Assembly (NCBI GenBank): GCA_964521495.1
Contig: CAZFTF010000004.1
Span: forward strand, 15,889-79,888
Length of the DNA stretch: 64,000 nucleotides
Origin: an uncultured Candidatus Peribacteria bacterium
GTDB taxonomy: Bacteria > Patescibacteriota > Gracilibacteria > BD1-5 > JAGOOR01
Direction of reading: 5' to 3'
Shown: piece after piece, positions 1-64,000 of the stretch
Numbering within the stretch: the first letter of the stretch is position 1
Layout of the letters: each line of letters starts with the position of its first letter
Notes under the pieces: generated by a model
Seen by the model: only the letters and a program-made list of their open reading frames with translations
What the model was told of the DNA's origin: nothing
The model's database searches: none
Made by a program: the position numbers and the translations under genes

Positions 1-1217
1 TTTTGAGAAGACATATATTTTGAGTTGTTCATTCTATCATGAAAATACCATACTGGTATAAAAAATGGTCAATATGAGAGAGAATTTGAATCTTTGAGAC
101 TGAACTTGAAAGGAAAATCCAAGCCCAAGGAGATTCTGATGGCCAGGATGGCAGATTTCAGAAATATAGAGAAATGTATGAAGCTGCCAAAGGGGTACAG
201 GTAAGAGACTCGGTAGAAGTTACACGAACCATTGTTCACTTTGCTGTTCAATCTATAGAATGACAAAGGATTGCTGATGAAACGATTGATTATCAACTCT
301 GCGTAAAAGAGGGTATAGACCCAAGATTATTCGAATTTTGGAAAAAGAAAAATTATAAGAGTGATGATTGCTGTCGACAAGAGGGTGAATATAGAACTCA
401 TAGTACTAAAAACCCAAGTAGCCCCTATGCTTGGTTGGAACATTTTTCAGATGAGGATAAACTAATAGTTCGCCAAATTATATGAAGTGAAGCAGATTTG
501 GTGGTACCGATAGTGAGTCCTGGAGAAAAATTTAGTCAAATCCCAGTCTTAGGATGGGTGAATATACCGGGGAGTTCTTTTGAGCTGAGCAATAGAGTTA
601 TCTCTCAGTCAGACTTTATAAAATTCTATAATTGACTTCTTGATGGGGGTATCTCGCCAGATGATATCGAACGGAAGTTGCAATTTAGACCATCAGAAAC
701 CCACAATTTTATACAGTCTAATTGATCCGGACAGCAAGAAAAATATCCAGATAGGCCCATGACTCTTGTTTCACCAATAATTGCCATGGCATATTGTCTC
801 TGTAATTGATGATTATTACCCCACCCTGATGCGTATAGAAGGCAAAATTTTAGTATACAAGAGTATGAACGCCTCCTCAAGACAGCAAACTATTGAGACA
901 GGGTCTGAATAAAAAAGATTTGACAAACAGAGCCCGAAAGATGATTGTATGATTTTTATGGAAACACTTCAGAATTGACACTGAATGGTTTAGAGACAGG
1001 ATTTTTTGGAGGATCATATCAGGACAGTGTTCATCATCTGGATCAACAGGTAGAGATACCCTACATGTACAGAACGACTGAAATTTGATTTCGCATGCAA
1101 AGTTCTGCACATAATGAGATACTCAGTGTACAATGATTAAAGGCCATACTCGCTAGATCGCGGAGTGCTCACGATGTTTTTGTCGCTCTGGCTAGAATGA
1201 ATAGAAATAGCCTATAG
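1..1217 (+). CDS. Partial (5-prime truncated) protein with a C-terminal formylglycine-generating-enzyme/SUMF1-like domain
   Basis: The frame is open from the window edge to TAG 1215-1217 when more than ten in-frame TGA are read as Gly. The C-terminal half has FGE/SUMF1-type motifs (RPMTLVSPIIAMAYCLCNGGLLP, GLYDFYGNTSE). The minus-strand track ORFs here look like antisense noise. Confidence 0.45.
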
Positions 1218-1242
1218 CACTCTTACTATTTATGGGGTAATG

Positions 1243-1262
1243 CTCTCTATACGCATAGAGAG
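1243..1262 (+). terminator. Perfect 8-bp hairpin after the first CDS (no U-tract)
   Basis: CTCTCTAT-ACGC-ATAGAGAG lies 26 nt after the TAG at 1215-1217. It is not followed by a T-run, so it is only terminator-like. Confidence 0.3.
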
Positions 1263-1330
1263 GATATAAATATGTAAATTTATACTTGAATAAGTATGTT
1301 ATTTTCATGAATATCCGTATACTTTCCTCC

Positions 1331-1747
1331 ATGGAAATCAAACTCTTCGCCGCTACAAAAGCGTTTATCGTGTATCAGGGTAAAGTATTGCTCCTGCGAG
1401 AGTCTTCAAAATATATTGATGGCTCTAATGCGGGGAGCTATGATGTGGTCGGTGGACGCGTGACCCCTGGAGAGCGATTTGATGAGAGCTTACTTCGTGA
1501 GATATGAGAGGAAACAGGTTTATCAGTCAGGATAGGTCGCCCCTTTTTTGTGAATGAATGGCGACCGGTTGTGAGAGGGGAACAGTGGCAGGTAATTGGG
1601 ACATTTTTTGAGTGCTTTGCTGATTCTGATTCAGTAGCATTGAGTGGTGACCATTCGGAGTATATCTGGATTGATCCAGCGGATTTTCGAGAGTATCCGA
1701 TTATTCCCAATCTTGTAGCAGCATTTGAGAGTTATTTATCCCGGTAA
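1331..1747 (+). CDS. NUDIX hydrolase
   Basis: Track ORFs 1286..1507 and 1550..1747 share one frame, joined by TGA 1505-1507. That TGA sits inside the Nudix box GGRVTPGERFDESLLREI[G]EETGL. Start set at ATG 1331; ATG 1307 or TTG 1286 are possible. Confidence 0.85.
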
Positions 1748-1760
1748 TCTTCTTTATCTT

Positions 1761-2069
1761 ATGATTGATCTCCAAAAACTCCAACAAGAAATATACGCCA
1801 ATAAAATAGCAAAAGGTTTCAATGTGACTGATATGGCTCTCGAATTCTCCCTTACTCACGAAGAGTTGAGTGAGGCATTTCATGCCTATCGCAAAAAGCT
1901 TCCAGACCTTGGAGAAGAACTGGCTGATGTGATGATTTATCTCTTCGGAATGGCAGAGATTCTCGGCATTGATCTCGAGAAAGAAATTCTTCAAAAAGTA
2001 GAAAAGAATAAGAAACGTGAATATCAAACAATCGATGGGGTCTACGTCAGAACAAAAGAAGCACCCTAG
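1761..2069 (+). CDS. MazG-like nucleotide pyrophosphohydrolase
   Basis: MIDLQKLQQEIYANKIAKGF...THEELSEAFHAYRKK...LGEELADVMIYLFGMAEILGIDLEKEI matches the small all-alpha MazG/NTP-PPase pattern (E-E-x-x-E ... E-x-x-D). ATG 1761 sits 14 nt after the Nudix stop. Confidence 0.75.
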   Translation: MIDLQKLQQEIYANKIAKGFNVTDMALEFSLTHEELSEAFHAYRKKLPDLGEELADVMIYLFGMAEILGIDLEKEILQKVEKNKKREYQTIDGVYVRTKEAP

Positions 2070-2102
2070 AGTGCTCTTTTGTAAATATTTTGAAGAATAA
2101 AA

Positions 2103-2885
2103 TTATTGAGCCTCTTCCACGACTTCTGCAAGACTCTCTGCTGGTCTCAGCATAAATCCATCCTGATCGAATTGTTTGACCACCATTCTATCGTCAAAAG
2201 TAAAACCAAGGTCTTGTTTGTGTATTCTTTCCAAGAAAAACTTATACGCTATCACTTCTCCAGGGCTTTTTGGTACCCAGTTTCTGGCTTTCCCGAGCTT
2301 GGTTGAAATAGGTCTTGCTTTGAGCCATTCTGGGACATCTTTTTCATCCCATTGAGGGATCTGAAGCTGGGCAAGAGATGTAACTGGTACTCAGAGTTGA
2401 CCTGAGTTTTCAGGATTTACATCCATCATTACACGGAGTTCATTGACCGTGAGACCAATTTCTTGGAGCGCTTTTTGTATTTGTTCGAGAGTTTCGCTAC
2501 TATCGAGTATGCTATCGATAAGAATACGAGGATGTTCACCGTGAAGTAACGTTGTTATTTCGGAGGGGAATGTATGCACATTATTGACCTTTTTTGTAGC
2601 CACAAAACGAGACTGGGCTAAACGTGCAACGAGTTCTCCAAGAACAACACTGCCTCGAGTATCCGGTCCAATAATGATAGAGCCTGGAGTTATACCTTGA
2701 GCGAGAAGACCACTCACTTTCTTACCGACACCAGAATGATTGAGGTAGGTATCTATATCAGGATATTCTGCACAGTGATTTCCAGTTTCGCAGACAACAT
2801 GGTTACCAGTTACATATGAACCGTTCTTATGTATATCAGTGAGTATTTCATGAGGATCATGGATGATTCGAGAAGAAGCGGGCAT
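2103..2885 (-). CDS. Phosphoribosyltransferase-like protein
   Basis: Track ORF 2391..2885 continues through TGA 2391-2393 to TAA 2103-2105. It has PRTase-type motifs IIIGPDTRGSVVLGELVARL and PRILIDSILDSSETL (a degenerate PRPP loop). Confidence 0.5.
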
Positions 2886-3022
2886 AAGAGAAAAGTTAAA
2901 AGTAATTCTATTAAATTATTTTACTGAATTAATTATTTTGTCAAAATACTTTTCAGTCATACAACCATGGATTGATTTTTTGGTTTTAGTACATACACTG
3001 AAAAGTCCTTAATACAATTTTT

Positions 3023-3511
3023 ATGAAAAAAATATTTTCCTGGATGAGTGTAGCTATTATCGTAGTGGCCTTGGCATTCTTTTTATACACACAGCGAGCA
3101 AATGCTCCTGTAATTGTAGAGGATGTCTCAGTCACCATAGAATCTGAGATAACTCAATGAAAGCTTTCTCCTGAGACAGCAAATAGTGCATTGGAAATGA
3201 TTGAGGTGACTTCACCACTTCCAAATACTGCAATTACAAGTCCAATGACTCTTACGGGACGAGCTCGTGGGCCATGGTACTTCGAGGCATCATTTCCTAT
3301 TGAGCTCCGAGATGCAAATAATGTCCTGATAACGACAGTAGTGGCTCAGGCTCAGTGAGAATGGATGACAGAAGATTTTGTCCCTTTTACAGCGACTCTC
3401 ACATTTCCTGCTCAACCAGCTGGTAGCCAGGGGATGCTCGTATTCAAAAACGATAATCCATCGGGTGAACCACAAAATAGCATGATGTTTGATATTCCTG
3501 TGACTTTTTAG
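3023..3511 (+). CDS. Secreted Gmad2 immunoglobulin-like domain protein
   Basis: ATG 3023 to TAG 3509-3511, 163 codons, 2 in-frame TGA. It has an N-terminal signal/TM (MKKIFSWMSVAIIVVALAFFLY) and the Gmad2-type core GRARGPWYFEASFPIELRDANNVLITTVVAQAQGEWMTEDFVPFTATLTF...VFKNDNPSGE. Confidence 0.7.
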
Positions 3512-3530
3512 TGTTTTTCAAAGATTTTAA

Positions 3531-3560
3531 AACCCCACCAAATTTGGTGGGGTTTTTTGT
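3531..3560 (+). terminator. Rho-independent terminator
   Basis: CCCCACCA-AATT-TGGTGGGG followed by TTTTTT, 20 nt after the Gmad2 stop. Confidence 0.75.
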
Positions 3561-3573
3561 TGTTGATTGGTAA

Positions 3574-4038
3574 TTAGAGGCGTAATCCGAGCAATATTCG
3601 CTCAATGATTGAAAAACGGATTGATGGATTTTCTGGAATAAAATTTGAAAGAAAAACTCGTAAATCTTCGATATCCACAGCGGGATCGACGAAAATATCG
3701 AGACTGTTAATAAAGTGATTTTTTATAACAATACGAAGAATCGTCGGTCATTCTGTAATTCGAATAATGCCAAATTCTCCTATTTTTAAATATGTATTGA
3801 GGTCGCCATTGATAGAGATGCCAAGTGAATTGATATCAACATGGGTTAATTCGGGAGCATTGATATCGTAGAGGAGATAGACGCCTACAAAAAGAATCCC
3901 AATGATACCAAGAGGATAAGCCCCAAGCAAAAAACTTACCACGATAAGAGTGAGGATAAGGGTGATAGCGATCATATACCACTGTTTTCATCGTTGAAAT
4001 CGTGTTTCAAAAGCCCATGAATAGACGGGAGTTTCCAT
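3574..4038 (-). CDS. Hypothetical membrane protein (two TM helices plus a soluble C-terminal domain)
   Basis: Track ORF 3748..3975 extends through TGA codons in both directions: ATG 4036-4038 to TAA 3574-3576. It starts 5 nt after the stop of the upstream pilin-like gene. Confidence 0.5.
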
Positions 4039-4042
4039 AAAT

Positions 4043-4390
4043 TTAGAGATTATCGATAACGAAATTGACGATGACCCAAGATGACCACGAAATAATCGCT
4101 CCTATAATGGCCATTTTTATTGCTGTTTTTCCAGTTTCTTTTGCTTTTTCACTGACTCCACCAAAGACATACATTAATGCTCACAGAAGTATAATTCCGA
4201 GACTGATATAACCAACAAAAGAAAGAAGAGTACTCGCTACACTGACAATAATACAGGGTATTTTATCAAATGAAATATCACCATTTCTTAATTGGTCTTT
4301 TGTAATACATCCAGCTCATTCAAAAATTGATTTTGATTGAGCGAGACTGACACGGGTTGCGAGGAGAATGAGAAAAACAATTATTCGCAT
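4043..4390 (-). CDS. TrbC/VirB2-type (T4SS pilin-like) small membrane protein
   Basis: ATG 4388-4390 to TAA 4043-4045, 2 in-frame TGA. Signal peptide MRIIVFLILLATRVSLAQ is followed by two TM helices flanking GGVSEKAKETGKTAIK. This layout is typical of VirB2/TrbC-like proteins of CPR genomes. Confidence 0.6.
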
Positions 4391-5130
4391 AAGAGAGAGA
4401 TGAGAAGCTGATCGATGAGATATTTAGCGATAGTGTTGGTGGTCTCAAGGGCGAGACGAGTTTCGCGGATATATTTGGCGTTTCTCGAAGATAGTGTACC
4501 ACTCAGTACTGCGTTTTGCAATCAAGCGACTACCCAAAGTGCTTGCTCTTTTTTGAATTCTTTGCCTAATGTGAGAGCAAAAAGCCCCTCAGGACGTCCG
4601 ACAATAAAATCATCAATTGCTCCTTGGAGGGGATTTTCTCCTCGCTGAATACCTTCGGAACCCAGTGTGATAATGCGTGACTGGAGGGTGGGAATGATTT
4701 TTTCTGGCGTTTGACTGGTGACGAGGATCAGGAGTCTCTGGGGTACATCTTCAAATACTTTGAGAAGAGCATTGTGAGCGTTCATCGTGAGGGCATCGAG
4801 ATTGAGAAAGAGCGCGACAAAGATGTCTCACGCAGGAGTCTGGTAGAGTTTCTCGGTGAATGCGCGCGTTTTTTCTACTCCATGATTTTTAGAGGCCCTA
4901 TCCGCACAATCATACCAGAGAAAATCAGTCATACTTTTTTCTTGCGATTCTTCAAGGGAAGTGATCTCGATATCAAAAATATCATTGATGACGTCACAGG
5001 CTGTCCCTTCTGATACGAGGAGTGGCGCAGACTGACCCCCAGATCTGAGCGTTTCAATAATCGATGTGATTCTTTCAGAGAGCATATGGGAATTATAGGG
5101 ATTTTGGGGAATACCGCAAAACTCTTTCAA
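4381..5130 (-). CDS. holB: DNA polymerase III delta-prime subunit (HolB-like)
   Basis: Track ORFs 4522..4785 and 4828..5130 share one frame, joined by TGA. NAHNALLKVFEDVPQRLLILVTSQTPEKIIPTLQSRI is the clamp-loader delta-prime signature. Start is TTG 5130 (ATG 5085 is an alternative). The TAA at 4381-4383 overlaps the next gene's start. Confidence 0.7.
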
Positions 5131-5179
5131 AATTGTAAAAAAGACAATATCACTATACTATGATTTATACTATCTCATT

Positions 5180-6061
5180 ATGTCTTTTCTCCTTTTTCTT
5201 CGGGATAAAGTGTTGCCTAAATTCACCCTTCTCTGTATTGTAATTGGTGGATTTTGGGGTATTGGATGGCTCTTTGCGCAGACATACTTTTGGAATACTT
5301 CGGATGTTACTTTTCTCATCGATGAGGAGATCACCTCGGTAAAAATAAATATCTCAGCGAGAATTATTTACCGAGATATTCCGCTTTTTTGGTGAGACAT
5401 ATATCCTTTTCACCTCACTCTGCCCTATAGTCGTGAGATAAAATGTGTAAAGGAGTGTATTTTTTCCGATATTCCAGCAGGGGATGCAAGGGTAATTTTT
5501 ACTGATCACATGGGTGCTACACAAAGCGAAAAGGTAATTATTACGGCCGACACACAATGAGTAATTGATATGCGCATGCCTATTCGGGTACGGGAAGTAA
5601 TGGTGGAAAAGATAATAAAAAATCAAAACGATATTTCAAAAACAGACATTATTCCAGGAAGTATTCTCTCTGCAAATACCGTTCAAGGTCTTTGGTTGTT
5701 TTATGACAAATGACTCCTCTTCCTGTATGATGCCTCCACACAACAAAAGATACTCCTCTCAAACACCACCAAGATTCGCGCAGTGGCACGATGAATGCAG
5801 GACGGAGTGTATTATTTTACGACCGATACAAACGAGGTAGAGATATTTGACCGATACGGACGACAAAAAACTGAGAAGGTCACTCATTCTGACTTCAAAG
5901 ATCAGGATCTTATCTGGGAAATACGAAATGGGGAAGTCACCACCAGGCTGGTTTCTGGAGAAAAAACAAGAGTATTATTTGGAAGGCTATTCTGGTTTTT
6001 GATTGAAGAAAAACCATATCTTTTTGATGGAGAGAAAGTATTTGAGATAATAAATAATTAA
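5180..6061 (+). CDS. Hypothetical membrane-anchored protein
   Basis: Track ORFs 5180..5395 and 5795..6061 are in the same frame. The stretch between them has only TGA codons (four), with no TAA or TAG. There is an N-terminal TM (FTLLCIVIGGFWGIGWLFA). Confidence 0.55.
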
Positions 6062-6191
6062 TCTGTCAATATTTGTGTTTTTCCTTTTCCCTCGTTTTTT
6101 GCTATACTGAAAGGGAATTATTTGATATGAAAAGAATTTGGTCGCCAGATTCTTTTTTTTACCAAAAATACGTATTTCTTAATATTTTTTT

Positions 6192-7262
6192 ATGCTCGAT
6201 CTCAAAGCTATTGAAGTCGCCATCAACCATATTGCTGCTGAGCGATGACTCCACCGTGATGATCTCATCGAAATCATCGAAGCTGCTATCCGTACTGCCT
6301 ACAAAAAAGACTATGGAGATAAGGATGAATCTGTCAATGTAAAACTCGATTTCGAATCTGGTGAAATCACTATAACTGTCGAAAAAGAAGTCGTTGAGGT
6401 AGTAGAAAATCCTCATACTCAGATTGCTCGTGCTGATCTCTGAGAAGATGCTGATGCTTTTGAAATCGGTGATATCATCGAAATCGATGCGAGTGATGTC
6501 CTCCGTGATAATCCTCAGGTCTTTGGTCGTATTGCTTCTCAGGCTGCACGCCAGGTTATCATACAGAAAATCGGTGATTCAGAGAAGGCAAAAGTCTTTG
6601 AGCTCTTCAAAGACAAGCAAGGAGATATCGTGAATGTCCGAGTAGATATGGTCGAAAACGATCGTGTCTTCGTAGAATTCAATGGTTCACAAGTTCTCCT
6701 CCCACGAAGCGAACAAGTAAGTCGTGACAAGTATACACCAGGAATGCGTATCTATACGTATGTCAAAAAAGTCGAAGATGAAGGAAAAGGAGATCCTAAA
6801 GTGATTCTCTCACGCAAGGATCCACAACTCGTTGCGAAGCTTTTTGAGCTCAGTACACCAGAGCTCGAAGATAACACCATCGAGATTGTTCGTATTGTTC
6901 GTGAGGCAGGATTTAAGACAAAAATTATTGTGGCTTCAGAGTTTGAAGAAGTCGATCCAGCTGGAGCACTCATTGGTCCAAAAGGTATCCGAGTGAAAGC
7001 AGTCGTTGAGGAACTCTTTGGAGAAAAGGTAGATGTGATTAACTATACTGACAATGCTCGTGAGCTCGTCGCACAAGCACTCAATCCAGCGAAAATTCTC
7101 GATGTACAATTTGATGAAAATGATGTCGCAGTGGTGACTGTTCCAAAAGAAGATGAAGTACGGGCTATCGGTCGAAGCGGAGGAAATGTCCGTCTCGCAG
7201 AGCAGCTCACTGGATACCGTATCCGACTTATCGGTGTGGAGAGTGAAGCGCCACAGGCTTAA
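6192..7262 (+). CDS. nusA: Transcription termination/antitermination factor NusA
   Basis: ATG 6192 is in frame with track ORF 6630..7262, with 2 in-frame TGA. It has the NusA N-domain, an S1 domain (GDIVNVRVDMVENDRVFVEF) and KH domains (GALIGPKGIRVKAV, AIGRSGGNVRLAEQLTGYRI). Confidence 0.9.
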
Positions 7263-7286
7263 TTTATTTTTAACTTTTTTACTTTT

Positions 7287-7559
7287 ATGGCTGACAAGAA
7301 ATATATCGGAGGTTCTGCAAAGACAGTCTCTACACAGTATGGCGAGATCATGAATCTCTCACTCAAGCTCGAGGATATGCAAGCAATTGCAAATGAGAAA
7401 GGATACGTCAATATGACTGTTCTCAAGAGAAAGGAGCCAGGACAATATGGTGATACACATTATGTCGTAGAAAATGACTACAACAAAAATCGTGAAAATG
7501 CAGGAGGAGGTGCTGGTCCCGTCACTACCCCGGCAACTGAAATGGATGTACCATTTTAA
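7287..7559 (+). CDS. Small protein with a Gly-rich linker and an SSB-like acidic C-terminal tip (..EMDVPF)
   Basis: Intact 90-aa ORF 24 nt after nusA. The C-terminus ...NAGGGAGPVTTPATEMDVPF resembles the SSB tail (DDDIPF). The N-terminal 65 aa could form a small OB-like module. Confidence 0.6.
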   Translation: MADKKYIGGSAKTVSTQYGEIMNLSLKLEDMQAIANEKGYVNMTVLKRKEPGQYGDTHYVVENDYNKNRENAGGGAGPVTTPATEMDVPF

Positions 7560-7777
7560 TCCACCATTATTTTATGAATAAGAAAAATATGCCTCAAAAA
7601 AAGTGGTTTTTGCCTCAAAATATTTACAATGTTTATTGTTCTTATCTTAATGATACTTTTACTGGGATTCTCGGTCAATGAAGTAAAAAGAGAAAATCAA
7701 AGAAAGTTTTAGCGTCGGATGAACATGTGACAAATTAGATTAAAAAAATAGGAATCTCTTTCAAAAAATAGATATTT

Positions 7778-8470
7778 TTATCCTCTATACCCCTTACAGA
7801 CGACATATTCCTCAAAGCTCCTGTCACGACAGGCTTCAGGTTTGATACATTTCACGATTTTAAATTTATTCTTTGCCTGATCGAGGACACGATTCAGATC
7901 TCGACCGACAAATATCTTCATCACGAGATTACCTCCTGGAGCGAGGAATTTATCAGCAATTTTTATCACTTCGAGGCAGAGCATAGAGCTATTATATTGG
8001 TCATCATCATTGCGTCCTGTTGTATTTGGCGCGACATCTGAGGTGATGAGGTCACATCGTCGGAGTCACATATCAGAAAAATACTTTTTGATTGCAGTAT
8101 GCGTTTCGAGATGCGTCATGTCACCGATGAGAGTCGTGATATTTTTTTGTGCGAATTTTTTCACTTCTTGGAGATCGATTCCAAGAACCTGTCCATTTTC
8201 CCCGACGGCGTGGACGAGTACTTGCATCCAGCTGCCTGGCGCACACCCAAGATCGATGACACTCATTCCAGGGTTGATGATATGCATGGCTTCCTCGAGC
8301 TGTATCAGCTTAAAGGCACTTCGTGCACGGTATCATGCAGCCTTCGCTTTATGAAACCAAGTGTCCTGCACTTGATACCCTCATCGATTGGCTATTCGAG
8401 GAGCTTGGATTTTTTTCTTTTTTATGGTAATTGGTTTTTTCTTCAGCGAGGGGGGGGATTTCTTTATCAT
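7778..8470 (-). CDS. rlmE: 23S rRNA (uridine2552-2-prime-O)-methyltransferase RlmE/FtsJ
   Basis: Track ORFs 7778..7984 and 8066..8287 plus an upstream extension to ATG 8468-8470 share one frame. Motifs: YRARSAFKLIQL, VIDLGCAPGSWMQV, DLITSDVAPNTTG, LAPGGNLVMKIF. Confidence 0.85.
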
Positions 8471-8473
8471 AGG

Positions 8474-9124
8474 CTAGATGATAATAACGATTTCTCCTCG
8501 AAAGATACCTTTTTCCGCAAGTTCGTATAATTCATCGAGTGTTCCTCGGTGATAGGTCTCGTGAATTTTGGTGAGTTCACGGGCTACACAGGCGGTTTTT
8601 TCTCCTCAAAATGTTTTCCTGAGATCATCAAGTGTCTTACTAATTCTGTGAGGTGATTCGTAGATAATGGCTGTGTAGTCTTTCTCAGCGAGTTCTTTTA
8701 AAAGCGTCTGTTTTCATTTCTTGAGAGGCAGAAATCCGAGAAAACGGAAATCGTGCATATGCATCCCAGAACCAATCAGTGCCGTTAGTACTGCCGAGGC
8801 ACCTGGAATTGGTTCGATTTTTATACCTTGTGCGACAGCTTCCTGAATGAGGAGATAGGCGGGATCAGAGATACCTGGAGTGCCCGCATCAGAGATATAG
8901 GCGATATGTTTTTCTTTCGCGAGTTCAATAATTTTTGCTGCTTGTTCTCGTGTGCTATGACTATGAAAACTCTGCAAGGGTTTTGAAATCTCAAAATGTT
9001 TCAACATAGAACCACTATGTCTGGTATCTTCACAGACAATGATATCACATTCTCGGAGTGTTCGAAGGGCTCGGAGGGTGATGTCTTCCAGATTTCAGAT
9101 AGGAGTAGAGACAAGAGAGAGCAT
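8474..9124 (-). CDS. rsmI: 16S rRNA (cytidine1402-2-prime-O)-methyltransferase RsmI
   Basis: ATG 9122-9124 to TAG 8474-8476. The N-terminus MLSLVSTPI[TGA]NLEDITLRALRTL matches the conserved TPIGNL motif. The middle matches track ORF 8714..9007 (SDAGTPGISDPAYLL). Confidence 0.85.
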
Positions 9125-9275
9125 AAAAAATATCAATGTGAAATATGAGAGTAGTATAAAGATATATTTCTGTTGTCACTAAAAATGAGTCTTTATAATT
9201 CCCCAGCGCATATATTTGACTTATACATTATTTTAGTTTATAGTAATAAAGAGCATTTCTTACTAGAATTCAATT

Positions 9276-10841
9276 ATGAACTATGCTGGACTAATATGAG
9301 GACTTGGTATTTTCCTTTTTGGGATGATTCTTTTTGAAGAAACTATACGATCATTTAGTATACACTCTCTTCGCAGAATACTCAAAAAATCTACGAGCAA
9401 TCGTTTTAAAAGTATGTTTGTTGGAATCATACAAACGATCGTCCTACAGAGCAGCACGGTAGCTACTATGATGACGCTTGGTTTTGTAGGAGCAGGAGTA
9501 TTAGGGGTCTTGAATGCGCTCGGTATAGTGATAGGTGCAAATATCGGTACCACGCTGACACCATGGGTAATTGCAATTTTGTGATTTAATTTCCAAATTG
9601 ATGCATTTGCACTTCCGATGATTGGGATAGGAGCTCTATTGTTGATGATATGACCGTCCAAATTACATCATACCTCAAAGATTGTAGTCGGTTTCTGATT
9701 TATTTTTTTAGGGCTTGATTTTATGAAGGAGAGTGTAGAGGCTCTACGATCCTCTGTGTCGCTTGATCAATTTAGTCATTTTCCTTTTCTATGATTTGTA
9801 TTGTTAGGTCTTGCTATTACAGTCGTTATCCAGACAAGTACGGGTGCTACTGTGATTTTTCTGACTGCCCTCAATGCGGACCTGATAACACTCGATATCT
9901 CTCTTGCACTTGTCATAGGAGCAAATCTATGATCAGCTGTTTCGACAACCATCATGGGCATATTATCAAGTAAAAAGGATCAACATGAGAAGCGACAAGT
10001 AGCTCTTGGTCATTTTTTATTTAATGTTGTTACATTTCTCATAGTATTACCTATATATCCTCTTATATATAAGAATCTTTTTATGATTCTTGGGGCTGAC
10101 GCATCGCCTGTCTTATTACTCGCTTTGTTCCATACTTTGTATAATGTTATTCTTGCCGCAGTTTGTTTACCATTTTTACAGCCTATAATCCGAGTTTTAA
10201 ATAAAATATTTCCTGCCCCAAAGAACACTTTAGGACTTTTGATTGAACATATTGACCCATACAATACGGAAGAACTTCTTGCAGCTCTCATAACTGATAC
10301 TGGCACGCTTCTTGAAAAAACGCGTGTATATAGTCGAAGTATTTGGCGTCTCGAATGACAAAATGCTTATGGGAAATCATCTGACTATTATGTTGACATC
10401 AAAAAAATGGAATGACTCCTTCTCAATACTATGACTCATGCTTCATTCAATCATGATCATGAGCACCAACGCGCTTTTCAGGATATGAAACATCTTATCA
10501 TGGAGGTCATAGTGAGTAGTAAATATCTGAAGGATATATCACATCATATTGATAGCCTCTATGCGCAAAAGGATCATATCACTATGCAGAAGAGCTTTCT
10601 TTTTCTCCAAGAAACTATCGATACATACACGAGATATTCGGATGAAAAACAAAAAATCCTTTCCATGACATGACACGACCTCGATATTCTCTCTCGTCTC
10701 AATATTGAATATGACCCTGAAGTAAACACATCAGAGATACTCAAGGTCACCTATTATGTCCAGCTATCACTTCATGCTCTTACGCGTGCCCAAAAGGTGT
10801 GGCATACATTGGCTCATCATCATGCTCATCCTGCTGCATAA
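9276..10841 (+). CDS. Na+/phosphate cotransporter family protein (NptA-like, with a PhoU-like C-terminal region)
   Basis: Track ORFs 9324..9584, 9954..10358 and 10431..10673 lie in frame 0, joined by TGA. Motifs: GLGIFLFGM, QSSTVATMMTLGFV, GANIGTTLT and the repeat QTSTGATVIFLTAL..GANL. Confidence 0.8.
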
Positions 10842-11115
10842 GCTGAAATCTTTGAACCATTTTCCCATTCCATTCTACCATTTCGTCCCACATCGAGAGA
10901 GGACGGGCAGTAAAATCACATCATTCTTGCCAACTACATTCATAGAGGGGTTTATAGATCACGAGGATTTCATCAGTTTCAGAATGCTTTGCAGTTCCGA
11001 TAACTTCATAGACATGATCATTTCACCCAGTGGATTTGTAGTGACGGTAATGTGATCCGATGGTTATCATTTTGTAGAGGGCAAATCTGTTAGAATTTCT
11101 TCCAATTGTCCGCAT
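10780..11115 (-). CDS. DUF1653 domain protein
   Basis: SHYRHYKSTGGNDHVYEVIGTAKHSETDEILVIYKPLYE...ARPLSMWDEMVEWNGKMVQRF matches the DUF1653 pattern. The start is uncertain (ATG 11115, 11070 or 11202). The 3-prime end overlaps the Na/Pi gene convergently. Confidence 0.6.
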
Positions 11116-11396
11116 GACCAAGGGCGTGTTTGTAATGCTTGTAAAATCAATGCTTGTGTATTTTTTGGAAGTTCTGAAAAGGATATTCTCTTTTGTTTGC
11201 ATTCGTTTGCTATTTCTACCAAAGGACCCAGTATTTGATACTCTATTAAAGTTTGCAGCGCTTTATCGAGCTCTGATGATTCCTTGCGTGGAAGAAGTCA
11301 TCCTATTCTTGTACAAAAAGTTCTAATCTGTTCAAAAGGTCCCGATTTTCGTGTTAAGGTATGAGCAGTATTTGAGAGCAAAAGAGGTCGCATACA

Positions 11397-14369
11397 CTAT
11401 TTTATTACAATATTAAGAATCTTATTCGGAATAAAAATCTCTTTGAGAATGGTTGCTCCCTCGAGCCATTTTGCAATTTCTGGTTTTGATTCTATGGTTG
11501 TGCGGACTTCATCTACAGCGACACCTCGCATAAATGGATAGGTGCCTCGGAGTTTTCCATTGATTTGCACAGCAATCATGACCTCATCATCGATCGTGAG
11601 TGCTTCGATGTATTCTGGCCATTCAGTCTCGTATATACTACTGTCTTCATTGCCCATGAGTGACCAGCATTCTTCTGCCATATGAGGAGCAAAAGGATGG
11701 AGGAGTCGAGCAAGAGCTGATTTCCATTCTGTGCGAGTTTCAGCATCAGCTGGAGCTCATTCATTCATCATCACGTTGAGCATTGAGATAGCGGTATTAA
11801 ATTTCATATTCTCGATATCTTCCCCGATTTTTTTGATAGCCTTGTGCATCGTCTTCACGGCTTTCAGATTATCACTTGCCAGAAATGTTTTAAATTCATC
11901 ACTGGCTTCATCGGCTGTAAAGAGTCGATGAATTTTCTCCAGCAATCGATAGTTTCCGATAATGGCCTTGGTATTCCAAGGGGACACATCAGAGAAATCC
12001 GCCATACTCATCTCATACATTCGGAGCGTATCAGCACCATATTCATCGATGACTTCATCAGGATTGATAACATTTCATTTTGATTTACTCATTTTCTCTC
12101 CATCTGGCCCGAGAATCAGACCCACATTTCGGAGTTTAAAGAATGGTTCATCACTCGGCACAACACCGATATCAAAGAGGAACTTATGCCAAAATCGTGC
12201 GTAGAGAAGATGCAGAACAGCATGTTCTGCGCCACCGATATAGCTATCAGCTTCTCACCAATATTTCACAACAGCAGGATCCACGATGGCTTCATTATTC
12301 TTCGGATCCATATACCGCAGATAGTACCAGCAAGAACCAGCCCACTGAGGCATGGTATTGGTTTCTCGTTTTCCGACGAGATTGTTCCCAAGTCGTACAT
12401 TTACCCAATCAGGTATCGTCGCAAGAGGGGATTGTCCATCACCTGATGGTTCGTATTTTTCGACTTCTGGGAGCTTCAATGGAAGCGTATAATCTGGGAG
12501 AATCCATGAGTCGATTCATTGGTAGAGTTTACCGAGTATGGTATCTCATTTTTTGAGTACTTCTCCATCTACCCAGCATTCAGTATTGTGAGTTGTTGGG
12601 AGAGATTTCTTGTCTTCTTCTGAGATATGTATCAGGGGAATTGGCTCTCCCCAGTATCGCTGACGAGAGAAAATCCAGTCTCGGAGTTTGTAGTTGGTTA
12701 CTTTCTTTCCGAAACCTTCTTGTTCTGCCTTTTCAGTGAGCTTGATTCTTCCCTCAGCGGATGAAATCCAGTCGTAGTCATCAGAATTGACGAGGACACC
12801 ATCCTCAGTGAAGGCCTTTTCTTCAAGGAACTGATTCCACATATAAATACATGAATCAATATTGATGAATTTAGACACTTCTGAACTTTGAATCCATACA
12901 GGGGCATGTTTTCGTAATTCTTCTGTGCCTACCTCTACTTGTGCTTCATCAATAAGTTCAAATAATCACACCTCAACATGACCAACACGATTTACATCTT
13001 TTGGTCCTGTGAAATGATATGTTTTCTCTTTTCAGAGAGATCGAATAAAACGAATATTTGAATATCCAGTTTCTTCTAGAATCTCTCTTTTTCACGCTAC
13101 TTCTAAGCTTTCTCCCTCCGTTCCCCCAGACACGAAACCTTTCCAACTTGTTTGTTTCCAGTCAAGACATAAATATTTATCTTCAGTATGATGCTTGAGG
13201 ACAGCTAGAAGCAAATCTCTTGGTTCATCTTTTTTATCTTTTCGAGGAGCATAGTCACCGGTAGTATCGGTAAAAAATGGTCAAACACTCTGTTTGATTT
13301 TGAGTCCATATTTTTTCGCGAAATCCCAATCTCGTTCATCATGAGCTGGTACCGCCATCACAGCCCCCGTTCCATAATTTCCGAGAACATAATCTGCTAT
13401 CCATACAGGAACTTTTTCGCCATTGTAAGGATTTACAACATACGATCCCGTGAAGACACCAGTTTTTTCTTTCTTTTCATTGGTACGATCTTGGTCGGAT
13501 TCAGACTTTGTTTTTTCGATGTATTTTAGGCACTCTTTTTCATGTTCTGGCGTGATAAATTGTGCAACAGTTGGGTGATCAGGCGCCACGACAACATAGG
13601 TCATACCATAGACAGTATCGATACGAGTTGTGAAAACTTCCACATTAGGACAATCAATTCATTTGAGACTAAATTGGCATCCCTCACTTCTTCCTATCCA
13701 ATTTCTCTGCATTTCCTTGATACCTTCTGGCCAGTCGAGTCGGTCAATATCTGAGAGGAGTCGGTCAGCATATTTTGTGATAGCGAGGACCCACTGACGA
13801 ATGGGCCTTTTCTCCACAGGTGTTCCACAGCGTTCACATTTTCCATCGACGACTTCTTCATTGGCGAGTCCCGTTTTACAGCTCGGACAGAAATTAATTG
13901 GCTTATCACTTTCATACGCAAGTCCAGCCTCAAAGAGCTTCAAGAAAATCCATTGAGACCATTTGTAGTATTCTGGATCCGTCGTATCGACCTCACGATT
14001 CCAGTCAAAAGAAAAACCAAATCTCTGAAGCTGTTCACGAAAACGATTGATATTATTGGCTGTTGTGACTGCTGGATGTGTACCGGTCTTTATCGCATAG
14101 TTCTCAGCTGGGAGACCAAATGCATCCCACCCCATCGGATGGAGAACATGAAACCCTTTTGCATGTTTGTAACGCGCGATGATATCTGTTGCTGTGTAGC
14201 CCTTTGGATGACCGACATGAAGTCCTGCGCCGCTGGGATAGGGGAACATATCGAGCGCATAAAACTTGGGTTTATGACTATTTTCGAGTTCGGGATTGAG
14301 ACATTCAAAAGTGTCGTGTTCTGCCCAGTATTTCTGCCACTTTGGTTCGATGGATTGATGAGGATACAT
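11397..14369 (-). CDS. leuS: Leucine--tRNA ligase carrying an internal NUDIX-fold insertion
   Basis: Six track ORFs (11397..11681, 11757..12020, 12255..12479, 12546..12878, 13281..13643, 13659..14396) share one frame, joined only by TGA. Motifs: HVGHPKGY (HIGH), [17 protein letters not shown], and the CP1 motif [15 protein letters not shown]. Start set at ATG 14367-14369 ([15 protein letters not shown]). Total 990 codons. Confidence 0.92.
12804..13283 (-). other. NUDIX-fold domain inserted in frame within the LeuRS CP1/editing region
   Basis: About 160 in-frame codons lie between [10 protein letters not shown] and GVLVNS. They read ...[51 protein letters not shown]...VGHVEVGLFELID...VWIQSSEV. 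The Nudix box is at 13062..13127. No TAA or TAG occurs. Confidence 0.65.
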
Positions 14370-14409
14370 AATAAAAATACAAAATACAAAGTACAAAATG
14401 GAACATTGT

Positions 14410-14437
14410 AAAAATTACCCATTCTGTGAATGGGTAA
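14410..14437 (-). terminator. Rho-independent terminator (minus strand)
   Basis: On the minus strand, TTACCCATTC-ACA-GAATGGGTAA is followed by TTTTT. It lies between the stop of 14478..14825 and the leuS start. Confidence 0.6.
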
Positions 14438-14477
14438 ATTATAGACAAAAATCAGCTTTTACAACAGGAATTCACTC

Positions 14478-14825
14478 TTATTCACACCCCATCGGGTCAC
14501 CAATAAAACATCGTCCAATCACAAAGCCGTCTTTGAGATATGGAGGCAGGATATAGACAGCTGCTGCGAGGCTCGCAACCGTGAGGACTCCATAGATCGT
14601 ATATTTTTGCCATTTTTTCACTTTCTTGATACGAGGCAGGACTATGAGGAGCAGGATTTGAAGTCCGATAGTTCCCAGGATTGTTCCCCACACGATGAGA
14701 TGGATTTTTGCACAAGGAAGATGACACCATGGAGCATTGGCAAAAGGCTTTGACTTGTCGGTAGCATTTATAGCAAGCGCAGAAGCTGCCACTGTACTCG
14801 CAAAGAGGGGTATATATTTTTTCAT
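14478..14825 (-). CDS. Hypothetical secreted/membrane protein
   Basis: Intact 115-aa ORF ending in TAA. It has a signal peptide (MKKYIPLFASTVAASALAINA) and two TM helices. Confidence 0.55.
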   Translation of the reverse strand: MKKYIPLFASTVAASALAINATDKSKPFANAPWCHLPCAKIHLIVWGTILGTIGLQILLLIVLPRIKKVKKWQKYTIYGVLTVASLAAAVYILPPYLKDGFVIGRCFIGDPMGCE

Positions 14826-14933
14826 AAAAGATGTTTTTTTAGAACGCGCAGTCAGTATATGAATTTTTTCATTTTTCTAGATTTTTTTCAGAGGACACAT
14901 TTGACAAATACTGATAATATATATTATACATAA

Positions 14934-15701
14934 ATGTCTCTTAATAATGGTACATTTGATGAAAGTATGATGACTCCAGAGTCCTTTCCGTATCATCTTT
15001 TGCCCCAAACACCAAAACAAATAAATATCAAGCCTTGATTTAAGCCCAGAGTACCAGTTCGGCCTCGTGGTTTCTATGGGGTAAATATTTGAGAGCTAGG
15101 AAGAAAGCCAATTCCAGAAGTTTTGACAATGATCCAAGAAGCCTCTCCGGGGTCTATCGGTCTTGAAGATGCAAAAAAAATAACAGCAATCCGATTAGCG
15201 GCATTGCTAAATTCTACATTATCCCCAAAAACTACCAGAAGTGTTTCAGAAACTATTACCAGAGTACATCAACATTTACAAGATATATTGCTTTGTCGCC
15301 CCTTTCTCATACCAGTCGTGCTGACACGAGCCCATGATTTTATTACCACGATAAGTTCTGCATTTCGGGCCTCCTCTTTGGAATCAATAAAGGGGATACA
15401 AAACATATTACAACAGCAACAAGCAATACATACAGTAGTATCTCGACACGGACACCATGCCATCGCACCAATGCCAAATATGAGGGATTCGGCTCGACAG
15501 GCGCTCCAGAAAGCTTTGGCGGACGAAAGAGAGGAGTATCCAGCTATTGGAAGTGTTGTAGATATTCTCTCAAAATCAGATATGGCTGCCGAAAACATGC
15601 GATTACATATACTGTATCTCTATTTAGCACTTACAAAAAAAGATACTATTCCCACAGTTTCACGAGGCTCATCCCAACCACGCCTACCACAAAGAGTATA
15701 A
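14934..15701 (+). CDS. Hypothetical protein
   Basis: Track ORF 15123..15701 extends upstream through two TGA to ATG 14934. No family was recognised. The 3-prime end overlaps the ZIP gene. Confidence 0.45.
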
Positions 15702-16392
15702 CAGTGATATACTTCATCTTTTTTGATGATTGGGCATGTATCATGGGGAGGAATTCTACATTGGAGACATAGAGCAGTGAACCGCCGGCAAAGGCAGTGA
15801 GGAGACTGACAACGAAAATATTTTGAGACGGGACAAGTATGCTTGAGAGGAGATATCAGAGGGGAGCTGCAAGAGCAAATGCGAGCACGAGAAGAATCTG
15901 TTTTTTACGCTGAAAATGTGATTGTCTCAAAAGAGACACCAGAGAAAGCGAGACGGGGATTTGGTGGACAGCAACTCATGCGAGTACAGTGATACCAAGT
16001 TCAGCGCTCATGTTCATTCCAGCCCGTATCCCGACCCCATCAAAGATAGTGTGGAGGAAGATGGCAATCCAAGAAACGATAATTACATGGTCCAAGTGTT
16101 CATGTGGGTCTTCGTGGGTATGGTCACCATGTTTATGATCGTGGTGATGCGGTGTGAGGAGTTCTTCTATCAGATAAATAACCAAAAACCCAGCAATAAA
16201 AGTATAGATAGCAAGAGGGTTGCTCTCGATGGATTCAGGGAGGATATGGACGAGCGAGACTGAGAGCATAGTACCCCCTCAGAGCGCGACGAGGAGATGG
16301 AGAATCTTCTCTGGGATATCCTTCCAGATGTGCAGAATAAGCCCAATACTCGATATCAGAAAAAGGCCAATAAGAATGAGAATTGGAGACAT
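15646..16392 (-). CDS. ZIP family metal (Zn/Fe) transporter
   Basis: ATG 16390-16392 to TAG 15646-15648; track ORF 15976..16269 is the middle part. It has a His-rich loop (HHHDHKHGDHTHEDPHEH) and ZIP motifs HTIFDGVGIRAG and AVHQIPVSLSL. Confidence 0.8.
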
Positions 16393-16400
16393 AAAAAAAG

Positions 16401-17537
16401 TTAAAAACAAAGTTTTTTAAGTTCTTTCTCAAAATGTTTGAGGCCAAAATCTTGGGCTCTTTTTTGACAATTGTGGCTTAGATCTCAGAGTGTTTGAATT
16501 TTTTTCACAGCATCTGCGATATCGCTTGGTTTGCAATCTGGATTAATGAGGATACCTGTTTTTCCGTCCAGAATTGTTTCTTTGAGCCCACCATCATTGA
16601 CCCCAATAACGGGTGTTCCACATGACATCGATTCTACTGGACTCATACCAAAATCCTCATCCACTGGAACATAAATAGTTGCCGTAGCTTCCTGTATGAG
16701 CTGTCGTAATTCCCCGTCATCTGGCGAACAAATCGCTCTGATATTTGGGTATCCCCCAATCATAGCAAATATTTTCTCTTTTTCTGGATCATTCCTTCCA
16801 TACGTGAGAATGAGATTTTCTTCGGGCATTTTCTGAAAGGCAGACACGATTCTATCAACGCGCTTGATGGATGATAGTCGAGCAAATGAGAGGAAATATC
16901 ATTTTTTCTCTGTATTTTTGGCGGGTTTAAAAAAGTCAGTATTAACAGGAGGGTAGAGGATAGCTGCATCACGTTTTGTAAAAGTCTTGATGCGTTTTTG
17001 GGTATTTTTGGAATTTGTGAGGAGGATCTTTATTTTTCTCAAATCTTTGAGATATTCTCGACGAAATTTACTGGTCATATATTGGTAGACCAAGAGCATA
17101 CTTTTTGGTACTTTTTTCTCATACGCTTCTCTCTGGTCAAAGAGATAGCGAGGAATGGTGTGGCAATAGTAGACAATCTTTTTTCGTTTAAAATTTTTGA
17201 CAGCCGAGAGGCAATCACCACTCATAATGATCATATCGTACTCTTTTTTTAGCTTTCTGGTTTTCATCGAGAAAGCCCATTTGAGACCAAAATGTCGGAG
17301 ACCATTTTTGCAGATAAAAGCCATCTTGGAAGGCATCCAAGGGAAATCATAGAGAAACCATTGAGGCATCAGTGGAATCATCTTTCCTTCAAAACCTTGT
17401 TCTCGGAGATTGTAGCTTCCCGGACTAAAAAATCCTGAGGCGATATCTGCCTTCAGTGCATTTGCTATCATCAGAATAAGTCTCTCCCCACCACCACGAT
17501 ACAAAAAAGTGTCATGAAGTACAAGAATTTTTAGCAT
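16401..17537 (-). CDS. Glycosyltransferase (GT-B fold, family 4-like)
   Basis: Track ORFs 16485..16847 and 16899..17537 share one frame, joined by TGA, with a tail running to TAA 16401-16403. The C-terminal motif EDFGMSPVESMSCGTPVIGVNDGGLKETI is the GT1/GT4 E-x7-E region. Confidence 0.75.
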
Positions 17538-17663
17538 AGCAGAATTATAGTAAATAATCCAAAAAAACTAGAAAATTACCCAAAGATGTTTACGGAATAT
17601 AATATATAGAATTGTCAACAGAGAGGGTTTGTATTTAGCGGAAAAGTGTGGCAAAATGAGCCT

Positions 17664-18083
17664 ATGCAATACAAGATTCCTATTCAGGTAGAAAATGAAG
17701 ATACAATTATTCTCGGTCTCAGCTTGAGACAAATGGGTATTATTATTGTGTGACTTATACTCGCTTTTGGCTTCTTCAATAAGTTTCAATCCACACTTCC
17801 CAAAACTCCTCTTATCATTGTTTGTGTGCTTATTGTTGGAATATTCTTTATCGTTGCCAAGTTTCGCACTCACGATATGACATTTTTGCCTTTTATCCTT
17901 AATTTGGTTCGTTATAAAATCAATGGTAATGGTGCAAAAGGCGAAGGAAGGCTATGGACTCGATGAGTAGATAGCTATTCCCCAATTGAAATTGGCTATG
18001 TGCAACCCGACTATGCTACGAGTAAGGGGAAAAAACGTACAAAAGATACCTCAAAAGTTGCAGAAAATATAAAAACACTGTAA
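17664..18083 (+). CDS. PrgI family (VirB3-like) small membrane protein
   Basis: ATG 17664 to TAA 18081-18083, 2 in-frame TGA. MQYKIPIQVENEDTIILGLSLRQMGIIIVGLILAFGFF followed by a second TM fits the PrgI/VirB3-type pattern found next to VirB4 genes. Confidence 0.6.
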
Positions 18084-18092
18084 AATAATTCT

Positions 18093-18917
18093 ATGAAAAA
18101 TCCTCTCGACCTTCTTTTTCAATCAAATAAATCTTCAAAAACTTCTGTTTCTGAGACTATTTCTAAGAAAGATGAAGTGATTCAGCCAGGGAAAGATACG
18201 ACAGCTACTTCTGTGAAGCCAAAAAAGACAAATCATCCCGATGATTCGACTCAGCGCTACCTCCCATTTTCAGAGGTACGAGATAATATCGTGATAATGA
18301 AGGATGGCTCTGCGCGTATTGTTCTCCGTGTCGAAGCCGTGAACTTTGCGCTCAAGAGTGAGCCAGAACAGGATGCGATCATTTATTCTTTTCAGCATTT
18401 TCTCAATTCACTTCAGTTTCCTGTTCAGATTCTCGTTCGTTCACTCAAGGTTGATATCGAAGGATATCTTACTCGACTTAAAAATCTCACTTCTGGTCAA
18501 CAAAATAAACTCCTCAAAGAGCAATCCGAGCGATATATAGAGTTTCTCACCAACCTCGTCAATGTGGCACAGATTATGAAAAAAGAGTTTTATATCATTA
18601 TCCCTCACGATGAGGTCGATAATCAGAGTGTTTCTCCAAAAGGAATGTTCCAAGTGGTAAAGAGCTTCTTCGCAGGCGTTAGTCAGACAGTGACGTATGA
18701 GCAAATACGTCATAATATGGCACGTATTGATTACATGAAGAAGAAATGTCAGGAAAAAGCGAACATGATTCAATCCAGTCTCCAGTTTGTCGGCCTTCAA
18801 TCAAAAGTTCTCGACAAGGATCAGCTTATCGAACTCATGATTAGTTACTACGATCCAAAAGTAAATTCTGTTGCCAAGGTTCTCGATAATAATGTTCACT
18901 ACGATTTAGTAGGGTAA
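18093..18917 (+). CDS. VirB4/TraC N-terminal-domain-like protein lacking the ATPase domain
   Basis: Intact 274-aa ORF with no TGA, ending in TAA. TQRYLPFSEVRDNIVIMKDGSARIVLRVEAVNFALKSEPEQDAIIYSFQHFLNSLQFPVQILVRS resembles the N-terminal region of Gram-positive VirB4 (PrgJ/Orf16-type). No Walker A motif is present. Confidence 0.5.
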   Translation: MKNPLDLLFQSNKSSKTSVSETISKKDEVIQPGKDTTATSVKPKKTNHPDDSTQRYLPFSEVRDNIVIMKDGSARIVLRVEAVNFALKSEPEQDAIIYSFQHFLNSLQFPVQILVRSLKVDIEGYLTRLKNLTSGQQNKLLKEQSERYIEFLTNLVNVAQIMKKEFYIIIPHDEVDNQSVSPKGMFQVVKSFFAGVSQTVTYEQIRHNMARIDYMKKKCQEKANMIQSSLQFVGLQSKVLDKDQLIELMISYYDPKVNSVAKVLDNNVHYDLVG

Positions 18918-18920
18918 AAC

Positions 18921-20654
18921 TTAGTATATTAACTTCCTATAGCATTCCTCACAAACAACCCTCTCAGGTCTGTCTGGAGAATAAGTTGTAATAATTTCTT
19001 TCTGGCATTCTGCGCAAGTCCTCTCATAGAGTTTTCTCGGATTTCGCAAATCCATCCTCTCCTTATGTCTATGATCCGGATGTTTCGTAGGAATAGGGAT
19101 TCCGTTTTCAATATAGAAGACCAGTTCTTGTTTGATGATTTTGAATGGTTTTTTTGTTATCTCACATTGGATGATTCATCATAAAACCTCGTTGATATTT
19201 TCTGTGGCGGTTTCGTAACCAACAATTCTTTCGTCATATTGAGAGATGGATAGAGGAACATAGTGACTTCCAATATATGTATTCTTATTTTCCCCATCAT
19301 ACCATTTCCATCACTGTGCTTTTACTTCTTTCTCGGTCATAGGGAAATATTCATTCGCCACTGTTTCATTGTATGCAAAGGGGCTTAGGTCATGTGAGAA
19401 AAATTCTCACCACTCACCTGTACTCCGCATATGATCAATAATCTTTCAGCAAAGTGTTTCATAATCTTTGACAGAGTATGGAGTGTTGAGAATAGTGTGA
19501 AATCATTTTTTGAGAGAAGCACATCCAAAGCAGTTTTGCAGACCATGACAATCCATAGAATAGAAAACATCTGCTATATTATTGGCACAACTGAAAGAGA
19601 AACAAACATTATGTGCCGCTCATCCTACGAGTTGGTTTTCATAACAAAACTCCGCAGGGAGTCACCATCCATAGTTGTCATAGCAATTTTGAGCCTTGTG
19701 AAACCAGGTATTGTATTTACTGTTTTCTAGATAAGTGCAATCAAAATTGTGAAATGAATTTTTGGAAAAATGCACATAGTCACCCGTAACTGATTCATTA
19801 CCGAGTCATTTCATAAATTTCTTTGGCATTTTTTGGCAGAGATTTCGATACAGTGCGAGTGCCTGTTCTTTTTTTATTTCATCGGTCATAATATCGCGAT
19901 ACTGCTCACGAGAAAATTGATTATTCAAAACACAATACTGTTTATTCACGAGCCCAGAACAACAAAAACAATCCTTACAACTTTGGCAGTCCTGGGAGTG
20001 TTGGATATCATGGCAATCAACGCACGATTCACAAAAGTATGTCTGAAAGCAGTTTTTGCAATCCACACAACTATAACAATTTTCGAGATCAAAAACGAAG
20101 CAGGAGTCCATGACTCACTTACTTCGCTGCATATAGGTATCATAATAACAATCTTCGTTATCGTTACATGCTGCTATGAGATAGCAGTTTTTGTTATTGG
20201 CGGAGAGATGGGAATATTCTGAATTTTCATTTTTGGACTGATGGTAGAGATTCATTTTCGGAGCTTCGGTATATAAGGCTTTAAATTGATCAAAAAATGG
20301 TCTCTCAAAATCAAAGCTTCTTCCATAATCCATAGGTGACCAATCATCACCCCACCAAACCTTTTGATCATAAACAACATAAGGCTTCTCCGGAGAATAA
20401 ATCGAAATAATTTCTTGTCCTGTTTTATCACATTTTCTCTTGTAGAGCTTTCTTTCATTTCTAAAACACAGTCTTCTCTTTTGTCTCTCATTTGGGCACA
20501 GTGTCGGACTTGGAATTGCATATTTCTTTCCTCCAAATACTGGAGAAATCTTATCATAAAATTCAAGGTCTTTATCTGTTACAAAAAAATCCTGTCCGCT
20601 CAAGCGACATTTCTTTTTTTCAATGATTTTTTCTCCTGGAGGTATGAATGACAT
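18921..20654 (-). CDS. Cysteine-rich zinc-ribbon repeat protein, paralog A (577 aa)
   Basis: Track ORFs 20115..20654 and 19806..20111 plus about 300 further codons share one frame, joined only by TGA. ATG 20652-20654 to TAA 18921-18923. It has related N- and C-terminal modules (..RNERKLYKRKCDKTGQEIISIYSP.. and ..RNPRKLYERTCAECQKEIITTYSP..) and a central run of CxxC-type repeats. Confidence 0.7.
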
Positions 20655-20665
20655 AAAGATAGGGA

Positions 20666-22399
20666 TTAATAAACAAGTTTATGATAACATTTCTCACAAA
20701 CAACTTTTTCAGGTTTATCGGGAGAATAAGTGGTAAGGATGTTATCTTTACATTCAGAACAAGTGCGCTCAAAAAATTTCCTTGGATTTCTTAAATCCAT
20801 TCGTTCTTTATGTCTCTGATCTGGATGTTTCGTGGGAATAGGGATTCAGTTCTCAATATAGAATACTAATTCCTGCTTAATGATCTTGAATGGCTTCTTG
20901 GTTACCGCACATTCGATAATTCAACCCAAAACCTCATTGATATTTTTTGTAGCGGTTTCGTATCCGACTATTTTTTCATTATATTGAGCAATAGGTAGGG
21001 GAGCATAATGATTTCAGATATAGGTATTCTTGCTTTCTCCATCATACCATTTCCACCCTCTCGAAATTACTTCTGTTTCTGTCATAGGAAAGTATTCCTG
21101 AGCCACCGTTTCGTTGTACCCAAAATGTGCTATTCCATGAGGAAAGTATTCTCCCCATTCCCCCGTACTTCGCATATGGTCTATGATTTTTCCACAAAGA
21201 GTCTCATACTCTTGGGTAGAATAGGAGGTATTCATAACACAATGATGTGCCCTTTTGAGACTTGTACATCCAAAAATATTATCAGAATCCTGACATCCAT
21301 ATGCGTATATACCACCAGAACCATTCCAATAATAGAACGTAAACAGTCATCGAGTGACATCCACCGTGGAGCCAACTTCATAACAATATTCTATTCCTCC
21401 AGGAGCCGTATAGACTGCATCCATGCACTCTATTCCTTTTGGTGTAGAGTAGATATATTTAGAGTTTTCGAGTTTCTGGGAATCAAAACAAAAAAATGAA
21501 TTTTTACCATTTTCTATCTGATCACCGACACATCATTCGCAATTAATCTGTTGAGATGGTTTGACGGGGTAAGAGGATTTAAGTGTATCAAAGGACCTGA
21601 AGAGGGGGAGTCACATGGTATTTTTTGCATTTTCCAGTGTTTTCTCATAGGATTCACGGCTTACAGGTTTGTTGTAGACATGGTACTCCTTATTTTTTAA
21701 TCCAAAACAACCAATGCAGTGTGTGCAGTTTTCGCATCGCTCAATTCATAGACAATCGCGACAATTGATACTGTCTTTCGCATAGTAACATGTATAGCAT
21801 CGAGTGAGGTTGACTCATTGGTATACGTTTTCGCATTCAAAACAAAATGTTGCATCCATGACGTCACGACAGTCACGTATGAAATTATCATAATAACATG
21901 ATTCAGATTTTGTTGTTCCGACACAAAGATAGCAGTCCTTTGCAACAAGTGTGTGATTGGTATAGTCGCAATTTTCGCATTGTTTGGTAAAGAGATTAAG
22001 TCGAGGTGTTGCCTGCATGAGCTCACTAAATTGTGGGAAAAATGGTCTCTCAAAATCAAAACTTCTACCATAGTTCATCGGAGACCAATCGTCACCCCAC
22101 CACACTTTTTGGTCATATACTACATATGGTTTATCTGGAGAGTAAATTGAGATAATTTCTTTCCCTGATAAGTCACATTTTCTCTTATAGAGTTTTCTTT
22201 CATTACGAAAACACAGTCGTCTCTTTTGTCTCTCATCGGGGCAGAGTGTCGGACTGGGTATTGAATATTTTTTTCCTCAAAATATCGGAGAAATCTTATC
22301 GTAAAACTCCATATCTTTATCTGTCACAAAAAACTCTTGTCCGCTGATGCGACAGATTTTCTTTTCAGAGATGTTTTCTCAGGGGGGTATAAATGTCAT
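20666..22399 (-). CDS. Cysteine-rich zinc-ribbon repeat protein, paralog B (577 aa)
   Basis: ATG 22397-22399 to TAA 20666-20668, in frame with track ORFs 21014..21235 and 21815..22105. The termini are near-identical to paralog A (MTFIPPGENISEKK..., ...CEKCYHKLVY). It lies 11 nt upstream of paralog A. Confidence 0.7.
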
Positions 22400-22449
22400 A
22401 TAAGTAGTATAATTAAAATTGAAAATAGAAATCAGAGAAAACTATTTTC

Positions 22450-22477
22450 TTGATAAAATAAACATCTTTGATATACT
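22450..22477 (+). promoter_or_regulatory. Candidate sigma-70-type promoter for the TrmB-family regulator
   Basis: TTGATA (22450-22455), a 16-nt spacer, then TATACT (22472-22477), 25 nt upstream of ATG 22503. Called by sequence resemblance only. Confidence 0.3.
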
Positions 22478-22502
22478 ATTTCTGTAGAAAAAATTTTACA
22501 AC

Positions 22503-23252
22503 ATGGATATTACCACCACACTCAGACAGCTCGGATTCTCAGAAAGTGAATCTCTCGTCTATCTCTCACTTCTCCAGTCAGGAGGAGATTATGTTTCAAC
22601 TCTAGCTAAAAGAACAAAACAAGGGCGAGTTGGGCTTTATTACACCCTCGATACTCTGATGCAAAAGAAATTAGTTACTGTCGCAAAACGACATGGAGCC
22701 AAGTTTTTTATTCCAGAAAAACCTGAGAGAATCGTCAATATAGAACGAGAAAAGCTTAATCTCTCGGAGATGATTCTCCCATCGCTCAAAACGCTCGTTC
22801 ATGCGGAGGCATTTCGCCCTGCCTTTACGCTTATCGATGATGAAAAGGACATCGACGAATTTCTTCATGAGCTCTCTCATTCAGAAGAAGTGCTTTCGTA
22901 TGCAAATATGAGCGTCTGGTATATGAGCAATAAGGAAAAACTTTTGAAATTTCTCGAAAGAATCCTCAAACATACCAAAAAGACTCAGCTTATCCTGCCA
23001 TACCATGAAGAGACACAGACACTCTTTCGAGATCTCGCAAAAAAATATTCTCATCTCTCACTCGTCACTATCGAGGAGGGGCAGTTTCCATTTCGCTATG
23101 ATATCTTTATTACTGAAAATGTTGTGGGACTTTTCTTCTTCGAAGATGGCGAATTTCGTGCGATTCGTATCGCGAGTCGCGAATACGCTGATTCTCAACG
23201 AGCAATATTCTATCTTGCCTGGTTGGGGGCTACGGGGTTTGTGACGAGCTAA
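22503..23252 (+). CDS. TrmB family transcriptional regulator
   Basis: Intact 249-aa ORF. The N-terminal winged-helix LRQLGFSESESLVYLSLLQSGGDYVSTLAKRTKQGRVGLYYTLDTLMQKKLV is typical of TrmB-type regulators. Confidence 0.7.
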   Translation: MDITTTLRQLGFSESESLVYLSLLQSGGDYVSTLAKRTKQGRVGLYYTLDTLMQKKLVTVAKRHGAKFFIPEKPERIVNIEREKLNLSEMILPSLKTLVHAEAFRPAFTLIDDEKDIDEFLHELSHSEEVLSYANMSVWYMSNKEKLLKFLERILKHTKKTQLILPYHEETQTLFRDLAKKYSHLSLVTIEEGQFPFRYDIFITENVVGLFFFEDGEFRAIRIASREYADSQRAIFYLAWLGATGFVTS

Positions 23253-23378
23253 GGAAACGCGGAAAAATTTCGTATCTCTGCGTCACTGCAATTTTTCTCC
23301 TCAATCGCTTACGTATTAGTAAGCTCAATCGTCGAAAATCTGATTCCTTGATCTACTCGTTTTTGCTCGTTTCTTTAT

Positions 23379-24677
23379 CTACGCAGCTCGCACCACGGGA
23401 AACCTTCTACAAAAGGTTCGCACTTCTTCCCGAAGAGACTTCAATACCTCTTCATTATCAGCATTTTTGAGTGCTCTGTCGATAAAATCTCCGATTTGCT
23501 CCGCATCTGCTTCACGGATACCTCGAGTCGTCATCGCAGGGAGGCCGAGACGGAGTCCTGATGGTCGAAATGGAGGATTTGGATCGTCAGGAATGGTAGA
23601 TTTGGAGGTTGATATACCGATTGCATCGAGCGTGAGTTCTGATTTTTTGCCATCCATATCTGTACCTGAGAAATCCATCACAATAATATTGTTATCTGTA
23701 CCGCCAGTGATGAGTTTATAGCCACGAGAGACGAGTGTCTCAGCAAGGGCATGATTATTTCGGAGGACTCGTGCGCCATATTCTCGGAATTCATCAGTAT
23801 CTGCTTCATGGAGAGCTACAGCGATAGCAGCGACTTGATTCATATGTGGTCCACCCTGGACACCAGGAAAGACAGAGCGATCAATACGTGTTGGGATATT
23901 TTCAATAGTCGGTTCTGGGGCCTTGAGAGGATTGCTCACAATACCCTTGCTCAGAATGAGAGCACCACGAGGTCATCGGAGCGTCTTATGCGTCGTGGTC
24001 ATCATAATATGAAATCCATAGTCGAGAGGATTCTTCATTACGCCTGCTGCGATAAGTCCACCAAAGTGGGAAACATCCGCCATCATAATAGCTCAAACTT
24101 CCTTTCCAATAGCGACGAATTTTTCATAATCGAGCTCTCGCGGATGAGCAGAGTATCCTGCGATGATGAGTTTTGGTTTGTGCTCAAGTGCCATTTCTCG
24201 GAGATTATCATAATCCATAAAATGATTATCGGCAGCACTGGTTTTGTATCGGACGAAATTGTAGACTTTGCTCATGAGTGTTACAGGGCTTCCATGTGTA
24301 AGATGTCCTCCATGAGAGAGGTCCATTCAGAGAATCGTATCGCCAGGTTCAAGGACGGCATTGTAAATACAGACATTGGCTGCTGCTCCAGAGAGAGCTT
24401 GGACATTGGCATGGTCAGCATGGAAGAGTTTCTTCGCTCGCTCTATCGCGATGGTTTCCATTTCATCCGTGAATTCCTGTCCACCATAGTAGCGTCGTCC
24501 TGGGAACCCCTCTGCATATTTATTAACAAAAACACTTCCAAGGGCTTCTTGGACAGCAGGGGAGGTGTAGTTCTCGGAAGCAATGAGCTCCATGCCATCA
24601 TTTTCTCGGAGGAATTCACCTTCTATCGTTGCAAAAATAGCAGGGTCTGTGATATTGAGGGGGAGATTTTTGAACAT
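23379..24677 (-). CDS. glyA: Serine hydroxymethyltransferase
   Basis: Track ORFs 23379..23939, 24093..24326 and 24327..24677 share one frame. Motifs: [15 protein letters not shown][TGA][20 protein letters not shown][TGA]PRG. Confidence 0.93.
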
Positions 24678-24781
24678 AGATGAGGATTAACAGATAAAGA
24701 TAGGGGAATTGTATACAATTTTCCTAAAATGCGATATTTTTTTGTTGGTTGATTTTATAGGCTTTCAGATACAATGGAGGT

Positions 24782-25252
24782 ATGGTAAGAAATAATAATA
24801 TTCCGGAGAATTGAATTCCAGAACCCCCTGCTCCAAAAGAAGAAGGGGGTGTTTTGGGTTCTCAAAGGATCGAAAATGAAAATATCCTTAGAAATAAAGC
24901 AGAAGTTAGAGAGAGTTCTGCTGCCTCTTTGGATGCATTAAAATCAAAAATTGATCACCAAAAAGACTCTCTCGATACACTTTTTGCCCCAAAAACAAAT
25001 CACGATACCCCTATTAAGACTAGTAACTGAAAGAGAGAGAGGATGGCTTCGTCATTTACCCCAATACTTACTCGTCGACCAGGAGATGTATGAAAAGGGC
25101 CAATTCATGCTGTTTTTGATTCAGCGATTGTTTTTTGATGACTTATTTTGGATGTATGAAAGGATGCGGTAGCAATTATGCTTCATCCTATTGATACAAC
25201 CAAAGGTACCATTGTCTCCCTCGAAGAAGAGAGTACTGCTAAAATCATTTAA
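24782..25252 (+). CDS. Hypothetical protein
   Basis: ATG 24782 to TAA 25250-25252, 156 aa, 6 in-frame TGA. I checked it codon by codon. No family was recognised. Confidence 0.45.
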
Positions 25253-25255
25253 AAC

Positions 25256-26107
25256 ATGCTCTGTTCTGTTATTCCCTATACTCGTTCGATAGATGATCGT
25301 CTCGTGACCTACCATCTTCCAGATGAATTTCGTCCATTTGTAAAAATAGGAAGTAGCGTCAAGGTCCCCTGGGGGAAAGAAACTATTATTGGCATTGTAG
25401 CGAATATGGCAGCAGAGATTCCATACGAAGGGGTTCTGAAATCAGTTGAAGGTCCCCACTGTAGTGTGCCTCTTCTATCCGCGAGTGAGATAGCCCTGAT
25501 AGTTCAACTATCGAGATATATGTTTGTCAGAATCCATACTATTGCACAGCTATTTTTGCCCCTCGGTATATTTGATGCTCTTGAAGAAAAAAACTTCCTT
25601 GAGCTCATACCGCCGTGCAATATTACTACTCAAGGGGCTATTGCAGATTTTATCGTAGCTCCTGATCCTGAAACAATTATCATGCACCTCAAAGAGGTCC
25701 TCAAAATAAATCCATGAGCCGTTATTGTGCCTGATGGTATTTCAGTTCAGTGGTGGTATGAACAGTGTGGCATAGAGGGTGCCATTGTAGATATAAACCC
25801 CAAATCACTTACTCGGCAAAAGAAAATTTATCTTGATATGTTGTCTGGAATACATAAAAATCTCTTTGGCACACGTCGTACCCTTTTGAAACGAGTGAGT
25901 CATTTTAAGGATATATATATTATTCAAGAGAATCTTTCTAGAAATATACTTTTTTGACTCAAAAAAATACCGCTCCGTATTATGCTTGAGAAACTTGCCG
26001 AACATGGACATATTATTCATTATATTACTACAACTCCAAGCATTCGTACGCTGACCCACTTTCTTCAGGAGAAAAAATCAATACAATATCTGGAATCAAG
26101 TAAATAG
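25256..26107 (+). CDS. PriA-like protein, truncated and lacking helicase motifs
   Basis: Track ORFs 25256..25717 and 25727..25957 share one frame and run to TAG 26105-26107. The N-terminus (VTYHLPDEFRPFVKIGSSVKVPWGKETIIGIV) matches the PriA 3-prime-DNA-binding domain. The rest follows the PriA lobe-1 layout, but there is no GxGKT and DEEH is replaced by IQENL. Total 283 aa. Confidence 0.5.
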
Positions 26108-26215
26108 ATAAAAAGAGAGATAGAGCAAAAGCTAGAGCTATAGAAAGGAATCGTTGGTTCATATAACCTATTAAACTCAGTAAACCCAGTAAACATAATA
26201 AACCTATCAGCTTTT

Positions 26216-28582
26216 ATGCACCCCCGTATACGTACTATTGCAAATTTTATCGATAACCTCTCTCCTGTGGGGCGCATGGTGTTAGTTTTGTGAGGCATGG
26301 CTCTATTCGTGGTGGGGATTATTTTTACCCTCGGAAGATATACTATTATTGATCATGATTTTTATTCAGCACTTGCAGATAAGCAGCAGATTAGAAATAC
26401 GGAACTGGCTGTAAACCGTGGAACTATTTTTGGGACACTTGACCCAAGACGGACGTGATATGACCGAGAGATTAATACTATTGTTGCTACTACACTGATA
26501 GCCAAGGATCTCAAAATAGATCCATCAGCTCTCTGTAATCTTGATATGCTGGAGACTTTTCTTCTTGATATTACTTATCGTCATCTCTGCGAGAATCGTT
26601 CTCAGGTAAGTTGTATTGATAATATTATGAAGTATACCAATACCTATACGATGCCGCCAGATTTTATTTTTTCCAAAGAATCCATTCTCTCTTTTATTGC
26701 ACCTGTTGTCCGAGAGCAATCTCATAGAATGTATAAAACTCGTATTTCCTTGGCATCATGAGTTTCAGTTCAAGATCTTGATAAGCTTTTGGCACTTCAA
26801 AATCCGGGCATAGTGGTTATTGCTGACGGGGTATTTATTGACCCTACTCGATTTGATAAATCTCGTGGAGTCGCAGAAATACTCGATATTCTCCGTATAG
26901 ACCCCGTTTTGCTTGATGAAGCCCTTAAGCCCCGTCAAAATAGAAATGTAGATATTATTGAGCGCATGGAGCCGGAACTCTCTTATCTTGTCTCTGCCAG
27001 GATATCAACAGATACCGCACTTTTCAAACAACAAACCCTTATCACACAAGCTGAACAAGAAAAATTTCTCACAGAAAATACTATTTATAAATGTCTCAAA
27101 CTCACGGATAATCCAGTGAGACAATATCCTGCAGGTCCATCGATGGCACAAGTAACGTGATTTGTGGACAGAGATGGTATTGGAAGATTGGGAATTGAAT
27201 GATATTTCCAAGATTTGCTTGCAGGTAAAACTGGGAAAAAAGAAGAACGAAGAGATAGTTTAGGGCGTCCTATTTTTGATGAAGAAGAGGAACAAGAAGT
27301 AAAATGAGTAGATCTCTATCTTACTATTGATCCAAATATTCAGAATGCTGTTATGGATGCGCTCAAAGAGTGGATTCGGACCACAGGAGCGAATACGGCT
27401 GCAGCTATTGTAATGGATCCAAAGACTTGAGCTATTCGTGCTGTCGGGAGTTATCCTTCCTTTGATCCTGAAAGACCGGGGAATGTCGACACCATCATAC
27501 CGTATATTCCTTCTGAACATCCTGATCCAGTTTTTCCACTTCTATGAAAAGTACTTTTTGTAGAGTCTCTCACATGAAATGTGAAAAAGATTTATCAGAA
27601 TAAATTTGTAACATTGCAAGAGATTTCCAAAGAAGATGAGATGCGCACGGCACTTGCGAATCCAGATTGAAAATTTTATATTTATGAAAATCAGGTGGGT
27701 CTATTGGCTCATCAAAATATTGCAATCACATCTCCGTATGAGCCGGGGAGTATATTTAAATGAATCACCGCAGCTGTTGGTCTAGATACAGGAGAAATAG
27801 AACCTGATATGATGTATCAGGATGCTGGATCAGTCAAGATTGATGAATTCGAAATCAAAAATCTCGTTAATGCAGCTTGTCAATGATATCATAGTTTCAG
27901 AAACGCTATCAACTATAGTTGTAATGTGGGTATGATTAATATTATTCAGCGTGTCGGAAAGCCACTTTTCTATGAATATCTCAAACGGTTTTGATTCCTC
28001 GATATAACATGAATTACTCTCGACTGAGAGCATACAGGAGCACTTGAGCCGTATGAGAAATGGTCTCGCGCCAAACTCTTCACTATGTCATTCTGACAAG
28101 GTATACAGGTTAATCTCGTACAAATGGCCTCTATCTATTCTGCATTTGCCAACGGAGGTATCCTGATGCAACCATATACTGTCCAAAAGAAAGTATACCC
28201 TGATGGGGATACAGTTATTACGGAGCCAATTCCTATTAAGCGAGTTATTGGTGAGACAACATCACAAAAAATCACTGCTATGCTTACAGATTCTACGAAA
28301 CAATGATTTGCGAAAGCGGGTGCTGTGCCTGGATATACATTGGCAGGTAAGACTGGTACTTCCCAGATAGCCAGTAGTAAATGAGGTTTTGAGTTAGGTC
28401 AGAATGGACGTACAAATACATCGTATGCGGGATTTGGCCCATCCAAAGATCCACAGTTTGTTATTATAGTTCGTTTTGACCGTCCACGAAGTACGCAGTT
28501 TGCGGAACAATCTTCTGCAAAAACATTTAAGGATATAGCCTCATTCCTCCTCGAGTATTATGGTATCCCACCAGAGCGGTAG
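26216..28582 (+). CDS. Class B penicillin-binding protein (PBP2/FtsI-type transpeptidase)
   Basis: ATG 26216 to TAG 28580-28582. Track ORFs 26789..27160 and 28124..28306 are in frame, and there are 18 in-frame TGA. It has an N-terminal TM plus SIFK (SxxK, 27749-27760), SCN (SxN) and KTGT motifs. Confidence 0.85.
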
Positions 28583-28664
28583 AAAATTTACGTGTGTAAG
28601 TGCTTGGGTGCTTAAGTTTTTTCAGTTTAATTGGTTCTCTTTCTTCTGTTCTATCTCTATCTTT

Positions 28665-29891
28665 TTATAGGTAGAGCAATTCAGTCAGTGTTTGAGTTGG
28701 TTTTTCTCGTGGTGAAATTTCACCAGCAATAAGCTTTTCGTAGGTATCTTTCTGGTAAGCACACTCTGTTTCTATACATTTTCTCGCTTGAGGTCCGTAA
28801 GAAGACTCAGCAGAGAGCATAAGGTGGTCTGCCCCAGTACGCATGGATATTTGCATATCACCGATTTCACTTGGTTGTACGCATCCTTCGGGTGTCATCA
28901 TACTCTCGAGGAACCCCGTTGCACAAATCGATTCGACATCATATTTCTTGCATGCTTCAAAGAAATATACTTGGATATCATGCATATTTTTGATTGCTCT
29001 CAGGTCCATCTCTACTCGGAGATCTCCTCGGCCAAACATGGCAAGCTTGATATTGCCTGTCGTGAGTATCTCGTGAACATTATTGACAGCAAATGGTGTT
29101 TCAAATTTTGCTCAGAGGTTTCCTGTATATCAATATTCATTACGGACGATGTTCACAAAATCTGCGATATGTTTTGGATTCAAAAAATAGGAAACCATGA
29201 TATTATCAACAAAATCAAATCAAACAATATCACGCGCAAAATGCAGGCTCTTATGGTCGTGTTCTGTGACACAGTCGATGCCAAGAGGTTTATTGCGGAC
29301 ACAGATTCCTTTCTTTCCTTTGAGAGCGTAAGATTCTTTGCCTCCCCCTATCTCTGTACATTCGATAACTTTGTACATATCGTGAATCTCACGAACAGTG
29401 GCTGTCATTTTCCCATCGTCAAAAACAGCGAAGTCACCTATCTCCATAACATTAACAATCTCTGGAAAACACACCTTCAAATGATTTTCTGTACAGAGAT
29501 GATTCTCGTCTTTTTCACTTGCGTAGGAAATCCCAAATTTTCTTCCTAATTTCACCACCATTTTATCGTGAAGTTCCGGAATAAATTCGTTGATACGAGG
29601 TTTTGGTCACTGGAGATCGATGAGTATCTGACAGTATGGATAAATCTCTTTGAGATACTCCGCGAGAGCATGCTTGTTTCATTCTTTTCCAAGATGAGAA
29701 CAATTCACACGATAAATACCTATCTTATCGAGGATAGTTGGATCTTCTTTTACGGCGGCTACGAGCGTTGGACCATGAGTGGCGACTATAGAGTTTTGAG
29801 GAATTTGTTTTTTCTGGTCCTTTTTGAGAAGAGCAGAAGTTTTTTTGAGAAGAGCAGTAGTCTCTTGATAGAGAAGCGTTTGTTGGGGCAT
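28665..29891 (-). CDS. pyk: Pyruvate kinase (short, 408 aa)
   Basis: Track ORFs 28665..29039, 29220..29561 and 29679..29891 share one frame. Motifs: IVATHGPT, RVNCSHLGKEG, IDLQGPKPRI, MFGRGDLRVEM, ATGFLESM, GADHLMLSAESSYG. Confidence 0.75.
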
Positions 29892-29948
29892 AAAAAAACT
29901 AGGAATTGCCCCCAGTATAGAAAAACTTTTTAAATCGCAATAAAAAAT

Positions 29949-30653
29949 CTAGTAGATTGCTCGCAGAGTTGAGAGATTGAAAGCATAATCTGTTCGCTTT
30001 GAGCCGAGGAGTCCAAGATGGCATCGATGTCCTCCAAGTGTTGTGTCGGCTACCATCAGACTACAGGATTCGAGTTCTGGTAAGATATTTTCTTCTCAGA
30101 TACAAATGGTGATATGATTTGGTTGAGCGAGATTGGTAAGTGTACGTGTGAAAAGAGTGCGATTTTCGAGTACATCAAGAACGGAAAATATCTGGTCCCC
30201 AAGGGTCTCACTATGTTTTTTGAGAAAATGGGAAATGCCAGACATGCAATACACTCATGCTTCAGGAGAACTAATAAAAGCGAGATCACCCGTAGCATTA
30301 GAAAAATCTGAAATCATATCATAGAGCCTATCATCATGGAATTCAAAAAAAACATTTTTTGTCTCTATCACAGGTCCAATATATTTTTGTGGTGCAATCT
30401 CGATGAGATAATCGACATACATTCTGATGCCTCGTGTCGTAGGGAGTCGCCCAGCAGAATTATATGGTTGATAGATAAGCCCCATTTCTTCGAGTTGTTT
30501 CATGTCATTTCTTACCGTTGCTGCTGAAATAGGCATTTGTTCATCTCGAACGAGTGACTTACTTCCTGTCGAGTCACCACTTCGAATATATTCTCGGACA
30601 ATGAGTCAGAGAATCTGTATTTTGCGGGCATCGATGGAGGATTTGCGACTCAT
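29949..30653 (-). CDS. hrcA: Heat-inducible transcription repressor HrcA (short form)
   Basis: ATG 30651-30653 to TAG 29949-29951. ISAATVRNDMKQLEEMGLIYQPYNSAGRLPTTRGIRMYVDYL is the HrcA winged-helix signature. Length is 234 aa, versus about 340 typical. Confidence 0.75.
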
Positions 30654-30671
30654 ATACTGGATTTGAACATA

Positions 30672-30989
30672 TTATAGTTTTTCTCTTACTATATACAAGT
30701 AATCTAGAAAAATATGGAGAAGTAAGCCAATCCCCAAAAACATGAGAGGATGTATCCACAGCATTGCACCAGCTCAAAATAGAACCAGTACATAATGTTT
30801 GTGGAATATATGTGTTTTAAAAGGATTACGACGGGGATGATATATCGGAGACGCCAAGAGGTGATCGAGGTCAATCAGGTTGGAGAGTATCATCAATCAC
30901 AGATCGACAAATGTTACTGGCAAATTTGTTCCATACACGAATATAAGATAGACAAGAATATTTGATACTATGTGCGTCGGTGTGGTCAT
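30672..30989 (-). CDS. Small membrane protein (DUF6122-like, from memory of that family)
   Basis: ATG 30987-30989 to TAA 30672-30674, 105 aa. NLIDLDHLLASPIYHPRRNPFKTHIFH...GIGLLLHIFLDYL resembles the IDLDHLLA..P..R...H motif of a small membrane-protein family. Confidence 0.5.
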
Positions 30990-31253
30990 GAGGATGATGT
31001 GTATTCTTGTAAAATCTTCCCCAAGGTTTTGATCGGAAATTTTCCAATGAGATCAAATGAATAAGAGGGAATGCCCCCTATCCTCGAAGTGCTGTGCCTT
31101 CTCGCAGTAAAGCAATCAAGCGGCTCCTCAATTAGAAAATAGTTATAAGGAAAAAAAACCGTCAGATGCACCATTGGGGAGGACAAGGAAATTGTAGTGA
31201 TTTTAGGAGAAGAAGCAATCTAATCTGCTGGTAATACATTTCCGATGGTCTAG

Positions 31254-32276
31254 TTATTTACGCATAAATATTTTCTCGAGTTTTCATATTCTCTTATTCG
31301 AAGGATGTCGATAGGCCGTATGGAGCAATATTCTTCAAGGTAGGGATAATTTACTCATTTCGAAATTAGATACAGATAGCATGCCTTGACGATATGACAT
31401 GAGCTGATCCTTGATCCATAATATTACGGATTTTGGATATTCATCGTGATTTTGATAAAAAATTATGGAAGGTTTTTTTGGGTCAATTGGACGTACTATT
31501 TTGGCATCTCTCACTTTTTGTAGATCAGAAATAGTGATTCAATATTTTCGCATATCCTCCACTGATATATTTACTATTCCGGACCAAAGATCGTCCGGCA
31601 GGTCACTGAGAGTGTACTCTCTTCTGCAGGCTATACCAACTTTAGTCATGAGTGCCTCAACTTCTGGTCATTTGATATTAAGAAGAGCTCTGAGAATCAA
31701 TCCAGTTCATTCTACATCGAGTGATGTGAAGTGCTCCTCAAGATTTTCTTCTGTTTCGGGTTTTATATCTCATGAATTATGAAAATTCTGTATTCTCTGG
31801 GCGTCGAATAAGAGAGAGTCAATTATTATCTTAATTCATGCAATAATCTGATCTGAATTTGGGGTTCGATTGGATAGTTCAATTGCTTCCTTGAAGAGTA
31901 TAGTTTCGGGTGACTTACTATCTAGAGCTCAATCCCTTATGTATGCATCCAAAGATTGTCGACACTCCATCACATATGATCATCTATCGAAACCTGGTCA
32001 TGTCATATCTGAAAAATCTCCATCAGTAACATCGTCCAAGATTCTACATGCTGCATAGATAAGTGGGAGGATTTTGTGTGAACCACTCACTGTACTTGGA
32101 TGTCTGAAAATAAAAGGCAAGAGATATCTCATACCAAAGATATATGGTCAGTACTTCTTGGGATTTCTGCGTTTAAGTCATCGGAAATAACAGTTCATTA
32201 TTTCATAAGGATTTTGCTGTCATTTGAGGCTTTCGTATTGGAAATTACTTTGGCTAGTTGACTCAATAGATATCAT
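31254..32276 (-). CDS. Squalene/phytoene synthase family protein
   Basis: ATG 32274-32276 to TAA 31254-31256, 340 aa, many in-frame TGA. I checked it codon by codon. First Asp-rich motif: LIYAACRILDDVTDGD. Second region: TLSDLPDDLWSGIVNISVEDMRKYGIT. Confidence 0.6.
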
Positions 32277-32386
32277 ATTTAATGTACTGTATAATTTTCT
32301 GTAAAAAGTCAATACTATTCTCAATAGCCCTAGATAACTATAGCGGCGGTGATGCAAGTCAAGGATTACCACTCAATTCTCGGTAG

Positions 32387-33415
32387 TCACTGTGTAGCAA
32401 TTCCGGTATGATTTGGTTGGGTAGTGATGATAGTGTTTGTCTTTGCGAAGATCTTAAGGAGTGCCCTGATATGTGCTTCATCAAGCTCGGAGAGGACATC
32501 ATCGAGGAGGAAGAATGGGATTTTCCCAGAGATGCTCTGGATATACATGCCTACTTTTTTGATAAATGAGAGAAGAAGGGTTTTGTTTTCTCCTCGTGAA
32601 AGAGTATATCTCGCTGGCTTCCATTCATCCTGAATGAAGACACTAAATTCTATATCATCCAGTTGTGGTCCAACCGTTGTTTTCCCGACAACCACATCTC
32701 TATCTTCATATTCTTTGAGAAGATTTAAAAATGATTCTACAGTGATTTCTTGCAGAGGATGACGTTCGATAAGTGAGACCCGTGTTGGACCAGGAAGATG
32801 AAGTGATTCATCCGTGAGATTGGAGATCCAATCAAACATTTTTCGTCTTTGAATGATGAGAGGTACGGCATTTTGAGCGAGGAGAGTATTCCAAGAGGTG
32901 AGCTCTCTTCTATGCAGGATACCTTCTTGTATGTCTTGAATAACTTTATTCCTCTGTGAAATAGCAGTGCGATAATTTTTCAAAATATGCCCATACCCCA
33001 TATCTGCTGATGCGAGCATATCATCGAGAAATCCTCTCCTCTCACCTGGTTCACCAGAGATAACGCGGAGATGGTCACTCTGTATCCAGAGGGCACACGA
33101 GGGGAGTGAGGCATTGTATTTTGGACGGGTTGTACTCTGATCTCGATAATACCATTTTGGACTTTTTGAAATACCATCATACACCACCGAGTGAGGCTCT
33201 TCGTCTTGTAGTCGTATAGACCAATCTGTCATCCCAAAGGTAGTCTTTTCTGACCAGTTTGTGTGGTGAGGATTTTCCGCATTGAGTGCTATCATCATCG
33301 CTTCACAAAAAGTCGACTTCCCAGCGCCATTTTCCCCAACGAGCATTTGAATACCATCTCATACAGTAAAACTCTTTTCTGAATGATTTTTAAAATGATA
33401 AAGTGAAATCTGCAC
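32387..33415 (-). CDS. recF: DNA replication and repair protein RecF
   Basis: Track ORF 32387..33346 extends through TGA 33359-33361 to GTG 33413-33415, 10 nt after the dnaN stop. Walker A is GENGAGKST. The C-terminal FFLLDDVLSELD is the Walker B/D-loop. Confidence 0.85.
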
Positions 33416-33425
33416 GGAGGAGATG

Positions 33426-34541
33426 TTATATCTTGAGAGGCATGATAATATGTCTGAATTCCTCTTCTTCGGTATTGTGGTTTGCTCCATGGAGGAGAAT
33501 AGGGGAGAGACTGGTTTCAAATCCGATTCGCACTTCTTCTTGTGGAATGACTTGCAGTGCCTCAATAAAATAGTTTGCATTGAGTCCTACTTGCTCAGTA
33601 CCCTGGACTTCAGCACCGATTTCTATTTCACTATTTCCGATTTCTGTATCTCCACTTTCCAGTTGTATCATTCCAGACTTATCGAGGGTCATTTTGACAT
33701 TAAAATTATTCTCACGAGCAATCAGACTCACTTGTCTCAGACCTCGGATGAGCTTCTCTCTGTCTACGAGAGCATGGATACTGGTATTTTTTGGGAAGAA
33801 ATTTGCATAGTCTGGGAAGTGTCCATTGAGGAGACGAGAGTAAATCTTGATATTCTCATAGACGACGAGTATTTGATTATCAGCAAAGAAAATATCAATA
33901 TGTGTGTCATCAGGGAGTGTCTTCGCTATTTCGTTGGCACTTCGAGTTGGGAGAATAATGGAAACTTTTTTATCAATAGAAGTTGAGGTAGTGTAGCGAT
34001 ATTCAGACAATCGAAAACTATCTGTGGAAGCAAAAGTGATATATTCAGGGTAGACTTGGATACAGACTCCAGCGAGCGTAGGGCGGATATTACCACTGGC
34101 GCAAGAGAAAAGTGTCTTACTAAAAGCTCGCTTCATAATATCAGACGAAAGCCCACAACGAGTATCTTGACGAACAAGAGGAATCATCGGAAATTCTTCT
34201 GCACTCAATCCTTTGTGTCGAGTCTTATTTTTATGGGCGATAAACTGGAGCGTATTACCAGTATCAGTTTTTATGGTGAGCTGTGTTGGCTCGAGGAGGT
34301 TGAGATATGAGGCGATAAATCGGTGGGAGACCGTGATGTCACCTGGTTCCATCACTTTGAGATCATCGGTAATAGTATACTCGATAGCCATCTCGAGATT
34401 ATTGGCAATCACGACCATTTTTTCATTCGTTACTTTGAGGAGGACATTTTCGAGAATTGGCGTTGTAGGTGAGTTGACGACAGCGTGAGAGACTGTTTTG
34501 ATAGCTTCAAAGAGTCTGTCGGAAGGGAGTTCGATATGCAT
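33426..34541 (-). CDS. dnaN: DNA polymerase III beta sliding clamp
   Basis: Intact 371-aa ORF with no TGA. It shows the typical three-domain beta-clamp pattern (...TDSFRLSEY..., ...NANYFIEAL...). Confidence 0.93.
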   Translation of the reverse strand: MHIELPSDRLFEAIKTVSHAVVNSPTTPILENVLLKVTNEKMVVIANNLEMAIEYTITDDLKVMEPGDITVSHRFIASYLNLLEPTQLTIKTDTGNTLQFIAHKNKTRHKGLSAEEFPMIPLVRQDTRCGLSSDIMKRAFSKTLFSCASGNIRPTLAGVCIQVYPEYITFASTDSFRLSEYRYTTSTSIDKKVSIILPTRSANEIAKTLPDDTHIDIFFADNQILVVYENIKIYSRLLNGHFPDYANFFPKNTSIHALVDREKLIRGLRQVSLIARENNFNVKMTLDKSGMIQLESGDTEIGNSEIEIGAEVQGTEQVGLNANYFIEALQVIPQEEVRIGFETSLSPILLHGANHNTEEEEFRHIIMPLKI

Positions 34542-34718
34542 AGTAAAAGTTTAATGGGTTCGAAGGAAAGGGATTTAGTGTTTAAGTGCTTAAGAGATTT
34601 AGAGTAGGGAAAGGAGTAATTTGGTTTATTACTTTTATTGATTATCAAAAAATAAATAATTCCTTTCTCTATCTTCTGCTATGGCTCTGTCTTTTATTCG
34701 TTCTAATTCGCAAAACTC

Positions 34719-34804
34719 TGGTGCCGCGAGAGAGACTCGAACTCTCACACCCGCAAAGGCAATGGATTTTGAGTCCATCGTGTCTACCATTCCACCATCG
34801 CGGC
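34719..34804 (-). tRNA. tRNA-Leu (anticodon CAA), type II with a long variable arm and encoded CCA
   Basis: The minus strand reads GCCGCGA-TG-GTGGAATGGTAGACAC-G-ATGGA-CTCAAAA-TCCAT-TGCCTTTGCGGGTGT-GAGAG-TTCGAGT-CTCTC-TCGCGGC-A-CCA. Acceptor, anticodon and T stems all pair. Confidence 0.9.
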
Positions 34805-34875
34805 ACGTTTCTTTTGGTGCCCACTAGGATATACATAATCTCCGATTTCGCAACTAAAATGAGGACTTTTTGCAT

Positions 34876-35265
34876 CTACTGCAGGGATGCAATTTGTGCC
34901 CTATAGGTTTTTTGTCACTCATACTCATTTTTTAGATCTTGGCCAGTGTATTTCTGAAAATAGATATCTTCATTTTTTCCAATATTTTTTATTACAAAAA
35001 CAGAAATGTCTTCATTTTTTCACTCTTTTCGACTCGCCATATATTTGCCAATACAGTTCTGTAATTTGGGACTATAAAAGAGCTCCATATCCACAATCCA
35101 AACATTTTCCCCCATTTCTTCAGCAGTTGTTTGAGCTTCTTCACGAAAAGATGTTTCCCTACTTTGACAATCAGGAATGGTTGCCACAGGAACGGGAATT
35201 TTTACCGGACTTTTGGTGCAGGAGACCAGAAAAATCAGCGATGCTATGACAAGAATTTTCTTCAT
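34876..35265 (-). CDS. Hypothetical lipoprotein
   Basis: Start is ATG 35263-35265, giving MKKILVIASLIFLVSC (lipobox LVSC). Track ORF 35020..35286 continues through two TGA to TAG 34876-34878. Confidence 0.55.
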
Positions 35266-35340
35266 AGGAAAAAGAGATATCCCCATTCTATAGTATTTTT
35301 ATAAAAACAAAGTTTTTTATTACATCTTTTTATCAAGAAA

Positions 35341-35370
35341 ACAAAAACCCCTCACAAAGTGCGTGAGGAG
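35341..35370 (-). terminator. Rho-independent terminator after trxA
   Basis: On the minus strand, CCTCAC-GCACTTT-GTGAGG is followed by GGTTTTTGTTTT, 20 nt after the trxA stop. Confidence 0.6.
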
Positions 35371-35388
35371 GGATGTATATGAAAAATT

Positions 35389-35706
35389 CTAGAGATACGG
35401 ATTCGTGAGCTCAATAAGTTGCTCAACACTATGAACCCCTGAGACTTGTTTGACGATCTGACCATCCTTGAAGACGATCAAAGCAGGAATACCCATAATA
35501 CGAAACCGCTGAGCGAGATCCATATTTTGGTCGACATTGACTTTAGCCACCTTCACTTTACCAGCTGATTCGAGAGCAAATTGAGCGAGGTTTGGGAGCA
35601 TCATGCGGCAAGGCCCGCACCATTCAGCCCAGAAATCGACGAGAGTGACACCAGAAGCAATTGTTTGCTCAAAATTCTGGTGATTGAGATCTAAAACATT
35701 TTCCAT
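35389..35706 (-). CDS. trxA: Thioredoxin
   Basis: Intact 105-aa ORF with the WCGPC active site and a typical thioredoxin fold pattern. Confidence 0.92.
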   Translation of the reverse strand: MENVLDLNHQNFEQTIASGVTLVDFWAEWCGPCRMMLPNLAQFALESAGKVKVAKVNVDQNMDLAQRFRIMGIPALIVFKDGQIVKQVSGVHSVEQLIELTNPYL

Positions 35707-35742
35707 AAATAAAAAATTAAAAAATAAGAAACTTAAGAGATA

Positions 35743-36897
35743 TTATAACAATTTCGCCTTCACAGTAAAGAAGGTTTTTAAAGTGATGAGATGAAGCAAT
35801 ATTACTATTCCCAATAAGATATAATGACCTACCGAGAATTTATCCACGAGACCAAATCGTATAATACCTGTGTGGATAAAGAAAAATCCGAGCACAACAC
35901 CTGCTACTCCAGGGCAGACGAGAGCAAAAGCATTCAGACTTTTCTCTTTTCCATGGAGATATGCCTTGAAATATCCGTTATGTTTCATAATAGCGTACCC
36001 GATAATACCAAAGAGGATCTGCAGAGCAATAAATATGGAGAGCACAATCAGAAATGAGATATCTGGCAGACTCATCTCAAAGACACGAGTCATGCCGAGC
36101 ATATACCGTACGAGTGTTACACCAATGAGCGTAAAGATAGGGATAGGCACCCAAATGCTTGAACTCGATTCAAATGCGAGGCCATCACGCATGATAGCTT
36201 GCATACCCCATACCATATGGAGGACAAGGAAAAATATTCCTACCACCAAGAAGAACAGAGAAAATATGAGAGAAACACCTGCTGTCAGATAGGTCATAGA
36301 CATGGTGACTGGTGCCGCGAGTCCTACTGCTACCATTAGAAATGTGAGACTCGCTTTGAGTTGCCCGAGTTTATTATTTTTCTCAAAATCAAATCCGCCT
36401 GACATACTTCGTACGAGGAAAGGGAGGTAGGTCGTGATAGCAAATATGCCGACCGCTACAAACCCGACAATAGCCCATGGAAAGATATATTCGACGACAC
36501 TCCAGAGTCCAGGAGTGAAGACGCCGAGGAGTACCAGGAGGACATTGAGCATGATGGCGAGCACGAGAGGGAATCCTAGCAGGTCAACTTCATCATTGGT
36601 TGTTTTGATATGTGTGTATCCGTCAGTTCTTTTGAAAGTGATATATTTGCGGATATTCCATACCACGAGTCGCAGATGGAGTTGACCAAAATAGGCAACA
36701 CCCAAGAGGACAATCCCAATAAGAATTTTTGTAAGCGTGTTATCTCATTGAAAATAGACCATCAGGGTATCAAAGGTTGCCATGGGTGTATCATGTTTCG
36801 TGAGAAACTGGAGATACATAAAAAATGTCACTGCGAGACCTCCAGCCCCGAGAGCAGAGAGGAAATATTTTGGCCCATATTCGACTTTATTTTGCAT
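35743..36897 (-). CDS. Polytopic membrane protein (about 10 TM) with a conserved-looking CPGVA motif; transporter-like or redox-linked
   Basis: Track ORF 35743..36705 (TTG-initiated in the track) extends through TGA 36745-36747 to ATG 36895-36897 (MQNKVEYGPKYFLSALGAGGLAVTFFMY). It ends 36 nt before trxA on the same strand. Confidence 0.65.
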
Positions 36898-36966
36898 AGA
36901 ATAAAAAAGTTAATATAATAAAGTAGGTTTATTATATTCATCTAGTTTCTTTTTGCAACTAATTTT

Positions 36967-37272
36967 ATGAAAAAAGAATGTAACATAGCAGAAGTGCTCA
37001 ATTTCATCAACAAAAAATGGATTATGGTTATCCTGAAAACTATGCAAGATGGCCAGGATACTTTCACGGGTATCAAGCAGGAGATAGGGGAGATCAATCA
37101 AAAAATCCTCTCCGCTCGTCTCACTGAGCTTGAAGCCGTCGGATTTATCTCTCGAGAAATTATCCAAGAAAAACCCATCAAAATCCGCTACACGCTCACC
37201 AAAAAATGAGTATCTTTTTGTGAACATATCTGTGGACTCCTCACTTGGCAGGAGAAGTGGGAGGGGAAATAA
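36967..37272 (+). CDS. HxlR family transcriptional regulator
   Basis: CNIAEVLNFINKKWIMVILKTMQDGQDTFTGIKQEIGEINQKILSARLTELEAVGFISRE...IRYTLTKK[TGA] matches the HxlR wHTH pattern (...Y.LT.kG). It continues to TAA 37270-37272 and is divergent from the membrane-protein/trxA pair. Confidence 0.8.
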
Positions 37273-37299
37273 AAAACACCCCGTAGGGTGTTAATAAAT

Positions 37300-37560
37300 A
37301 TACTTTAGTCTAGATCTCTCCATATAGGGTCTTCATGACGGTGAAGACGAGCCCTACCCCCTCTTCTTGTTTCATCTAGAGAGATAAATGGTCTTTGTCT
37401 TCCGGGAGATATATCTCACTGGGGTAACATAGCTAGTACCTTTGAGGGCGTTGCTCATGTTACTTCGTTAACAGGGGAGAGCCGTGGTGATGAGATAATA
37501 ACTCATCTCTCTAATCTTGGTGTTCTGCGAGGAGGTATGGACATAATAATGGTATTATAC
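37300..37560. ncRNA. Unclassified structured, GC-enriched intergenic element (candidate sRNA or leader)
   Basis: Several stable hairpins sit in a non-coding gap. They are GTCTTCA-TGACGG-TGAAGAC nested in TAGG..CCTA (37325-37356), the palindrome GAGATATATCTC (37406-37417), GTAACAT..ATGTTAC (37424-37463) and GATGAG-ATAATAA-CTCATC (37489-37507). The strand is not determined. Confidence 0.25.
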
Positions 37561-37695
37561 CATTAAAATATGTATGTCAAATACAAGTTACTTTGGAAAA
37601 AGTAGCAAGAAATAAAAGAGGTGTATTTCTTATTGGAGAATAAGGATAACATGCTATACTCTTTTGTTATCTTCTCATTTTCTAACTCTCCTTTT

Positions 37696-38061
37696 ATGAA
37701 GTTCCTGATTGCTCTCCTCCTCTCAGCACTTGCTGTGCTTGTCGCTGCTTATCTCGTACCAGGTGTACGAATTGATGGATTCACTACAGCGCTGATAGTC
37801 GCCATTGTGGTTGGTCTCCTCAATGCTACAGTGGGGCTTGTTTTAAAACTCCTCACAGCACCACTCAATTGGCTCACGCTCTGACTCGTTGCTTTTGTGA
37901 TCAATGTATTGATTGTGCGCATTACAGATAGTTTTATTCTGGGCTTTGCAACCAATGGATTCTGGGCTGCCGCTGTCTTTGCCCTTGCTCTCGCCATTAT
38001 TCAGTCATTTATTGGAATACAGGAGAGCAAGAAGGAAAATAACTGGCTCCTTGATTGGTAA
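37696..38061 (+). CDS. Phage holin family IV / DUF360 (YvlD-like) membrane protein
   Basis: MKFLIALLLSALAVLVAAYLVPGVRIDGFTTALIVAIVVGLLNATVGLVLKLLTAPLNWLTL[TGA]LVAFVINVL... is typical of this family. ATG 37696 to TAA 38059-38061. Confidence 0.7.
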
Positions 38062-38072
38062 GAAAAGTTATC

Positions 38073-38918
38073 TTATTCATTTATCCTCCAGCCGTACGAC
38101 ATGCTCGCCAAAAAAGACAGATATTTATCAGCAATCTCGACTATTATTTTTGCTGCAGTTTTTAGATTATCATTTCATATGGTCTCACAATCATTTTTAT
38201 CATTGTGAGCAACTCGCCTATCAGCATAAATACAAATTTTTTGAATATTTTCATTTTCTTCTATTCTCATAATATCTTCTCTTACGGAAAAAGTGTTATC
38301 GAAAAAACCATACTCTTCTAATTTTAATAATACTGTAATCAGGCTATAAGGTCTATCTTTGTGATTATCAGTGAGTCTTCTTATTAGTATAGCCTCAGGA
38401 TGCCATAGACAATCTTCAAGTATCCAATATTCATCTTGTGTAATATTAAAACCTTCAATCAATTTATCACGATGAGTCCTAAAGAATTTATTTTGTAGTG
38501 CCTCTAAGGAATTTGCAATAGAACAAAGTAATTGAATATCTCTGATTAAATTTTGCATATCTTTCCTGACGGATGTAATTTTTTGTTGATCAATTACTCT
38601 ACTATCGTGCATATATAATAAGGGCAGTCAAAAACTTCGTTTTTCGAAATCTATAACCCTAATATCCTTAACAGGATATATTTTTGAAATATTAAAAATA
38701 TCCAATTTATTTTCATTTCATTGCAAATCTAACTTTCCAGAACTTATTGAACACCAATGATTATTAGAATACCCCGAATCTTTTCTGTACAAATTGAAGT
38801 TGAAAGTAAGATGGTCATATTTCTGACCAAATTTAATGAAATCTTCAAACTGTTTTACTGAAGATATTTTTTCAAATTTCCTCAACTCCTTTGTTATGAT
38901 TTTTTCATTTTTCTCCAT
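38073..38918 (-). CDS. Hypothetical protein (281 aa, low-GC region)
   Basis: Track ORFs 38175..38612 and 38718..38918 are in the same frame. Only TGA codons lie between and after them, so under table 25 they form one CDS ending at TAA 38073-38075. No family was recognised. Confidence 0.5.
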
Positions 38919-38921
38919 AAT

Positions 38922-39575
38922 TTAACTAGCCCTCCAGCATTGATATACTCATATAAATCATATAATCGCAAGTCATCCAAGACCTCCTGTGCTGTTTCCA
39001 GTTACGGTTTGTGCTGATAGTGTCATTAATGTCAGAAGCGTATAATACAGACAGAAAATTGATACCCAAATTCATTCTTTTTTCTTAAACATCTTATATG
39101 TAAGAAACAAATATATAACTAAAGGGGTTAGGAAGACGAGTCAGGCATACGCTCAGGAAGCTAAAAACAAAAATCAATATATTGCTAAGTTTAAGACTCA
39201 AAGGATAGCAAAGAATATTGACCATTTTTCTATTCTTTTTCTATTTGCTTGTATTTTTTCAGTTGTTCTATGAGTTCATTTGATGAGCTCTAGATTTTTT
39301 TTATTAGCTTTCCTTACTTCTTCTTCCCCGACCCCTTCTCTCAGTAATTCATCAGAAGCAATTTTAATTTCTTTATCTGAATATTTTTCAGGTGATTTGA
39401 CTATTAAAATTAAGTCATGTATTTTTCGTTCTTGTAATCTTTTTTCCTCTTTTGACTTTATATGGTTTATTTTCTTCGGTTCTTTTTTCTCATGTAATTC
39501 TAAAAACTCTCAACAGAATCTACATTTTACAGCAGAGTCTTGAATGCTTTCACTACAAAATGGACATTTTTTCAT
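38922..39575 (-). CDS. Zinc-ribbon domain membrane protein
   Basis: ATG 39573-39575 to TAA 38922-38924, checked codon by codon. The N-terminus MKKCPFCSESIQDSAVKCRFC[TGA]EFL is a zinc ribbon. It is followed by a charged linker and three or four TM helices. Confidence 0.6.
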
Positions 39576-39598
39576 AGTTCTTTGATAAGAAAATAAAA

Positions 39599-41746
39599 CT
39601 ATATCTTCTGCAACCCAATCCTTCCTTTCTCATTATCGACTTGGTAAACGCGGACTTTTACGACATCGCCTACGCGGACGACATCCTCCACGCGTTCTAC
39701 CCGTTTATCAGAGAGTTTGCTGATATGGATCATACCAGACTTTCCTCAACCGATATTGACGATAGCACCGACGCCTTCGAGGATCTTCACGACATCACCT
39801 TCGAATTCTTGACCGACCTCGATATCACGGACGATATTTTCAATCGCTCGTTTTGCACCTTCACCACCTTCTTTACTGAGACCTGTGATGACGACCATTC
39901 CATCATCTTCGATAGAGATCTCAACACCGAAATCTTTTTGCATAGCTTGGATAGTTTCTCCACCTTTACCGATGACCATACCAATCTTCTCAGGATCTAT
40001 CTTCATAGAGATAAGTGCTGGAGCGAGAGGAGAGACTTCTGGGCGAGGTGCTTCGATAGAGGCGAGCATTCATTGCATAATAACTTCACGACTTTTCTTT
40101 GCTTGAGTAAATACTTCTTTCACGATAGCGAGTGTGAGTCCTTCAATCTTTGTATCCATCTGGAGAGCTGTGATACCTGCACGAGTTCCTGCGACTTTGA
40201 AATCGAGGTCTCCGAGGAAATCTTCTTGAGCTTGAATATCTGAGAGAATGACATATTTACCTGTTGCGTCATCAAATATCATACCCATAGCGATACCAGC
40301 AACAGGCGCTGAGATGGGGACACCAGCATCCATGAGGGCGAGTGTCGATCCGCAGACAGAACCCATTGAACTCGAACCATTACAGGTGTGAACTTCTGAG
40401 ACGACACGGACGGTGTAACCAAATTGTTCTTGAGATGGGAGGACCGGTACGAGTGCTTTTTCAGCGAGGTTTCCATGACCGACTTCACGACGACCGACTC
40501 CTCGCATCATACGGACTTCTCCGACTGAGTAAGGAGGGAAATTGTAATGATGCATATAGCGGCGTTCTATCTCAGGATACATACCTTCGACGAGCTCGTT
40601 ATCGAGTGGTCCACCGAGTGTTGCAATAGAGAGGACAGAAGTGACACCTCGTCGGAAATGACCAGAACCGTGGGTTCGTGGGAGAATTCCAACTTCACAA
40701 TTGATAGGGCGGACTTCATCAGCCGCACGACCGTCGAGACGACGACCTGATTCGATGACATTTTTTCGCATGATTTTTTTCACATACTTGTAGACTGATT
40801 CTTCGATTTCTTTTCCGTTCAATTCCTCAGTATCTTCTGTATAACCAAGAGCCGTTTTGACTTCTGCCTCGAGCTCCTCGAGCTTGTGATGAAAATCAAT
40901 CTTGCCTGTGTCATAGAGTGCTTCAATCTTCTCAGGGGAGAGGACTGCAAAGACTTTTTCTTCGAGACCAGCGATGCCTGCCTTCGTTGCAAGGTCAATT
41001 TTTGTGATAGGGTATTTCGCATTCACGAGAGCGACGAAATCTTTCTGAGCTGCTCCGAGTTCAGCGAGTACCTTTTGAGCGTATTCAAATCCTCGCACCA
41101 CCATATCTTCACTCGCCTCTTTTCCACCCATTTCTACCATGGTAATCATGCCTTCAGTACCAGCGACGACGAGCTCATAGAGAGCGCTATTCACTTCTTC
41201 AAAGGTTGGATCAAAGATGATACCACCGTCAGCCATTACAGCGATGCGGACTCCAGAAACGGGTCCTTCAAACTGATGAACACCTGCAAGCTGCAAAGCA
41301 ATACTTGCACCGAGGATACCCCAGACACCGAAGTCTTGTTTCCCGGTTGCAGAATAAATCGTTGGGATAATCTGGACTTCATTGGTCGTTCCTTTTGGGA
41401 ACATCGGACGGATAGGTCGGTCAATGAGACGAGAGGTGAGAATAGCTGTCGTACTTGGTCGTGATTCACGCTTATTAAAACGTCCACCACCGATATGACC
41501 GGTAGAATAATAACGCTCTTGATAATCCACAGAAAGAGGGAACCAGTCAGCGCCAGGTTTACCAGACTTGGTAACACCCGCAGTGACGAGGAGGAGATGT
41601 CCTGCTTCATCAGCGATAGTGACAGCACCATCAGTGAGGAGGGCAAATTTGCCTGTTTCAAAAGTATAGGTCTTACCAGCAATAGTATAAGACTTGGTCA
41701 CAGGAGTGACGTTCGCGATATCGCGATCACGGAGGCCTGAAATCAT
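39599..41746 (-). CDS. pnp: Polyribonucleotide nucleotidyltransferase (PNPase)
   Basis: Track ORFs 40070..41824 and 39746..40069 plus an S1 tail share one frame and run to TAG 39599-39601. It has two RNase PH domains, a KH domain ([15 protein letters not shown]) and an S1 domain ([19 protein letters not shown]). Start set at ATG 41744-41746; ATG 41780-41782 is possible. Confidence 0.93.
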
Positions 41747-41776
41747 AAAAGGGTGGATAGGAGATAATTCAGAAGA

Positions 41777-41940
41777 GTGCATAGTGCATAGAAAAAGTGC
41801 ATAGGGTGGATTATAAAAATTCACTTCTGACTATAATTATGTTGTGATCTTCTGTTGTCTCAGAGGAAGAGTCTAGACTTACCGCATCACTGAATGAAAA
41901 AACAATCCATTCTATGCACTATGCACTTTTTTCTGTGCAC
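41777..41940. repeat. Inverted clusters of GTGCATA heptamers in the pnp upstream region
   Basis: The left cluster is GTGCATA GTGCATA GAAAAA GTGCATA (41777-41803). The right cluster is TATGCAC TATGCAC TTTTTT CTGTGCAC (41913-41940), which is the reverse-complement arrangement. Confidence 0.7.
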
Positions 41941-42042
41941 TTCACGCAGTGATAAGGCAAATCCAGAGATACTTCTCTATGAAACGGTGGAATTATACGG
42001 AAATATTTGCAAAAAGAAAGAAAGTTTGGTATATTTTTTTGT

Positions 42043-42363
42043 ATGAATGATGAACTTCTCAAAATACTTCTCCGTGTTAATGCAGATATTACGCTCTCTG
42101 ATGAGCTTAAGATAGACCTCACAAAACGATTGGAGAACTGTGCTACAGAGCAGGATTTTCTTGTATTGAAATCGTCTCTTGAAGCCTATTGGAAATCAGT
42201 CGATCCTATCATCAAAAGTGCACTGGCTCGCAAATCGCCACAAGAACTCGCTCATATAGAACAGTCTCTTTCTCAGATGATTCTCGGAACTCACAAAATT
42301 GTTGAAAAATCTGTCCGAGAGAAAGAATCCAAAGAGTCTGAATCTATTATTTCCTTTCTCTAA
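42043..42363 (+). CDS. Hypothetical protein (106 aa, helical)
   Basis: ATG 42043 lies within track ORF 42007..42363, and the CDS ends in TAA. It sits 5 nt upstream of the next gene. Confidence 0.45.
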   Translation: MNDELLKILLRVNADITLSDELKIDLTKRLENCATEQDFLVLKSSLEAYWKSVDPIIKSALARKSPQELAHIEQSLSQMILGTHKIVEKSVREKESKESESIISFL

Positions 42364-42367
42364 TTAT

Positions 42368-43420
42368 ATGTCTGAGAATACTCCCGATAAACTGCCTCAG
42401 AATCCCACACCAGAGCTGGAGAAAAAACCAAATGGTTTTCAGCGATTGATGAGTTCGATAGGAAATGGTATGGAAAGTGTCGGTAAGTGACTGTATACTG
42501 CTGTTAAAGAAGTTGCCAAAATACCCGTAGTTCTGGTAAAAGGGGCTGACTCTATTGTTTCCCATATCCCGATTGCTGGAGAGGTTTATTGAGCTGGGAA
42601 AGAAATTGTAAAAGGCGTTTGGTGAGTTACCGAAGAATTGCCAGTTCTTGGGTCTGTATTTCAATGATTAAGAGAATGAGCAACGAAAGTGGCAGGTGAA
42701 ATAGGTTTCAAAACTGAAGAAATGTGAAGCATTTCTGAACTCCAAGAATGATTACAAAGAAAGCCGCAGGATCTTCAGGATATGCTCGATAATTCCTCGA
42801 CAATACCTGTGGCGAAAAAAGAAATTTTGCAGAATATGATTGAGATAATTAAGGTAAAAGGGGAAACAGTTTCTACAGAAGATTTTGATGCATTTAAAAA
42901 AATGTTTGACGATGCGCAGGGAAAACAAGAATATTCTGGTTCTTTGGTGGCGTGAGGGCTTGCAGAAACGTGTTGGAATATTCCAGGAGAGAAATTCTCA
43001 CACTGGACAGATGAGCTTGGGCAAAGACAGGCATCTAGCTTTTCTTCTCATCCTCTCTCTGATGAGGAATACAAGAATTTAATTGTTTCTGGTGATTCTC
43101 GTAACTCAAATTTTCCAGCACCACCGTATGAAAATCTGTCTGATAGACAAAAAAGGTTTTTAGATACCTGTAAGACACAGATATGTCCTGACGGATCTCC
43201 AACAAATGAACAGAAGGAGCTCATAGGTGCTATGGCATATGTTAGCGAGGCGTTTAGTGATAAACAAGGAAATGCTCTTTCTCTCATGAATTCACGTATG
43301 CAATCTGTACAAAGTATATATGGACATATGATGCCAGAAAACTTTAAGAAGACGTTTAATACAGCTCTTGTTCAAGGGCAAAAGATGGACGCATCTACAA
43401 AAAGAACTTGACATGGATAA
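42368..43420 (+). CDS. Hypothetical protein (350 aa) with a Gly-rich amphipathic N-terminal region
   Basis: ATG 42368 to TAA 43418-43420, checked codon by codon, with 9 in-frame TGA. Six of them fall in the stretch GKGLYTAVKEVAK...AGEVYGAGKEIVKGVWGVTEE...FQGLREGATKVAGEIGF. Confidence 0.5.
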
Positions 43421-43502
43421 TAAGTGGTGAAAAATTGCGTTTGATTCCAGAACTTATATTAAAATATTTGACAGTATATAAAATATAGTGCATAATAAAT
43501 GC

Positions 43503-44423
43503 ATGAAGAAATTATATTCTTTTTGTGTTATACTCGTTATGAGTCTTTTGAGTCCCTCTCTTTTTGCGGAAGAATGGCTGGATGTTGCTGAGGATTTACA
43601 AAAACATATTGTCACAGAAGTCACTATTTCTCCAGAAGACCAAAAACATATTGATATCAATCTTGCTTGGGCTCATCAGTGCTATAATAGAGAGCTTGAT
43701 TGTCCTGTGGATGCCGAAAAGCAGTCCATCGAAGAAAGCATGCAGCAGCTGGAAGCTCTCTGGAAAAAATATCAAAAATTGAATATAAAAAGCCCTATTC
43801 TCGAATATATCGTAAGTAAGGCTGAAATACTTCGAACGATGGTGGAAGAAGAGGTGCCACCTATGTGACCTGTTGTTATAGATGTTCTCTTGCGGGTTTA
43901 TTATCAGGATGCACTTCAGACCTATGAGACTATTTATGAAAAAGAAGTACTCGAGGAAACAAGAAAGCATGAAAATGCTCTCCAATATCTCCCAGAAGGC
44001 GTGATGATCCCGAGTGTTCCAAAATCAAAAACCAACCAAGCTATCGTGATTGATATTAGTGATCAGCGTCTTTTTGCCTTCGAGGACGAAATGCTTATTT
44101 ACACCAATCCTATCACTTCGGGTAAAAATTGATATGCGACGGTACGATGAGATTTTTCCGTGATGAGCAAGCAGAGAAATAGGCTCTTACGATCTCCATT
44201 TAAAAATCAACACTACAGTCTCCATGTGGATTATTGGATTCAGTTTTACCCAAAATATGGAATCCATGATGCCTGTAATTCAAAGAGTTGTTGGAGAAAA
44301 GAATTCGGATGACCTGATTACACTTCTCGAGGAAGTCACGGATGTGTGAATAGTCCCTACGAGGCCGTTAAATGGCTCTATGATTGGAGTCTAGAGGGAA
44401 CAGCAGTCAGAGTTCAAAAGTAA
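43503..44423 (+). CDS. L,D-transpeptidase (YkuD domain)
   Basis: Track ORFs 43488..43868 and 43890..44132 share one frame and run to TAA 44421-44423. It has a signal peptide (MKKLYSFCVILVMSLLSPSLFA) and the catalytic motif SRGSHGCVNSPYEAVKWLYDW..GTAVRV. Confidence 0.8.
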
Positions 44424-44428
44424 ACAGT

Positions 44429-44956
44429 TTATTGTACGACAATTTCTTCTAGTTTCTCACGAGCAGAATCAAAGATGTCATCGAGTTTCTCTTTTTCTTC
44501 TTTTGTAAATTTTGATAATACCCAATCAGTTGCATCCATATGAGGATGGCGGTCGATTCCTATCTTGATACGTTTGATATCCTGTGTTCAAAGTGTGGTG
44601 ATAATGGAACCAATACCGTTGTGTCCTCCTTGGCTGCCAGTAGAGCGATAGCGTATTTTCCCAAAGACCATATCAAGGTCATCAGAGATGATGATGATAT
44701 TTTCTGTCGGAATTTTATAAAAATGCGCGCACGCTTGGACACTTTGTCCTGAGAGATTCATATAGGTCAGCGGTTTCAAGAGAATCACCTTATTTCATCC
44801 AAACATCCCCGAAGTGTAAACTCATTTATATCACGCTTGCCAATCATCTTTGATTCAGAGAGTTGTCTTCAGGACATCCAAAAAAAGAAACCCGACATTG
44901 TGACGAGTTTCCCGATATTTGTCTCATGGATTTCCGAGTCAGACGATGAGATACAT
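44429..44956 (-). CDS. pth: Peptidyl-tRNA hydrolase
   Basis: ATG 44954-44956 to TAA 44429-44431. MYLIV[TGA]LGNP[TGA][12 protein letters not shown] matches the GLGNPG motif, followed by [10 protein letters not shown] and [12 protein letters not shown]. Confidence 0.92.
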
Positions 44957-44967
44957 GAGGTCTGATA

Positions 44968-45420
44968 TTAGAGATTTTCTGTCCAAACCCCTACACCATT
45001 TGGACTATTACCAGATTTTTGACTCTTATTGGAGAATCGTGGCAAATCTCCAGCAGGAGAACCACTATCAAAGCTATCAAATTCTGAAGTACCGCTTCCT
45101 TCACTTGCAACAGAAAAACAGGATTCATCCGTCTTGCCAAATATTCGATCAGCGACACACCGCATGGTTTGGAAAATAACTCCGGGTTTAAATTTTTGTC
45201 CGACAGTTTCAAATCCAACCGCTGCAGAAACAGCAGGAGTAATCAAAATAACGACAAACATTACCAGGAGCCCAATCGCTGAATAGCGTATCATATTGAT
45301 AGCGGGGCTGACTTTGTGCTCATCACCACCTGAGATGACGAGAAGGAAGCCTCACCAGAGGACAAAGATGACAGTAAGAAGGATGGCGATAAGGAGAAGG
45401 ATAGCAATACCGACGGTCAT
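44968..45420 (-). CDS. TrbC/VirB2-type (T4SS pilin-like) small membrane protein with a Ser/Gly-rich tail
   Basis: Track ORF 44968..45294 extends through TGA 45352-45354 to ATG 45418-45420; ATG 45496-45498 is an alternative start. Two TM helices flank ISGGDEHKVSPAINMIRYS. It ends in TAA. Confidence 0.55.
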
Positions 45421-45482
45421 AAGCTCCTCGAGAGTATAAATCTGTTGAGAAGAATCAGCAAATCATGCTGTTTGAGCGTAGA

Positions 45483-45731
45483 CTATTGAGGTGAACATGG
45501 TTCAACAAGGTTTAAGAAAAGTTTTTTATTCTGCTTAATTCCAATTACTCGAACGAGCGACTGGAGAGCGCGAATAGTCTTGCCACTACGACCAATAACA
45601 CGCTTCATATCATCCGTGTGAACGGTGAGCTGGTAGCGTGTAGCGTCCTCATCCTCTCGTACCTCGAGAGATACGGATTCAGGCTGAGAGACAATGCGAG
45701 AGATACAAAAACGGATAAAATTTTCTGCCAT
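45483..45731 (-). CDS. khpA: KH-domain RNA-binding protein KhpA (YlqC/UPF0109)
   Basis: Intact 82-aa ORF directly downstream of rpsP, the classic rpsP-khpA synteny. The KH motif is VIGRSGKTIRAL. Confidence 0.8.
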   Translation of the reverse strand: MAENFIRFCISRIVSQPESVSLEVREDEDATRYQLTVHTDDMKRVIGRSGKTIRALQSLVRVIGIKQNKKLFLNLVEPCSPQ

Positions 45732-45780
45732 AAAAATGAGTATTACACTCTATGCTTTCAGATCCTCAACTATCACTATA

Positions 45781-46017
45781 TTACACTGAGAGAGCGTTCT
45801 TCTTGAGAAGTTTTGCAAAAGATTCAGACATTTGAGCACCATGAGAAACCCTCTCACGGACGCTGTCCATATTGAGTTCATATTTTTTTGAGCGAGGATC
45901 ATACCATCCGATAACCTCGATTTCGCCGCATTTAGCTGGCTTTGTGTGTTCTGTGACGACGATGCGGTAGTGAGGTGATCTCTTTCGACCTGCTCGTGAA
46001 AAACGAATCATTAACAT
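45781..46017 (-). CDS. rpsP: 30S ribosomal protein S16
   Basis: MLMIRFSRAGRKRSPHYRIVVTEHTKPAKCGEIEVIGWYDP matches S16. The start lies within track ORF 45781..46041. Confidence 0.9.
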   Translation of the reverse strand: MLMIRFSRAGRKRSPHYRIVVTEHTKPAKCGEIEVIGWYDPRSKKYELNMDSVRERVSHGAQMSESFAKLLKKNALSV

Positions 46018-46145
46018 AAGGAATAATTGAAAAATACCCAAGTATTCTATAGAATTTCAGGTAAATGCAAGTTTTTTGTGTGTTTTTCTTCACAAATTAC
46101 ATATTTTGCTTATTATGGGACTAAATTCCTTAATAATACAGCATT

Positions 46146-46703
46146 ATGTCCATCGAAAAAAGCCGCATTTCCTGGGATCAGTATTTTATGGGTCTTGCAC
46201 TCCTTTCTGCCCAGAGAAGCAAAGATGCTCGCACCAAGATAGGGGCGTGTGTTATTGACGCTCATAATCGTATTATTGGTATCGGATACAATGGTTTTCC
46301 TCGCGGATGTCCAGATGACGAATTCCCAAATGCTGGGAGATTTGATGAGGCAGGAAATGCACTTCCACTTCAAGAGACTAAACTAGCGTATGTCGTCCAT
46401 GCAGAAGCCAATGCTATTCTCAATTCTATGGGCCGTGATATGCAATGAGCGACGCTCTACTGTGCGATGCCTCCATGCCATGAATGTGCGAAGCTGATAA
46501 TCCAAGTAGGCATCAAGCGAGTTGTTTATCTCTCAAGTCCTACCTATGAACAAAAAGATAGTTTTATTATTTCAAAAAGGATGTTTCAGGTGGCAGGTGT
46601 TATCTGTGAGGCCTATAGCGGTTCAACAGAAGAAATTCATCTTACTTTTGAAGATCAAAATGATGCGTATGCCAATAAAGATTCGTGATGTAATTGTTGT
46701 TAG
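46146..46703 (+). CDS. Deoxycytidylate (dCMP) deaminase
   Basis: Track ORFs 46146..46448 and 46467..46688 share one frame and run to TAG 46701-46703. Zinc motifs are HAEANAI and PCHECAKLI. A TGA falls at G in [G]ATLYCAMPPC. Confidence 0.85.
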
Positions 46704-46708
46704 TTTTT

Positions 46709-47755
46709 ATGAAAGTTCTTCTTCAACGCGTTTCTTGCGCTTCTGTCACTGTAGATAACAAAATAGTTGGGAGTATATGAAATGGATTTGTGATATTTCT
46801 TGGGATTACTCATAATGATAATGAACAAGATGTTCCAGCACTTGCTGAAAAAATAGCCAAGATTCGTCTTTTCCCTGATGCTAATTATCCAGCGGAAGGT
46901 TCAAAAGCTATCAATTGTTCAATTCGGGACATTGATGGGCAAATATTATTGATTAGCCAGTTCACACTGTATGCTGATACAAGTGCGGGGAATCGTCCAA
47001 GTTTTACGGATGCTGCAAAACCAGAAATGGCAGAGAAATTGTATGAATTAATGAAGTTCGAACTGCAAAAAATCACAGAAAAACCGGTTCAATCAGGTCT
47101 CTTCGGAGCTCATATGCATGTGGAACTGATTAATGATGGACCGGTGACAGTTATGATTATCGAGGAGTTTGTTTTTTCGTGTGACATCACCACCATAGAG
47201 GTATCCTGTGACATCTTTTCGATACGCATTGATGGTCTCACGAGCGATGACTTTTGCTCCGATAGCTGCTTGAATTGGGATAGAGAAGAGCTGCTTCGGG
47301 ATAGCTTTTTTGAGTTTTTCACAAAGTTCTTGTCCGACATAAAACGCCTTGCTTCTGTGGGTAATCGTGGAGAAAGCTCAGATTCGCTCATTATTGACGA
47401 GGATGTCGATTTTTACGAGATCATCACGTTTGTAATTCAATTGTTCATAGCTCATGCTCGCATATCCAGAGGAGCGAGATTTCAAATCATCATAAAAATC
47501 TGTGATAATTTCTGCCATCGGGATTTCATAGGTGATAATTGAGCGAGTTTCATCGATATAGGTCTGATTTTTGTAGATTCCACGGTGTTCTTGGGCAAGC
47601 TTCATCATTTCTCCGATCATATCACTACGAGAGATGATTTCGAGCTTCACAATCGGTTCTTCTATCCAGTCATAGGTACCTGGTTCTGGGAGGCGTTCAG
47701 GGTTTTTGATCCAGAGACGAGTAAAGGTTCTATCACCAACTTGCTCGACTTGTAG
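46709..47755 (+). CDS. dtd: D-aminoacyl-tRNA deacylase with no stop at its natural end (formal ORF runs antisense into lepA)
   Basis: ATG 46709 gives [23 protein letters not shown][G]NGFVIFLGI...[15 protein letters not shown]...[21 protein letters not shown], a complete Dtd domain ending near 47160. The first in-frame TAA or TAG is at 47753-47755. Confidence 0.75.
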
Positions 47756-48949
47756 GGGGGTATTTTTGAAATCATGGCTGTGGTCACCCGGCATCATCAC
47801 TTGGTAGGTCACTTGTGGAGAAGTCAGGATGACATCGAGGTCAAATTCCCGATCCAGTCTTTCTTTCACGATTTCCATATGGAGAAGTCCGAGAAACCCA
47901 CAACGGAAGCCATGTCCGAGGGCAGGGGAGACCTCGTGTTCATTCGTGAGAGAGCTATCACTCATCTTGAGTTTTTCGATATCAGTTTTGAGCTGATTGT
48001 AGTCCTCAGTATCGACTGGGTAGACACCAGCGAAGACGTAGGGAACGACTTTTTGAAATCCAGGAATGGGATGTTTGTATTCTTCTGCACCCGCAAAAAT
48101 AGTATCTCCAACACGTGCTTCCTGCAAAGTCTTGATACCAGTCACGATATAGCCGATTTCGCCTGATTTGAGAGAGGCAAGTGGTTTGTATTCTGGTTGG
48201 AAACACCCGACCTCGAGAATATCAACGATAGTATTGGTGCTCATCAGAGTGATTTTATCACCTCGTTTTATTTCACCAGAAAAAAGTTTAATATAAATCA
48301 CAACCCCTCGATATGAGTCATACTGCGAGTCAAAAATCAGTCCGAGTTTCACAGAATCTGGGATTTTCCCAGGGGCATTATTTGGTATGATTTTCCCTTC
48401 TGACGCGACTGAGCGAGGCTCTGGAATTCGTGCCACGATAGCATCGAGGACGTCTTCGACATTGGTCCCGACTTTCGCTGAAACACAGATAATATCTTCA
48501 TCTCGGCATCCAATAAGTGAGATAACTTCTCGCTTCGTTCGTTCGATGTCAGCAGAAGGGAGGTCTATTTTATTCAAAACAGGAATAATCACGAGATCGT
48601 GCTCAATCGCCATATACAGGTTGGAGAGCGTTTGTGCTTCAATTCCTTGTGTTGCATCGACGACGAGAATCACTCATTCCACAGAAGCGAGACTACGAGA
48701 GACTTCATACTGAAAATCTACATGTCAAGGCGTATCGATGAGGTTGAGTTCATATCATTTCCATGCCATTCTGACAGGAGTGAGTTTGATAGTAATACCT
48801 CGCTCTTGCTCTATATCCATTGTGTCGAGCATCTGAGCATTTTTCATCTCTCGTTTTTCTTTGGTTCCAGTGAGTTCGAGCATCCTATCGGCCAAGGTGG
48901 ATTTACCATGGTCAATATGAGCGATGATGCCGAAATTACGTATTTGCAT
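47048..48949 (-). CDS. lepA: Translation elongation factor 4 (LepA) with a non-canonical C-terminal 37 residues
   Basis: ATG 48947-48949 ([19 protein letters not shown]). Motifs DTP[TGA]HVDF and VE[TGA][10 protein letters not shown], with track ORF 47378..48673 in frame. The sequence matches LepA up to ...[12 protein letters not shown] and then diverges, reading antisense to dtd, to TAA 47048-47050. Confidence 0.9.
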
Positions 48950-49066
48950 GCGGTGTATGATAAGAAAAAGCGAAAATTTGCAAGCAAAGTACTCAGAAGC
49001 ATTTAGTATACTAAAAAACACCATAAAATACTTGATTTCCTGAGAAATATCTGATAGACTGAATCT

Positions 49067-49429
49067 ATGAAAAAACTGTTCCTCATCTTTTCTTTCTGCT
49101 TTTTTCTCCTTTCTTTTGCGGCTATCGATACTGATAGTGACGGGATAGCTGATGAAAAAGATATTTGCCCTCGAGTCTACGCTCCTCGGTCGGCAAATGG
49201 ATGCCCCACTCTCACTGCAGTTACGCCTCTCACAAGTCTCAATGCGTGTTACCAAGCTCAAAAAAATACTATTATTGTTCGTGTCCAGCCTCTTTGTGAT
49301 GCAACTACCAAAATGTGTCCAGTAATAACAGGAGTGGCAGGTTTTCAAACATGTGATCCGATTTTTCCACTTATCCTCCGTGACGGTAAGCCATTTGTCC
49401 GGGGAAGTATTTATATTGTAGGTTTTTAG
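49067..49429 (+). CDS. Small secreted Cys-rich protein with a thrombospondin-type-3-like Ca-binding repeat
   Basis: Intact 120-aa ORF. It has a signal peptide ([18 protein letters not shown]) followed by [15 protein letters not shown]. Confidence 0.6.
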
Positions 49430-49439
49430 TTATTAGTTT

Positions 49440-50885
49440 ATGCGTCGTTTTCTTTGATTTATCTTGTTTATCTTCTCATTGTCGAGCTTTGCCTTTACGA
49501 TGGATGATCTCTTGCTCACGACAGAGTCTTGAGTTTTAAAAGAAACATCCTGAGTCACAGCAACAAATGATACACTCAAAAATCTGACCTCAAAAAAGAT
49601 AGAATACGAGAGTATTATTTCCCTCGAGCGCAATCGTAAACTCGATGAAACGAAGAGGCGAGAAGCATTAGAGCAAAATCTTTCCACTATTGAGACAGGT
49701 CTGCAAACTTGGAAAGATATTTCAGAGAAAGTAAATAGCGATGCTTCTTCTGGAATTTTGGCAGCAGCATCTGATGAGATCAAAAAACTTGTTGATGATC
49801 AAGAAAAAGTCCAGAAAGATCTGGTCCTCTTGTTTATCAATGTAGCCAATATGCTCGAGGCAGGACCTTTCACGGAAGAAAATACCATTGCTGATATTCA
49901 AAAGGAATATCCAGCGCTCAAAAAAATAGCACAAAGTAAGCTCAGACTGTACAATGAAGATATCAAAAAGGCTGAAAAAATACGAGAAGAATTTATCGCT
50001 GAAAAAGAAAAAGAGCTCGAGAAAATATCTCTCGAGATTGAACGAGCCAAATATGTGAAGCAGACTCAACTCTCTGAGGCGATCACAAAGGTTCTAACAT
50101 ACATTGGTATTTTCCTTGGACTTCTCTTGATACGTTATGTTTCTGGTCGTATTTTAGCTCGATTTCAAGATGGTTTTTCTCGTCCTCACAAGGAGGCAAT
50201 GTGGTTTGTGCACCGCTGGTCATTTCGAGGAATATTCCTCCTAGCATTTTTGATATTATTTTCTTCAGAATTTAGTGCATTTCTTCCTTTCATTGCCATT
50301 ATTGCGACGGCAATTGGTTTTGCTCTACGAGATGTAGTGTATTCATTTATCGGGTGGTTTATGATCGGTGCGAGTGATGGATATGACGAAGGTGATATTA
50401 TTCAGATAGAAGATTTTCAGGGAAAAGTTTTCAAAATAACAGCACTCCTTACGACACTTGAAGAACATGGTATCCAAGGGGTGACTGGGAAAATGGTTTC
50501 GTTTCCCAATAAAATCATCTTTGATAAAACAATTCGAAACTATTCTCGATCACACGGATTTACCTTTATATCTCTTGATTTTGTGATAACTCACAAAAGC
50601 AATATTGACCGTGCCAGGGAGGTACTAATGGAAGTTATTGGTCAGCAAGATCTCACACTTTACTATAAGTCTCGAAGCATCATCAACAAGCTCCGATATA
50701 CCTATGGGTACAATGATGCAGACCTCCACCCACGTGTCGATGTTATCGTCGATACGAGCGGTATTATTTTACGAGCCAAGGTTTTTGTCCATATCGAAAA
50801 AGATCTCGATATGCGCACAAAAATCTCTGAAGAATTTTGTAAAAAAATACAGTGAGAGCAGGATATAGAGTTGCAGAAGAAGTAG
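49440..50885 (+). CDS. Mechanosensitive ion channel family protein (MscS-like)
   Basis: ATG 49440 is in frame with track ORF 49758..50855 and the CDS runs to TAG 50883-50885. It has TM helices and the MscS beta-domain motif GDIIQIEDFQGKVFKITALLTTLEE..G..VSFPNKIIFDKTIRNYS. Confidence 0.8.
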
Positions 50886-50931
50886 TTATTGATTTTCCTC
50901 GACAAAACCTGAAAAATCATATCATAGCTGT

Positions 50932-52209
50932 ATGTCCTCTTTGTTGCGTCCTCTTTTTTGTTTTCTCGCTCGTCTCTGTATCCTCCGACACAAACCGTTT
51001 GTGATTGGTGTGACGGGGAGTTTTGGTAAGACGACAGCGCGACATATTATCACAGAAATTTTACACAAAAATCATCAGGACGTTTGGACTCCAGAGGGAA
51101 ATTATAATGGTGAATGGGGACTCGCACTTGCAGTACTTCAGGTAAAGAGTGGAGGACGCAGCATTGCTGGCTGGTTCATTGCTCTCAAGGGGGCACTTCG
51201 TACGCTTGTTCGTCGTCAGTATCCTCATACATTGATTCTCGAGTATGGTGTTGACCACGCCGGTGAGATGAAGATACAGACTGATATTGTAGAGCCTGAT
51301 ATTGCTCTTTTTACGACACTTTCCCCGAGTCATTTAGATGGTTTTTTCTCTGTGGGAGAATACTATCGTGAAAAAGAGAGGATTTTGTCACGTAAACTCA
51401 AAAATACTATTGCTATCGGGAACAGTGATGATAATCATCAGACATGATTTACGAGCCAGTTCTGGTACGGTGAGAGAGCGGGTGATATAGTATTTTCAGA
51501 AATCCAAGAACATACCGATAAAACGACAGCACTCTTAAGATATCAAGATGCTGTTCATATTCTCCAAACACCGATACTCGGGCGACACCATATTGGACTT
51601 ATTTCTGGAGCAATTTTGGTTGCCTTGCAGGTAAAAATAGATTTTGCTGACATTCTGCAGGCTCTGACCACAATAGATTTACCCTACGGACGAGGAAATA
51701 TTTTGCGAGGTATCAATGATTCCTACATTATTGACGGTACCTATAATGGCGGATTTGAGCCAATTCTTTCTGGGGTACGGCTCGCTGATCGTCTCGCTCA
51801 ATCAGAAGGGAAGGGGCTGATAGCTATTCTCGGTGATATGCGAGAGCTGGGTGCCGAAGAAACCGCTCGACATCAAGAGCTCTGGGGTGAATTACAAAAA
51901 CTTAATTCCGTGCAGTATATTTTTGTTGGGAAAGTATGTGAAACAATTATCCTACCAATGCTTTCGTCTGAAGATATCAAACGAGTCTCTTTTTATCGTG
52001 ATGCCAGAAAAGCAGGGGAGTATACTCGTGATTGTATTCTCAAATCAGACAAAAAGATTCTTGTTTTTGCGAAAGGAAGCCAAAACACTATCTACCTTGA
52101 AGAAGCTCTCAAGGCGATTATTCTCCCAGAAGAAACCATGAAAATCGTACGACAAGATGCTCTGTATATGGAAAAGAAACAGGCATTCTGGAAGACGCTG
52201 GCTCAGTAA
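50932..52209 (+). CDS. murF: Mur ligase family protein (MurF-like UDP-MurNAc-peptide D-Ala-D-Ala ligase)
   Basis: Track ORFs 50932..51447 and 51616..52209 share one frame. Motifs: VIGVTGSFGKTT, ILEYGVDHAGEM, DGTYNG, ILGDMRELG. Confidence 0.75.
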
Positions 52210-53043
52210 TTATATTTCAAAATTCCTGAGTCTCTTCTCGATTCTTTTGAGTCGTTCATTCATATCATCGGATTCTTCTTCAATTTCTTCTTCAATTTGA
52301 GCGAGTTTTTTTTCTTCTCGGAGGGCTCGTATAAAACCACTTGCGAGGATACCAGTAGGGAGTGCCACGAGTCCGATACCGAGGAGTCCCAGAAGAGTCG
52401 CAATTGCTCGGCCTGCTGTAGTCCAGGGGTAGATATCCCCGTATCCAATTGTTGTAAGTGTGACGATCGCCCACCATATACCATCACCAATACTTTTTAT
52501 TGCCGGATTTACTCCATTTTCTGCTGCGTAAAAGAGTGTGCCAGCGACGACAATACACTGTAAAGAAATAATACAAAATATCAGTATCTCATACCATACT
52601 TGGTGCGAGAGATTTCGGAGAAGGGAGAGGACTTTGGAAGAACGGTAAAAACGGAAGATATTTAAGAGGCTCGTAAATCGAAGTAGTCGTAAAACTACAT
52701 AATCAGCATTATGGAGATCCTGAGTCCATATCATCATAAAGAGGGGAGTCAAGACGATGATATCTATAAGCGTAAGTGGATGAATCAGGAAAAAGATTCG
52801 TGCTTTGAGGGTACTTTTTTGAGAGGATCGATCAGGTGCTGACCAGAGTCGATAGAGGAACTCAGCAAAAAATATCATCAAAATCGTGAGATGTGTGGAC
52901 AAGAAAAATCCCCGTAATTGTGGTGTCATCAAGTGGTCTGCTGACTCGAGTATGGTCATAAAAATACTCACAGATACGATCATCACCATAAAAATATTCA
53001 TCGTGTAATGAAGTCGTTTTTTATCGAGAAAAGTTCATGCCAT
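52210..53043 (-). CDS. Voltage-gated-type potassium channel
   Basis: Track ORF 52210..53001 extends through one TGA to ATG 53041-53043. The selectivity filter is TLTTIGYGD, and there is an S4-like segment VLRLLRFTSLLNIFRFYR. Its TAA directly abuts the murF TAA. Confidence 0.85.
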
Positions 53044-53126
53044 AGATATGATTGTATGGTTCTCTTTTTATTTTCAAGAAAACACAAAGACTTATCCTCT
53101 GTATCAAAGATGGATATATTGAAGAA

Positions 53127-53594
53127 CTAACTTTTTTTGACAACACGTCTCTTGTTTCGAAGCATTTCAAAATTGTTTTCAGGTGTTGGGTGTTGGAATA
53201 CTTTTTCCCATGATTTTTCTATCGCTCTTTCTTTATTATTTTCGATAATATCAGAATCCCAGTTGATTGTTTCTGTTCTTTTGAGTGGTTTCTCGAGAAA
53301 TTCTTTCACAGATTTTTCCCATCGTTTGATAGCAATAACTCCATTTTGGTGTGCAGAGCGCTGGTCCATACATTTGATGACTTTTGCTTCCGGAATCTCG
53401 AATTTTATAGGTTCGAAAAAATATTGAGAATAATCATTGTGGTCAGTGATTTGGCAACATGTAGAAACTTTGTTCACATTTTGACCGCCATGTCATCGAC
53501 TGGTGACATAGTGAATTGTGATATTTTGACGAGCGTCTTGAACTATCTCATCGATACTTTTTCGGAGATAGTAGGGTATTTTTTGGAATCGCAT
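53127..53594 (-). CDS. arfB: Class I release-factor-domain protein (ArfB/ICT1-like peptidyl-tRNA hydrolase)
   Basis: ATG 53592-53594 is followed by YVTSR[TGA]HGGQNVNKVSTCCQITD (GGQ motif), ...DQRSAHQNG... and a basic tail. Track ORF 53127..53477 is the C-terminal part. Confidence 0.7.
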
Positions 53595-53766
53595 AATGTG
53601 AGTATGCCATACTTGTTTTTGGAATGCAAATATCAGAGAGAATGATAGTACTTGATTTTATCTTGATAGTGGTGTGAGATGATTTTTGAGAGATAAAAGT
53701 GTTGCTACTTGAAAAAGAATAATAATTCTTATACTGGCGAAGTCCTTTATTTTTTATTCTTTTTTT

Positions 53767-55791
53767 ATGCCAGATGCATATTCATATATGATCATTTTTG
53801 GAGGAGCTATCGCGGCTCTTGTCTATGGAATCATTTTGATCGTCAATATTCTCCGACTCCCTACTGGGGATAAGAAAATGCGAGAGATAGCGGCTGCAAT
53901 TCAGGAGGGTGCGAAAGCATTTCTCAATCGACAGTATTCTACTGTTGCCGTTGTAGCACTTATTCTTTTTCTTGTGATTGGTTTTGTCAAACCTCTCGGA
54001 TGGCTTACAGCGAGTGCATTTGCTATTGGTTCTATTCTTTCAGCTATGGCTGGATATATCGGTATGAACATTTCTGTTCGTGCAAATATTCGTACGACTG
54101 AAGCTGCTAAAAAAGGTATCGACCAAGCACTTTCTGTCGCAGTAAAGGGTGGTAATATTACTGGTATGCTCGTCGTCGGTCTTGCGCTTCTCGGAGTGGC
54201 TGGGTTTTACCTCGGAGCTCTTTATTTTGGAGTACCAGTTGAAAAAGCAGTACACGCTCTTATCGGTCTCGGATTCGGAGGTTCTCTTATCTCTGTTTTT
54301 GCTCGTCTCGGAGGAGGTATATTTACAAAAGCGGCTGATGTAGGCGCTGATCTCGTCGGTAAAGTCGAAGCTGGAATCCCAGAAGATGATCCACGAAATC
54401 CTGCCGTTATCGCTGATAACGTCGGAGACAATGTCGGTGACTGTGCAGGTATGGCGGCTGATCTTTTTGAAACATACGTTGTGACCATTATCGCTGCGAT
54501 GATGCTCGCATTTACCCTCGGCAAAAGTGAAACATATATTCTCTATCCTCTTGTACTCGGAGGGGCTTCTATTATTTTTTCTATCATCGGTTCATTTTTC
54601 ATCCGACTTGGAAAAAATAAAAGCAAAATCATGTTTGCTCTCTACAAAGGTCTTATCGTAGCAGGTGTTCTCAGCGCGATCGGGTTCTACTTTGTGACAG
54701 AGAGTATGATTGGAGATATCAAAATTTTCTATACAACTCTCGTTGGTCTTGTATTGACAGCAGCAATGGTGATGATTACTGAATACTTCACTTCTACAGA
54801 TTTCAAGCCAGTTCAACAAATTGCTGAAGCATCTAAAACTGGTCACGGTACAAATATTATTACTGGTCTTGCGGTTTCTATGAAATCTACAGCACTTCCA
54901 GTGATTGTCATCGTCGCGGCTATCATTGTAGCTTCAACGCTTGGTGGTATCTACGGTATTGCCATCGCAGCAGTTTCTATGCTCTCTATGGCGGGTATTA
55001 TCGTGACAATCGATTCATACGGTCCTATCACTGATAATGCGGGCGGTATCGCAGAAATGGCAGAGCTTCCTTCGTCTGTTCGTGATATCACTGATCCTCT
55101 GGATGCAGTAGGTAATACAACTAAAGCAGTGACAAAAGGATATGCTATCGGTTCCGCAGCTCTCGCCGCTCTCGTACTCTTCAATGAATACGCTCAAAAA
55201 GCAGGCGAAGGTGTCACATTTGATATCAGTAACCCATACGTTCTCTCAGGTCTTTTCCTCGGAGGTATGGTCACATACTACTTCAGTGCTCTCTGTATGC
55301 AGGCAGTTGGTCGTGCAGCAGGTTCTGTCGTAGAAGATGTCCGTGCTCAATTCCGTGAGAAAACAGGTATCATGGATGGTACTGAAAAACCAGATTATGG
55401 TCGAACCGTCGATATCGTGACAAAAGCAGCACTCAAGGAAATGGTCTTACCCGCAATCTTGCCAGTCGCCCTTCCTCTTGTTGCCTTCTTTGGTCTCGGT
55501 TACTTCGTCAATGTTATTGTTGCAAAACAAACACTCGGAGGCATCCTCATCGGTTCTATCATCGTCGGTGTCTTCCTCGCTATCTCTATGACAAGCGGTG
55601 GAGGTGCTTGGGACAACGCAAAGAAATATATCGAACTTGGATTCTTCGGTGGGAAAGGTTCTGATGCTCACAAGGCAGCAGTAACAGGAGACACTGTCGG
55701 TGATCCATACAAGGACACTGCGGGTCCAGCTATCAATCCCATGATCAAGATTATCAATATTATTGCTCTTCTTATTGTTGGTTTGATGTAA
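53767..55791 (+). CDS. hppA: Membrane-bound proton/sodium-translocating pyrophosphatase
   Basis: Intact 674-aa ORF with no TGA. Signature motifs: [57 protein letters not shown]. Confidence 0.93.
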
Positions 55792-55818
55792 TAGTTTTTT
55801 GCTAAGAAACAAACTAAA

Positions 55819-55846
55819 ACACCGGACGAAAGTTCGGTGTTTTTTT
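55819..55846 (+). terminator. Rho-independent terminator after hppA
   Basis: ACACCGGAC-GAAA-GTTCGGTGT is followed by TTTTTT. Confidence 0.75.
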
Positions 55847-55887
55847 ATCTCTTGAAAAATATAAGAATTCGATACAATCCACCATCT

Positions 55888-57000
55888 ATGAAATCTATCA
55901 AAACCTCTTTTGAGCTTCTGACATTTTACCATTTTGTGGATATTCCAGAAAATGAAGTGAAATCAGTCGTAGCTGACCATCTTTCCTTTTGTCATGATAT
56001 AGGACTCAAAGGTCGTATCTATATCGGTACAGAGGGGATTAGTTCGACCGTTTCTGGGAATCTCGGGCAATGTCGAGCGTATCGTCTGTATCTCGAGAAT
56101 TCGAAGTATTTCAAGGGCATTGCTGATATTGATACAAAGTCTACAATAGTTGATGGGCACCAATTTGCTAAGATGACGGTCAAATCTCGCAATGAGATTG
56201 TTGTGCTCTGAGAAAAGGTGACGGCAGAAGAGGTTCAGAAATATAAAAAAGAACTGACCCCAGAAGAATTCAAACGCATCGTCGATGAGGGTGATGAGAA
56301 TTATCTGATTCTCGATATGCGCAATGATTATGAGTATCGCTTAGGACATTTCAAAGGTGCTATTCCTGCAGGAACGGTAAACTTTCGAGAAGTACCACAA
56401 CTCCTCGAACGCTACAAAGAAAAAGCACAAGGCAAGAAAATTATCTGGTATTGTACTGGTGGGATTCGTTGTGAAAAAGCAGCAGTTCTGGCAAATAAAT
56501 CAGGCATTGCTGATATTTATGCGATTGAAGGGGGAGTGGTGAAATATGTGAATAAATACAATGATGGAAACTGGTTGGGCAATCTCTACACTTTTGACGG
56601 CAGGGTAAGCACACAAGTAGGAGATGATAAGACGCACACAATGATTGGTACGTGTCTGCATTCTGGCAAACTCACTGATAACTGTGATAATTGTCGCCAT
56701 ACGCCATGTAATGCTCGTATGATTGTCGACCCAAAGGAACATAAGAGGCATCTCGGATTTTGCTCTCAAGAATGTTTCGAAAAGGCTCAAAAGGATCTCC
56801 TTATCAAAGATGTGGAGTGGGACTCCTTGAAAATACAAAAGAATACTACTTATAAAGAACTTCGATCGCTGGTGAAAAATAATAAAATAAGCTTACCAGA
56901 AGCACAAAATTTGGTTGCGAAGCATTTCCAAAAAACACTTGGAAAAACTACTTTCCCACATCAGGAAAGTCAAAAAGAGGGAGTAATAGAGATGGATTAA
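55888..57000 (+). CDS. trhO: Rhodanese-domain tRNA uridine(34) hydroxylase TrhO (UPF0176/YceA family)
   Basis: ATG 55888 lies within track ORF 55837..56211, which is in frame with 56218..57000. Motifs: FELLTFYHFVDI, GRIYIGTEGISSTVSG, rhodanese CTGGIRCEKA and a C-terminal Cys cluster. Confidence 0.8.
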
Positions 57001-58470
57001 TTATTTCTTTTTCTTCTCCTCTTCTGGTGCTTTTCCTGAGAGATAGGTCTCGATAGTGTCTGCCCAGATTCACCCTGCATCTATTTGCGCTGCTTTCTCG
57101 AGCATAGGCTTTGCGATATCTTTTTCGCCTTTTTCGGTATGAATAATTCCGGCCTGTACAAGCGCAATGAGATGGTTTGGATTTTTTAGAAGCACCGTCT
57201 TGGCGAGGGTGAGCCCAACTTCCCTATTATCTGTGAGTCGCATATACCATGCCCGTAAGCTCTGAATATCAGCGGAATCAGGAGATTTTTCAACACCTAT
57301 TTTTATCCATTTTTCTGCGAGGTCAGTCCTGTTTTCTGTTAGGGCGAGATAGAGAGCATTGGTGATATCGAGTTCTGTCGCCTCGGGAGCTGCTACGAGA
57401 TAATCAAGAACCTGAAACATATTTTCATTCATCCCGAGAATGCCATAATTGTAGGCGAGCTTTCGTTCGACAATATTTTTTGGCTTATACCCGCCAAGGA
57501 TCGCATTGTTGAAATAGAGGTTAGAGAGTTTGTAATCCTGACGCTCAAAATAAATCAAACCAAGAATAAAATCCACTTCAGAATCTTTTGAATCAAGAGT
57601 TTTGTATTTTTTGAGAGCATTCTCAGCGCGTTCAAACTGGTTCGTGAGATAGGCAGAGAAACCAACTATCTTGAGAATAGGCTTGTAATCAGGTCTTCTT
57701 GAGAGGAGATTTGATCCCACACGAATAACCGTGCTATAATCCTTATTTTGATAGAATGCCCCGATGAGAAGCGCCTCTTTATAATTTATATCAGTATTTT
57801 GGAGATTCTTGAAGTCATTAAGAGCTTTTTTGAGAGCATTGATTGAATGGTAATCAAATCCATATTGTTTGATACTATTCTCACAATCAATAAAAGTATT
57901 TTCACATGTCCATGATATTTCATGGGCCTTTTTGATATAGGGGGGGATATCTACCCGGGAAAGCAGAGATAGAAATTCCTTGTTTCCAGTGTAGCGCATA
58001 CTCATTAAAAGCTCTTCTTTTTCTCGCAGAGAAAGACTCTCAAGCGTCTCTGTATACCACTCAATGCTTTTAGTGAAATTTCTAGCTTCAAATGCGATAG
58101 CGGCAGCTCTTTTCTTATAGGTATCCTCTGGATCCAGAGAGATAACTCGCTCATAGATATCGAGAGCATCGTGGTATTCATTGTTGAGCCCGAGGTAATC
58201 AGCTTTTTTGGAGAGAAGAAGCGCTCGTTCTTTTTTTATTGTAGATGAGAGAAGTGCATCACTTGCTCGTTCTTTTTCGATTCGCAGAGCTTTCTTTTTT
58301 TCTATTCTTTGTGTTTCAGAGACTATAGGTATGGTTACTTCTGGCTCCAGTACGGGCACAACAGGTTCAGGTTTCTTTCCTTGAAACCATATCCAACCAA
58401 GAGAGAGCCCCACGATAAGAAAAAGAGAAGCAAAGATAATCAATCTTTTTGTGAAGAATCAGTGAAGCAT
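57001..58470 (-). CDS. Membrane-anchored tetratricopeptide (TPR) repeat protein
   Basis: Track ORF 57070..58443 extends both ways through TGA: ATG 58468-58470 to TAA 57001-57003. It has an N-terminal TM followed by repeated TPR-like A/Y/L patterns. Its stop abuts the trhO stop. Confidence 0.7.
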
Positions 58471-58528
58471 CTTGTAAGAGTAAAAAAATAAGTACACTTA
58501 ATGACAGTATTTTATAACTTTTCTTTTT

Positions 58529-60760
58529 ATGTACAAGCGTTTTACTCTTGCTCTTGCTATGGCTATGGTCTTTGCAAGTTTCACAGCTTATGCTGATGTT
58601 GAAGATAATCAGATCATTGATAAAGAAAGGGGGACAGAAGAAGCTGTGTCATTTCAAAAATTCTCTTCATGTGAAGCCATGGATACTGTTTTGAAAAAAT
58701 ATTTCAAAGATGCTCTCTTGGAGCAGGTTGATCTCTATGGAAAACCAATGCCAATAGAGGGGGATATGGGTGGAGTAAGGCAAGATATGGCAGAAGGAAT
58801 TGGTGGTGGGGGTGATGGTGGACCGAGCTTTAGTGGTACCAATGTACAGGTAGAGGGTATCGATGAATCAGAAGTCATCAAAACAGATGGAAAATATATT
58901 TACTATGCAAGCAATACGCCAGAAACAGATGGATTTCAATATGTCACTATCGCCCTTGCTTCATCAGCAAAAGAGTTGTCTATTGTGAAAAAAATCAAAC
59001 TCCCAACCAATTATGGCAACATCCAGCTCTATCTCGCTGATAAAAAACTCACCATCCTTGCGAATAAATGGAATCAGAACTATAATTATAACCCTTCCCC
59101 TATTGCTATTGGGAATGGAAGTATGACAGTGGTAGCGGTATATGATATCACTGATGTCATGACGCCAAAACTCGAGAGATTTTATACAGTTTCTGGTGAC
59201 TATTCTCAGTCACGACGAGAAGGTGATTATCTCTATGTCCTTTCACAGAATTGGGTTAATCTCAATGTTTGGGGAAATTCTGGAGCGTATACTAAAAATG
59301 AAATCACAGCCTTTGTTGACACGAAATTTAACACTCAGAAAATACTTCCCAAAACAGTCGATATTCATACTTCGAGTAATGTAGAAAAACAGTTTACCCT
59401 CAAAGGTAAAAAAATACCCTACGCTCTAGAAAAGGGGACAGTATGATGTGATGAGATAGAGTATATTCTCCCAAAGAAACCACAAGGGCTCTCATTTTTG
59501 ACACTCTCAATTATACCGCTTAAAGGCGAGAATTCTGTTAAGAAAAAAGTAATTTATGGAGATGCAAGTCAATTTTTTATGACACAAGGAAGTCTCTATA
59601 TCGTGAGTAATTATTGGAAACAAGGAACAGGAGACAGTACATGTCCTCCAAATGCTCGATGTATTATGCCTATGTTCCGATCAGAACAGAATGCTCTCAT
59701 CCATCGTTTTAGTACCAAGAAGGACTCTGTAAAATATGAGTACTCTGTTCTCACTCCAGGTATGCCACTTTCACAGTATGCTCTGAATGAAAAAAATGAT
59801 ATTCTCTTTACAGCCAATCAGAAAGATTGGATGACAAATGGGGTAGATATTTTTGCCATTGATTCCACAGGAAAACTCCTCTCCAAGCTTGAAAATGTCT
59901 GAGAAAAAGAACGTTTCCAAGCAGCTCGCTATATTGGAGACCGTCTCTACCTGGTAACTTTTGAGCAAATAGATCCTCTCTTTGTCATTGATACCAAGGA
60001 TGCGAAAAATATGACTATTCTCGGGGAACTCAAGATGCCATGATATTCTACTTACCTACATCCTTATGATGCGACACATCTCATTGGCGTTGGTTTTGAC
60101 ACAAAGCCAAATCAATGGGGGGGTACTACAAATGGAGGCCTCAAATTTGATCTCTACGATGTAGCTGATATCAAGAATCCAAAACAAAAATTCTCAAAAG
60201 TTATTGGAGGAATAGGTTCATCTTCTGATGCTCTTTGGAATCCACGAGCACTCGTTTGGGATGGAGCCAAGAAGACTCTTCTTCTTCCAGTACAGCTCAT
60301 GGATCAGAATCAGGTGACCTATCAATCAACATACGCATGGCAGGGGCTTCTTGCAATGAAGATAAGCACGGAGGGAATCTCTGAAGCTGGACGGGTGACA
60401 CATATTGATATGACAGGTATTGCCGAAAAACGTAAGCAAGAATGTGCTCAATATAATACTGTTGTAAATGAAGAGAAGTGCTACACGCATATTACTACTG
60501 GTGAAAAAATATGTGTGAAACCATCAGAGAATCCAAATAATCAAAATATTCCAGCTTATTGTTTTGCTGAAAATGATGATTCATCCTATCTTGCAAATCA
60601 AATATGGAATTATTACCCATATTTTGTCCAAAGAGGTCTCTATATAGGGGATACTCTCTATACAGCATCACCAGCCTTGATACAGGCAAACCAATATGGT
60701 GGATCATATAGCTTTATTAAAAAAGTAGAGAATGGGAATATAGCGGAAGCCAAAGGGTAA
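58529..60760 (+). CDS. Secreted beta-propeller domain protein
   Basis: Track ORFs 58529..59446, 59498..59902 and 60299..60760 share one frame, joined by TGA. It has a signal peptide and TNVQVEGIDESEVIKTDGKYIYY, typical of the bacterial/archaeal beta-propeller-domain family. Confidence 0.75.
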
Positions 60761-60775
60761 AGCTGTGCTTATTTT

Positions 60776-60803
60776 AAAAACTCCTTCAATTGAAGGAGTT
60801 TTT
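60776..60803. terminator. Bidirectional rho-independent terminator
   Basis: AAAAA-CTCCTTC-AATT-GAAGGAG-TTTTT sits between convergent genes. The minus-strand stop (60803-60805) lies in the T-tract. Confidence 0.7.
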
Positions 60804-61609
60804 TAATGATGCCCATGATCACCACCGTGCCCGCCATGTCCTCATCATTCACCGTGCCCGCCTCAGTGACCTCATCCACTCATCTTGTTGATACTGGTGA
60901 AAATAAGATGAATAATTCCAGCGATTCCAGCTGAAATTCAGATGGGAATATTTATGTCCATTGAGTTATTGAGAAGTGCACAAACGAGAGTCACCAGAAT
61001 AATCGTGCGAGTCGGGCCAAAAATGAGAGCGACTACTAATGCTTTTAAGACATACCCTACGATTTCTCCGATAATTCTCCCTATCATCCCAAAGATATAA
61101 GCTCATTGGTCACCAAACCAGTGGCCTGTGCTGACAAAACTTGAAAAGGGATTTGCATGGTGTCCATGGGAATGTCACCCATGCTCGTGACCACTATGGT
61201 CATGGTGTCAATGATGTGATTCATATAACCCATGATGATCATCGTGGTGTTCATTATGTACGTGTCATGTAGCATGCTCTGAGTGAGCATGTGGCGTATG
61301 AGATGCAGTTGCCTCGTGATATACCTCCTCGTGTGTATTGGTTGAATGTTCTGATGTGTGTGAATGTTTCTCCGTTCAGTGACTATGTGGTGTATGAATT
61401 TTTTTTGGGACAGAAGGGATGTGATGAATAATCACACGAGCCATAGGATCAAGTCCACTGTGCCCCATCCACTTATGAGCTACATGATGAAGTTTGTTTG
61501 GTGAATTGTGAAGAAGTTTCTTTGTCTCGATGGTTCGTTCGGAAATAGTATCTTCTTCGAGAAGGTAGGAAATATGTTTTTCGGGTACTATGCGTTTTTC
61601 AGGGTCCAT
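60803..61609 (-). CDS. Histidine-rich membrane protein with a Gly/His repeat tail
   Basis: Track ORF 61376..61609 continues through many TGA to TAA 60803-60805, 268 aa, checked codon by codon. A His-rich N-terminal region is followed by about three TM helices and the tail GGGHGGGHGEGGGHGGHGGDHGHH. Confidence 0.6.
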
Positions 61610-61657
61610 AAAATATCTCCTGATTGTAGGTATTTTTTTCTGGAGGCAATATTATTT

Positions 61658-64000
61658 TTAATCCCCAATAAGATCAAGTTGTGGTCATATATTCTCGAAA
61701 TATTTATTGAGAATATTTACCATTGTGTCTGATGGAATTTGTAATTGTTGTGTATAAAACTTCACCCAATCAAATCCATTTTCTTGTGATTTCATAACTT
61801 CTTGATCACCATTCAATGAAAAACGAACATCTTTTATTGAGGAATTATCTTTTGCATATATGAGTCATGTACCTTCTTTGTAATAGAATGGTCTTTTCGT
61901 GCCATCTTCAGATTTCCATGTTTTGTCTCATATAATTTCGGCCGATCATCCACCCCCCGGTCCACCATAATATTCTCTTCGTTTTCTCGTGTTTACTTCG
62001 TTATTAAGCCATTCCATATAATAGAGTGAGAGATTTGCCATCGCTACGGCTTGGTGAAACTCTAGGTATCCAGAGAGAGCACCATATTCTTTTGAGTAGA
62101 GAACCCATTGTCCATGACTTTCTGTGGATTGTTTGATTGTGATCGTATCATGTGAAAATGCAGGTCGAGAGAGAGTGATTGTCTTTTGGTCCTCGATCTC
62201 ATAATTGAGCTGGGTCCAGTTTGCACCATTTTCATATCCCTTGAGACGCTCGATTTCACCGATGTACCATTGTTTGATTTTTGTATCGTCAGTTGTATTT
62301 GGGGGAGTATTGGAAGGAGAATAATCTGCTGGTTGAGGAATATAATCTCTGATGCACTGTGGTACTGTTTGTCATTTCTTATAAATATTTTTGAAATAAT
62401 ATTCCACGAGCACCTTAAATACTTGGAGTATTTCTTCTGATGAAATCTGTCGCCCAAGAAGTGCAATATTTGCTATATTATTTTTGAGAAGGTCATTGAT
62501 ACTTTCCGTGGGAACATTCTGTTCGATAAAAAACTTGAGAGTATCTCATATTCCCTTGCGAGAACGCATCAGATCTGTCATTTCACGATTTTGACCGTTT
62601 ATAGTCGGCATAGCTGCCATAATTTGTGCTAATCAACCACTTGGATCGACAGGTACTAGGTTGATGATTGCATCAATTTCACGTTTTTGTTCTTCTGGTG
62701 TTTTGCCCGGCGTAATTTGTATGATATCTTTTTGTTCTTGTTCCCAAACAAATTTATCGAGAAAACCCTGGTATGTCTCCGGATCCTCAAAGGGGGTTTT
62801 CCAAGTATCTCTGTAGACACCAGCATAACTGTAAACATCTACATCATCTGATACATCATTTGCGAGCTGTCTGACTTGTTTCCAGAGAGATAGTGCATTT
62901 TTATATTCCACTGTTTGTTCCTGGGCTGTTTTTTTAGTATCTATGTCTCGCATTTTTTGTAGAAGAGTTTTATTCGTTATAAAATCTTCACTCCCAAGTC
63001 TTCGTCCTGTAAAGAAATACTTGATAGTATACATCGTATTACCTTCCTCGGCAGCATCTTCTTTTTTCCCAATAGCACTTCTATTGGCGTCTTCCTTGAT
63101 AATCGCTGTATCGAGCTTTCCATATCATGCGTTCATTTTTGTTGCCATTTGCGTATATGACAGATGCTCGTTTTGTGTCATGGCTCACATTTGCTTGAGA
63201 GTGTTTTCGAGATCTTCTTCTTGTTTTTTGAGAAGGCAATATTTACCATAAAAATCAGGTATTTGTCTTTTTCACCACGCTTCTCGTCATTCTTGATCTC
63301 AGAAGGTATAAAATCGTACGAGTTTTCCTTGAAGAGGCTTTCACGCCACCTGAGTCAGTATTTTATTATCCCAATACGTGAAAATATTATCACCTCCTAC
63401 CTCATCTCATGCTCAGAATTTAATCGGTATATTCCCTGAACTAGCCAGAAATTCATGTTCCCGTGCGACAGTTTGATGGAGATAGGTCATTTGTTCTCTC
63501 GCAGGGTCATAATTGACTATTCATACCCCCTCAAATATTTGTTGCACCCATGTAATAGGCACGTCTACAGAGGAGAGCACCTGTGAAATACCATTCGTCA
63601 CGACAGTATCTGGTATTGAGTCATCCACCCAACCGATGGCTTTATTGAAATTTTCAGCAGCTCGCGGGTTTGAGAAAACGGCAATAAATGTACCGACAAT
63701 AAGAGCGGTACTTACTATTGGACCACCTTTCCCAAGAAGTTTCGAGAGATATGCTGCGACTTTTGCCATTCCCGGAGCCTTACTTATCAATCAAATAAGG
63801 GCAGCAGCTCATCGACTCATCAGGATCATAGATCCGTATTCCAGGAGTGCTTTTTTCTTATCAACAGCGTTGTGAATGTAGAGCCCCATGATAAATAACG
63901 GGACTGCTCATGCTCATATTCGGAGACATTGTCGCATCAAATCCTTACCGATTTCCGTTGTTTTGGACCAAGTCTGAAATGATTTCTTTGCTACTTCTAT
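61658..64000 (-). CDS. Large hypothetical membrane-associated protein (partial; N-terminus beyond the window)
   Basis: Track ORFs 62633..63034 and 63521..63790 share a frame that stays free of TAA/TAG from the window edge to TAA 61658-61660, so at least 780 codons. I walked 61658-61744 and 62279-64000 codon by codon; 61745-62278 I read only by eye. There are TM segments near the window end. No family was recognised. Confidence 0.6.

Follow-up and report, generated by a model that had tools for sequence, protein, structure and literature searches.

Translation of UGA as glycine has been known in Gracilibacteria and Absconditabacteria since 2013 and corresponds to NCBI translation table 25 (Candidate Division SR1 and Gracilibacteria code). 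At present this recoding is regarded as confined to the clade formed by BD1-5 and Absconditabacterales (GTDB class JAEDAM01). The decoding biology of this lineage was traced to Campbell 2013 and Rinke 2013, in the form in which later literature summarises them; its defining mechanism combines the loss of release factor 2 (RF2) with a tRNA-Gly(UCA) bearing the glycine identity elements G1:C72, C2:G71, G3:C70 and U73. Table 25 organisms use UGA as a sense codon at conserved glycines, UAA and UAG as sole stops and UGG as Trp, and display the CPR gene content of small genomes. An extended recoding, in which CGA/CGG pass from Arg to Trp, was predicted with Codetta for Absconditabacteria (Shulgina & Eddy 2021, PMC8629427). 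UGA has also been captured as a sense codon in reduced genomes using translation table 4 (Mycoplasmatales, Hodgkinia, Zinderia, Nasuia and others), with a presumed loss of RF2, and is read as sense in selenocysteine recoding.

The window considered here is the whole analysed stretch of 64,000 nucleotides (1..64000, unstranded, 40.0 % GC). It is best explained, with a probability of about 0.95, as a chromosome segment from a Patescibacteria genome of the Gracilibacteria type (BD1-5-like, GTDB class JAEDAM01) using translation table 25. Its code is identical to that table: TGA is sense (glycine), TAA and TAG are the only terminators and UGG is Trp. Its gene content is likewise that of small CPR genomes.

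In-frame TGA codons, ~110 altogether, were present in 35 of the 42 Pfam-validated genes (83 %), which bears out the claim of the sequence-only reading that nearly every conserved gene is cut by TGA; the exceptions were DnaN, bS16, KhpA, thioredoxin, H+-PPase, TrmB and a MazG-like gene. Both reading frame and homology ran on across these codons in conserved genes. The 8,811 codons of Pfam-covered stretches from 34 genes included 77 TGA, no TAA and no TAG. When genes were called by codon usage with all three stops, coding density was 0.586 and median gene length 97 aa; once TGA was read as sense, these values rose to 0.864 and 249 aa. Controls in which TAG or TAA was the freed codon reached densities of only 0.594 and 0.572. 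This gain in gene structure is far beyond chance. Validated genes terminated solely at TAA (21 of 34) or TAG (13 of 34), and the C-termini of RlmE, LeuRS and SHMT lay 0-4 residues from those of the corresponding E. coli proteins. The earlier assertion that every CDS ends in TAA or TAG thus held for these 34 genes; it failed for dtd, which runs past its expected end without a stop, and the tail of lepA is non-native.

The residue specified by TGA was identified by alignment to standard-code homologues. Among 35 aligned TGA columns, tabulated for consensus residue as had been proposed, glycine was the majority residue in 16, alanine in four and tryptophan in none (background glycine frequency 7.7 %; binomial P = 1.6e-9). 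Glycine ranked best among the 20 amino acids by a margin of 9.2 log10 units, the log10 likelihood ratio being 9.2 over Ala and 20.5 over Trp. Known codons were recovered by the same method, with G in 199 of 309 GGN columns and W in 25 of 45 TGG columns. Roughly half of the aligned TGA columns were not glycine in distant homologues; GGN columns likewise displayed only 64 % G. UGA fell on conserved glycines in alignments to solved structures as well. UGA is therefore an ordinary sense codon for glycine in this window, as the sequence-only reading had held in assigning table 25: homologue columns, solved structures, likelihood ratios and relatives all support it.

All eight TGA coordinates quoted in that reading were correct, including strand and peptide context (LepA, SHMT, Pth and RsmI on the minus strand, HxlR on the plus strand). 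Gene lepA (EF4; 47048..48949, minus strand) carried TGA at 48755-57, 48725-27 (DTP[G]HVDF), 48674-76 (VE[G]VILVVDA), 47378-80 and 47093-95. Of 73 standard-code homologues, all had G in the DTPG column and 72 had it in the VEG column. Column 549, also TGA in the window, was Asp in 71 of 72 standard-code LepA and has drifted to Ser or Gly within the clade. Gene glyA (SHMT; 23379..24677, minus strand) displayed TGA at 24327-29, 24093-95 and 23973-75, and each of the 15 standard-code homologues has G in all three columns. Seven TGA were found in pth (44429..44956, minus strand), including 44939-41 and 44924-26 (G-LGNP-G); compared with solved structures, four of the seven columns were invariant G and one was mostly G. 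In rsmI (8474..9124, minus strand), E. coli RsmI has G at all three TGA (9095-97, 8714-16 and 8606-08), and the single TGA quoted for the HxlR-family regulator (36967..37272, plus strand; 37207-09, YTLTKK[G]) matched G in four of four solved homologues.

Gene leuS (11397..14369, minus strand) contained ten in-frame TGA, including KMSKSK[TGA]N at 12075-77. The class B penicillin-binding protein (26216..28582, plus strand) contained 18, and eight of its 12 aligned TGA columns were G in at least two of three solved references. Gene pnp (PNPase; 39599..41746, minus strand) had just two TGA against 79 GGN; one of the two TGA occupies the conserved glycine position in IG[G]GKxG. An RF-1-domain protein (53127..53594, minus strand) displayed TGA at 53493-95, immediately upstream of its GGQ motif (SR[TGA]HGGQNVNKV). 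Two tandem Cys-rich paralogues of 577 aa each (18921..22399, minus strand), 58 % identical and without Pfam match, provided 19 further TGA columns; these faced G in eight cases, TGA in one, other residues in ten and W in none.

Gene dtd (D-aminoacyl-tRNA deacylase; 46709..47158, plus strand) contained one TGA at a GxI[G]xG column, which was G in two of three solved Dtd. Its ORF lacked a stop at the expected end and read on to 47755, antisense to lepA, whose last 36 codons (47048-47158) form a non-native tail. The junction of these two 3' ends is odd and the locus looks damaged or misassembled; the missing stop would not be repaired by any meaning of TGA.

Nine related genomes were available for comparison, and all nine were recoded, with one to eight in-frame TGA in lepA. 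LepA identity to the nearest genomes, which are Gracilibacteria-type MAGs, was 82-97 %, varying with the alignment. In validated orthologues, the 122 comparisons of a window TGA with the relatives yielded GGN in 50 cases, TGA in 34 and TGG in none. Conversely, TGA of the relatives faced GGN of the window in 49 of 96 cases and never TGG, while TGG of the window was matched by TGG in 89 of 95. UGA and GGN were thus synonymous among close relatives, and in no case was TGG the partner.

These data bear directly on the other possible meanings of the codon. A standard code with TGA as real stops, in a decaying pseudogenised genome or through sequencing or assembly errors, would account for the broken-up, pseudogene-like genes seen under table 11, and the dtd/lepA locus does have a damaged or misassembled appearance. 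The interruptions, however, were due to TGA alone, TAA and TAG being absent from the Pfam-covered codons. Homology and frame were unbroken over every TGA, the positions concerned were glycine columns, 34 TGA recurred at the orthologous position in genomes assembled independently, with proteins 82-94 % identical, and the genes affected included essential ones (leuS, lepA, pth and glyA among them). Real stops or errors are refuted by this pattern, and their probability is negligible. Translation of UGA as tryptophan, as in Mycoplasmatales and several endosymbionts, shares with table 25 the same ORF lengths, by which alone tables 4 and 25 are inseparable, and a large public protein collection has translated LepA and LeuRS of this clade with W at TGA codons. 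The W residues of that collection, however, sit on columns where at least 95 % of 72 standard-code LepA have G. The absence of Trp from the 35 aligned columns, against its recovery at TGG columns, the likelihood ratio and the missing TGA-TGG pairing in relatives all favour glycine. Table 4, which the sequence-only reading had judged unfit at the TGA positions, is already refuted at the alignment level and can be considered extremely improbable.

A dual or site-specific TGA, that is selenocysteine, programmed readthrough, or a codon that means glycine in some places and stop elsewhere, was also weighed. Selenocysteine uses this same codon, and a few ORFs displayed TGA near their 3' end, such as dCMP deaminase (...KDS[TGA]CNCC), where a stop is possible from the sequence. 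Selenocysteine recoding is, however, site-specific, SECIS-dependent and directed to Cys/Sec columns of a few oxidoreductases, whereas the ~110 glycine-column sites of the window were scattered through 35 functionally unrelated genes of all kinds. Cys was the majority residue at none of the TGA columns, and Rfam families in the window amounted to one tRNA, with neither SECIS nor any other family found. The checkable gene ends were TAA or TAG and GGN-TGA interchange was genome-wide, which makes a dual meaning highly improbable; selenocysteine recoding itself was rejected.

Under the glycine reading, TGA represented ~11 % of glycine codons and behaves as a synonym of GGN that is AT-rich and less favoured. 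GC-richer core genes had few or no TGA and AT-rich, poorly conserved genes many, the TGA share among glycine codons ranging from 0 to 62 % from gene to gene. The remaining codons all appeared standard, with UGG as Trp and CGA/CGG as Arg. The UGA-to-Gly background and a NUDIX-domain insert in LeuRS (~aa 365-520, nt ~12810-13277) are common to the window and Absconditabacteria-type recoding. In contrast to the latter, CGA was abundant in the window (13.5 per 1000 codons). Arg was the majority residue at 32 of 70 CGA columns and four of eight CGG columns, and Trp was absent from the residues listed for these columns of the window. A CGA/CGG to Trp reassignment, in which these codons would be rare and Trp-aligned, was accordingly rejected.

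The nearest named LepA and LeuRS homologues were those of Candidatus Gracilibacteria, a BD1-5 genome deposited as 'uncultured bacterium (gcode 4)', Ca. Absconditicoccus praedator and Ca. Vampirococcus lugosii, with no Peregrinibacteria among them. LeuRS identity to the two latter organisms was just 50-53 %. The window grouped with Gracilibacteria-labelled sequences in a LeuRS NJ tree, and its NUDIX insert was shared with these two Absconditabacterales references. W occupied invariant-G columns in 59 of 120 LepA and 20 of 40 LeuRS matches, a mark of table 4 mistranslation of TGA in database proteins, and this signature spanned neighbouring clades. The placement, which relies on single-gene trees without support values, puts the window within the group of recoded Gracilibacteria and Absconditabacteria; neighbours, tree and insert agree with the lineage type that had been deduced from the code. 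The window and its nine relatives form a clade at genus to family level.

Six of the nine nearest genomes were deposited as 'uncultured Candidatus Peribacteria'. Peribacteria are part of Peregrinibacteria and have been described in the literature as standard-code organisms. If this label reflected true phylogeny and not an artefact of taxonomy mapping, UGA-to-Gly recoding would extend past, or would have arisen outside, GTDB JAEDAM01 (BD1-5 and Absconditabacterales), which we consider very unlikely.

By analogy with the described biology of the lineage, UGA would be decoded by a dedicated tRNA-Gly(UCA) charged by GlyRS, RF2 would have been lost, leaving no competitor at UGA, and RF1 would end translation at UAA and UAG. 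The sole RNA gene found in the window was a tRNA-Leu(CAA) (34719..34804, minus strand), and the nine related loci contained only tRNA-Thr(CGU) and tRNA-Val(UAC); no tRNA(UCA) was encountered in either set. Searches with E. coli RF1 and RF2 (tblastn) against the window and these loci matched only the GGQ region of the RF-1-domain protein mentioned above, 64 kb being uninformative on the genome as a whole. That protein is ArfB-like and is neither RF1 nor RF2.

The understanding of the genetic code is unchanged by this window, whose worth is practical. Annotated with table 11, the contig falls into ~90 fragments (median 97 aa) instead of ~60 genes (median 249 aa); table 4 places Trp at catalytic glycines, as a large public protein collection did for relatives. 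Public records of the clade were found to be mislabelled or mistranslated. Several close relatives, among them a complete chromosome of 1.05 Mb, carry a taxon name that is linked with the standard code, which invites the same annotation error. The contig represents a further member of a little-studied, probably host-dependent lineage.

Disruption of reading frames in the window (64,000 bp, GC 40.0 %) was due to TGA alone among the three stop codons, as shown by open reading frame statistics. With TAA, TAG and TGA all taken as stops (table 11), 90 genes with a median length of 97 aa were called at a coding density of 0.586, and ten ORFs reached at least 300 aa. Reading TGA as sense yielded 61 genes with a median of 249 aa, a coding density of 0.864 and 40 such ORFs. 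In the controls, TAG as sense gave 90 genes (median 101 aa, density 0.594, 11 long ORFs) and TAA as sense 81 genes (median 98 aa, density 0.572, 16 long ORFs). Gene calls were scored by codon usage and recovered NusA, DnaN, HxlR, bS16, KhpA, Gmad2 and a pilin-like gene. Pfam scans of the window validated 42 genes, 35 of which displayed at least one in-frame TGA (~110 in total), bearing out the proposal of the sequence-only reading that nearly every conserved gene is interrupted in this way; the seven TGA-free genes were those of DnaN, bS16, KhpA, thioredoxin, H+-PPase, TrmB and a MazG-like protein. The eight TGA triplets singled out in that reading were all found on the expected strand and in the expected peptide contexts: ...LIDTP[TGA]HVDF and ...SVE[TGA]VILVVDA in LepA, MYLIV[TGA]LGNP[TGA]DKY in Pth, STPI[TGA]NLEDIT in RsmI, YTLTKK[TGA] in HxlR, and both SHMT sites. 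Pfam-covered stretches of 34 genes (8,811 codons) contained 77 TGA, no TAA and no TAG; with 636 GGN codons in these stretches, TGA would account for 10.8 % of glycines. The 34 validated genes were closed by TAA (21) or TAG (13), gene ends fell within 0-4 residues of those of E. coli orthologues (RlmE, LeuRS, SHMT), and the gene-end check revealed no gene in which homology ended at a TGA. The claim that every CDS ends in TAA or TAG held for these 34 genes but not for dtd, which has neither codon at the end of its homology.

The residue specified by TGA was deduced from E. coli K-12 loci (12 orthologues), 71 lepA loci of standard-code bacteria obtained by a genome-collection scan, and solved structures. 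Against E. coli alone, glycine stood opposite TGA at 23 of 40 aligned positions and tryptophan at none. When standard-code homologues were pooled, glycine was the majority residue in 16 of 35 aligned TGA columns (binomial P = 1.6e-9, background glycine 7.7 %), followed by alanine in four, V, K, I and N in two each, and seven singletons. By the same measure, GGN columns displayed glycine in 199 of 309 cases and TGG columns tryptophan in 25 of 45. A BLOSUM62-based likelihood ranked glycine first, by 9.2 log10 units over alanine and 20.5 over tryptophan. The most conserved sites left no ambiguity: all three SHMT columns were glycine in 15/15 homologues, and the LepA DTP-G and VE-G columns in 73/73 and 72/73, respectively. 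Comparison with solved structures gave four invariant and one mostly glycine column among seven in Pth, glycine in at least 2 of 3 reference structures at 8 of 12 aligned columns in PBP, and glycine in 2/3 structures for Dtd and 4/4 for HxlR. UGA is a glycine sense codon here, as had been proposed; UGG remains tryptophan, and genes terminate at UAA and UAG.

Two other readings were weighed against glycine. UGA could be read as tryptophan (table 4), and tryptophan does occupy columns of otherwise invariant glycine in 59 of 120 LepA matches and 20 of 40 LeuRS matches from a public protein collection, for instance SVEWVVLVVDA and LYWWDITRK among relatives' entries (P0001-P0240). The pattern extends over all the neighbouring clades and shows that such neighbours are recoded genomes whose proteins were translated with table 4 in the collection. 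Tryptophan was the majority residue in 0 of the 35 standard-code columns, so that table 4 misfits these positions, as the sequence-only reading had held. JGI entries such as P0017 are fragments made with table 11, each spanning the stretch between two successive TGA, and in the LeuRS entries P0212 and P0239 TGA encodes 15-16 of 24 conserved glycines. Alternatively, TGA would be a genuine stop, created by sequencing errors or pseudogenisation.

Both readings were confronted with nine related genomes of a GTDB species collection, whose LepA proteins are 85-97 % identical to that of the window by best tblastn segment and 82-94 % by full blastp alignment. All nine lepA genes displayed one to eight in-frame TGA and neither TAA nor TAG. 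When codon pairs were counted in validated orthologues, the 122 TGA of the window were paired with TGA 34 times, with GGN 50 times, with other codons 38 times and never with TGG. Conversely, the 96 TGA of the relatives were paired with TGA (34), GGN (49) or other codons (13), again never with TGG, and 95 TGG of the window faced TGG 89 times and other codons six times, without any TGA or GGN. This pairing shows that TGA and GGN drift as synonyms between the window and its relatives and, as it was observed across independent assemblies, rules out sequencing errors and pseudogene stops.

Per-codon tabulation against standard-code homologues uncovered no credible deviation for any other codon. Arginine was the residue aligned with CGA in 32 of 70 columns and with CGG in 4 of 8; both codons thus remain arginine, and their reassignment in the window was rejected. 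This is in contrast to Absconditabacteria, for which Codetta predicted a change of CGA/CGG to tryptophan (PMC8629427).

UGA would be decoded by a tRNA-Gly(UCA) charged by GlyRS, with RF2 having been lost, as attributed to Campbell et al. 2013 and Rinke et al. 2013 in summaries from the literature. The only tRNA gene of the 64-kb window was tRNA-Leu(CAA), and a tRNA scan of the nine related loci revealed no tRNA(UCA). When E. coli RF1 and RF2 served as tblastn queries, no gene for either factor was detected in the window and these loci, and only the GGQ region of an ArfB-like protein was hit. The latter (53127-53594, -, 155 aa, identified by Pfam) is an ArfB/ICT1-like ribosome-rescue factor with an RF-1 domain and the sole RF-like gene of the window; no solved structure matched it. 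A TGA lies directly ahead of its GGQ motif (SR[TGA]HGGQNVNKV), at a position normally occupied by glycine in the SGxGGQ motif.

The use of TGA varied widely among genes. Its share of glycine codons was 0 % in H+-PPase, DnaN, bS16 and thioredoxin, 2 % (2/81) in PNPase, 30 % in PBP, and 45-62 % in AT-rich ORFs without Pfam match (window ORFs g01, g33 and g45); TGA-rich ORFs were located, for example, at 38073-39575, 31254-32276 and 39-1217. Higher gene GC was accompanied by a lower TGA share (Spearman -0.46, p = 0.001), which fits TGA being an AT-rich, less favoured glycine synonym. Three TGA-rich ORFs scored poorly on codon usage and may for this reason be foreign, fast-evolving or non-genes.

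The window is a chromosomal segment and not a mobile element. Validated genes for translation, replication and RNA processing comprised those of LeuRS, LepA, NusA, DnaN, RecF, bS16, KhpA, PNPase, Pth, Dtd, RsmI, RlmE, DNA polymerase III delta', a PriA-like protein and the ArfB-like protein. Metabolism and cell envelope were represented by SHMT, pyruvate kinase, MurF, a class B PBP, an L,D-transpeptidase, dCMP deaminase, thioredoxin, a GT4 glycosyltransferase and a TrhO-like rhodanese; transport by H+-PPase, an Na/Pi cotransporter, a ZIP transporter, an MscS channel and an ion channel; and regulators and surface proteins by HrcA, HxlR, TrmB, T4SS-type pilins and a PrgI-family protein. Two T4SS-type pilin-like genes, the PrgI-family gene and a gene for a His/Gly-rich protein were found at 4043-4390 (-), 17664-18083 (+), 44968-45498 (-) and 60803-61609 (-); in the last-named protein, TGA spells part of C-terminal GHGG repeats (…SG[TGA]GH[TGA]GGHGE[TGA][TGA]GHGGHGG). 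Two tandem paralogues at 18921-22399 (-), of 577 aa each and 58 % identical, are very Cys-rich (CxxC-like repeats), have no Pfam match and carry 10 TGA apiece, which stood opposite glycine eight times, TGA once, other residues ten times and tryptophan never. The TGA-free gene of the membrane H+-pyrophosphatase (53767-55791, +) belongs to a 2.2-kb segment that did not align to the closest relative, L007, in which an unrelated segment of ~1 kb (3948-4985) occupies the syntenic position; a recent gain or loss is possible.

In LeuRS (11397-14369, -), the editing domain is followed by an inserted NUDIX domain of ~155 aa (~12810-13277), an insert shared with Ca. Absconditicoccus praedator, Ca. Vampirococcus lugosii and several Gracilibacteria; no mention of it in LeuRS of CPR bacteria was found in the literature searched. 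LeuRS of other relatives displayed alpha/beta-hydrolase, Ham1 or acetyltransferase domains, fused or inserted at different sites. Judging from this variety of domains and sites, LeuRS looks like a hotspot of domain acquisition in the recoded Gracilibacteria/Absconditabacteria radiation.

The genes dtd (46709-47755, +) and lepA (3' part 47048-47161, -) are convergent, adjoin within a few bases (~47149-47161) and both miss their native 3' ends. Dtd homology covers Pfam positions 1-143 of 144 and is followed, without TAA or TAG, by 198 further codons antisense through lepA, while LepA is missing the ~30 residues with which it canonically ends (…KQKKGKKKMKEFGKVSIPSETFIDILKKK in every relative) and displays 36 codons antisense to dtd instead. 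The lepA locus of the relatives does not include dtd, and a metagenome scan returned 0 matches to the junction, which is either a real deletion/insertion or an assembly chimera.

Database titles of the nine relatives read 'Candidatus Gracilibacteria bacterium' (three) or 'uncultured Candidatus Peribacteria bacterium' (six). The latter, all GTDB species representatives (loci L008-L010, L012, L013 and L015), carry lepA TGA at glycine positions in all six cases, and one of them, OZ246415.1, is a complete chromosome of 1,050,320 bp. The next named LepA neighbours in a collection of 5.8 billion proteins (59-66 % identity) were Candidatus Gracilibacteria, a 'Patescibacteria group bacterium' and ACD_78C00320G0016, whose source is given as 'uncultured bacterium (gcode 4)', the title used for depositing the original BD1-5 genomes. 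Among the LeuRS neighbours in the public protein collection were Gracilibacteria (77 % identity), Ca. Absconditicoccus praedator (53 %) and Ca. Vampirococcus lugosii (50 %), but no Peregrinibacteria or Peribacteria; in a neighbour-joining tree of LeuRS (802 columns), the window and Gracilibacteria-labelled sequences grouped together, separate from the two Absconditabacterales references. Literature accounts place table 25 in GTDB class JAEDAM01 (BD1-5 and Absconditabacterales) and Peregrinibacteria, now GTDB class Gracilibacteria, in table 11, with Peribacteria likewise described as standard-code. Given this placement and the recoded lepA genes, the 'Peribacteria' titles are probably a taxonomy-mapping artefact and the records mislabelled; table 25 is thought to be restricted to one lineage, and there is a small chance that the clade does not belong to it. 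The recoding itself is not a new phenomenon but that known as table 25, and public databases already contain close relatives; records titled Peribacteria are at risk of being annotated with table 11.

Follow-up and report, generated by a model that had tools for sequence, protein, structure and literature searches.

A leucyl-tRNA synthetase gene with an enlarged editing domain

The window is a stretch of 64,000 nucleotides from a contig of an uncultured Candidatus Peribacteria bacterium. The features of its leuS gene, which encodes a leucyl-tRNA synthetase (LeuRS), are listed in Table 1. Translation with table 25 confirmed the single frame of 990 codons described in an earlier, sequence-only reading of this DNA. 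The frame contains 10 in-frame TGA codons decoded as glycine and no TAA or TAG, and is terminated by TAG. The TGA codons fall on conserved glycine positions. The product scores 969.1 bits against TIGR00396 (leuS_bact), above the cut-off of 548.4, indicating a bona fide bacterial-type LeuRS. The HIGH, KMSKS, T-rich and AHDxRD motifs are all present, and the LeuRS around the insert is predicted to be competent in editing. A public protein (P0287) is identical to the product except for tryptophan at the TGA positions.

Table 1. Features of leuS, with nucleotide positions in the window and residue numbers in the code 25 translation
Feature	Position	Strand	Residues and remarks
leuS, bacterial-type leucyl-tRNA synthetase	11397..14369	minus	990 codons under code 25
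HVGH (HIGH) class I signature	14208..14219	minus	51-54
CP1 editing domain, N-terminal part	13284..13706	minus	222-362
T-rich motif TTRIDT	13614-13631	minus	247-252, in N-terminal part of CP1
Editing Asp motif AHDERD	13329-13346	minus	342-347, in N-terminal part of CP1
Nested Nudix module	12801..13283	minus	363-523; takes the place of a ~20-residue CP1 loop
Nudix box	13062..13127	minus	415-436; catalytic E420, R428, E429, E432, E433
CP1 C-terminal part, back to catalytic core	12675..12800	minus	524-565; GVLVNS ... C-terminal helix ... YKLRDW
KMSKS catalytic loop	12081..12095	minus	759-763; TGA-encoded Gly765 after it

The insert divides the CP1 editing domain. Pfam PF13603 covers residues 222-364, which correspond to positions 1-142 of the 185 in the profile. 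The conserved CP1 motif beginning at AHDERD spans residues 342-362. The match to the LeuRS profile restarts downstream of the insert at profile position ~371, and in an alignment the insert-free relatives continue at the identical (A/C)FT(D/E)(D/E)G-hLVNS motif. The nearest insert-free relatives are 848 aa long and contain a 21-residue loop, VPTEEASRSSVLDFETCFTDE, at the place of ~160 residues in the window. The extra length is therefore real, which bears out the earlier claim of about 160 in-frame residues in place of about 20. Also as claimed, no TAA or TAG interrupts the insert in the table 25 frame, and TGA codons are located at 13281, 13092, 13032 and 12966. The flanks required one correction. 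The CP1 motif does end at 13284, but the downstream GVLVNS block starts at 12800 (codons 12783-12800) rather than at 12803, a difference of one codon.

Identity and predicted structure of the insert

The segment 12801-13283 is, with near certainty, a complete Nudix-fold domain inside CP1 of an otherwise normal bacterial LeuRS. Against the Pfam NUDIX profile (PF00293), the isolated insert scores 33.7 bits (E 4e-8) and the full protein 29.7 bits, both above the gathering cut-off of 21.1. A family HMM places the domain envelope at residues 367-517 (12819-13271). Structure models were built for an ortholog, P0003, standing in for the window sequence; it is 89% identical overall and 72% identical in the insert, and has tryptophan at the TGA sites. 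The AF2 model of its insert has a pLDDT of 92.7 and a pTM of 0.86. A Foldseek search of the PDB with this model yielded 404 matches (E<=1e-3); every one of the 50 listed is a Nudix protein. The best fold neighbors are a MutT/NTPase, M. smegmatis MutT1, the Aquifex Ap4A hydrolase, BdRppH and NudI (TM 0.55-0.69). A profile search against PDB sequences recovered the same enzyme classes. As regards an asymmetric (Nudix-type) Ap4A hydrolase, the fold neighbors Aquifex 3I7U (TMq 0.67-0.69), human NUDT2 (4IJX) and Rv2985 match no better than MutT-type enzymes. The full-length P0003 model superposes on E. coli LeuRS (4AQ7 and 5ON2, TMt 0.80) and on T. thermophilus LeuRS. The nesting of a Nudix domain in CP1, first proposed from the letters alone, is supported by the Pfam and TIGR00396 matches, the predicted Nudix fold of the ortholog insert and this superposition.

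The catalytic part of the Nudix box fits the pattern E-x7-R-E-U-x-E-E-x-G-U, reading E420-x7-R428 E429 I L E432 E433 T G Y436. G426 is encoded by TGA (13092-13094). The family alignments of 27/28 sequences show no variation at E429, E432 or E433. The earlier claim of a full Nudix-fold pattern with an apparently catalytic box holds, with one qualification. REx2EE is intact and the whole box occupies 13062-13127, of which the 18-mer quoted in that claim covers 13062-13115. However, the full canonical G-x5-E spacing is not present. The window, P0003, L001 and L002 read GGTEGE (G-x4-E), a one-residue deletion, whereas 50 of 59 relatives have the canonical Gx5E spacing. On the strength of its conserved residues, the domain is apparently catalytically competent.

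Profile searches did not place the insert in any curated Nudix subfamily, the best NCBIfam scores being 15-40 bits against cut-offs of 95-259. For the window insert and every family member tested, the best NCBIfam matches are RppH models, all below threshold. The window insert scores 12.5-17.5 bits against the RppH/NudH (PRK00714) models, with cut-offs of 116-241. For MutT 8-oxo-dGTPase (TIGR00586 / PRK10776; cut-offs 98-148), the window insert gives no match and the relatives score at most 21.6 bits. A search of PADLOC-DB assigned the window insert to no defense family, and its relatives reach only 18-24 bits to PDC-S07. Profile searches with PADLOC, PHROGs and NCBIfam found nothing beyond generic Nudix similarity. 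The nearest relatives are small MutT, Ap4A-hydrolase and RppH-type enzymes, but the insert belongs to none of these families.

Distribution and turnover of the module

A Nudix domain nested in CP1 was found in 59 of the 137 related LeuRS examined. Inserts were placed by motif-anchored mapping; hmmalign misplaces those of the most elaborate LeuRS. The spacing between PAHDxRD and YKLRDW is bimodal in the relatives, at 214-224 aa (one outlier of 236) or 69-133 aa. The 59 nested-Nudix LeuRS include ones from Saccharibacteria, Paceibacterota, Taylorbacteria and gut Bacilli/Clostridia that use the standard code. The genome survey with alignment A5 is a sample of matching genomes from which code 25 genomes are absent. 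Rather than being peculiar to Gracilibacteria or to code 25, the nested Nudix is found widely across CPR and across Firmicutes-like MAGs with reduced genomes. The LeuRS of the relatives bear other domains at recurrent hotspots, including Ser-hydrolase, GNAT, Ham1 and HAD domains.

The catalytic residues are highly conserved. REx2EE is intact in 58 of the 59 CP1 copies, across less than 30% identity, and in 22 of 33 Nudix copies at other LeuRS sites, some of which are clearly degenerate. The T-rich and AHDxRD editing motifs are present in all 59 Nudix-bearing relatives. The insert has a dN/dS of 0.06-0.12, similar to the LeuRS flanks, and is under purifying selection. Because REx2EE is kept in 58 of the 59 CP1 copies and dN/dS is about 0.1, the hydrolase activity is probably selected for.

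A search of open-access papers and bioRxiv found no paper describing a Nudix domain in LeuRS. The earlier suggestion that the architecture is undescribed stands in this respect, but the proteins are already in public records, unnamed, P0287 among them. Within the literature searched, the architecture consists of known parts in an undescribed arrangement. In the protein collection, nested-Nudix proteins are mistranslated, with tryptophan in place of glycine. Public records also contain a 1167-aa LeuRS named "alpha/beta fold hydrolase" and a 157-aa Nudix protein named "leuS".

Comparison of close relatives revealed turnover of the module between strains. Insert-free relatives are as close as 95.6% core identity. 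LeuRS cores that are 94-96% identical hold inserts just 19-28% identical, and core and insert identities have a Spearman correlation of 0.16. At four syntenic loci, the DNA is 90-100% identical apart from a patch of ~480 nt, which is 31-58% identical or missing. These loci hold three unrelated Nudix variants or an empty site. Similarity at the insert edges fades inside conserved leuS codons. No element ends or terminal repeats were found around the insert, where the repeat search gave short, probably chance repeats alone. The insert differs from its host gene in composition, with a GC3 of 0.237 against 0.390 in the rest of leuS; this value ranks among the lowest 2.4% of windows across the genome fragment. 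The histories of core and insert are decoupled. Because close relatives lack it, the module is dispensable, and near-identical strains gain, lose and exchange it as a cassette.

The same family is found outside CP1. Many free-standing members of 157-190 aa occur in Parcubacteria, Paceibacterota and Staskawiczbacteria, and they retain the same catalytic residues as the CP1 copies. Some are located in nucleotide-salvage neighborhoods or beside a HAD hydrolase gene. One, from a Bacilli MAG, has queA on one side and rnc/RNase J on the other, and another adjoins Sua5, def and fmt. The genomic contexts of six revealed no consistent partner gene, and none of the contexts examined has a free-standing homolog adjoining leuS. 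One family copy is located inside a ProRS, which has no CP1; it separates the anticodon-binding domain from the C-terminal domain. In addition, there are stand-alone "mini-CP1+Nudix" proteins, in which the CP1 scaffold and the Nudix box are retained but the editing residues are lost. With their dead editing site, these proteins hint at a closer CP1-Nudix partnership than a passive-carrier model predicts.

Possible roles and comparison with known systems

Our best explanation, which as a whole we consider about evenly balanced between right and wrong, is a competent Nudix pyrophosphohydrolase accessory in a surface loop of CP1, carried as a recombining cassette and likely hydrolyzing small nucleoside polyphosphates. 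The window copy belongs to a Nudix family that is common in CPR/Patescibacteria and also occurs as free-standing proteins of ~160 aa. The synthetase mechanism would be independent of the module. Gain, loss and replacement would proceed through homologous recombination anchored in the highly conserved leuS codons that flank the module. A small nucleoside polyphosphate is the most likely substrate class. The leading candidates would be Ap4A-type dinucleoside polyphosphates, by-products of synthetases, followed by non-canonical NTPs. Aminoacyl-tRNA synthetases are the main source of Ap4A, and Nudix enzymes degrade it (PMC10148737). LeuRS may act as a carrier with constitutive expression and also put the hydrolase near a source of ApnA-type compounds, where proximity could be of benefit. 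Any functional coupling of the kind proposed in the earlier reading, to Ap4A clearance, editing or RNA ends, would be facultative at best, because the module is dispensable and swapped and the free-standing homologs are not found beside leuS. Several observations fit the best explanation less well. No curated Nudix subfamily is matched, the window box has a one-residue deletion in its Gx5E part, turnover at the strain level is odd for a plain housekeeping enzyme, and mini-CP1+Nudix proteins with a dead editing site stand alone.

The insert could instead act on RNA ends. In this unlikely case, an RppH-like pyrophosphohydrolase or decapping enzyme would process the 5' end of tRNA(Leu) or of another RNA (ppp-, NAD- or Np4A-capped), with CP1 delivering the acceptor end. 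RppH models are the top NCBIfam matches, but family members score at most 40 bits against them, far below cut-offs of 116-259. The fold neighbors include BdRppH and E. coli RppH. The free-standing members near queA and rnc/RNase J or near Sua5, def and fmt would suit such a role, as would mini-CP1+Nudix proteins that drop the editing residues. The inserts are nevertheless acidic (net charge -8 in the window copy, median -6), unlike an RNA-binding surface, the family is found in ProRS without CP1, and the free-standing contexts are heterogeneous. Slightly less probable still is a role in conflict, in which the CP1 loop would be a recombination-driven variable socket for detoxifying or counter-defense enzymes that shield LeuRS from nucleotide-mimic inhibitors, phage or host attack. 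A wider form, which we rate no higher, makes the CP1 loop and a few other permissive sites hypervariable. Episymbionts with reduced genomes would swap Nudix, Ser-hydrolase, GNAT, Ham1 and HAD cassettes there as target-tethered protection of LeuRS or its tRNA from nucleotide-mimic toxins, phage or host attack, and CP1+Nudix would also be a stand-alone unit. Consistent with the role in conflict, genomes that are 90-100% identical over the locus differ in carrying one of three unrelated Nudix alleles or an empty site. The decoupled histories, the foreign composition of the insert, and the other small-molecule hydrolase and transferase domains at recurrent LeuRS hotspots also fit it. GNAT and hydrolase enzymes are a known immunity route against aminoacyl-adenylate mimics, for example microcin C. 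LeuRS is the target of agrocin 84 (PDB 3ZGZ; PMC5059758). On the other hand, the insert lies outside the PADLOC defense families, with weak generic PDC-S07 similarity in relatives and none for the window copy. Within a cassette type, a dN/dS of about 0.1 indicates ordinary purifying selection rather than diversifying selection, and a similar shuffling of neutral alleles could result simply from frequent homologous recombination in competent CPR. Furthermore, we know of no cognate toxin.

An inert insert, serving as a structural spacer or as a nucleotide-sensing regulatory domain that tunes CP1 movement, is very improbable. The deviant box of the window clade (Gx4E), the clearly degenerate copies at other LeuRS sites, and the near-constant motif-to-motif length of 214-224 aa, which suggests packing constraints, would be compatible with it. 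They are outweighed in our assessment by the retention of REx2EE in CP1 copies of low identity, the same residues in the free-standing family, and the dispensability of the module in close relatives. Inactive filler and pseudogene readings were rejected. An artefact or a selfish element, such as a chimeric assembly, a wrongly joined contig, or an insertion of intein-like or mobile type that is removed before the protein functions, is effectively refuted. Sporadic presence at a fixed site of an essential gene does resemble inteins, but the frame is continuous and terminal repeats are lacking at the insert. Dozens of independent assemblies share the architecture, and identical junctions recur in independent assemblies from different samples and sources, which excludes an assembly chimera. 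An intein was also eliminated; no Hint, intein or homing-endonuclease Pfam domain was found, and the junctions QSV|GPFF and TED|GVLV(NS) contain no splice residues.

Few enzymes are as highly conserved as the aminoacyl-tRNA synthetases. The arrangement described here is nested at three levels, with Nudix inside CP1 inside the Rossmann fold, and makes CP1 the host of a second, apparently active enzyme. It occurs in many lineages of CPR and in some Firmicutes-like lineages from the gut, and the hosted enzyme is polymorphic at the strain level within a near-identical surrounding gene. It provides a natural system for asking what accessory domains give a synthetase. It also bears on the physical coupling of Ap4A clearance, RNA-end chemistry or inhibitor detoxification to aminoacylation, and on how in-frame domain cassettes move within essential genes. 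If the role in conflict is true, an immunity function would be built into an essential translation enzyme. A practical consequence concerns annotation, given the records with tryptophan for glycine and the misnamed LeuRS and Nudix entries.

The protein shares family, domain order and the HIGH/KMSKS, T-rich and AHDxRD motifs with known bacterial LeuRS from E. coli (4AQ7/4ARC/5ON2), T. thermophilus (2BTE) and N. gonorrhoeae (7NU3). The full-length ortholog model compares to these with TMt of 0.76-0.83 at 30-34% identity. It departs from known LeuRS downstream of the editing Asp helix, where a ~160-residue enzyme domain takes the place of the ~20-residue CP1 loop. In a 2026 survey, the LeuRS editing domain is always an insert and never a host (PMC13114784). 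The alpha/beta/alpha fold and REx2EE helix are shared with small Nudix hydrolases (E. faecalis MutT/nudix 2AZW, M. smegmatis MutT1 5GG8, Aquifex 3I7U, Bdellovibrio RppH 3EES and NudI 6DT3; TM 0.55-0.69). Compared to these, the insert is 13-20% identical and nested in another domain, and its family adds an N-terminal lead-in strand and conserved K, H and W. Free-standing CPR Nudix proteins (P0176, P0153 and P0314, named 'NUDIX hydrolase' or 'MutT') are 30-47% identical and of equal length, with the same conserved positions including the lead-in segment. They differ in being independent genes with heterogeneous neighbors, none seen beside leuS. To our knowledge, these proteins have not been characterized experimentally. 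A precedent for a class Ia synthetase with an unrelated small-molecule enzyme domain is NCBIfam NF040702, 'isoleucine--tRNA ligase, N-acetyltransferase domain-containing'. There, both the synthetase (IleRS) and the domain (GNAT) are different, whereas the Nudix domain here is nested in CP1 and shows cassette turnover. The module resembles inteins and other in-frame insertions in that it occurs sporadically at one fixed position in a conserved essential gene, and close relatives have a precise empty site there. Unlike inteins, the insert has no Hint or endonuclease domain or splice residues, is predicted to be retained in the mature protein, and probably moves by homologous recombination.

Architecture and occurrence of the interrupted LeuRS

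Translation of leuS with genetic code 25, in which TGA is read as glycine, gives a single open frame, as the sequence-only reading had claimed. The frame has ten in-frame TGA codons, no internal TAA or TAG, and TAG as terminator. Conserved LeuRS glycines are encoded by TGA, for example in KMSKSK-G-N. No tRNA-Gly(UCA), which would directly support code 25, was found within the window's 64 kb. TIGR00396 identifies the product as a bacterial leucyl-tRNA synthetase (969 bits; cut-off 548). It retains HVGH, KMSKS, the T-rich motif TTRIDT of the CP1 editing domain and the editing aspartate motif AHDERD. Its nearest insert-free relatives (848 aa) have a 21-residue loop at the site of the ~160 residues. 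The coordinates first proposed were correct for the upstream motif end (13284), four TGA codons and the Nudix box, but GVLVNS begins at 12800 instead of 12803.

Against Pfam NUDIX (PF00293; gathering threshold 21.1), the isolated insert scores 33.7 bits. Structure models were made for P0003, an ortholog 89% identical to the window protein (inserts 72% identical). The insert-only model is confident (pLDDT 92.7, pTM 0.86). Foldseek found 404 PDB matches (E<=1e-3), of which the best 50 are without exception Nudix hydrolases. The top neighbours are small MutT/NTP-pyrophosphatase, Ap4A-hydrolase and RppH-type enzymes (TM 0.55-0.69, 13-20% identity). Modelled at full length (pLDDT 87.3), P0003 superposes on LeuRS of E. 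coli, T. thermophilus and N. gonorrhoeae. Family and fold are therefore those suspected from the sequence. The Nudix box had been described as apparently catalytic. Its catalytic half is present (E420-x7-R428-E429-I-L-E432-E433-T-G-Y436), but in the window's clade it starts with G-x4-E, not the canonical G-x5-E.

An assembly artefact was considered and is ruled out. Two short contigs, obtained in unrelated sequencing runs, cross from CP1 into the Nudix and back into CP1 without a break in code 25, and dozens of LeuRS clusters show the same architecture. In a full-protein search these PF00293-bearing clusters include Ca. Absconditicoccus praedator and Ca. Vampirococcus lugosii. Mapping of fixed LeuRS motifs gave a bimodal PAHDxRD-to-YKLRDW spacing, 214-224 aa (one outlier of 236) versus 69-133 aa. 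The survey of related enzymes found a CP1-nested Nudix in 59 of the 137 LeuRS examined, standard-code lineages included. In a sample of species-representative genomes, standard-code LeuRS with the same interruption occur in Saccharibacteria, Paceibacterota, Taylorbacteria (a 1735-aa ORF) and other Patescibacteria. Others are found in MAGs labelled Clostridium, Bacilli, Bacillales, Mycoplasmatota and Muribaculaceae, and in two labelled archaeal. The architecture is thus not bound to code 25.

Coordinates of leuS, its insert and other features
Feature	Location	Strand	Remarks
leuS	window 11397-14369	-	990 codons
Nudix insert	window 12801-13283	-	nested in CP1
Nudix box	window 13062-13127	-
11-nt exact direct repeat	window 12892-12902 and 13399-13409		ATCCATACAGG, encoding PVWI
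Free-standing Nudix ORF	window 1307-1747	+	146 aa
Adjacent 577-aa ORFs	window 18921-20654 and 20666-22399	-	N-termini near-identical (MSFIPPGEKIIEKKKCRLSGQDFFVTDKDLEFYDKISP… and MTFIPPGENISEKKICRISGQEFFVTDKDMEFYDKISP…); tandem gene duplication
tRNA-Leu	window 34719-34804	-	anticodon CAA; sole tRNA detected in the window
Stand-alone CP1+Nudix protein	L010:3680-4543	+	Clostridia MAG

Turnover and selection of the insert

In a tree of LeuRS cores (without the insert), Nudix-bearing and Nudix-free enzymes are intermixed right to the tips. Core and insert identities are nearly uncorrelated (Spearman 0.16, 1711 pairs). Among relatives, core and insert identities are 94% and 19% for P0009/P0010, 96% and 26% for P0007/P0010, and 93% and 30% for P0005 and the window. 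P0022 lacks the insert and shares 95.6% core identity with P0010. The reverse is seen for P0083 and locus L003, with 42% core and 73% insert identity. DNA was compared for four loci with shared gene order (AA_kinase, DUF5684, leuS, TP_methylase and further genes). They are ~90-100% identical over leuS and its neighbours, save a ~480-nt patch; between the three Nudix variants this patch is only 31-58% identical, and the fourth locus lacks it. At both patch edges similarity decays across some 40-60 nt within conserved leuS codons. No repeats or element-like ends were found at the insert edges. The GC3 of the window insert (0.237) falls within the bottom 2.4% of values for 160-codon windows, and this drop matches codons about 360-480. 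Repeated gain, loss and replacement, presumably via homologous recombination between leuS alleles, is the most economical interpretation. It follows that LeuRS function does not need the Nudix module. The greatest surprise of this system is such cassette exchange at strain level within an essential gene.

The 11-nt repeat lies in CP1 (KVPVWIADY) and Nudix (APVWIQSS). With a chance expectation of ~0.14 repeats of this kind over the stretch, it is probably a coincidence.

Alignments of inserts just 20-35% identical show no change at any of the three catalytic glutamates, and 58 of 59 CP1 copies preserve [RK]Ex2EE. Between the window and two related contigs, dN/dS is 0.06-0.12 for the insert, with synonymous sites near saturation, and 0.05-0.13 for flanking LeuRS codons. 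The conserved residues and dN/dS are evidence for a working enzyme. Neither editing motif is missing from any of the 59 Nudix-bearing LeuRS, so the insert has not taken over from editing. At other LeuRS positions, 11 of 33 same-family Nudix copies are degenerate (GQ…AEIxEETGY). Second copies with this box, mostly upstream of CP1, are found in P0059, P0067, P0070, P0078, P0083, P0088, P0098, P0110, L004 and L006 and look like pseudo-enzymes; the CP1 Nudix of these proteins stays canonical.

The wider family and its predicted function

An exhaustive profile search with the insert family returned 758 cluster representatives at E<=1e-10, and 106 of the best 150 are LeuRS-linked. The rest include free-standing members of ~160 aa, named "MutT/NUDIX" at source. 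Tandem Nudix proteins and a Ser-hydrolase+Nudix fusion (P0192) also belong to the family. P0184 (643 aa, named 'prolyl-tRNA synthetase' by JGI) is a class II ProRS in which the Nudix separates the anticodon-binding domain from the C-terminal domain, so the family has no fewer than two unrelated synthetases as hosts. Stand-alone proteins of ~280 aa (P0214, P0217, P0226, P0264 and one at L010) are a reduced CP1 with Nudix nested at the same loop. Their editing residues are lost (AHIEED, AHNQED, MHNKVD) and the Nudix box is intact. The free-standing ORF in the window is separate from leuS and weakly similar to the insert family (23 bits), so this fragment encodes at least two Nudix enzymes.

Relatives' LeuRS carry additional Nudix copies ahead of CP1 and past the RDW motif, and other domains at few recurrent sites (P0004, P0034, P0037, P0044, P0048, P0056, P0064, P0070, P0071, P0072, P0078 and others). 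Ser_hydrolase (PF06821) is located at the N-terminus or CP1 start; GNAT, Ham1/ITPase and PDDEXK_3 at the CP1 start; Ham1 also at the C-terminus; and HAD downstream of the CP1 Nudix, past RDW (P0078). These proteins reach 1558 aa, with at most three Nudix stretches. In L002, a contig from SRR26424693, the LeuRS segment after PLIHI and before an 11-residue stretch is far longer than the window's. In other lineages this variable site, at profile position ~467, is occupied by Nudix or HAD domains.

No curated Nudix subfamily matched the insert. Among NCBIfam models, those for RppH score highest, at values far below cut-off. A rival reading is RppH-like RNA-end activity with CP1 as scaffold. A conflict or immunity cassette is another rival; PADLOC and PHROGs gave generic Nudix similarity only. 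An inert regulatory domain, the remaining rival, is to be set against the evidence for a working enzyme. Gene neighbourhoods differ between free-standing members (nucleotide-salvage genes; a HAD hydrolase directly alongside; Sua5, def, fmt; queA, rnc, RNase J), and leuS was absent from those inspected. The Nudix inserts are acidic. Synthetases are the chief cellular source of Ap4A, which is degraded by Nudix enzymes (PMC10148737). For these reasons we favor a predicted pyrophosphohydrolase that would act autonomously on small nucleotides, ApnA or non-canonical NTPs being the candidate substrates. LeuRS would carry it as an accessory, and any benefit of proximity would be optional.

Public records and known systems

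P0287 is a public copy of the window's LeuRS, from which it differs solely in having W where the ten TGA codons lie. P0003, P0287 and many others in the protein collection have W at TGA, from use of table 4 instead of 25. P0004, a 1167-aa LeuRS, is publicly named 'alpha/beta fold hydrolase', and two free-standing 157-aa Nudix proteins (P0298, P0300) are named 'leuS'.

The novelty first claimed for this LeuRS holds in part: full-text literature searches found no paper on Nudix in LeuRS or CP1, but the proteins are already public, unnamed, P0287 among them. A 2026 survey of domain insertions lists the LeuRS editing domain only as an insert, with zero cases as host (PMC13114784). The Nudix-in-CP1 LeuRS is thus an undescribed variant and not a new kind of system, because its parts are known and its proteins are in public databases.

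Follow-up and report, generated by a model that had tools for sequence, protein, structure and literature searches.

Gene pair and genetic code

The window, by which we mean the whole 64,000-nucleotide stretch of an ultra-small bacterium's DNA that was analysed, contains two head-to-tail genes on the minus strand, encoding P0001 and P0002. The pair and its immediate surroundings comprise the following features:

17664-18083, plus strand: PrgI (VirB3-like), convergent neighbour, the genome's only copy
18093-18917, plus strand: TrsD/TraC-like protein with a VirB4 N-terminal domain, convergent neighbour, the genome's only copy
18921-20654, minus strand: gene 1 (P0001), 577 aa in code 25, downstream member of the pair
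20655-20665, minus strand: 11-nt spacer between gene 1 and gene 2
20666-22399, minus strand: gene 2 (P0002), 577 aa in code 25, upstream (first) member of the pair
22483-22500, no strand assigned: operator-like 18-bp palindrome TGTAGAAaaaaTTTTACA, one mismatch to the consensus TGTAGAA-N4-TTCTACA
22503-23252, plus strand: TrmB-family winged-helix regulator, divergent, 249 aa, PF01978 33.4 bits against a cut-off of 25.6

Read with NCBI table 25, in which TGA encodes glycine, each gene is a single 577-aa open reading frame with 10 in-frame TGA codons. The table 11 reading was rejected because both frames break into fragments. Code 25 is supported by two observations: it restores the neighbouring SHMT gene, with glycine at conserved positions, and TGA codon 416 of P0001 falls, in alignment, on a glycine that hardly varies among homologues using code 11. 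Code 4 (TGA as tryptophan) was likewise rejected, as glycine suits the conserved columns. Database translations that place tryptophan for glycine account for a 98% self-hit and for tryptophan noise in the family alignment.

A preliminary description of this DNA had reported two 577-aa genes in tandem with an 11-nt spacer, and under code 25 those boundaries prove exact. It had also raised the possibility that the two copies might collapse into one as an assembly duplication. This was rejected: at 59% overall identity the copies are far too divergent to collapse, and in independent assemblies (L085, L009, L012 and L020) P0001 and P0002 each have orthologues of their own, arranged in tandem in the same order. 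The spacer contains no terminator-like or promoter-like site, which is consistent with co-transcription of P0002 and P0001. The pair is probably transcribed together from the gap that it shares with the divergent TrmB-like regulator.

Architecture and predicted fold

Each protein consists of a basic Zn-ribbon module, a β-solenoid (A), a helical linker, a second β-solenoid (B), an acidic conserved core, and a second basic Zn-ribbon module. The corresponding segments are:

20355-20627, minus strand: P0001 N-terminal module, residues 10-100, basic, homologous to the C-terminal module
19920-20264, minus strand: P0001 β-solenoid A, residues 131-245, 12-residue coils with a ladder of cysteine or small residues
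19479-19799, minus strand: P0001 β-solenoid B, residues 286-392, internal duplicate of solenoid A
19170-19478, minus strand: P0001 acidic helical core, conserved, residues 393-495, motifs GEWGEFF and SPFxYNETVA
18924-19169, minus strand: P0001 C-terminal module, residues 496-577, Arg-rich helix and intact CxxC-x17-CxxC zinc ribbon
21665-22009, minus strand: P0002 β-solenoid A, residues 131-245, 34% identical to solenoid A of P0001
21224-21544, minus strand: P0002 β-solenoid B, residues 286-392, 36% identical to solenoid B of P0001
20669-20914, minus strand: P0002 C-terminal Zn-ribbon module, residues 496-577

Profile comparison confirms two internal duplications in this arrangement. The N- and C-terminal modules are homologous by hhalign (probability 99.7%, E=6e-26) and by local alignment, which bears out the earlier claim of a related module at both ends, and the two solenoids are homologous to one another (probability 99.9%, E=8e-34). 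Our final AF2 model, built on a code-correct alignment of 140 sequences, reaches pLDDT 93.4 and pTM 0.91; the centre of an earlier, shallow model had a pLDDT of only ~63. The 12-residue coil period can be read from sequence conservation alone, in which the autocorrelation peaks at 12 and 24, and DSSP assignment of the AF2 model gives the same pattern. The ends are basic and the centre, including the solenoids, is acidic. Neither a transmembrane segment nor a signal peptide was found in the sequence, and P0001 and P0002 are soluble cytoplasmic proteins of a very large undescribed family.

Structure searches returned no solved or viral predicted structure resembling the whole protein. Foldseek found nothing in PDB or BFVD with the shallow model, and with the good model it found no structural relative, only a generic likeness to left-handed β-helix (LbH) enzymes. 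A sequence-profile search of PDB gave nothing significant. Searches of Pfam, NCBIfam, PADLOC, PDB sequences and Foldseek yielded no match to a characterised enzyme family, in agreement with the preliminary description.

Zinc ligands and cysteines

The ligands of the C-terminal ribbon, C547-x2-C550-x17-C568-x2-C571, are present in P0001 and P0002, and the columns are 100% cysteine in 140 homologues. The N-terminal module has an ancestral site at C16/C19/C53/C56 (83-100% cysteine in the family consensus), of which both window copies keep C16 and C53 and have replaced the other two ligands by S19 and E56. The proposal of duplicated zinc-ribbon ends therefore stands for the module itself, which is found at both ends, but not for the zinc site, as the N-terminal modules of these two copies have lost two of the four ligands.

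Cysteine makes up about 6% of each protein (34-36 residues). The stretch quoted in the preliminary description as an example of central CxxC-like repeats lies at residues 191-235 of P0001, and the centre is indeed Cys-rich and repetitive. However, most central cysteine columns swap to Ser, Thr, Ala or Gly across the family, and the central cysteines are predicted to be core-packing positions of the 12-residue coil rather than CxxC metal sites. The last coil of solenoid A (C223-x2-C226-x2-C229-x2-C232 in P0001) is conserved family-wide.

Curated models cover at most the last 37 residues of the protein. PF23477 (zf_Tbcl_2) scores 18.9 bits on P0001 and 14.4 bits on P0002, below its cut-off of 27; at E<=0.1 it finds 33 of 44 family members, the best at 1.3e-7. 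PF13451 (zf_Tbcl) hits three of the 44, and the window copies, with S19 and E56, lack its four-ligand treble clef. NCBIfam gave no hit for either protein. The low PF23477 scores and the empty NCBIfam search make the window proteins only domain-level relatives of zf_Tbcl_2 and TIGR04272. Across Pfam, NCBIfam, PADLOC and PHROGs we obtained only finger hits below threshold and a single phage family without known function, phrog_15341, which has the same solenoid repeat (E=5e-8).

Family distribution

The suggestion that these proteins belong to a recurrent uncharacterised family of CPR-like genomes holds on a large scale: the family comprises more than 1,600 clusters. Arrays of up to 9 or more genes occur in Gracilibacteria, Peribacteria and Peregrinibacteria, and can take up as much as about 4% of 1.3-Mb genomes. 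Array copy number varies among close relatives, from two here to at least four in L085. Our literature search for domain names or a description of the family found nothing. The Cys-rich Peribacteria proteins of PMC4736985, which are about 1,655 aa long and carry signal peptides, were considered and set aside as a different set.

Divergence of the paralogs

Pairwise alignment by region confirms that the ends of the two paralogs are conserved and their centres divergent. Identity is 84% over the N-terminal 130 aa, 78% in the core and 80% in the C-terminal module, whereas it falls to 34% in solenoid A, 28% in the linker and 36% in solenoid B. The preliminary description explained this pattern by tandem duplication and diversifying selection on a binding surface, a model in which the centre of a recent duplicate pair would be in an ongoing arms race, for example with phage or host variation. 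Consistent with that explanation, the paralogs differ mainly in the centre, copy number differs between this genome and L085, and the centre of the P0002 lineage evolves faster, being 47-63% identical to L085_b.

Orthology argues against it. P0001 has the orthologue L085_d (support 100/100) and P0002 has L085_b, L009_1835, L020_7995 and L012_4810, so that the two fall in separate orthologue groups, which are common to other genera and stable across them. The pair is old, and its copies are separately conserved. Between orthologues the centres are 85-93% identical, as conserved as the ends or more, with pN of 0.04-0.09 and saturated pS (dN/dS about 0.03-0.3 where estimable). As solenoids of paralogs are only about 33% identical, these values indicate that the solenoids are under purifying selection and not in ongoing diversification; the comparison of P0001 with L085_d shows purifying selection too. 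A PADLOC search also returned no hits. We consequently give little credence to recent duplication and an arms race, but we keep from the earlier reading, as the most plausible role of the centre, a paralog-specific binding surface.

The ends have a different history. In our trees the end modules group by genome and the centres by orthologue. AU tests reject orthologue clades for the ends (p=0.003 and 4e-5) and genome-wise clades for the centres (p=0.012 and 3e-5), a caveat being that the clades were picked after the trees had been seen. At the sequence level, the genome-wise grouping of the end modules indicates probable concerted evolution. Recent gene conversion was rejected as its source, since pS at the ends is saturated (0.64-0.85) and the longest identical stretches span 11-38 nt in most cases and never exceed 59 nt; old gene conversion could instead have produced the pattern.

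Regulator and candidate operator

The divergent gene belongs to the TrmB family, homologues of which reach 47 bits on PF01978. The NCBIfam model TrmBL1 aligns with residues 3-159 of the regulator at a score far below cut-off. A TrmB-like gene is divergent from and adjacent to arrays in 31 cases among 76 loci; these loci are phylogenetically related, and adjacency counts over them overstate independence. Such a gene also lies beside family copies at C5 of this genome and at Bdellovibrionota loci. A link through the zinc module alone was rejected, as the regulator adjoins none of 20 stand-alone mini-proteins.

The 18-bp palindrome precedes the start codon of the TrmB-like gene by 2 nt and gene 2 by 84 nt. 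Nowhere else in the genome (1.04 Mb) does a site match the consensus with at most one mismatch. The consensus has 24 such matches in 1.03 Mb of loci, and 17 of them, at loci other than this one, fall exactly in the gap between TrmB and family genes. A second, AT-rich palindrome, AGAAAActaTTTTCT at about 22434-22448, was dropped as probably due to chance.

A VirD4-like ATPase linked to the arrays

In 13-14 of the same 76 related loci, an ATPase gene directly follows the last array gene on the same strand. It matches T4SS-DNA_transf, TrwB_AAD_bind and TraG-D_C in Pfam (PF02534 42.2 bits, cut-off 20.1; PF10412 33.1 bits, cut-off 20.5) and has a P-loop domain of the FtsK/HerA type. NCBIfam places it near VirD4-like CD1115, TraD and CedD, with CD1115 and TraD below their equivalog cut-offs. 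Arrays contain or adjoin the gene in four genomes that are complete or nearly so, and in G244, G287, G199, G142, G165, G073 and G119. In this genome it lies at C1:173359-175611, where it adjoins a family fragment, and the window pair itself has no adjacent T4CP. One Bdellovibrionota genome has one orthologue of the ATPase together with about 22 dispersed copies of the family; in Bdellovibrionota the family, regulator and ATPase lie apart, and the family is not clustered with the T4CP.

The array-type ATPase is without the N-terminal transmembrane helices of canonical VirD4, which makes its link to a secretion channel uncertain. It has a single hydrophobic 19-mer (Kyte-Doolittle 2.0), which starts no N-terminal anchor but falls at residue 449 within the ATPase domain, and the ~300 aa at its N-terminus make up a duplicated, soluble domain found widely across the phylum. 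That N-terminal domain was rejected as a family-specific marker: of 301 genomes of the phylum, 286 have it, and a link to the arrays is limited to the orthologue group. The ATPase domain also resembles the defence ATPases mad8 (PADLOC, E=1e-13) and HerA, the HerA models matching weakly. A recent survey (PMC12102498) counted about two VirD4-like ATPases in each Patescibacteria genome, generally not close to the T4SS genes; most of these T4CPs are orphans, relaxases are for the most part missing, and no substrates are known.

A model for the function of the arrays

Taken together, these observations are best explained, tentatively, by inducible, paralog-specific recognition proteins that work with the VirD4-like ATPase. 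In this model, a dimer of the TrmB-like protein would bind TGTAGAA-N4-TTCTACA and, on a signal, turn its own expression and that of the array on or off. The outer face of each paralog's own double solenoid would recognise a different, evolutionarily stable target, and the end modules and core would dock all paralogs onto one shared, lineage-specific partner. Docking onto a common partner would account for the concerted evolution of the ends within each genome. The likeliest such partner is the dedicated T4CP-type ATPase, which many genomes encode at the 3' end of their arrays and this genome encodes beside another family copy; the family proteins may be its clients or specificity adaptors.

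Some family proteins may also be cargo passed to a T4SS-like apparatus, of which the PrgI and TrsD parts adjoin the pair. A zinc-stabilised, tightly folded solenoid would nevertheless be an awkward substrate, given that a T4SS needs unfolded cargo, and neither a BID-like nor a positively charged C-terminal tail, as in known T4SS signals, is evident in the sequence. A more far-reaching version, in which the arrays are the missing clients of the orphan Patescibacteria VirD4-like ATPases, strikes us as rather unlikely in its entirety. It would hold that a TrmB-controlled repertoire of zinc-capped double solenoids, each directed at its own conserved target in a host or prey, is delivered or sorted by a relaxase-less T4SS-like apparatus, and that this three-part system has been shared horizontally with a Bdellovibrionota lineage.

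We consider it unlikely, though worth weighing, that the proteins are instead nucleic-acid-binding zinc-finger proteins (transcription or RNA regulators, or DNA mimics), in which each solenoid or finger set recognises a different sequence or enzyme, and the adjacent ATPase is incidental or handles DNA, for example in uptake or translocation by an FtsK/CedD-like motor. The basic, Arg-rich end modules with treble-clef and CxxC-x17-CxxC fingers would suit this role, as would the acidic solenoids, which recall DNA-mimic repeat proteins, and the resemblance of the ATPase to the DNA translocases TraD and CedD. Foldseek's only finger-level matches are DNA-binding zinc fingers, all of them non-significant, and no DNA- or RNA-binding family is matched significantly. 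In the window copies, moreover, the N-terminal module has lost its zinc site. The stand-alone homologues of the finger module, being without known function, count neither for nor against this role.

An anti-phage or anti-MGE defence module, with sensor arrays coupled to a HerA/mad8-like ATPase and a wHTH regulator, seems improbable to us. Multi-copy variable arrays with a wHTH regulator are common in defence loci, and both the mad8 match and the solenoid repeat of phrog_15341 fit such a module. However, PADLOC gave no meaningful hits for the family and regulator (none for P0001 and P0002), no nuclease or other effector domain was seen, and, in contrast to typical defence islands, the arrays stay conserved and syntenic from genus to genus, with purifying selection acting on them. 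An acyltransferase-like enzyme of the left-handed β-helix type or a Cys-rich zinc/iron storage buffer is highly improbable: the best Foldseek matches are LbH enzymes (GlmU, LpxD, γ-carbonic anhydrase), cysteine is abundant and a ZIP transporter lies 2.5 kb away, but those matches are weak (E>=2.7e-3, TM<=0.2, rmsd 11-19 Å), the coil period is 12 and not 18, a Hexapep Pfam search gave no hit, most cysteine columns tolerate Ser, Thr, Ala or Gly, and the ZIP neighbour reflects local synteny only.

Significance

Although they have lost most of their biosynthesis, genomes of about 1 Mb still devote 1.5-4% of their DNA to this one family. This cost, together with the conservation of each paralog's centre across genera, implies that the family must matter to the episymbiotic lifestyle. 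From its sequences, it appears to be an undescribed family that joins two narrow β-coils and zinc fingers to a regulator of its own, a candidate DNA operator and a VirD4-like motor ATPase. The cassette of regulator, operator, array and ATPase offers a concrete, testable candidate for the question of what orphan VirD4-like ATPases act on (PMC12102498), and a 12-residue, Cys-laddered solenoid with zinc-finger caps is a compact new scaffold for protein design.

Comparison with known systems

The closest relatives by sequence are zinc-ribbon mini-proteins of ~100 aa (PF13451, PF23477 and TIGR04272), which align with the C-terminal module at profile positions ~494-576 and share its F-Y...P-x-P...R-x3-R helix and CxxC-x17-CxxC ribbon; a stand-alone mini-protein scores 70.7 bits on TIGR04272. 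They are single modules of unknown function, whereas the window family has two modules bracketing about 400 aa of double solenoid and core.

Two kinds of solenoid invite comparison. The beetle antifreeze protein TmAFP (PDB 1EZG) likewise has a 12-residue coil, a cysteine ladder and a very narrow solenoid. It was the only solenoid match in the PDB sequence search, a non-significant one (E=2.5), and does not appear in the listed top 50 of Foldseek. TmAFP is secreted and has two disulfide-bonded cysteines per coil and a TCT ice-binding face, whereas the family has no signal peptide, about one conserved column of cysteine or small residues per coil, and no TCT motif. The LbH enzymes (GlmU, LpxD, LpxA and γ-carbonic anhydrase), which gave the best Foldseek matches, have the generic β-solenoid shape in common with the family, but their hexapeptide coil has 18 residues against 12 and TM is at most 0.2. 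Neither a Hexapep motif nor the trimer active-site residues of these enzymes were identified in the family.

In genetic organisation, the arrays resemble the Bep effectors of Bartonella, tandem paralog arrays that flank virD4 and combine a conserved module with a variable part. In Bep proteins the signal is a C-terminal BID domain with a positively charged tail, and it is the N-terminal part that varies. The family differs in having conserved modules at both ends, which are predicted to bind zinc and are not BID-like, and in an ATPase without a transmembrane anchor; its translocation is proposed only. In architecture, the proteins recall HsdS, the specificity subunit of type I restriction-modification systems, in which two variable recognition domains are set in conserved regions that contact a common partner, and which exists in many specificity variants. 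This likeness is an architectural analogy only, as the family has no sequence or fold similarity to HsdS and no methylase or nuclease partners.

Gene pair and genetic code

Under the standard bacterial code, positions 18921-22399 give fragments only, and the adjacent serine hydroxymethyltransferase (SHMT) gene is likewise broken up. NCBI table 25, in which TGA is read as glycine, restores SHMT as a single 432-aa protein with glycine at conserved positions. The same table yields two genes, with exactly the coordinates, lengths and spacer that the preliminary description had given:

18921-20654, minus strand: gene 1, intact 577-aa ORF with 10 in-frame TGA codons
20666-22399, minus strand: gene 2, intact 577-aa ORF with 10 in-frame TGA codons

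The 11-nt joint between them holds no terminator-like or promoter-like site. In gene 1, TGA codon 416 aligns with a near-invariant glycine of homologues from standard-code genomes, and the cysteine-rich string quoted earlier was found at residues 191-235. The two proteins are 59% identical overall. Identity is 84% over the first 130 residues, 34% in solenoid A, 28% in the linker, 36% in solenoid B, 78% in the core and 80% over the last 82 residues, which bears out the proposed pattern of conserved ends and a diverged centre.

Protein architecture

A first AlphaFold model, based on 44 database sequences, many of them mistranslated with tryptophan for TGA, was confident at the ends only. A second, based on 140 genes each translated by its own locus's correct code, reached a mean pLDDT of 93.4 and a pTM of 0.91, and predicts the following layout:

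Residues 10-100: small beta/alpha module
Residues 131-245: very short strands in a 12-residue repeat (solenoid A)
Residues 249-275: two helices
Residues 286-392: another series of short strands (solenoid B)
Residues 395-495: long helix and helical region
Residues 496-577: second copy of the end module

At the level of sequence profiles, both internal duplications are confirmed. The N- and C-modules match with an hhalign probability of 99.7% (E=6e-26), in line with the related module first noted at both ends, and solenoids A and B match at 99.9% (E=8e-34); cross-controls were negative. The 12-residue coil is detectable from sequence alone. In solenoid A the autocorrelation of column entropy has its peaks at 12 (0.56) and 24, and in solenoid B at 12-13; cysteine positions recur with spacings of 3 and 12 residues.

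The centre had been described as packed with CxxC-like repeats. The repeats stand, but for most columns the metal sites do not: most ‘cysteine’ columns carry one of five residues (Cys, Ser, Thr, Ala, Gly) in at least 90% of homologues, and are therefore inward-facing packing positions, not obligate metal ligands. Four cysteine sets are really conserved:

C547/C550/C568/C571: C-terminal ribbon, CxxC-x17-CxxC, 100% conserved
C223/C226/C229/C232: last coil of solenoid A, 80-99% conserved
C369/C378/C387: solenoid B, 76-96% conserved; position 387 is threonine in gene 1
C16/C19/C53/C56: N-module treble-clef set, 83-100% Cys across homologues

Both window proteins have lost half of the treble-clef set (S19, E56). 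Basic end modules (+3 to +5) flank acidic solenoids and an acidic core, and the proteins have no hydrophobic segment or signal peptide.

Similarity searches and distribution

The preliminary description knew of no function for these proteins, and no characterised enzyme family was matched. In Pfam the sole match was sub-threshold (last 35 residues to zf_Tbcl_2), and NCBIfam gave none. A PDB sequence profile search found nothing significant, its best matches being a LIM-type finger (E=0.13) and the Tenebrio antifreeze beta-helix (E=2.5). With the confident model, Foldseek returned left-handed beta-helix enzymes only (E>=2.7e-3, TM<=0.2), which on this predicted structure we read as generic solenoid likeness. 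A BFVD structure search gave no match below 0.03. One PHROGs phage family of unknown function, phrog_15341, has the same solenoid repeat (window 19806-20111; gene 2 residues 138-238, E=5e-8), so phage proteins with similar cysteine-laddered coils exist. We found no paper on the family; cysteine-rich Peribacteria proteins noted in 2016 were considered and rejected as the same set, being different, secreted proteins of ~1,655 aa.

The family is indeed a recurrent hypothetical in CPR-like genomes, as first noted. A search of 5.8 billion proteins gave, at E<=0.001, 1,665 clusters. Lengths among the 120 listed are about 550-630 aa, and the named ones among these are all hypothetical or ‘zinc-ribbon domain containing’. 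A scan of genome contigs turned up at least 574 stretches that encode the family, labelled Peribacteria, Peregrinibacteria, Gracilibacteria/Altimarinota, WS2, Bdellovibrionota and, for one short contig, Bacteroidetes. Across an even sample of 301 Patescibacteria genomes, about 15 have full-length members, almost all in multiple copies, and most of these belong to the window's own class plus one other family-level group.

The window's own genome (1.04 Mb) carries eight full-length copies: two in the window, four on contig C8 (three of them in tandem) and a tandem pair on C20. A further three fragments (C1:4-573, C1:175723-176295 and C5:69585-70778) lie exactly at contig ends, so the paralog family contributes to the fragmentation of the assembly, and the actual genome probably has 10 or more copies. 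The second C20 gene (C20:6495-8227) has a TAA or frameshift near the C-terminal ribbon that splits its profile match into 1-556 and 542-577; it is possibly a pseudogene or a sequencing error. Elsewhere, co-directional arrays reach nine copies in 17 kb. Among complete or near-complete genomes, Peregrinibacteria CP064978.1 has about 13-17 copies or pseudogenes, almost all of them located at 998-1027 kb, a Bdellovibrionota genome (5.1 Mb) has about 22 dispersed full-length copies, and Peribacteria CP060226.1 (code 25) has about 28 copies in three arrays (296-303, 501-518 and 672-706 kb; about 58 kb, about 4% of the genome). For many of the last, the profile match falls into two segments (about 7-442 and about 482-579), implying a lineage-specific insertion or replacement within the conserved core.

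Evolution of the pair

The paralogs are old and conserved. In a maximum-likelihood tree of 36 code-25 members, genes 1 and 2 sit in different orthologue groups: gene 1 clusters with L085_d, a copy in a syntenic relative (L085) with at least four copies versus two in the window, and gene 2 with L085_b and copies from three further loci (L009_1835, L020_7995 and L012_4810), each with support of 100/100. These orthologue groups are in turn sisters (93/88).

With the Nei-Gojobori method under code 25, pS was 0.57-0.97, saturated in every region and comparison, so precise dN/dS values are unobtainable, but non-synonymous changes still give a clear picture. The solenoids of orthologues are 84-93% identical (pN 0.04-0.09; dN/dS about 0.03-0.06 where estimable), as conserved as the ends or more so, and those of paralogs are about 33% identical. 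The gene 2 lineage evolves faster, its solenoids being 47-63% identical to L085_b. The centres therefore diversified anciently and were then held by purifying selection in each paralog lineage.

Ends and centres have evolved as a mosaic. In the tree of ends, different paralogs of one genome or lineage cluster together (the four own copies C8a, C8b, C20a and C20b; the L013/L014/L017 paralogs), whereas in the tree of centres orthologues cluster across genomes. AU tests on clades named post hoc, after the trees were seen, reject orthologue clades for the ends (p=0.003 and 4e-5) and genome-wise clades for the centres (p=0.012 and 3e-5). At synonymous sites the ends (pS 0.64-0.85) are as saturated as the centres, and stretches of nucleotide identity are short, which points to old conversion or to protein-level co-evolution with a genome-shared partner.

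A TrmB-like regulator and an operator-like palindrome

The array is linked to a regulator and an operator-like site:

22483-22500: palindrome, TGTAGAAaaaaTTTTACA
22503-23252, divergent from gene 2: TrmB-family winged-helix protein, 249 aa (PF01978, 33.4 bits against a cut-off of 25.6)

Neighbour clustering with naive ORF calling covered 76 loci, which are phylogenetically related, so that counts overstate independence. A ~251-aa TrmB-like protein is present in 40 of them, in 31 cases immediately upstream of the first array gene and divergent from it, including Bdellovibrionales locus L033; a second own-genome locus, on C5, has the same arrangement. The intergenic gaps share an 18-bp palindrome, TGTAGAA-N4-TTCTACA. 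At one mismatch or fewer it occurs 24 times in 1.03 Mb of loci (fewer than one expected by chance), each time in a different locus, and 17 of the 24 fall exactly within the TrmB/family gap, usually 3-24 bp from the regulator start and 60-147 bp upstream of the array's first gene. The window palindrome, just downstream of the regulator's promoter-like TTGATA-16-TATACT, is the sole such match in the whole 1.04-Mb genome, the other own arrays lacking it.

VirD4-like ATPase and T4SS neighbours

A link to a VirD4-like ATPase also recurs. An ATPase of ~746 aa is encoded next after the final gene of the array, in the same orientation and usually within 100 bp, at 13-14 of the 76 loci; code-11 and code-25 lineages are both represented among these. 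It matches Pfam T4SS-DNA_transf, TrwB_AAD_bind and TraG-D_C and, below equivalog cut-offs, NCBIfam VirD4-like (CD1115 family), TraD and CedD; it lacks an N-terminal TM helix. Four complete or near-complete genomes have a full-length orthologue inside or beside the array and other coupling ATPase (T4CP) paralogs elsewhere. The same is true of further genomes: the orthologue lies within about 160 bp of the array in G244, G287, G199 and G142, 1-2.5 kb away in G165 and G082, and also inside or beside an array in G073 and G119 of another group. The own-genome orthologue (C1:173359-175611) directly precedes a family fragment at a contig end. A single orthologue (53% identity) is encoded in the Bdellovibrionota genome that carries about 22 family copies, along with TrmB-like genes; all are dispersed, as is the family.

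The N-terminal ~300 aa of Patescibacteria VirD4-like ATPases (L026:11390-12289 and homologues; own genome C1:173359-174270) appears to be an internally duplicated soluble domain in place of the usual TM anchor, and in many genomes residues about 38-149 and about 185-299 give separate matches. This domain alone is not diagnostic, because it is found in 286 of the 301 genomes. The own genome has four VirD4-like and five TrmB-like paralogs, only some adjoining family genes (entries include C7:38477-40072, C8:21971-24427 and C5:59645-62587).

Downstream of the window pair come two convergent genes, for PrgI (VirB3-like) and for a TrsD/TraC-like protein. They are the only copies in this genome, in a neighbourhood common to close relatives only:

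18093-18917: 274-aa protein matching TraC-like, VirB4_plasma-N and TrsD models

Judged by these matches, the product fits the TrsD-type T4SS component described in PMC12102498. Further along, the glycosyltransferase and ZIP transporter genes abut (15646-17537) without the 116-aa FUR-family gene that separates them in L085 (7838-10143).

Discussion

We propose that a TrmB-like dimer would control the array through the palindrome and that each double solenoid may recognise a stable target of its own. Through their conserved ends and core, the proteins would dock onto a common partner; the VirD4-like ATPase is the most plausible candidate, and they would then serve that motor as clients or adaptors. 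We hold this model as a whole tentatively, at somewhat less than an even chance.

A nucleic-acid-binding role without the ATPase is unlikely, and some explanation outside those considered is slightly more so. A defence module seems improbable; the array-linked ATPase matches PADLOC mad8 (E=1e-13) and, more weakly, HerA, and the two proteins themselves have no PADLOC match. We give as little credence to ongoing diversifying selection, which was first proposed from the variable centre and is not borne out by orthologue solenoids that purifying selection has kept so similar. An enzyme or metal store is very improbable beside the packing columns and the weakness of the enzyme matches.

The docking proposed in our model can be set beside a 2025 survey of Patescibacteria (PMC12102498), which counted about two VirD4-type T4CPs in each genome, few of which lie near virB4, found relaxases mostly absent and suggested that the T4CP may be exapted for other functions. 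In the same survey TrsD is a separate, widespread protein, located, like PrgI, away from virB4 in Gracilibacteria. The closest named relatives of the family, themselves uncharacterised, are stand-alone ~100-aa proteins. In Bdellovibrionota locus L108 (G305:C1:2475548-2485811), a ~85-aa C-module mini-protein lies divergently beside a short TrmB-like ORF, a layout that mirrors the full-length family and occurs at none of 20 Patescibacteria mini-proteins. The stand-alone proteins are widespread in Patescibacteria, match the C-terminal module only and carry the TIGR04272 CxxC-x17-CxxC domain.

Follow-up and report, generated by a model that had tools for sequence, protein, structure and literature searches.

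The locus described here raises the question of how two convergent genes, dtd and lepA, can run into each other so that neither has the end that is typical of its family. The window (the whole stretch of 64,000 nucleotides that was analysed) carries dtd on the forward strand and lepA on the reverse strand, and the original prediction was that both genes are truncated at the same place. We find that both indeed lose their natural ends at one point, at about 47151-47161. Our preferred reading, to which we give a probability of roughly 0.6, is that the collision is a real, lineage-specific and one-off recombination scar, in which a foreign dtd has displaced the 29 codons with which lepA normally ends. 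This estimate covers a lesion that is fixed as well as one that is polymorphic. The coordinates of the features are collected in Table 1.

Table 1. Features of the dtd-lepA collision and related loci; positions are those of the window unless a contig of the assembly (G000) is named.
Feature	Position	Strand	Description
dCMP deaminase gene (ComEB-like), intact	46146..46703	+	TAG stop 46701-46703
Left junction zone	46704..46726	.	TTTTTATGAAAG then TTCTTCTTCAA (46716-46726 = dtd codons 3-6, VLLQ)
dtd ORF, table 25	46709..47755	+	348 aa; TAG stop 47753-47755
dtd core	46709..47158	+	150 aa; D-aminoacyl-tRNA deacylase domain, complete and canonical
Right junction zone	47150..47161	.	GTT ATG ATT then ATC GAG GAG in the window
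dtd-frame continuation	47159..47755	+	198 codons antisense to lepA, codon-aligned; ends at TAG 47753-47755
lepA whole ORF	48949..47048	-	633 aa; TAA stop 47048-47050
lepA (EF4) core, intact	47159..48949	-	residues 1-597
LepA neo-tail	47048..47158	-	36 codons antisense to dtd plus TAA stop
Class-I release factor	G000 C5:12410-13483		own ORF carries 3 TGA codons
tmRNA gene	G000 C8:20691-21134		78 bits; missed by ARAGORN

The window belongs to an assembly of 1.04 Mb in 37 contigs that is 95.6% complete. For comparison we used 30 relatives, named as Candidatus Gracilibacteria MAGs, of which 18 are genomes of the same genus and 12 are others from the same order; the 3' end of lepA can be read in 17 of the genus loci. 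TGA is read as glycine in this genome, as in genetic code 25 (Gracilibacteria/SR1), and all the features considered for this assignment agree. The lepA gene has in-frame TGA codons at the invariant glycines of DTPGHVDF and of (C/V)EG(A/V)(L/I)L, and a tRNA with the anticodon UCA adjoins tRNA-Gly(GCC). There is only one class-I release factor locus, which scores above the prfA cut-off (471 > 423 bits) and below the prfB cut-off (286 < 370 bits). Codon 24 of dtd is also an in-frame TGA, at a position where some homologues have glycine. This means that only code 25 can be applied to the gene, which rules it out as a stray fragment from a standard-code contaminant. Its GC content is unremarkable (0.38 versus 0.40 for the window).

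The core of the dtd product leaves little doubt about its family. Pfam Tyr_Deacylase (PF02580) matches it with 175.6 bits (cut-off 25) over residues 2-150 and profile positions 1-143 of 144, and Dtd structures in the PDB match at E values of about 1e-30. The SQFTL and NxGPxT (Gly-cisPro) motifs are both present, the latter as NDGPVT, and both line up with the invariant columns of ten homologues. All ten of these homologues terminate 5-10 residues past this motif. The window Dtd departs from the single-domain length of about 145-150 aa, and its frame stays open for 198 codons beyond the domain. The original prediction that dtd lacks a stop at its natural end is thus borne out: the domain ends at 47158 and no TAA or TAG follows before 47753-47755. 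A search of the 198-codon continuation found no Pfam domain. The window Dtd also has a six-residue insertion, NYPAEG (residues about 56-61, window 46874-46891), relative to all ten aligned homologues.

The product of lepA is likewise an unmistakable family member up to the junction. Its Pfam domains are GTP_EFTU (190.7 bits), GTP_EFTU_D2, EFG_C and LepA_C (108.5 bits), and solved EF4 structures match it with E = 1e-171. The LepA_C match covers profile positions 1-86 of 107 only, leaving a domain without the basic C-terminal helix that follows the GG linker. The protein follows the family to ...RKNKLLD, with D597 (47159-47161) as the last family residue, so that 10 residues are kept past the Gly-Gly linker and the next 29 are lost. 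What follows is the antisense of the Dtd C-terminus, and even the lepA stop codon is the antisense of a dtd leucine codon, TTA. The original prediction had described this antisense tail correctly in its nature and its end at TAA 47048-47050, but its length is 36 residues; the 37 proposed include the shared aspartate. The neo-tail is acidic to neutral, versus about 10 lysines in the 29 residues of the conserved tail. We see no relaxed selection on lepA: its product is 95% identical in amino acids to that of the closest relative and has 1 private change at genus-invariant sites, versus 1-13 in the other genomes. As neither the LepA core nor the Dtd core shows decay, the event is either recent, or tolerated, or not real.

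The length of the open dtd frame might seem to be the most striking property of the locus, but it needs no special explanation. Under code 25 only TTA and CTA codons give stops in the codon-aligned antisense frame, and lepA has no TTA and a single CTA among its 634 codons, with CTC accounting for 32 of its 50 leucine codons. The dtd frame is open on the antisense of lepA as a result, in agreement with what had been supposed from the sequence, and the single CTA of lepA is the TAG that closes the dtd ORF. Over the whole codon-aligned antisense frame of lepA (47159-49006, +) there is one stop in about 630 codons, which leaves ORFs of 198 and 410 codons. Genes of this kind yield long spurious antisense ORFs under code 25, and gene callers may annotate them.

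The comparison with the relatives shows which of the two genes is in its usual place. All of the relatives have lepA (30/30), but dtd turned up neither in the genus (0/18 genomes) nor in the other relatives from the order (0/12). The conserved basic LepA tail, which closes with ...(E/A)TFIDILKK(K)*, is present in all 17 readable genus loci and in a JGI metagenome contig (L228, Ga0456303_0004285), and in every relative the DNA homology to the window ends at 47151-47160. When the tail of the relatives was searched with tblastn against the window's own assembly, only the truncated locus was found. The loss of the LepA C-terminus, as originally predicted, therefore holds at the level of the domain profile, of the relatives and of the assembly itself. 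The other part of that prediction, a deletion between two long-standing neighbours, does not fit: the deaminase gene of the relatives either abuts lepA or flanks other cargo and none of them has dtd, so the primary event would be the insertion of dtd.

The site of this putative insertion lies between lepA and an intact dCMP deaminase gene. The deaminase ends in ...CNCC* in agreement with relatives such as G012, its stop lies 5 nt ahead of the dtd ATG, and the Pfam family dCMP_cyt_deam_1 is on record for a Logan contig that is identical to the window here. In G007 the stops of the convergent deaminase and lepA genes are 2 nt apart with nothing between them. G017 has no ORF between the two genes either, and a bidirectional terminator hairpin is found there, likewise in G011; G008 and G009 have a terminator hairpin downstream of lepA, but a different upstream gene. 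The gap is occupied by an unrelated 181-aa ORF in G005 (L002 864-1452) and, in L228, by an ORF of 116 aa that has the orientation of lepA. Across the five loci whose gap contents we compared (L002, L228, L009, L015 and L016), different unrelated small ORFs are found, or the gap is empty. In G005 the insert has changed the C-terminus of the deaminase and cost LepA one terminal lysine. From these comparisons the gap between the deaminase gene and lepA is a variable site that looks like a recurrent insertion hot spot. In several relatives (loci L007, L003, L004 and L012) a textbook bidirectional intrinsic terminator hairpin lies in the 30 nt directly after the lepA stop, for example aaaagacccctttcaaggggtctttt. 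No such hairpin lies immediately past the lepA stop in the window or in G007, and no terminator is predicted near the window join. Around dtd we found no meaningful direct or inverted repeats, nor does an integrase flank the insert.

Where did the dtd gene come from? Of the 301 genomes of the class, 91 have PF02580. Most families of the order to which the window belongs yielded no Dtd. The Dtds of other code-25 lineages share no more than 30-36% of their residues with the window Dtd and differ from it in their motifs, and we therefore reject an origin within the clade. These code-25 Dtds (L034-L047) have SNFTLxGRNxKG instead of SQFTLYAxTxxGNRPSF, with GP(I/V/L)N kept; they score 92-143 bits as against 170-205 bits, and have up to 11 TGA codons. 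The best homologues of the window Dtd anywhere are 56-59% identical, and a search of metagenome contigs gave no match closer than 55% identity. The top match comes from human-gut (Hadza) metagenome contigs, where it sits in the context hisS-S1-dtd. Judged from these comparisons, dtd is a horizontally acquired gene, foreign to the genus and inserted in this lineage specifically. Its arrival raises the further point of whether a Dtd could harm the recoding of UGA. The three tRNA-Gly genes of the assembly, with the anticodons GCC, UCC and UCA (G000 C1:6872-7042 and C5:62735-62811), all end in ...gcTCCA, which corresponds to the discriminator U73. U73 shields Gly-tRNA-Gly against bacterial Dtd, so an acquired Dtd would not obviously attack the recoding tRNA.

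The two joins themselves carry traces that may tell how the gene arrived. The sequence at the left join is TGTTGTTAG-TT-TTTATGAAAG-TTCTTCTTCAA-CGC in the window and TGTTGTTAA-TT-TTAT-TTCTTCTTCAA-GAT at the same spot in G007. In most relatives the shared 11-mer TTCTTCTTCAA occurs as the antisense of the codons that close lepA (LKKK), and in the window the identity starts 7 nt inside the left end of dtd. When dtd was shuffled, the first 40 nt had a stretch of at least 11 nt in common with the 90-nt lepA tail in 0.085% of the sequences (P about 0.001), a value to be read with the caution that the identity was noticed post hoc. On the right the relatives, written as lepA antisense, have CTT TTG TTT ATC GAG GAG; the match to lepA is beyond doubt from 47159 onward, and of the nine bases that precede it six agree as well. 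Between the joins about 87 nt of lepA coding sequence plus the stop (about 90 nt) are replaced by about 450 nt. The identities at both joins point to illegitimate recombination, although these putative microhomologies were recognised post hoc and are suggestive only.

If the preferred reading is right, the ancestor would have been arranged like the relatives, with the deaminase gene and lepA convergent and their stops 2-40 nt apart. Foreign DNA with a canonical dtd ORF would have integrated into the last 90 nt of lepA by an illegitimate, microhomology-assisted event, either in one step or by insertion followed by trimming. The left join would lie at the very end of lepA, directly past the deaminase stop, and the right join at the codon after Asp597, with the loss of about 29 lepA codons, of the lepA stop and of the dtd stop. 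Transcription of dtd probably results from read-through out of the deaminase gene. Having no stop, dtd would run into 198 codons of lepA antisense and give a fusion protein of 348 aa; alternatively, the dtd transcript might end early and give a non-stop product. In the other direction lepA would be read through 36 codons of dtd antisense until the dtd TTA supplies its TAA. The resulting EF4 would be without about 70% of its basic C-terminal sub-domain and the Dtd would bear a nonsense extension of 198 residues, and both proteins are probably impaired.

The strongest alternative is a local assembly fault or an unresolved polymorphism, in which case the contig follows an erroneous or minority path, and the cells, or most of them, carry the last dtd codons, a stop, a spacer and an intact lepA tail after dtd. 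We consider this possible but doubtful, and less likely than a recombination scar. One observation in its favour comes from independent Logan assemblies of two sequencing runs, which were reached by matching neighbouring genes that carry no TGA. A contig of SRR12762304 (SRR12762304_381239) reproduces positions 45473-47151 of the window without a difference and breaks off 8 nt short of the join, and two further contigs, from SRR12762304 (48249-53441) and SRR12762291 (48861-53077), are 100% identical to the window. The positions in between, 47152-48248, which make up most of lepA, were not recovered from the Logan contigs of these two runs. With contigs of 1.7-5 kb there is a roughly 1% chance of a contig stopping so close to the join, and the break plausibly hints at a branch in the read graph, such as a second allele or an unresolved path. 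On the other hand, Logan contigs are short in this region anyway, and the break may be a coincidence or be due to an unrelated SNP bubble. Exact searches of genome and metagenome contigs with a 26-mer and a 48-mer spanning the join gave no match, and the products of dtd and lepA, translated with code 25 and with code 11, have no exact counterpart on record. No independent contig that crosses the join was found, nor is the join-spanning code-11 ORF of 250 aa on record. A database protein (P0135) that is 100% identical over 166 aa was considered as a copy of the same locus, but it comes from the relative L228, at about 86% DNA identity. A literature search for studies naming the runs SRR12762304 or SRR12762291 found none.

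Two properties of the genes themselves also speak for missing sequence. The undamaged Dtd and LepA cores are explained by it as well as by a recent event, and the lost LepA tail is invariant among the relatives with a readable end. Against a fault stands the way in which De Bruijn assemblers work, as they emit k-mer-supported paths only. For a collapsed repeat to produce a deletion it has to be at least k long, and no such repeat is visible. The contig (C4) is 84 kb long and without N, and both flanks come from the same organism, as their synteny with the closest relative, G005, indicates. The flanks are collinear with G005 at equal identity (84.7% over 45857-46671 and 85.5% over 47151-48984), and dtd itself needs code 25, which makes the simple chimeric join that had also been proposed unlikely. 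Furthermore, the 11-mer that resembles a lepA terminus lies to the left of dtd, where an assembler fault would not lead one to expect it and where it fits an insertion into the tail and not an intact tail to the right. The missing tail was not found at any place in the 95.6%-complete assembly.

That the pair is instead a genuine, selected overlap, in which Dtd has an antisense-encoded C-terminal domain and EF4 a novel tail and both are functional, is very improbable, for although both long frames are open, both cores are intact, code 25 has only two stop codons and the genes of G007 show how closely their stops can lie (2 nt apart), the arrangement occurs in no relative (dtd in 0/18 genomes of the genus, a normal lepA end in 17/17 readable loci), lepA codon usage accounts fully for the open antisense frame, no domain can be recognised in the dtd extension, an acidic to neutral neo-tail stands where the conserved tail is Lys-rich, and E. 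coli EF4 is impaired on loss of the same sub-domain (PMC4339808). An overlap shared with related genomes, which would have spoken against a lesion, was looked for and no relative has it. A collision allele that is real and also kept by selection would be a newborn overlapping pair, enabled by the two-stop code 25 and the leucine codon bias. The organism would then live with an EF4 in which a tail encoded by dtd antisense takes over from the conserved basic C-terminal helix, and with a Dtd fused to 198 residues encoded antisense to lepA, but this is a far-fetched outcome.

What the locus means depends on which of the two leading explanations applies. If the junction is real, it would be a clean natural case in which a recoded (UGA=Gly) genome of minimal gene content has taken up a gene-sized piece of DNA horizontally. 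It would show how integration at the packed ends of convergent genes harms a neighbour gene, and how a two-stop code and codon bias turn a lost stop into an extension of 200 codons. The role of the EF4 C-terminal sub-domain is still debated. If the junction is an assembly fault, the error lies in a species-representative MAG, and it would be passed on in the form of an aberrant LepA and a 348-aa 'Dtd'. Either way this is a peculiarity of a single genome and no new system; on the preferred reading it is a scar of a known kind.

Several known systems can be set beside the locus. Illegitimate, microhomology-assisted integration of foreign DNA reportedly takes place in naturally transformable bacteria. 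The locus would resemble it in that a gene-sized foreign segment was inserted at putative short identities, 11 nt on the left and ATC plus 6 of 9 bases on the right, that neither repeats nor an integrase nor a target duplication is present, and that recipient DNA has been lost collaterally. It differs in that no long homologous anchor is evident. Local misassemblies of the deletion or relocation type in MAGs provide another comparison: as in these, conserved sequence is lost abruptly at one point and an independent assembly breaks next to it, but unlike them the locus has no flanking repeat or N run, its flanks are collinear with relatives and the far side of the insert bears a signature like that of recombination.

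For the LepA protein the closest counterpart is the E. coli EF4 variant deltaG555 (De Laurentiis & Wieden 2015, PMC4339808), which lacks the last 44 residues, that is, the sub-domain after the Gly-Gly linker. Ribosome binding of this variant is reduced, and in ribosome-dependent GTP hydrolysis its KM is up 10-100-fold and its kcat down 4-fold (PMC4339808). Both proteins lose the basic, mainly helical sub-domain that follows Gly-Gly. Whereas deltaG555 is an engineered, clean truncation of 44 residues, the break in the window LepA lies 10 residues past the linker, and this EF4 would be a natural allele that keeps 10 residues, loses 29 and gains an unrelated tail of 36 residues from dtd antisense. 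For dtd the relevant comparison is with the substrates of ribosome rescue, as non-stop and read-through C-terminal extensions are handled by tmRNA and ArfB (reviewed in PMC8874680). Like these substrates dtd has no stop near its natural end, and its mRNA would be a non-stop mRNA if the transcript ends before 47753. Unlike a pure non-stop mRNA, it has an in-frame TAG 198 codons downstream, so that a long fusion protein would also be possible.
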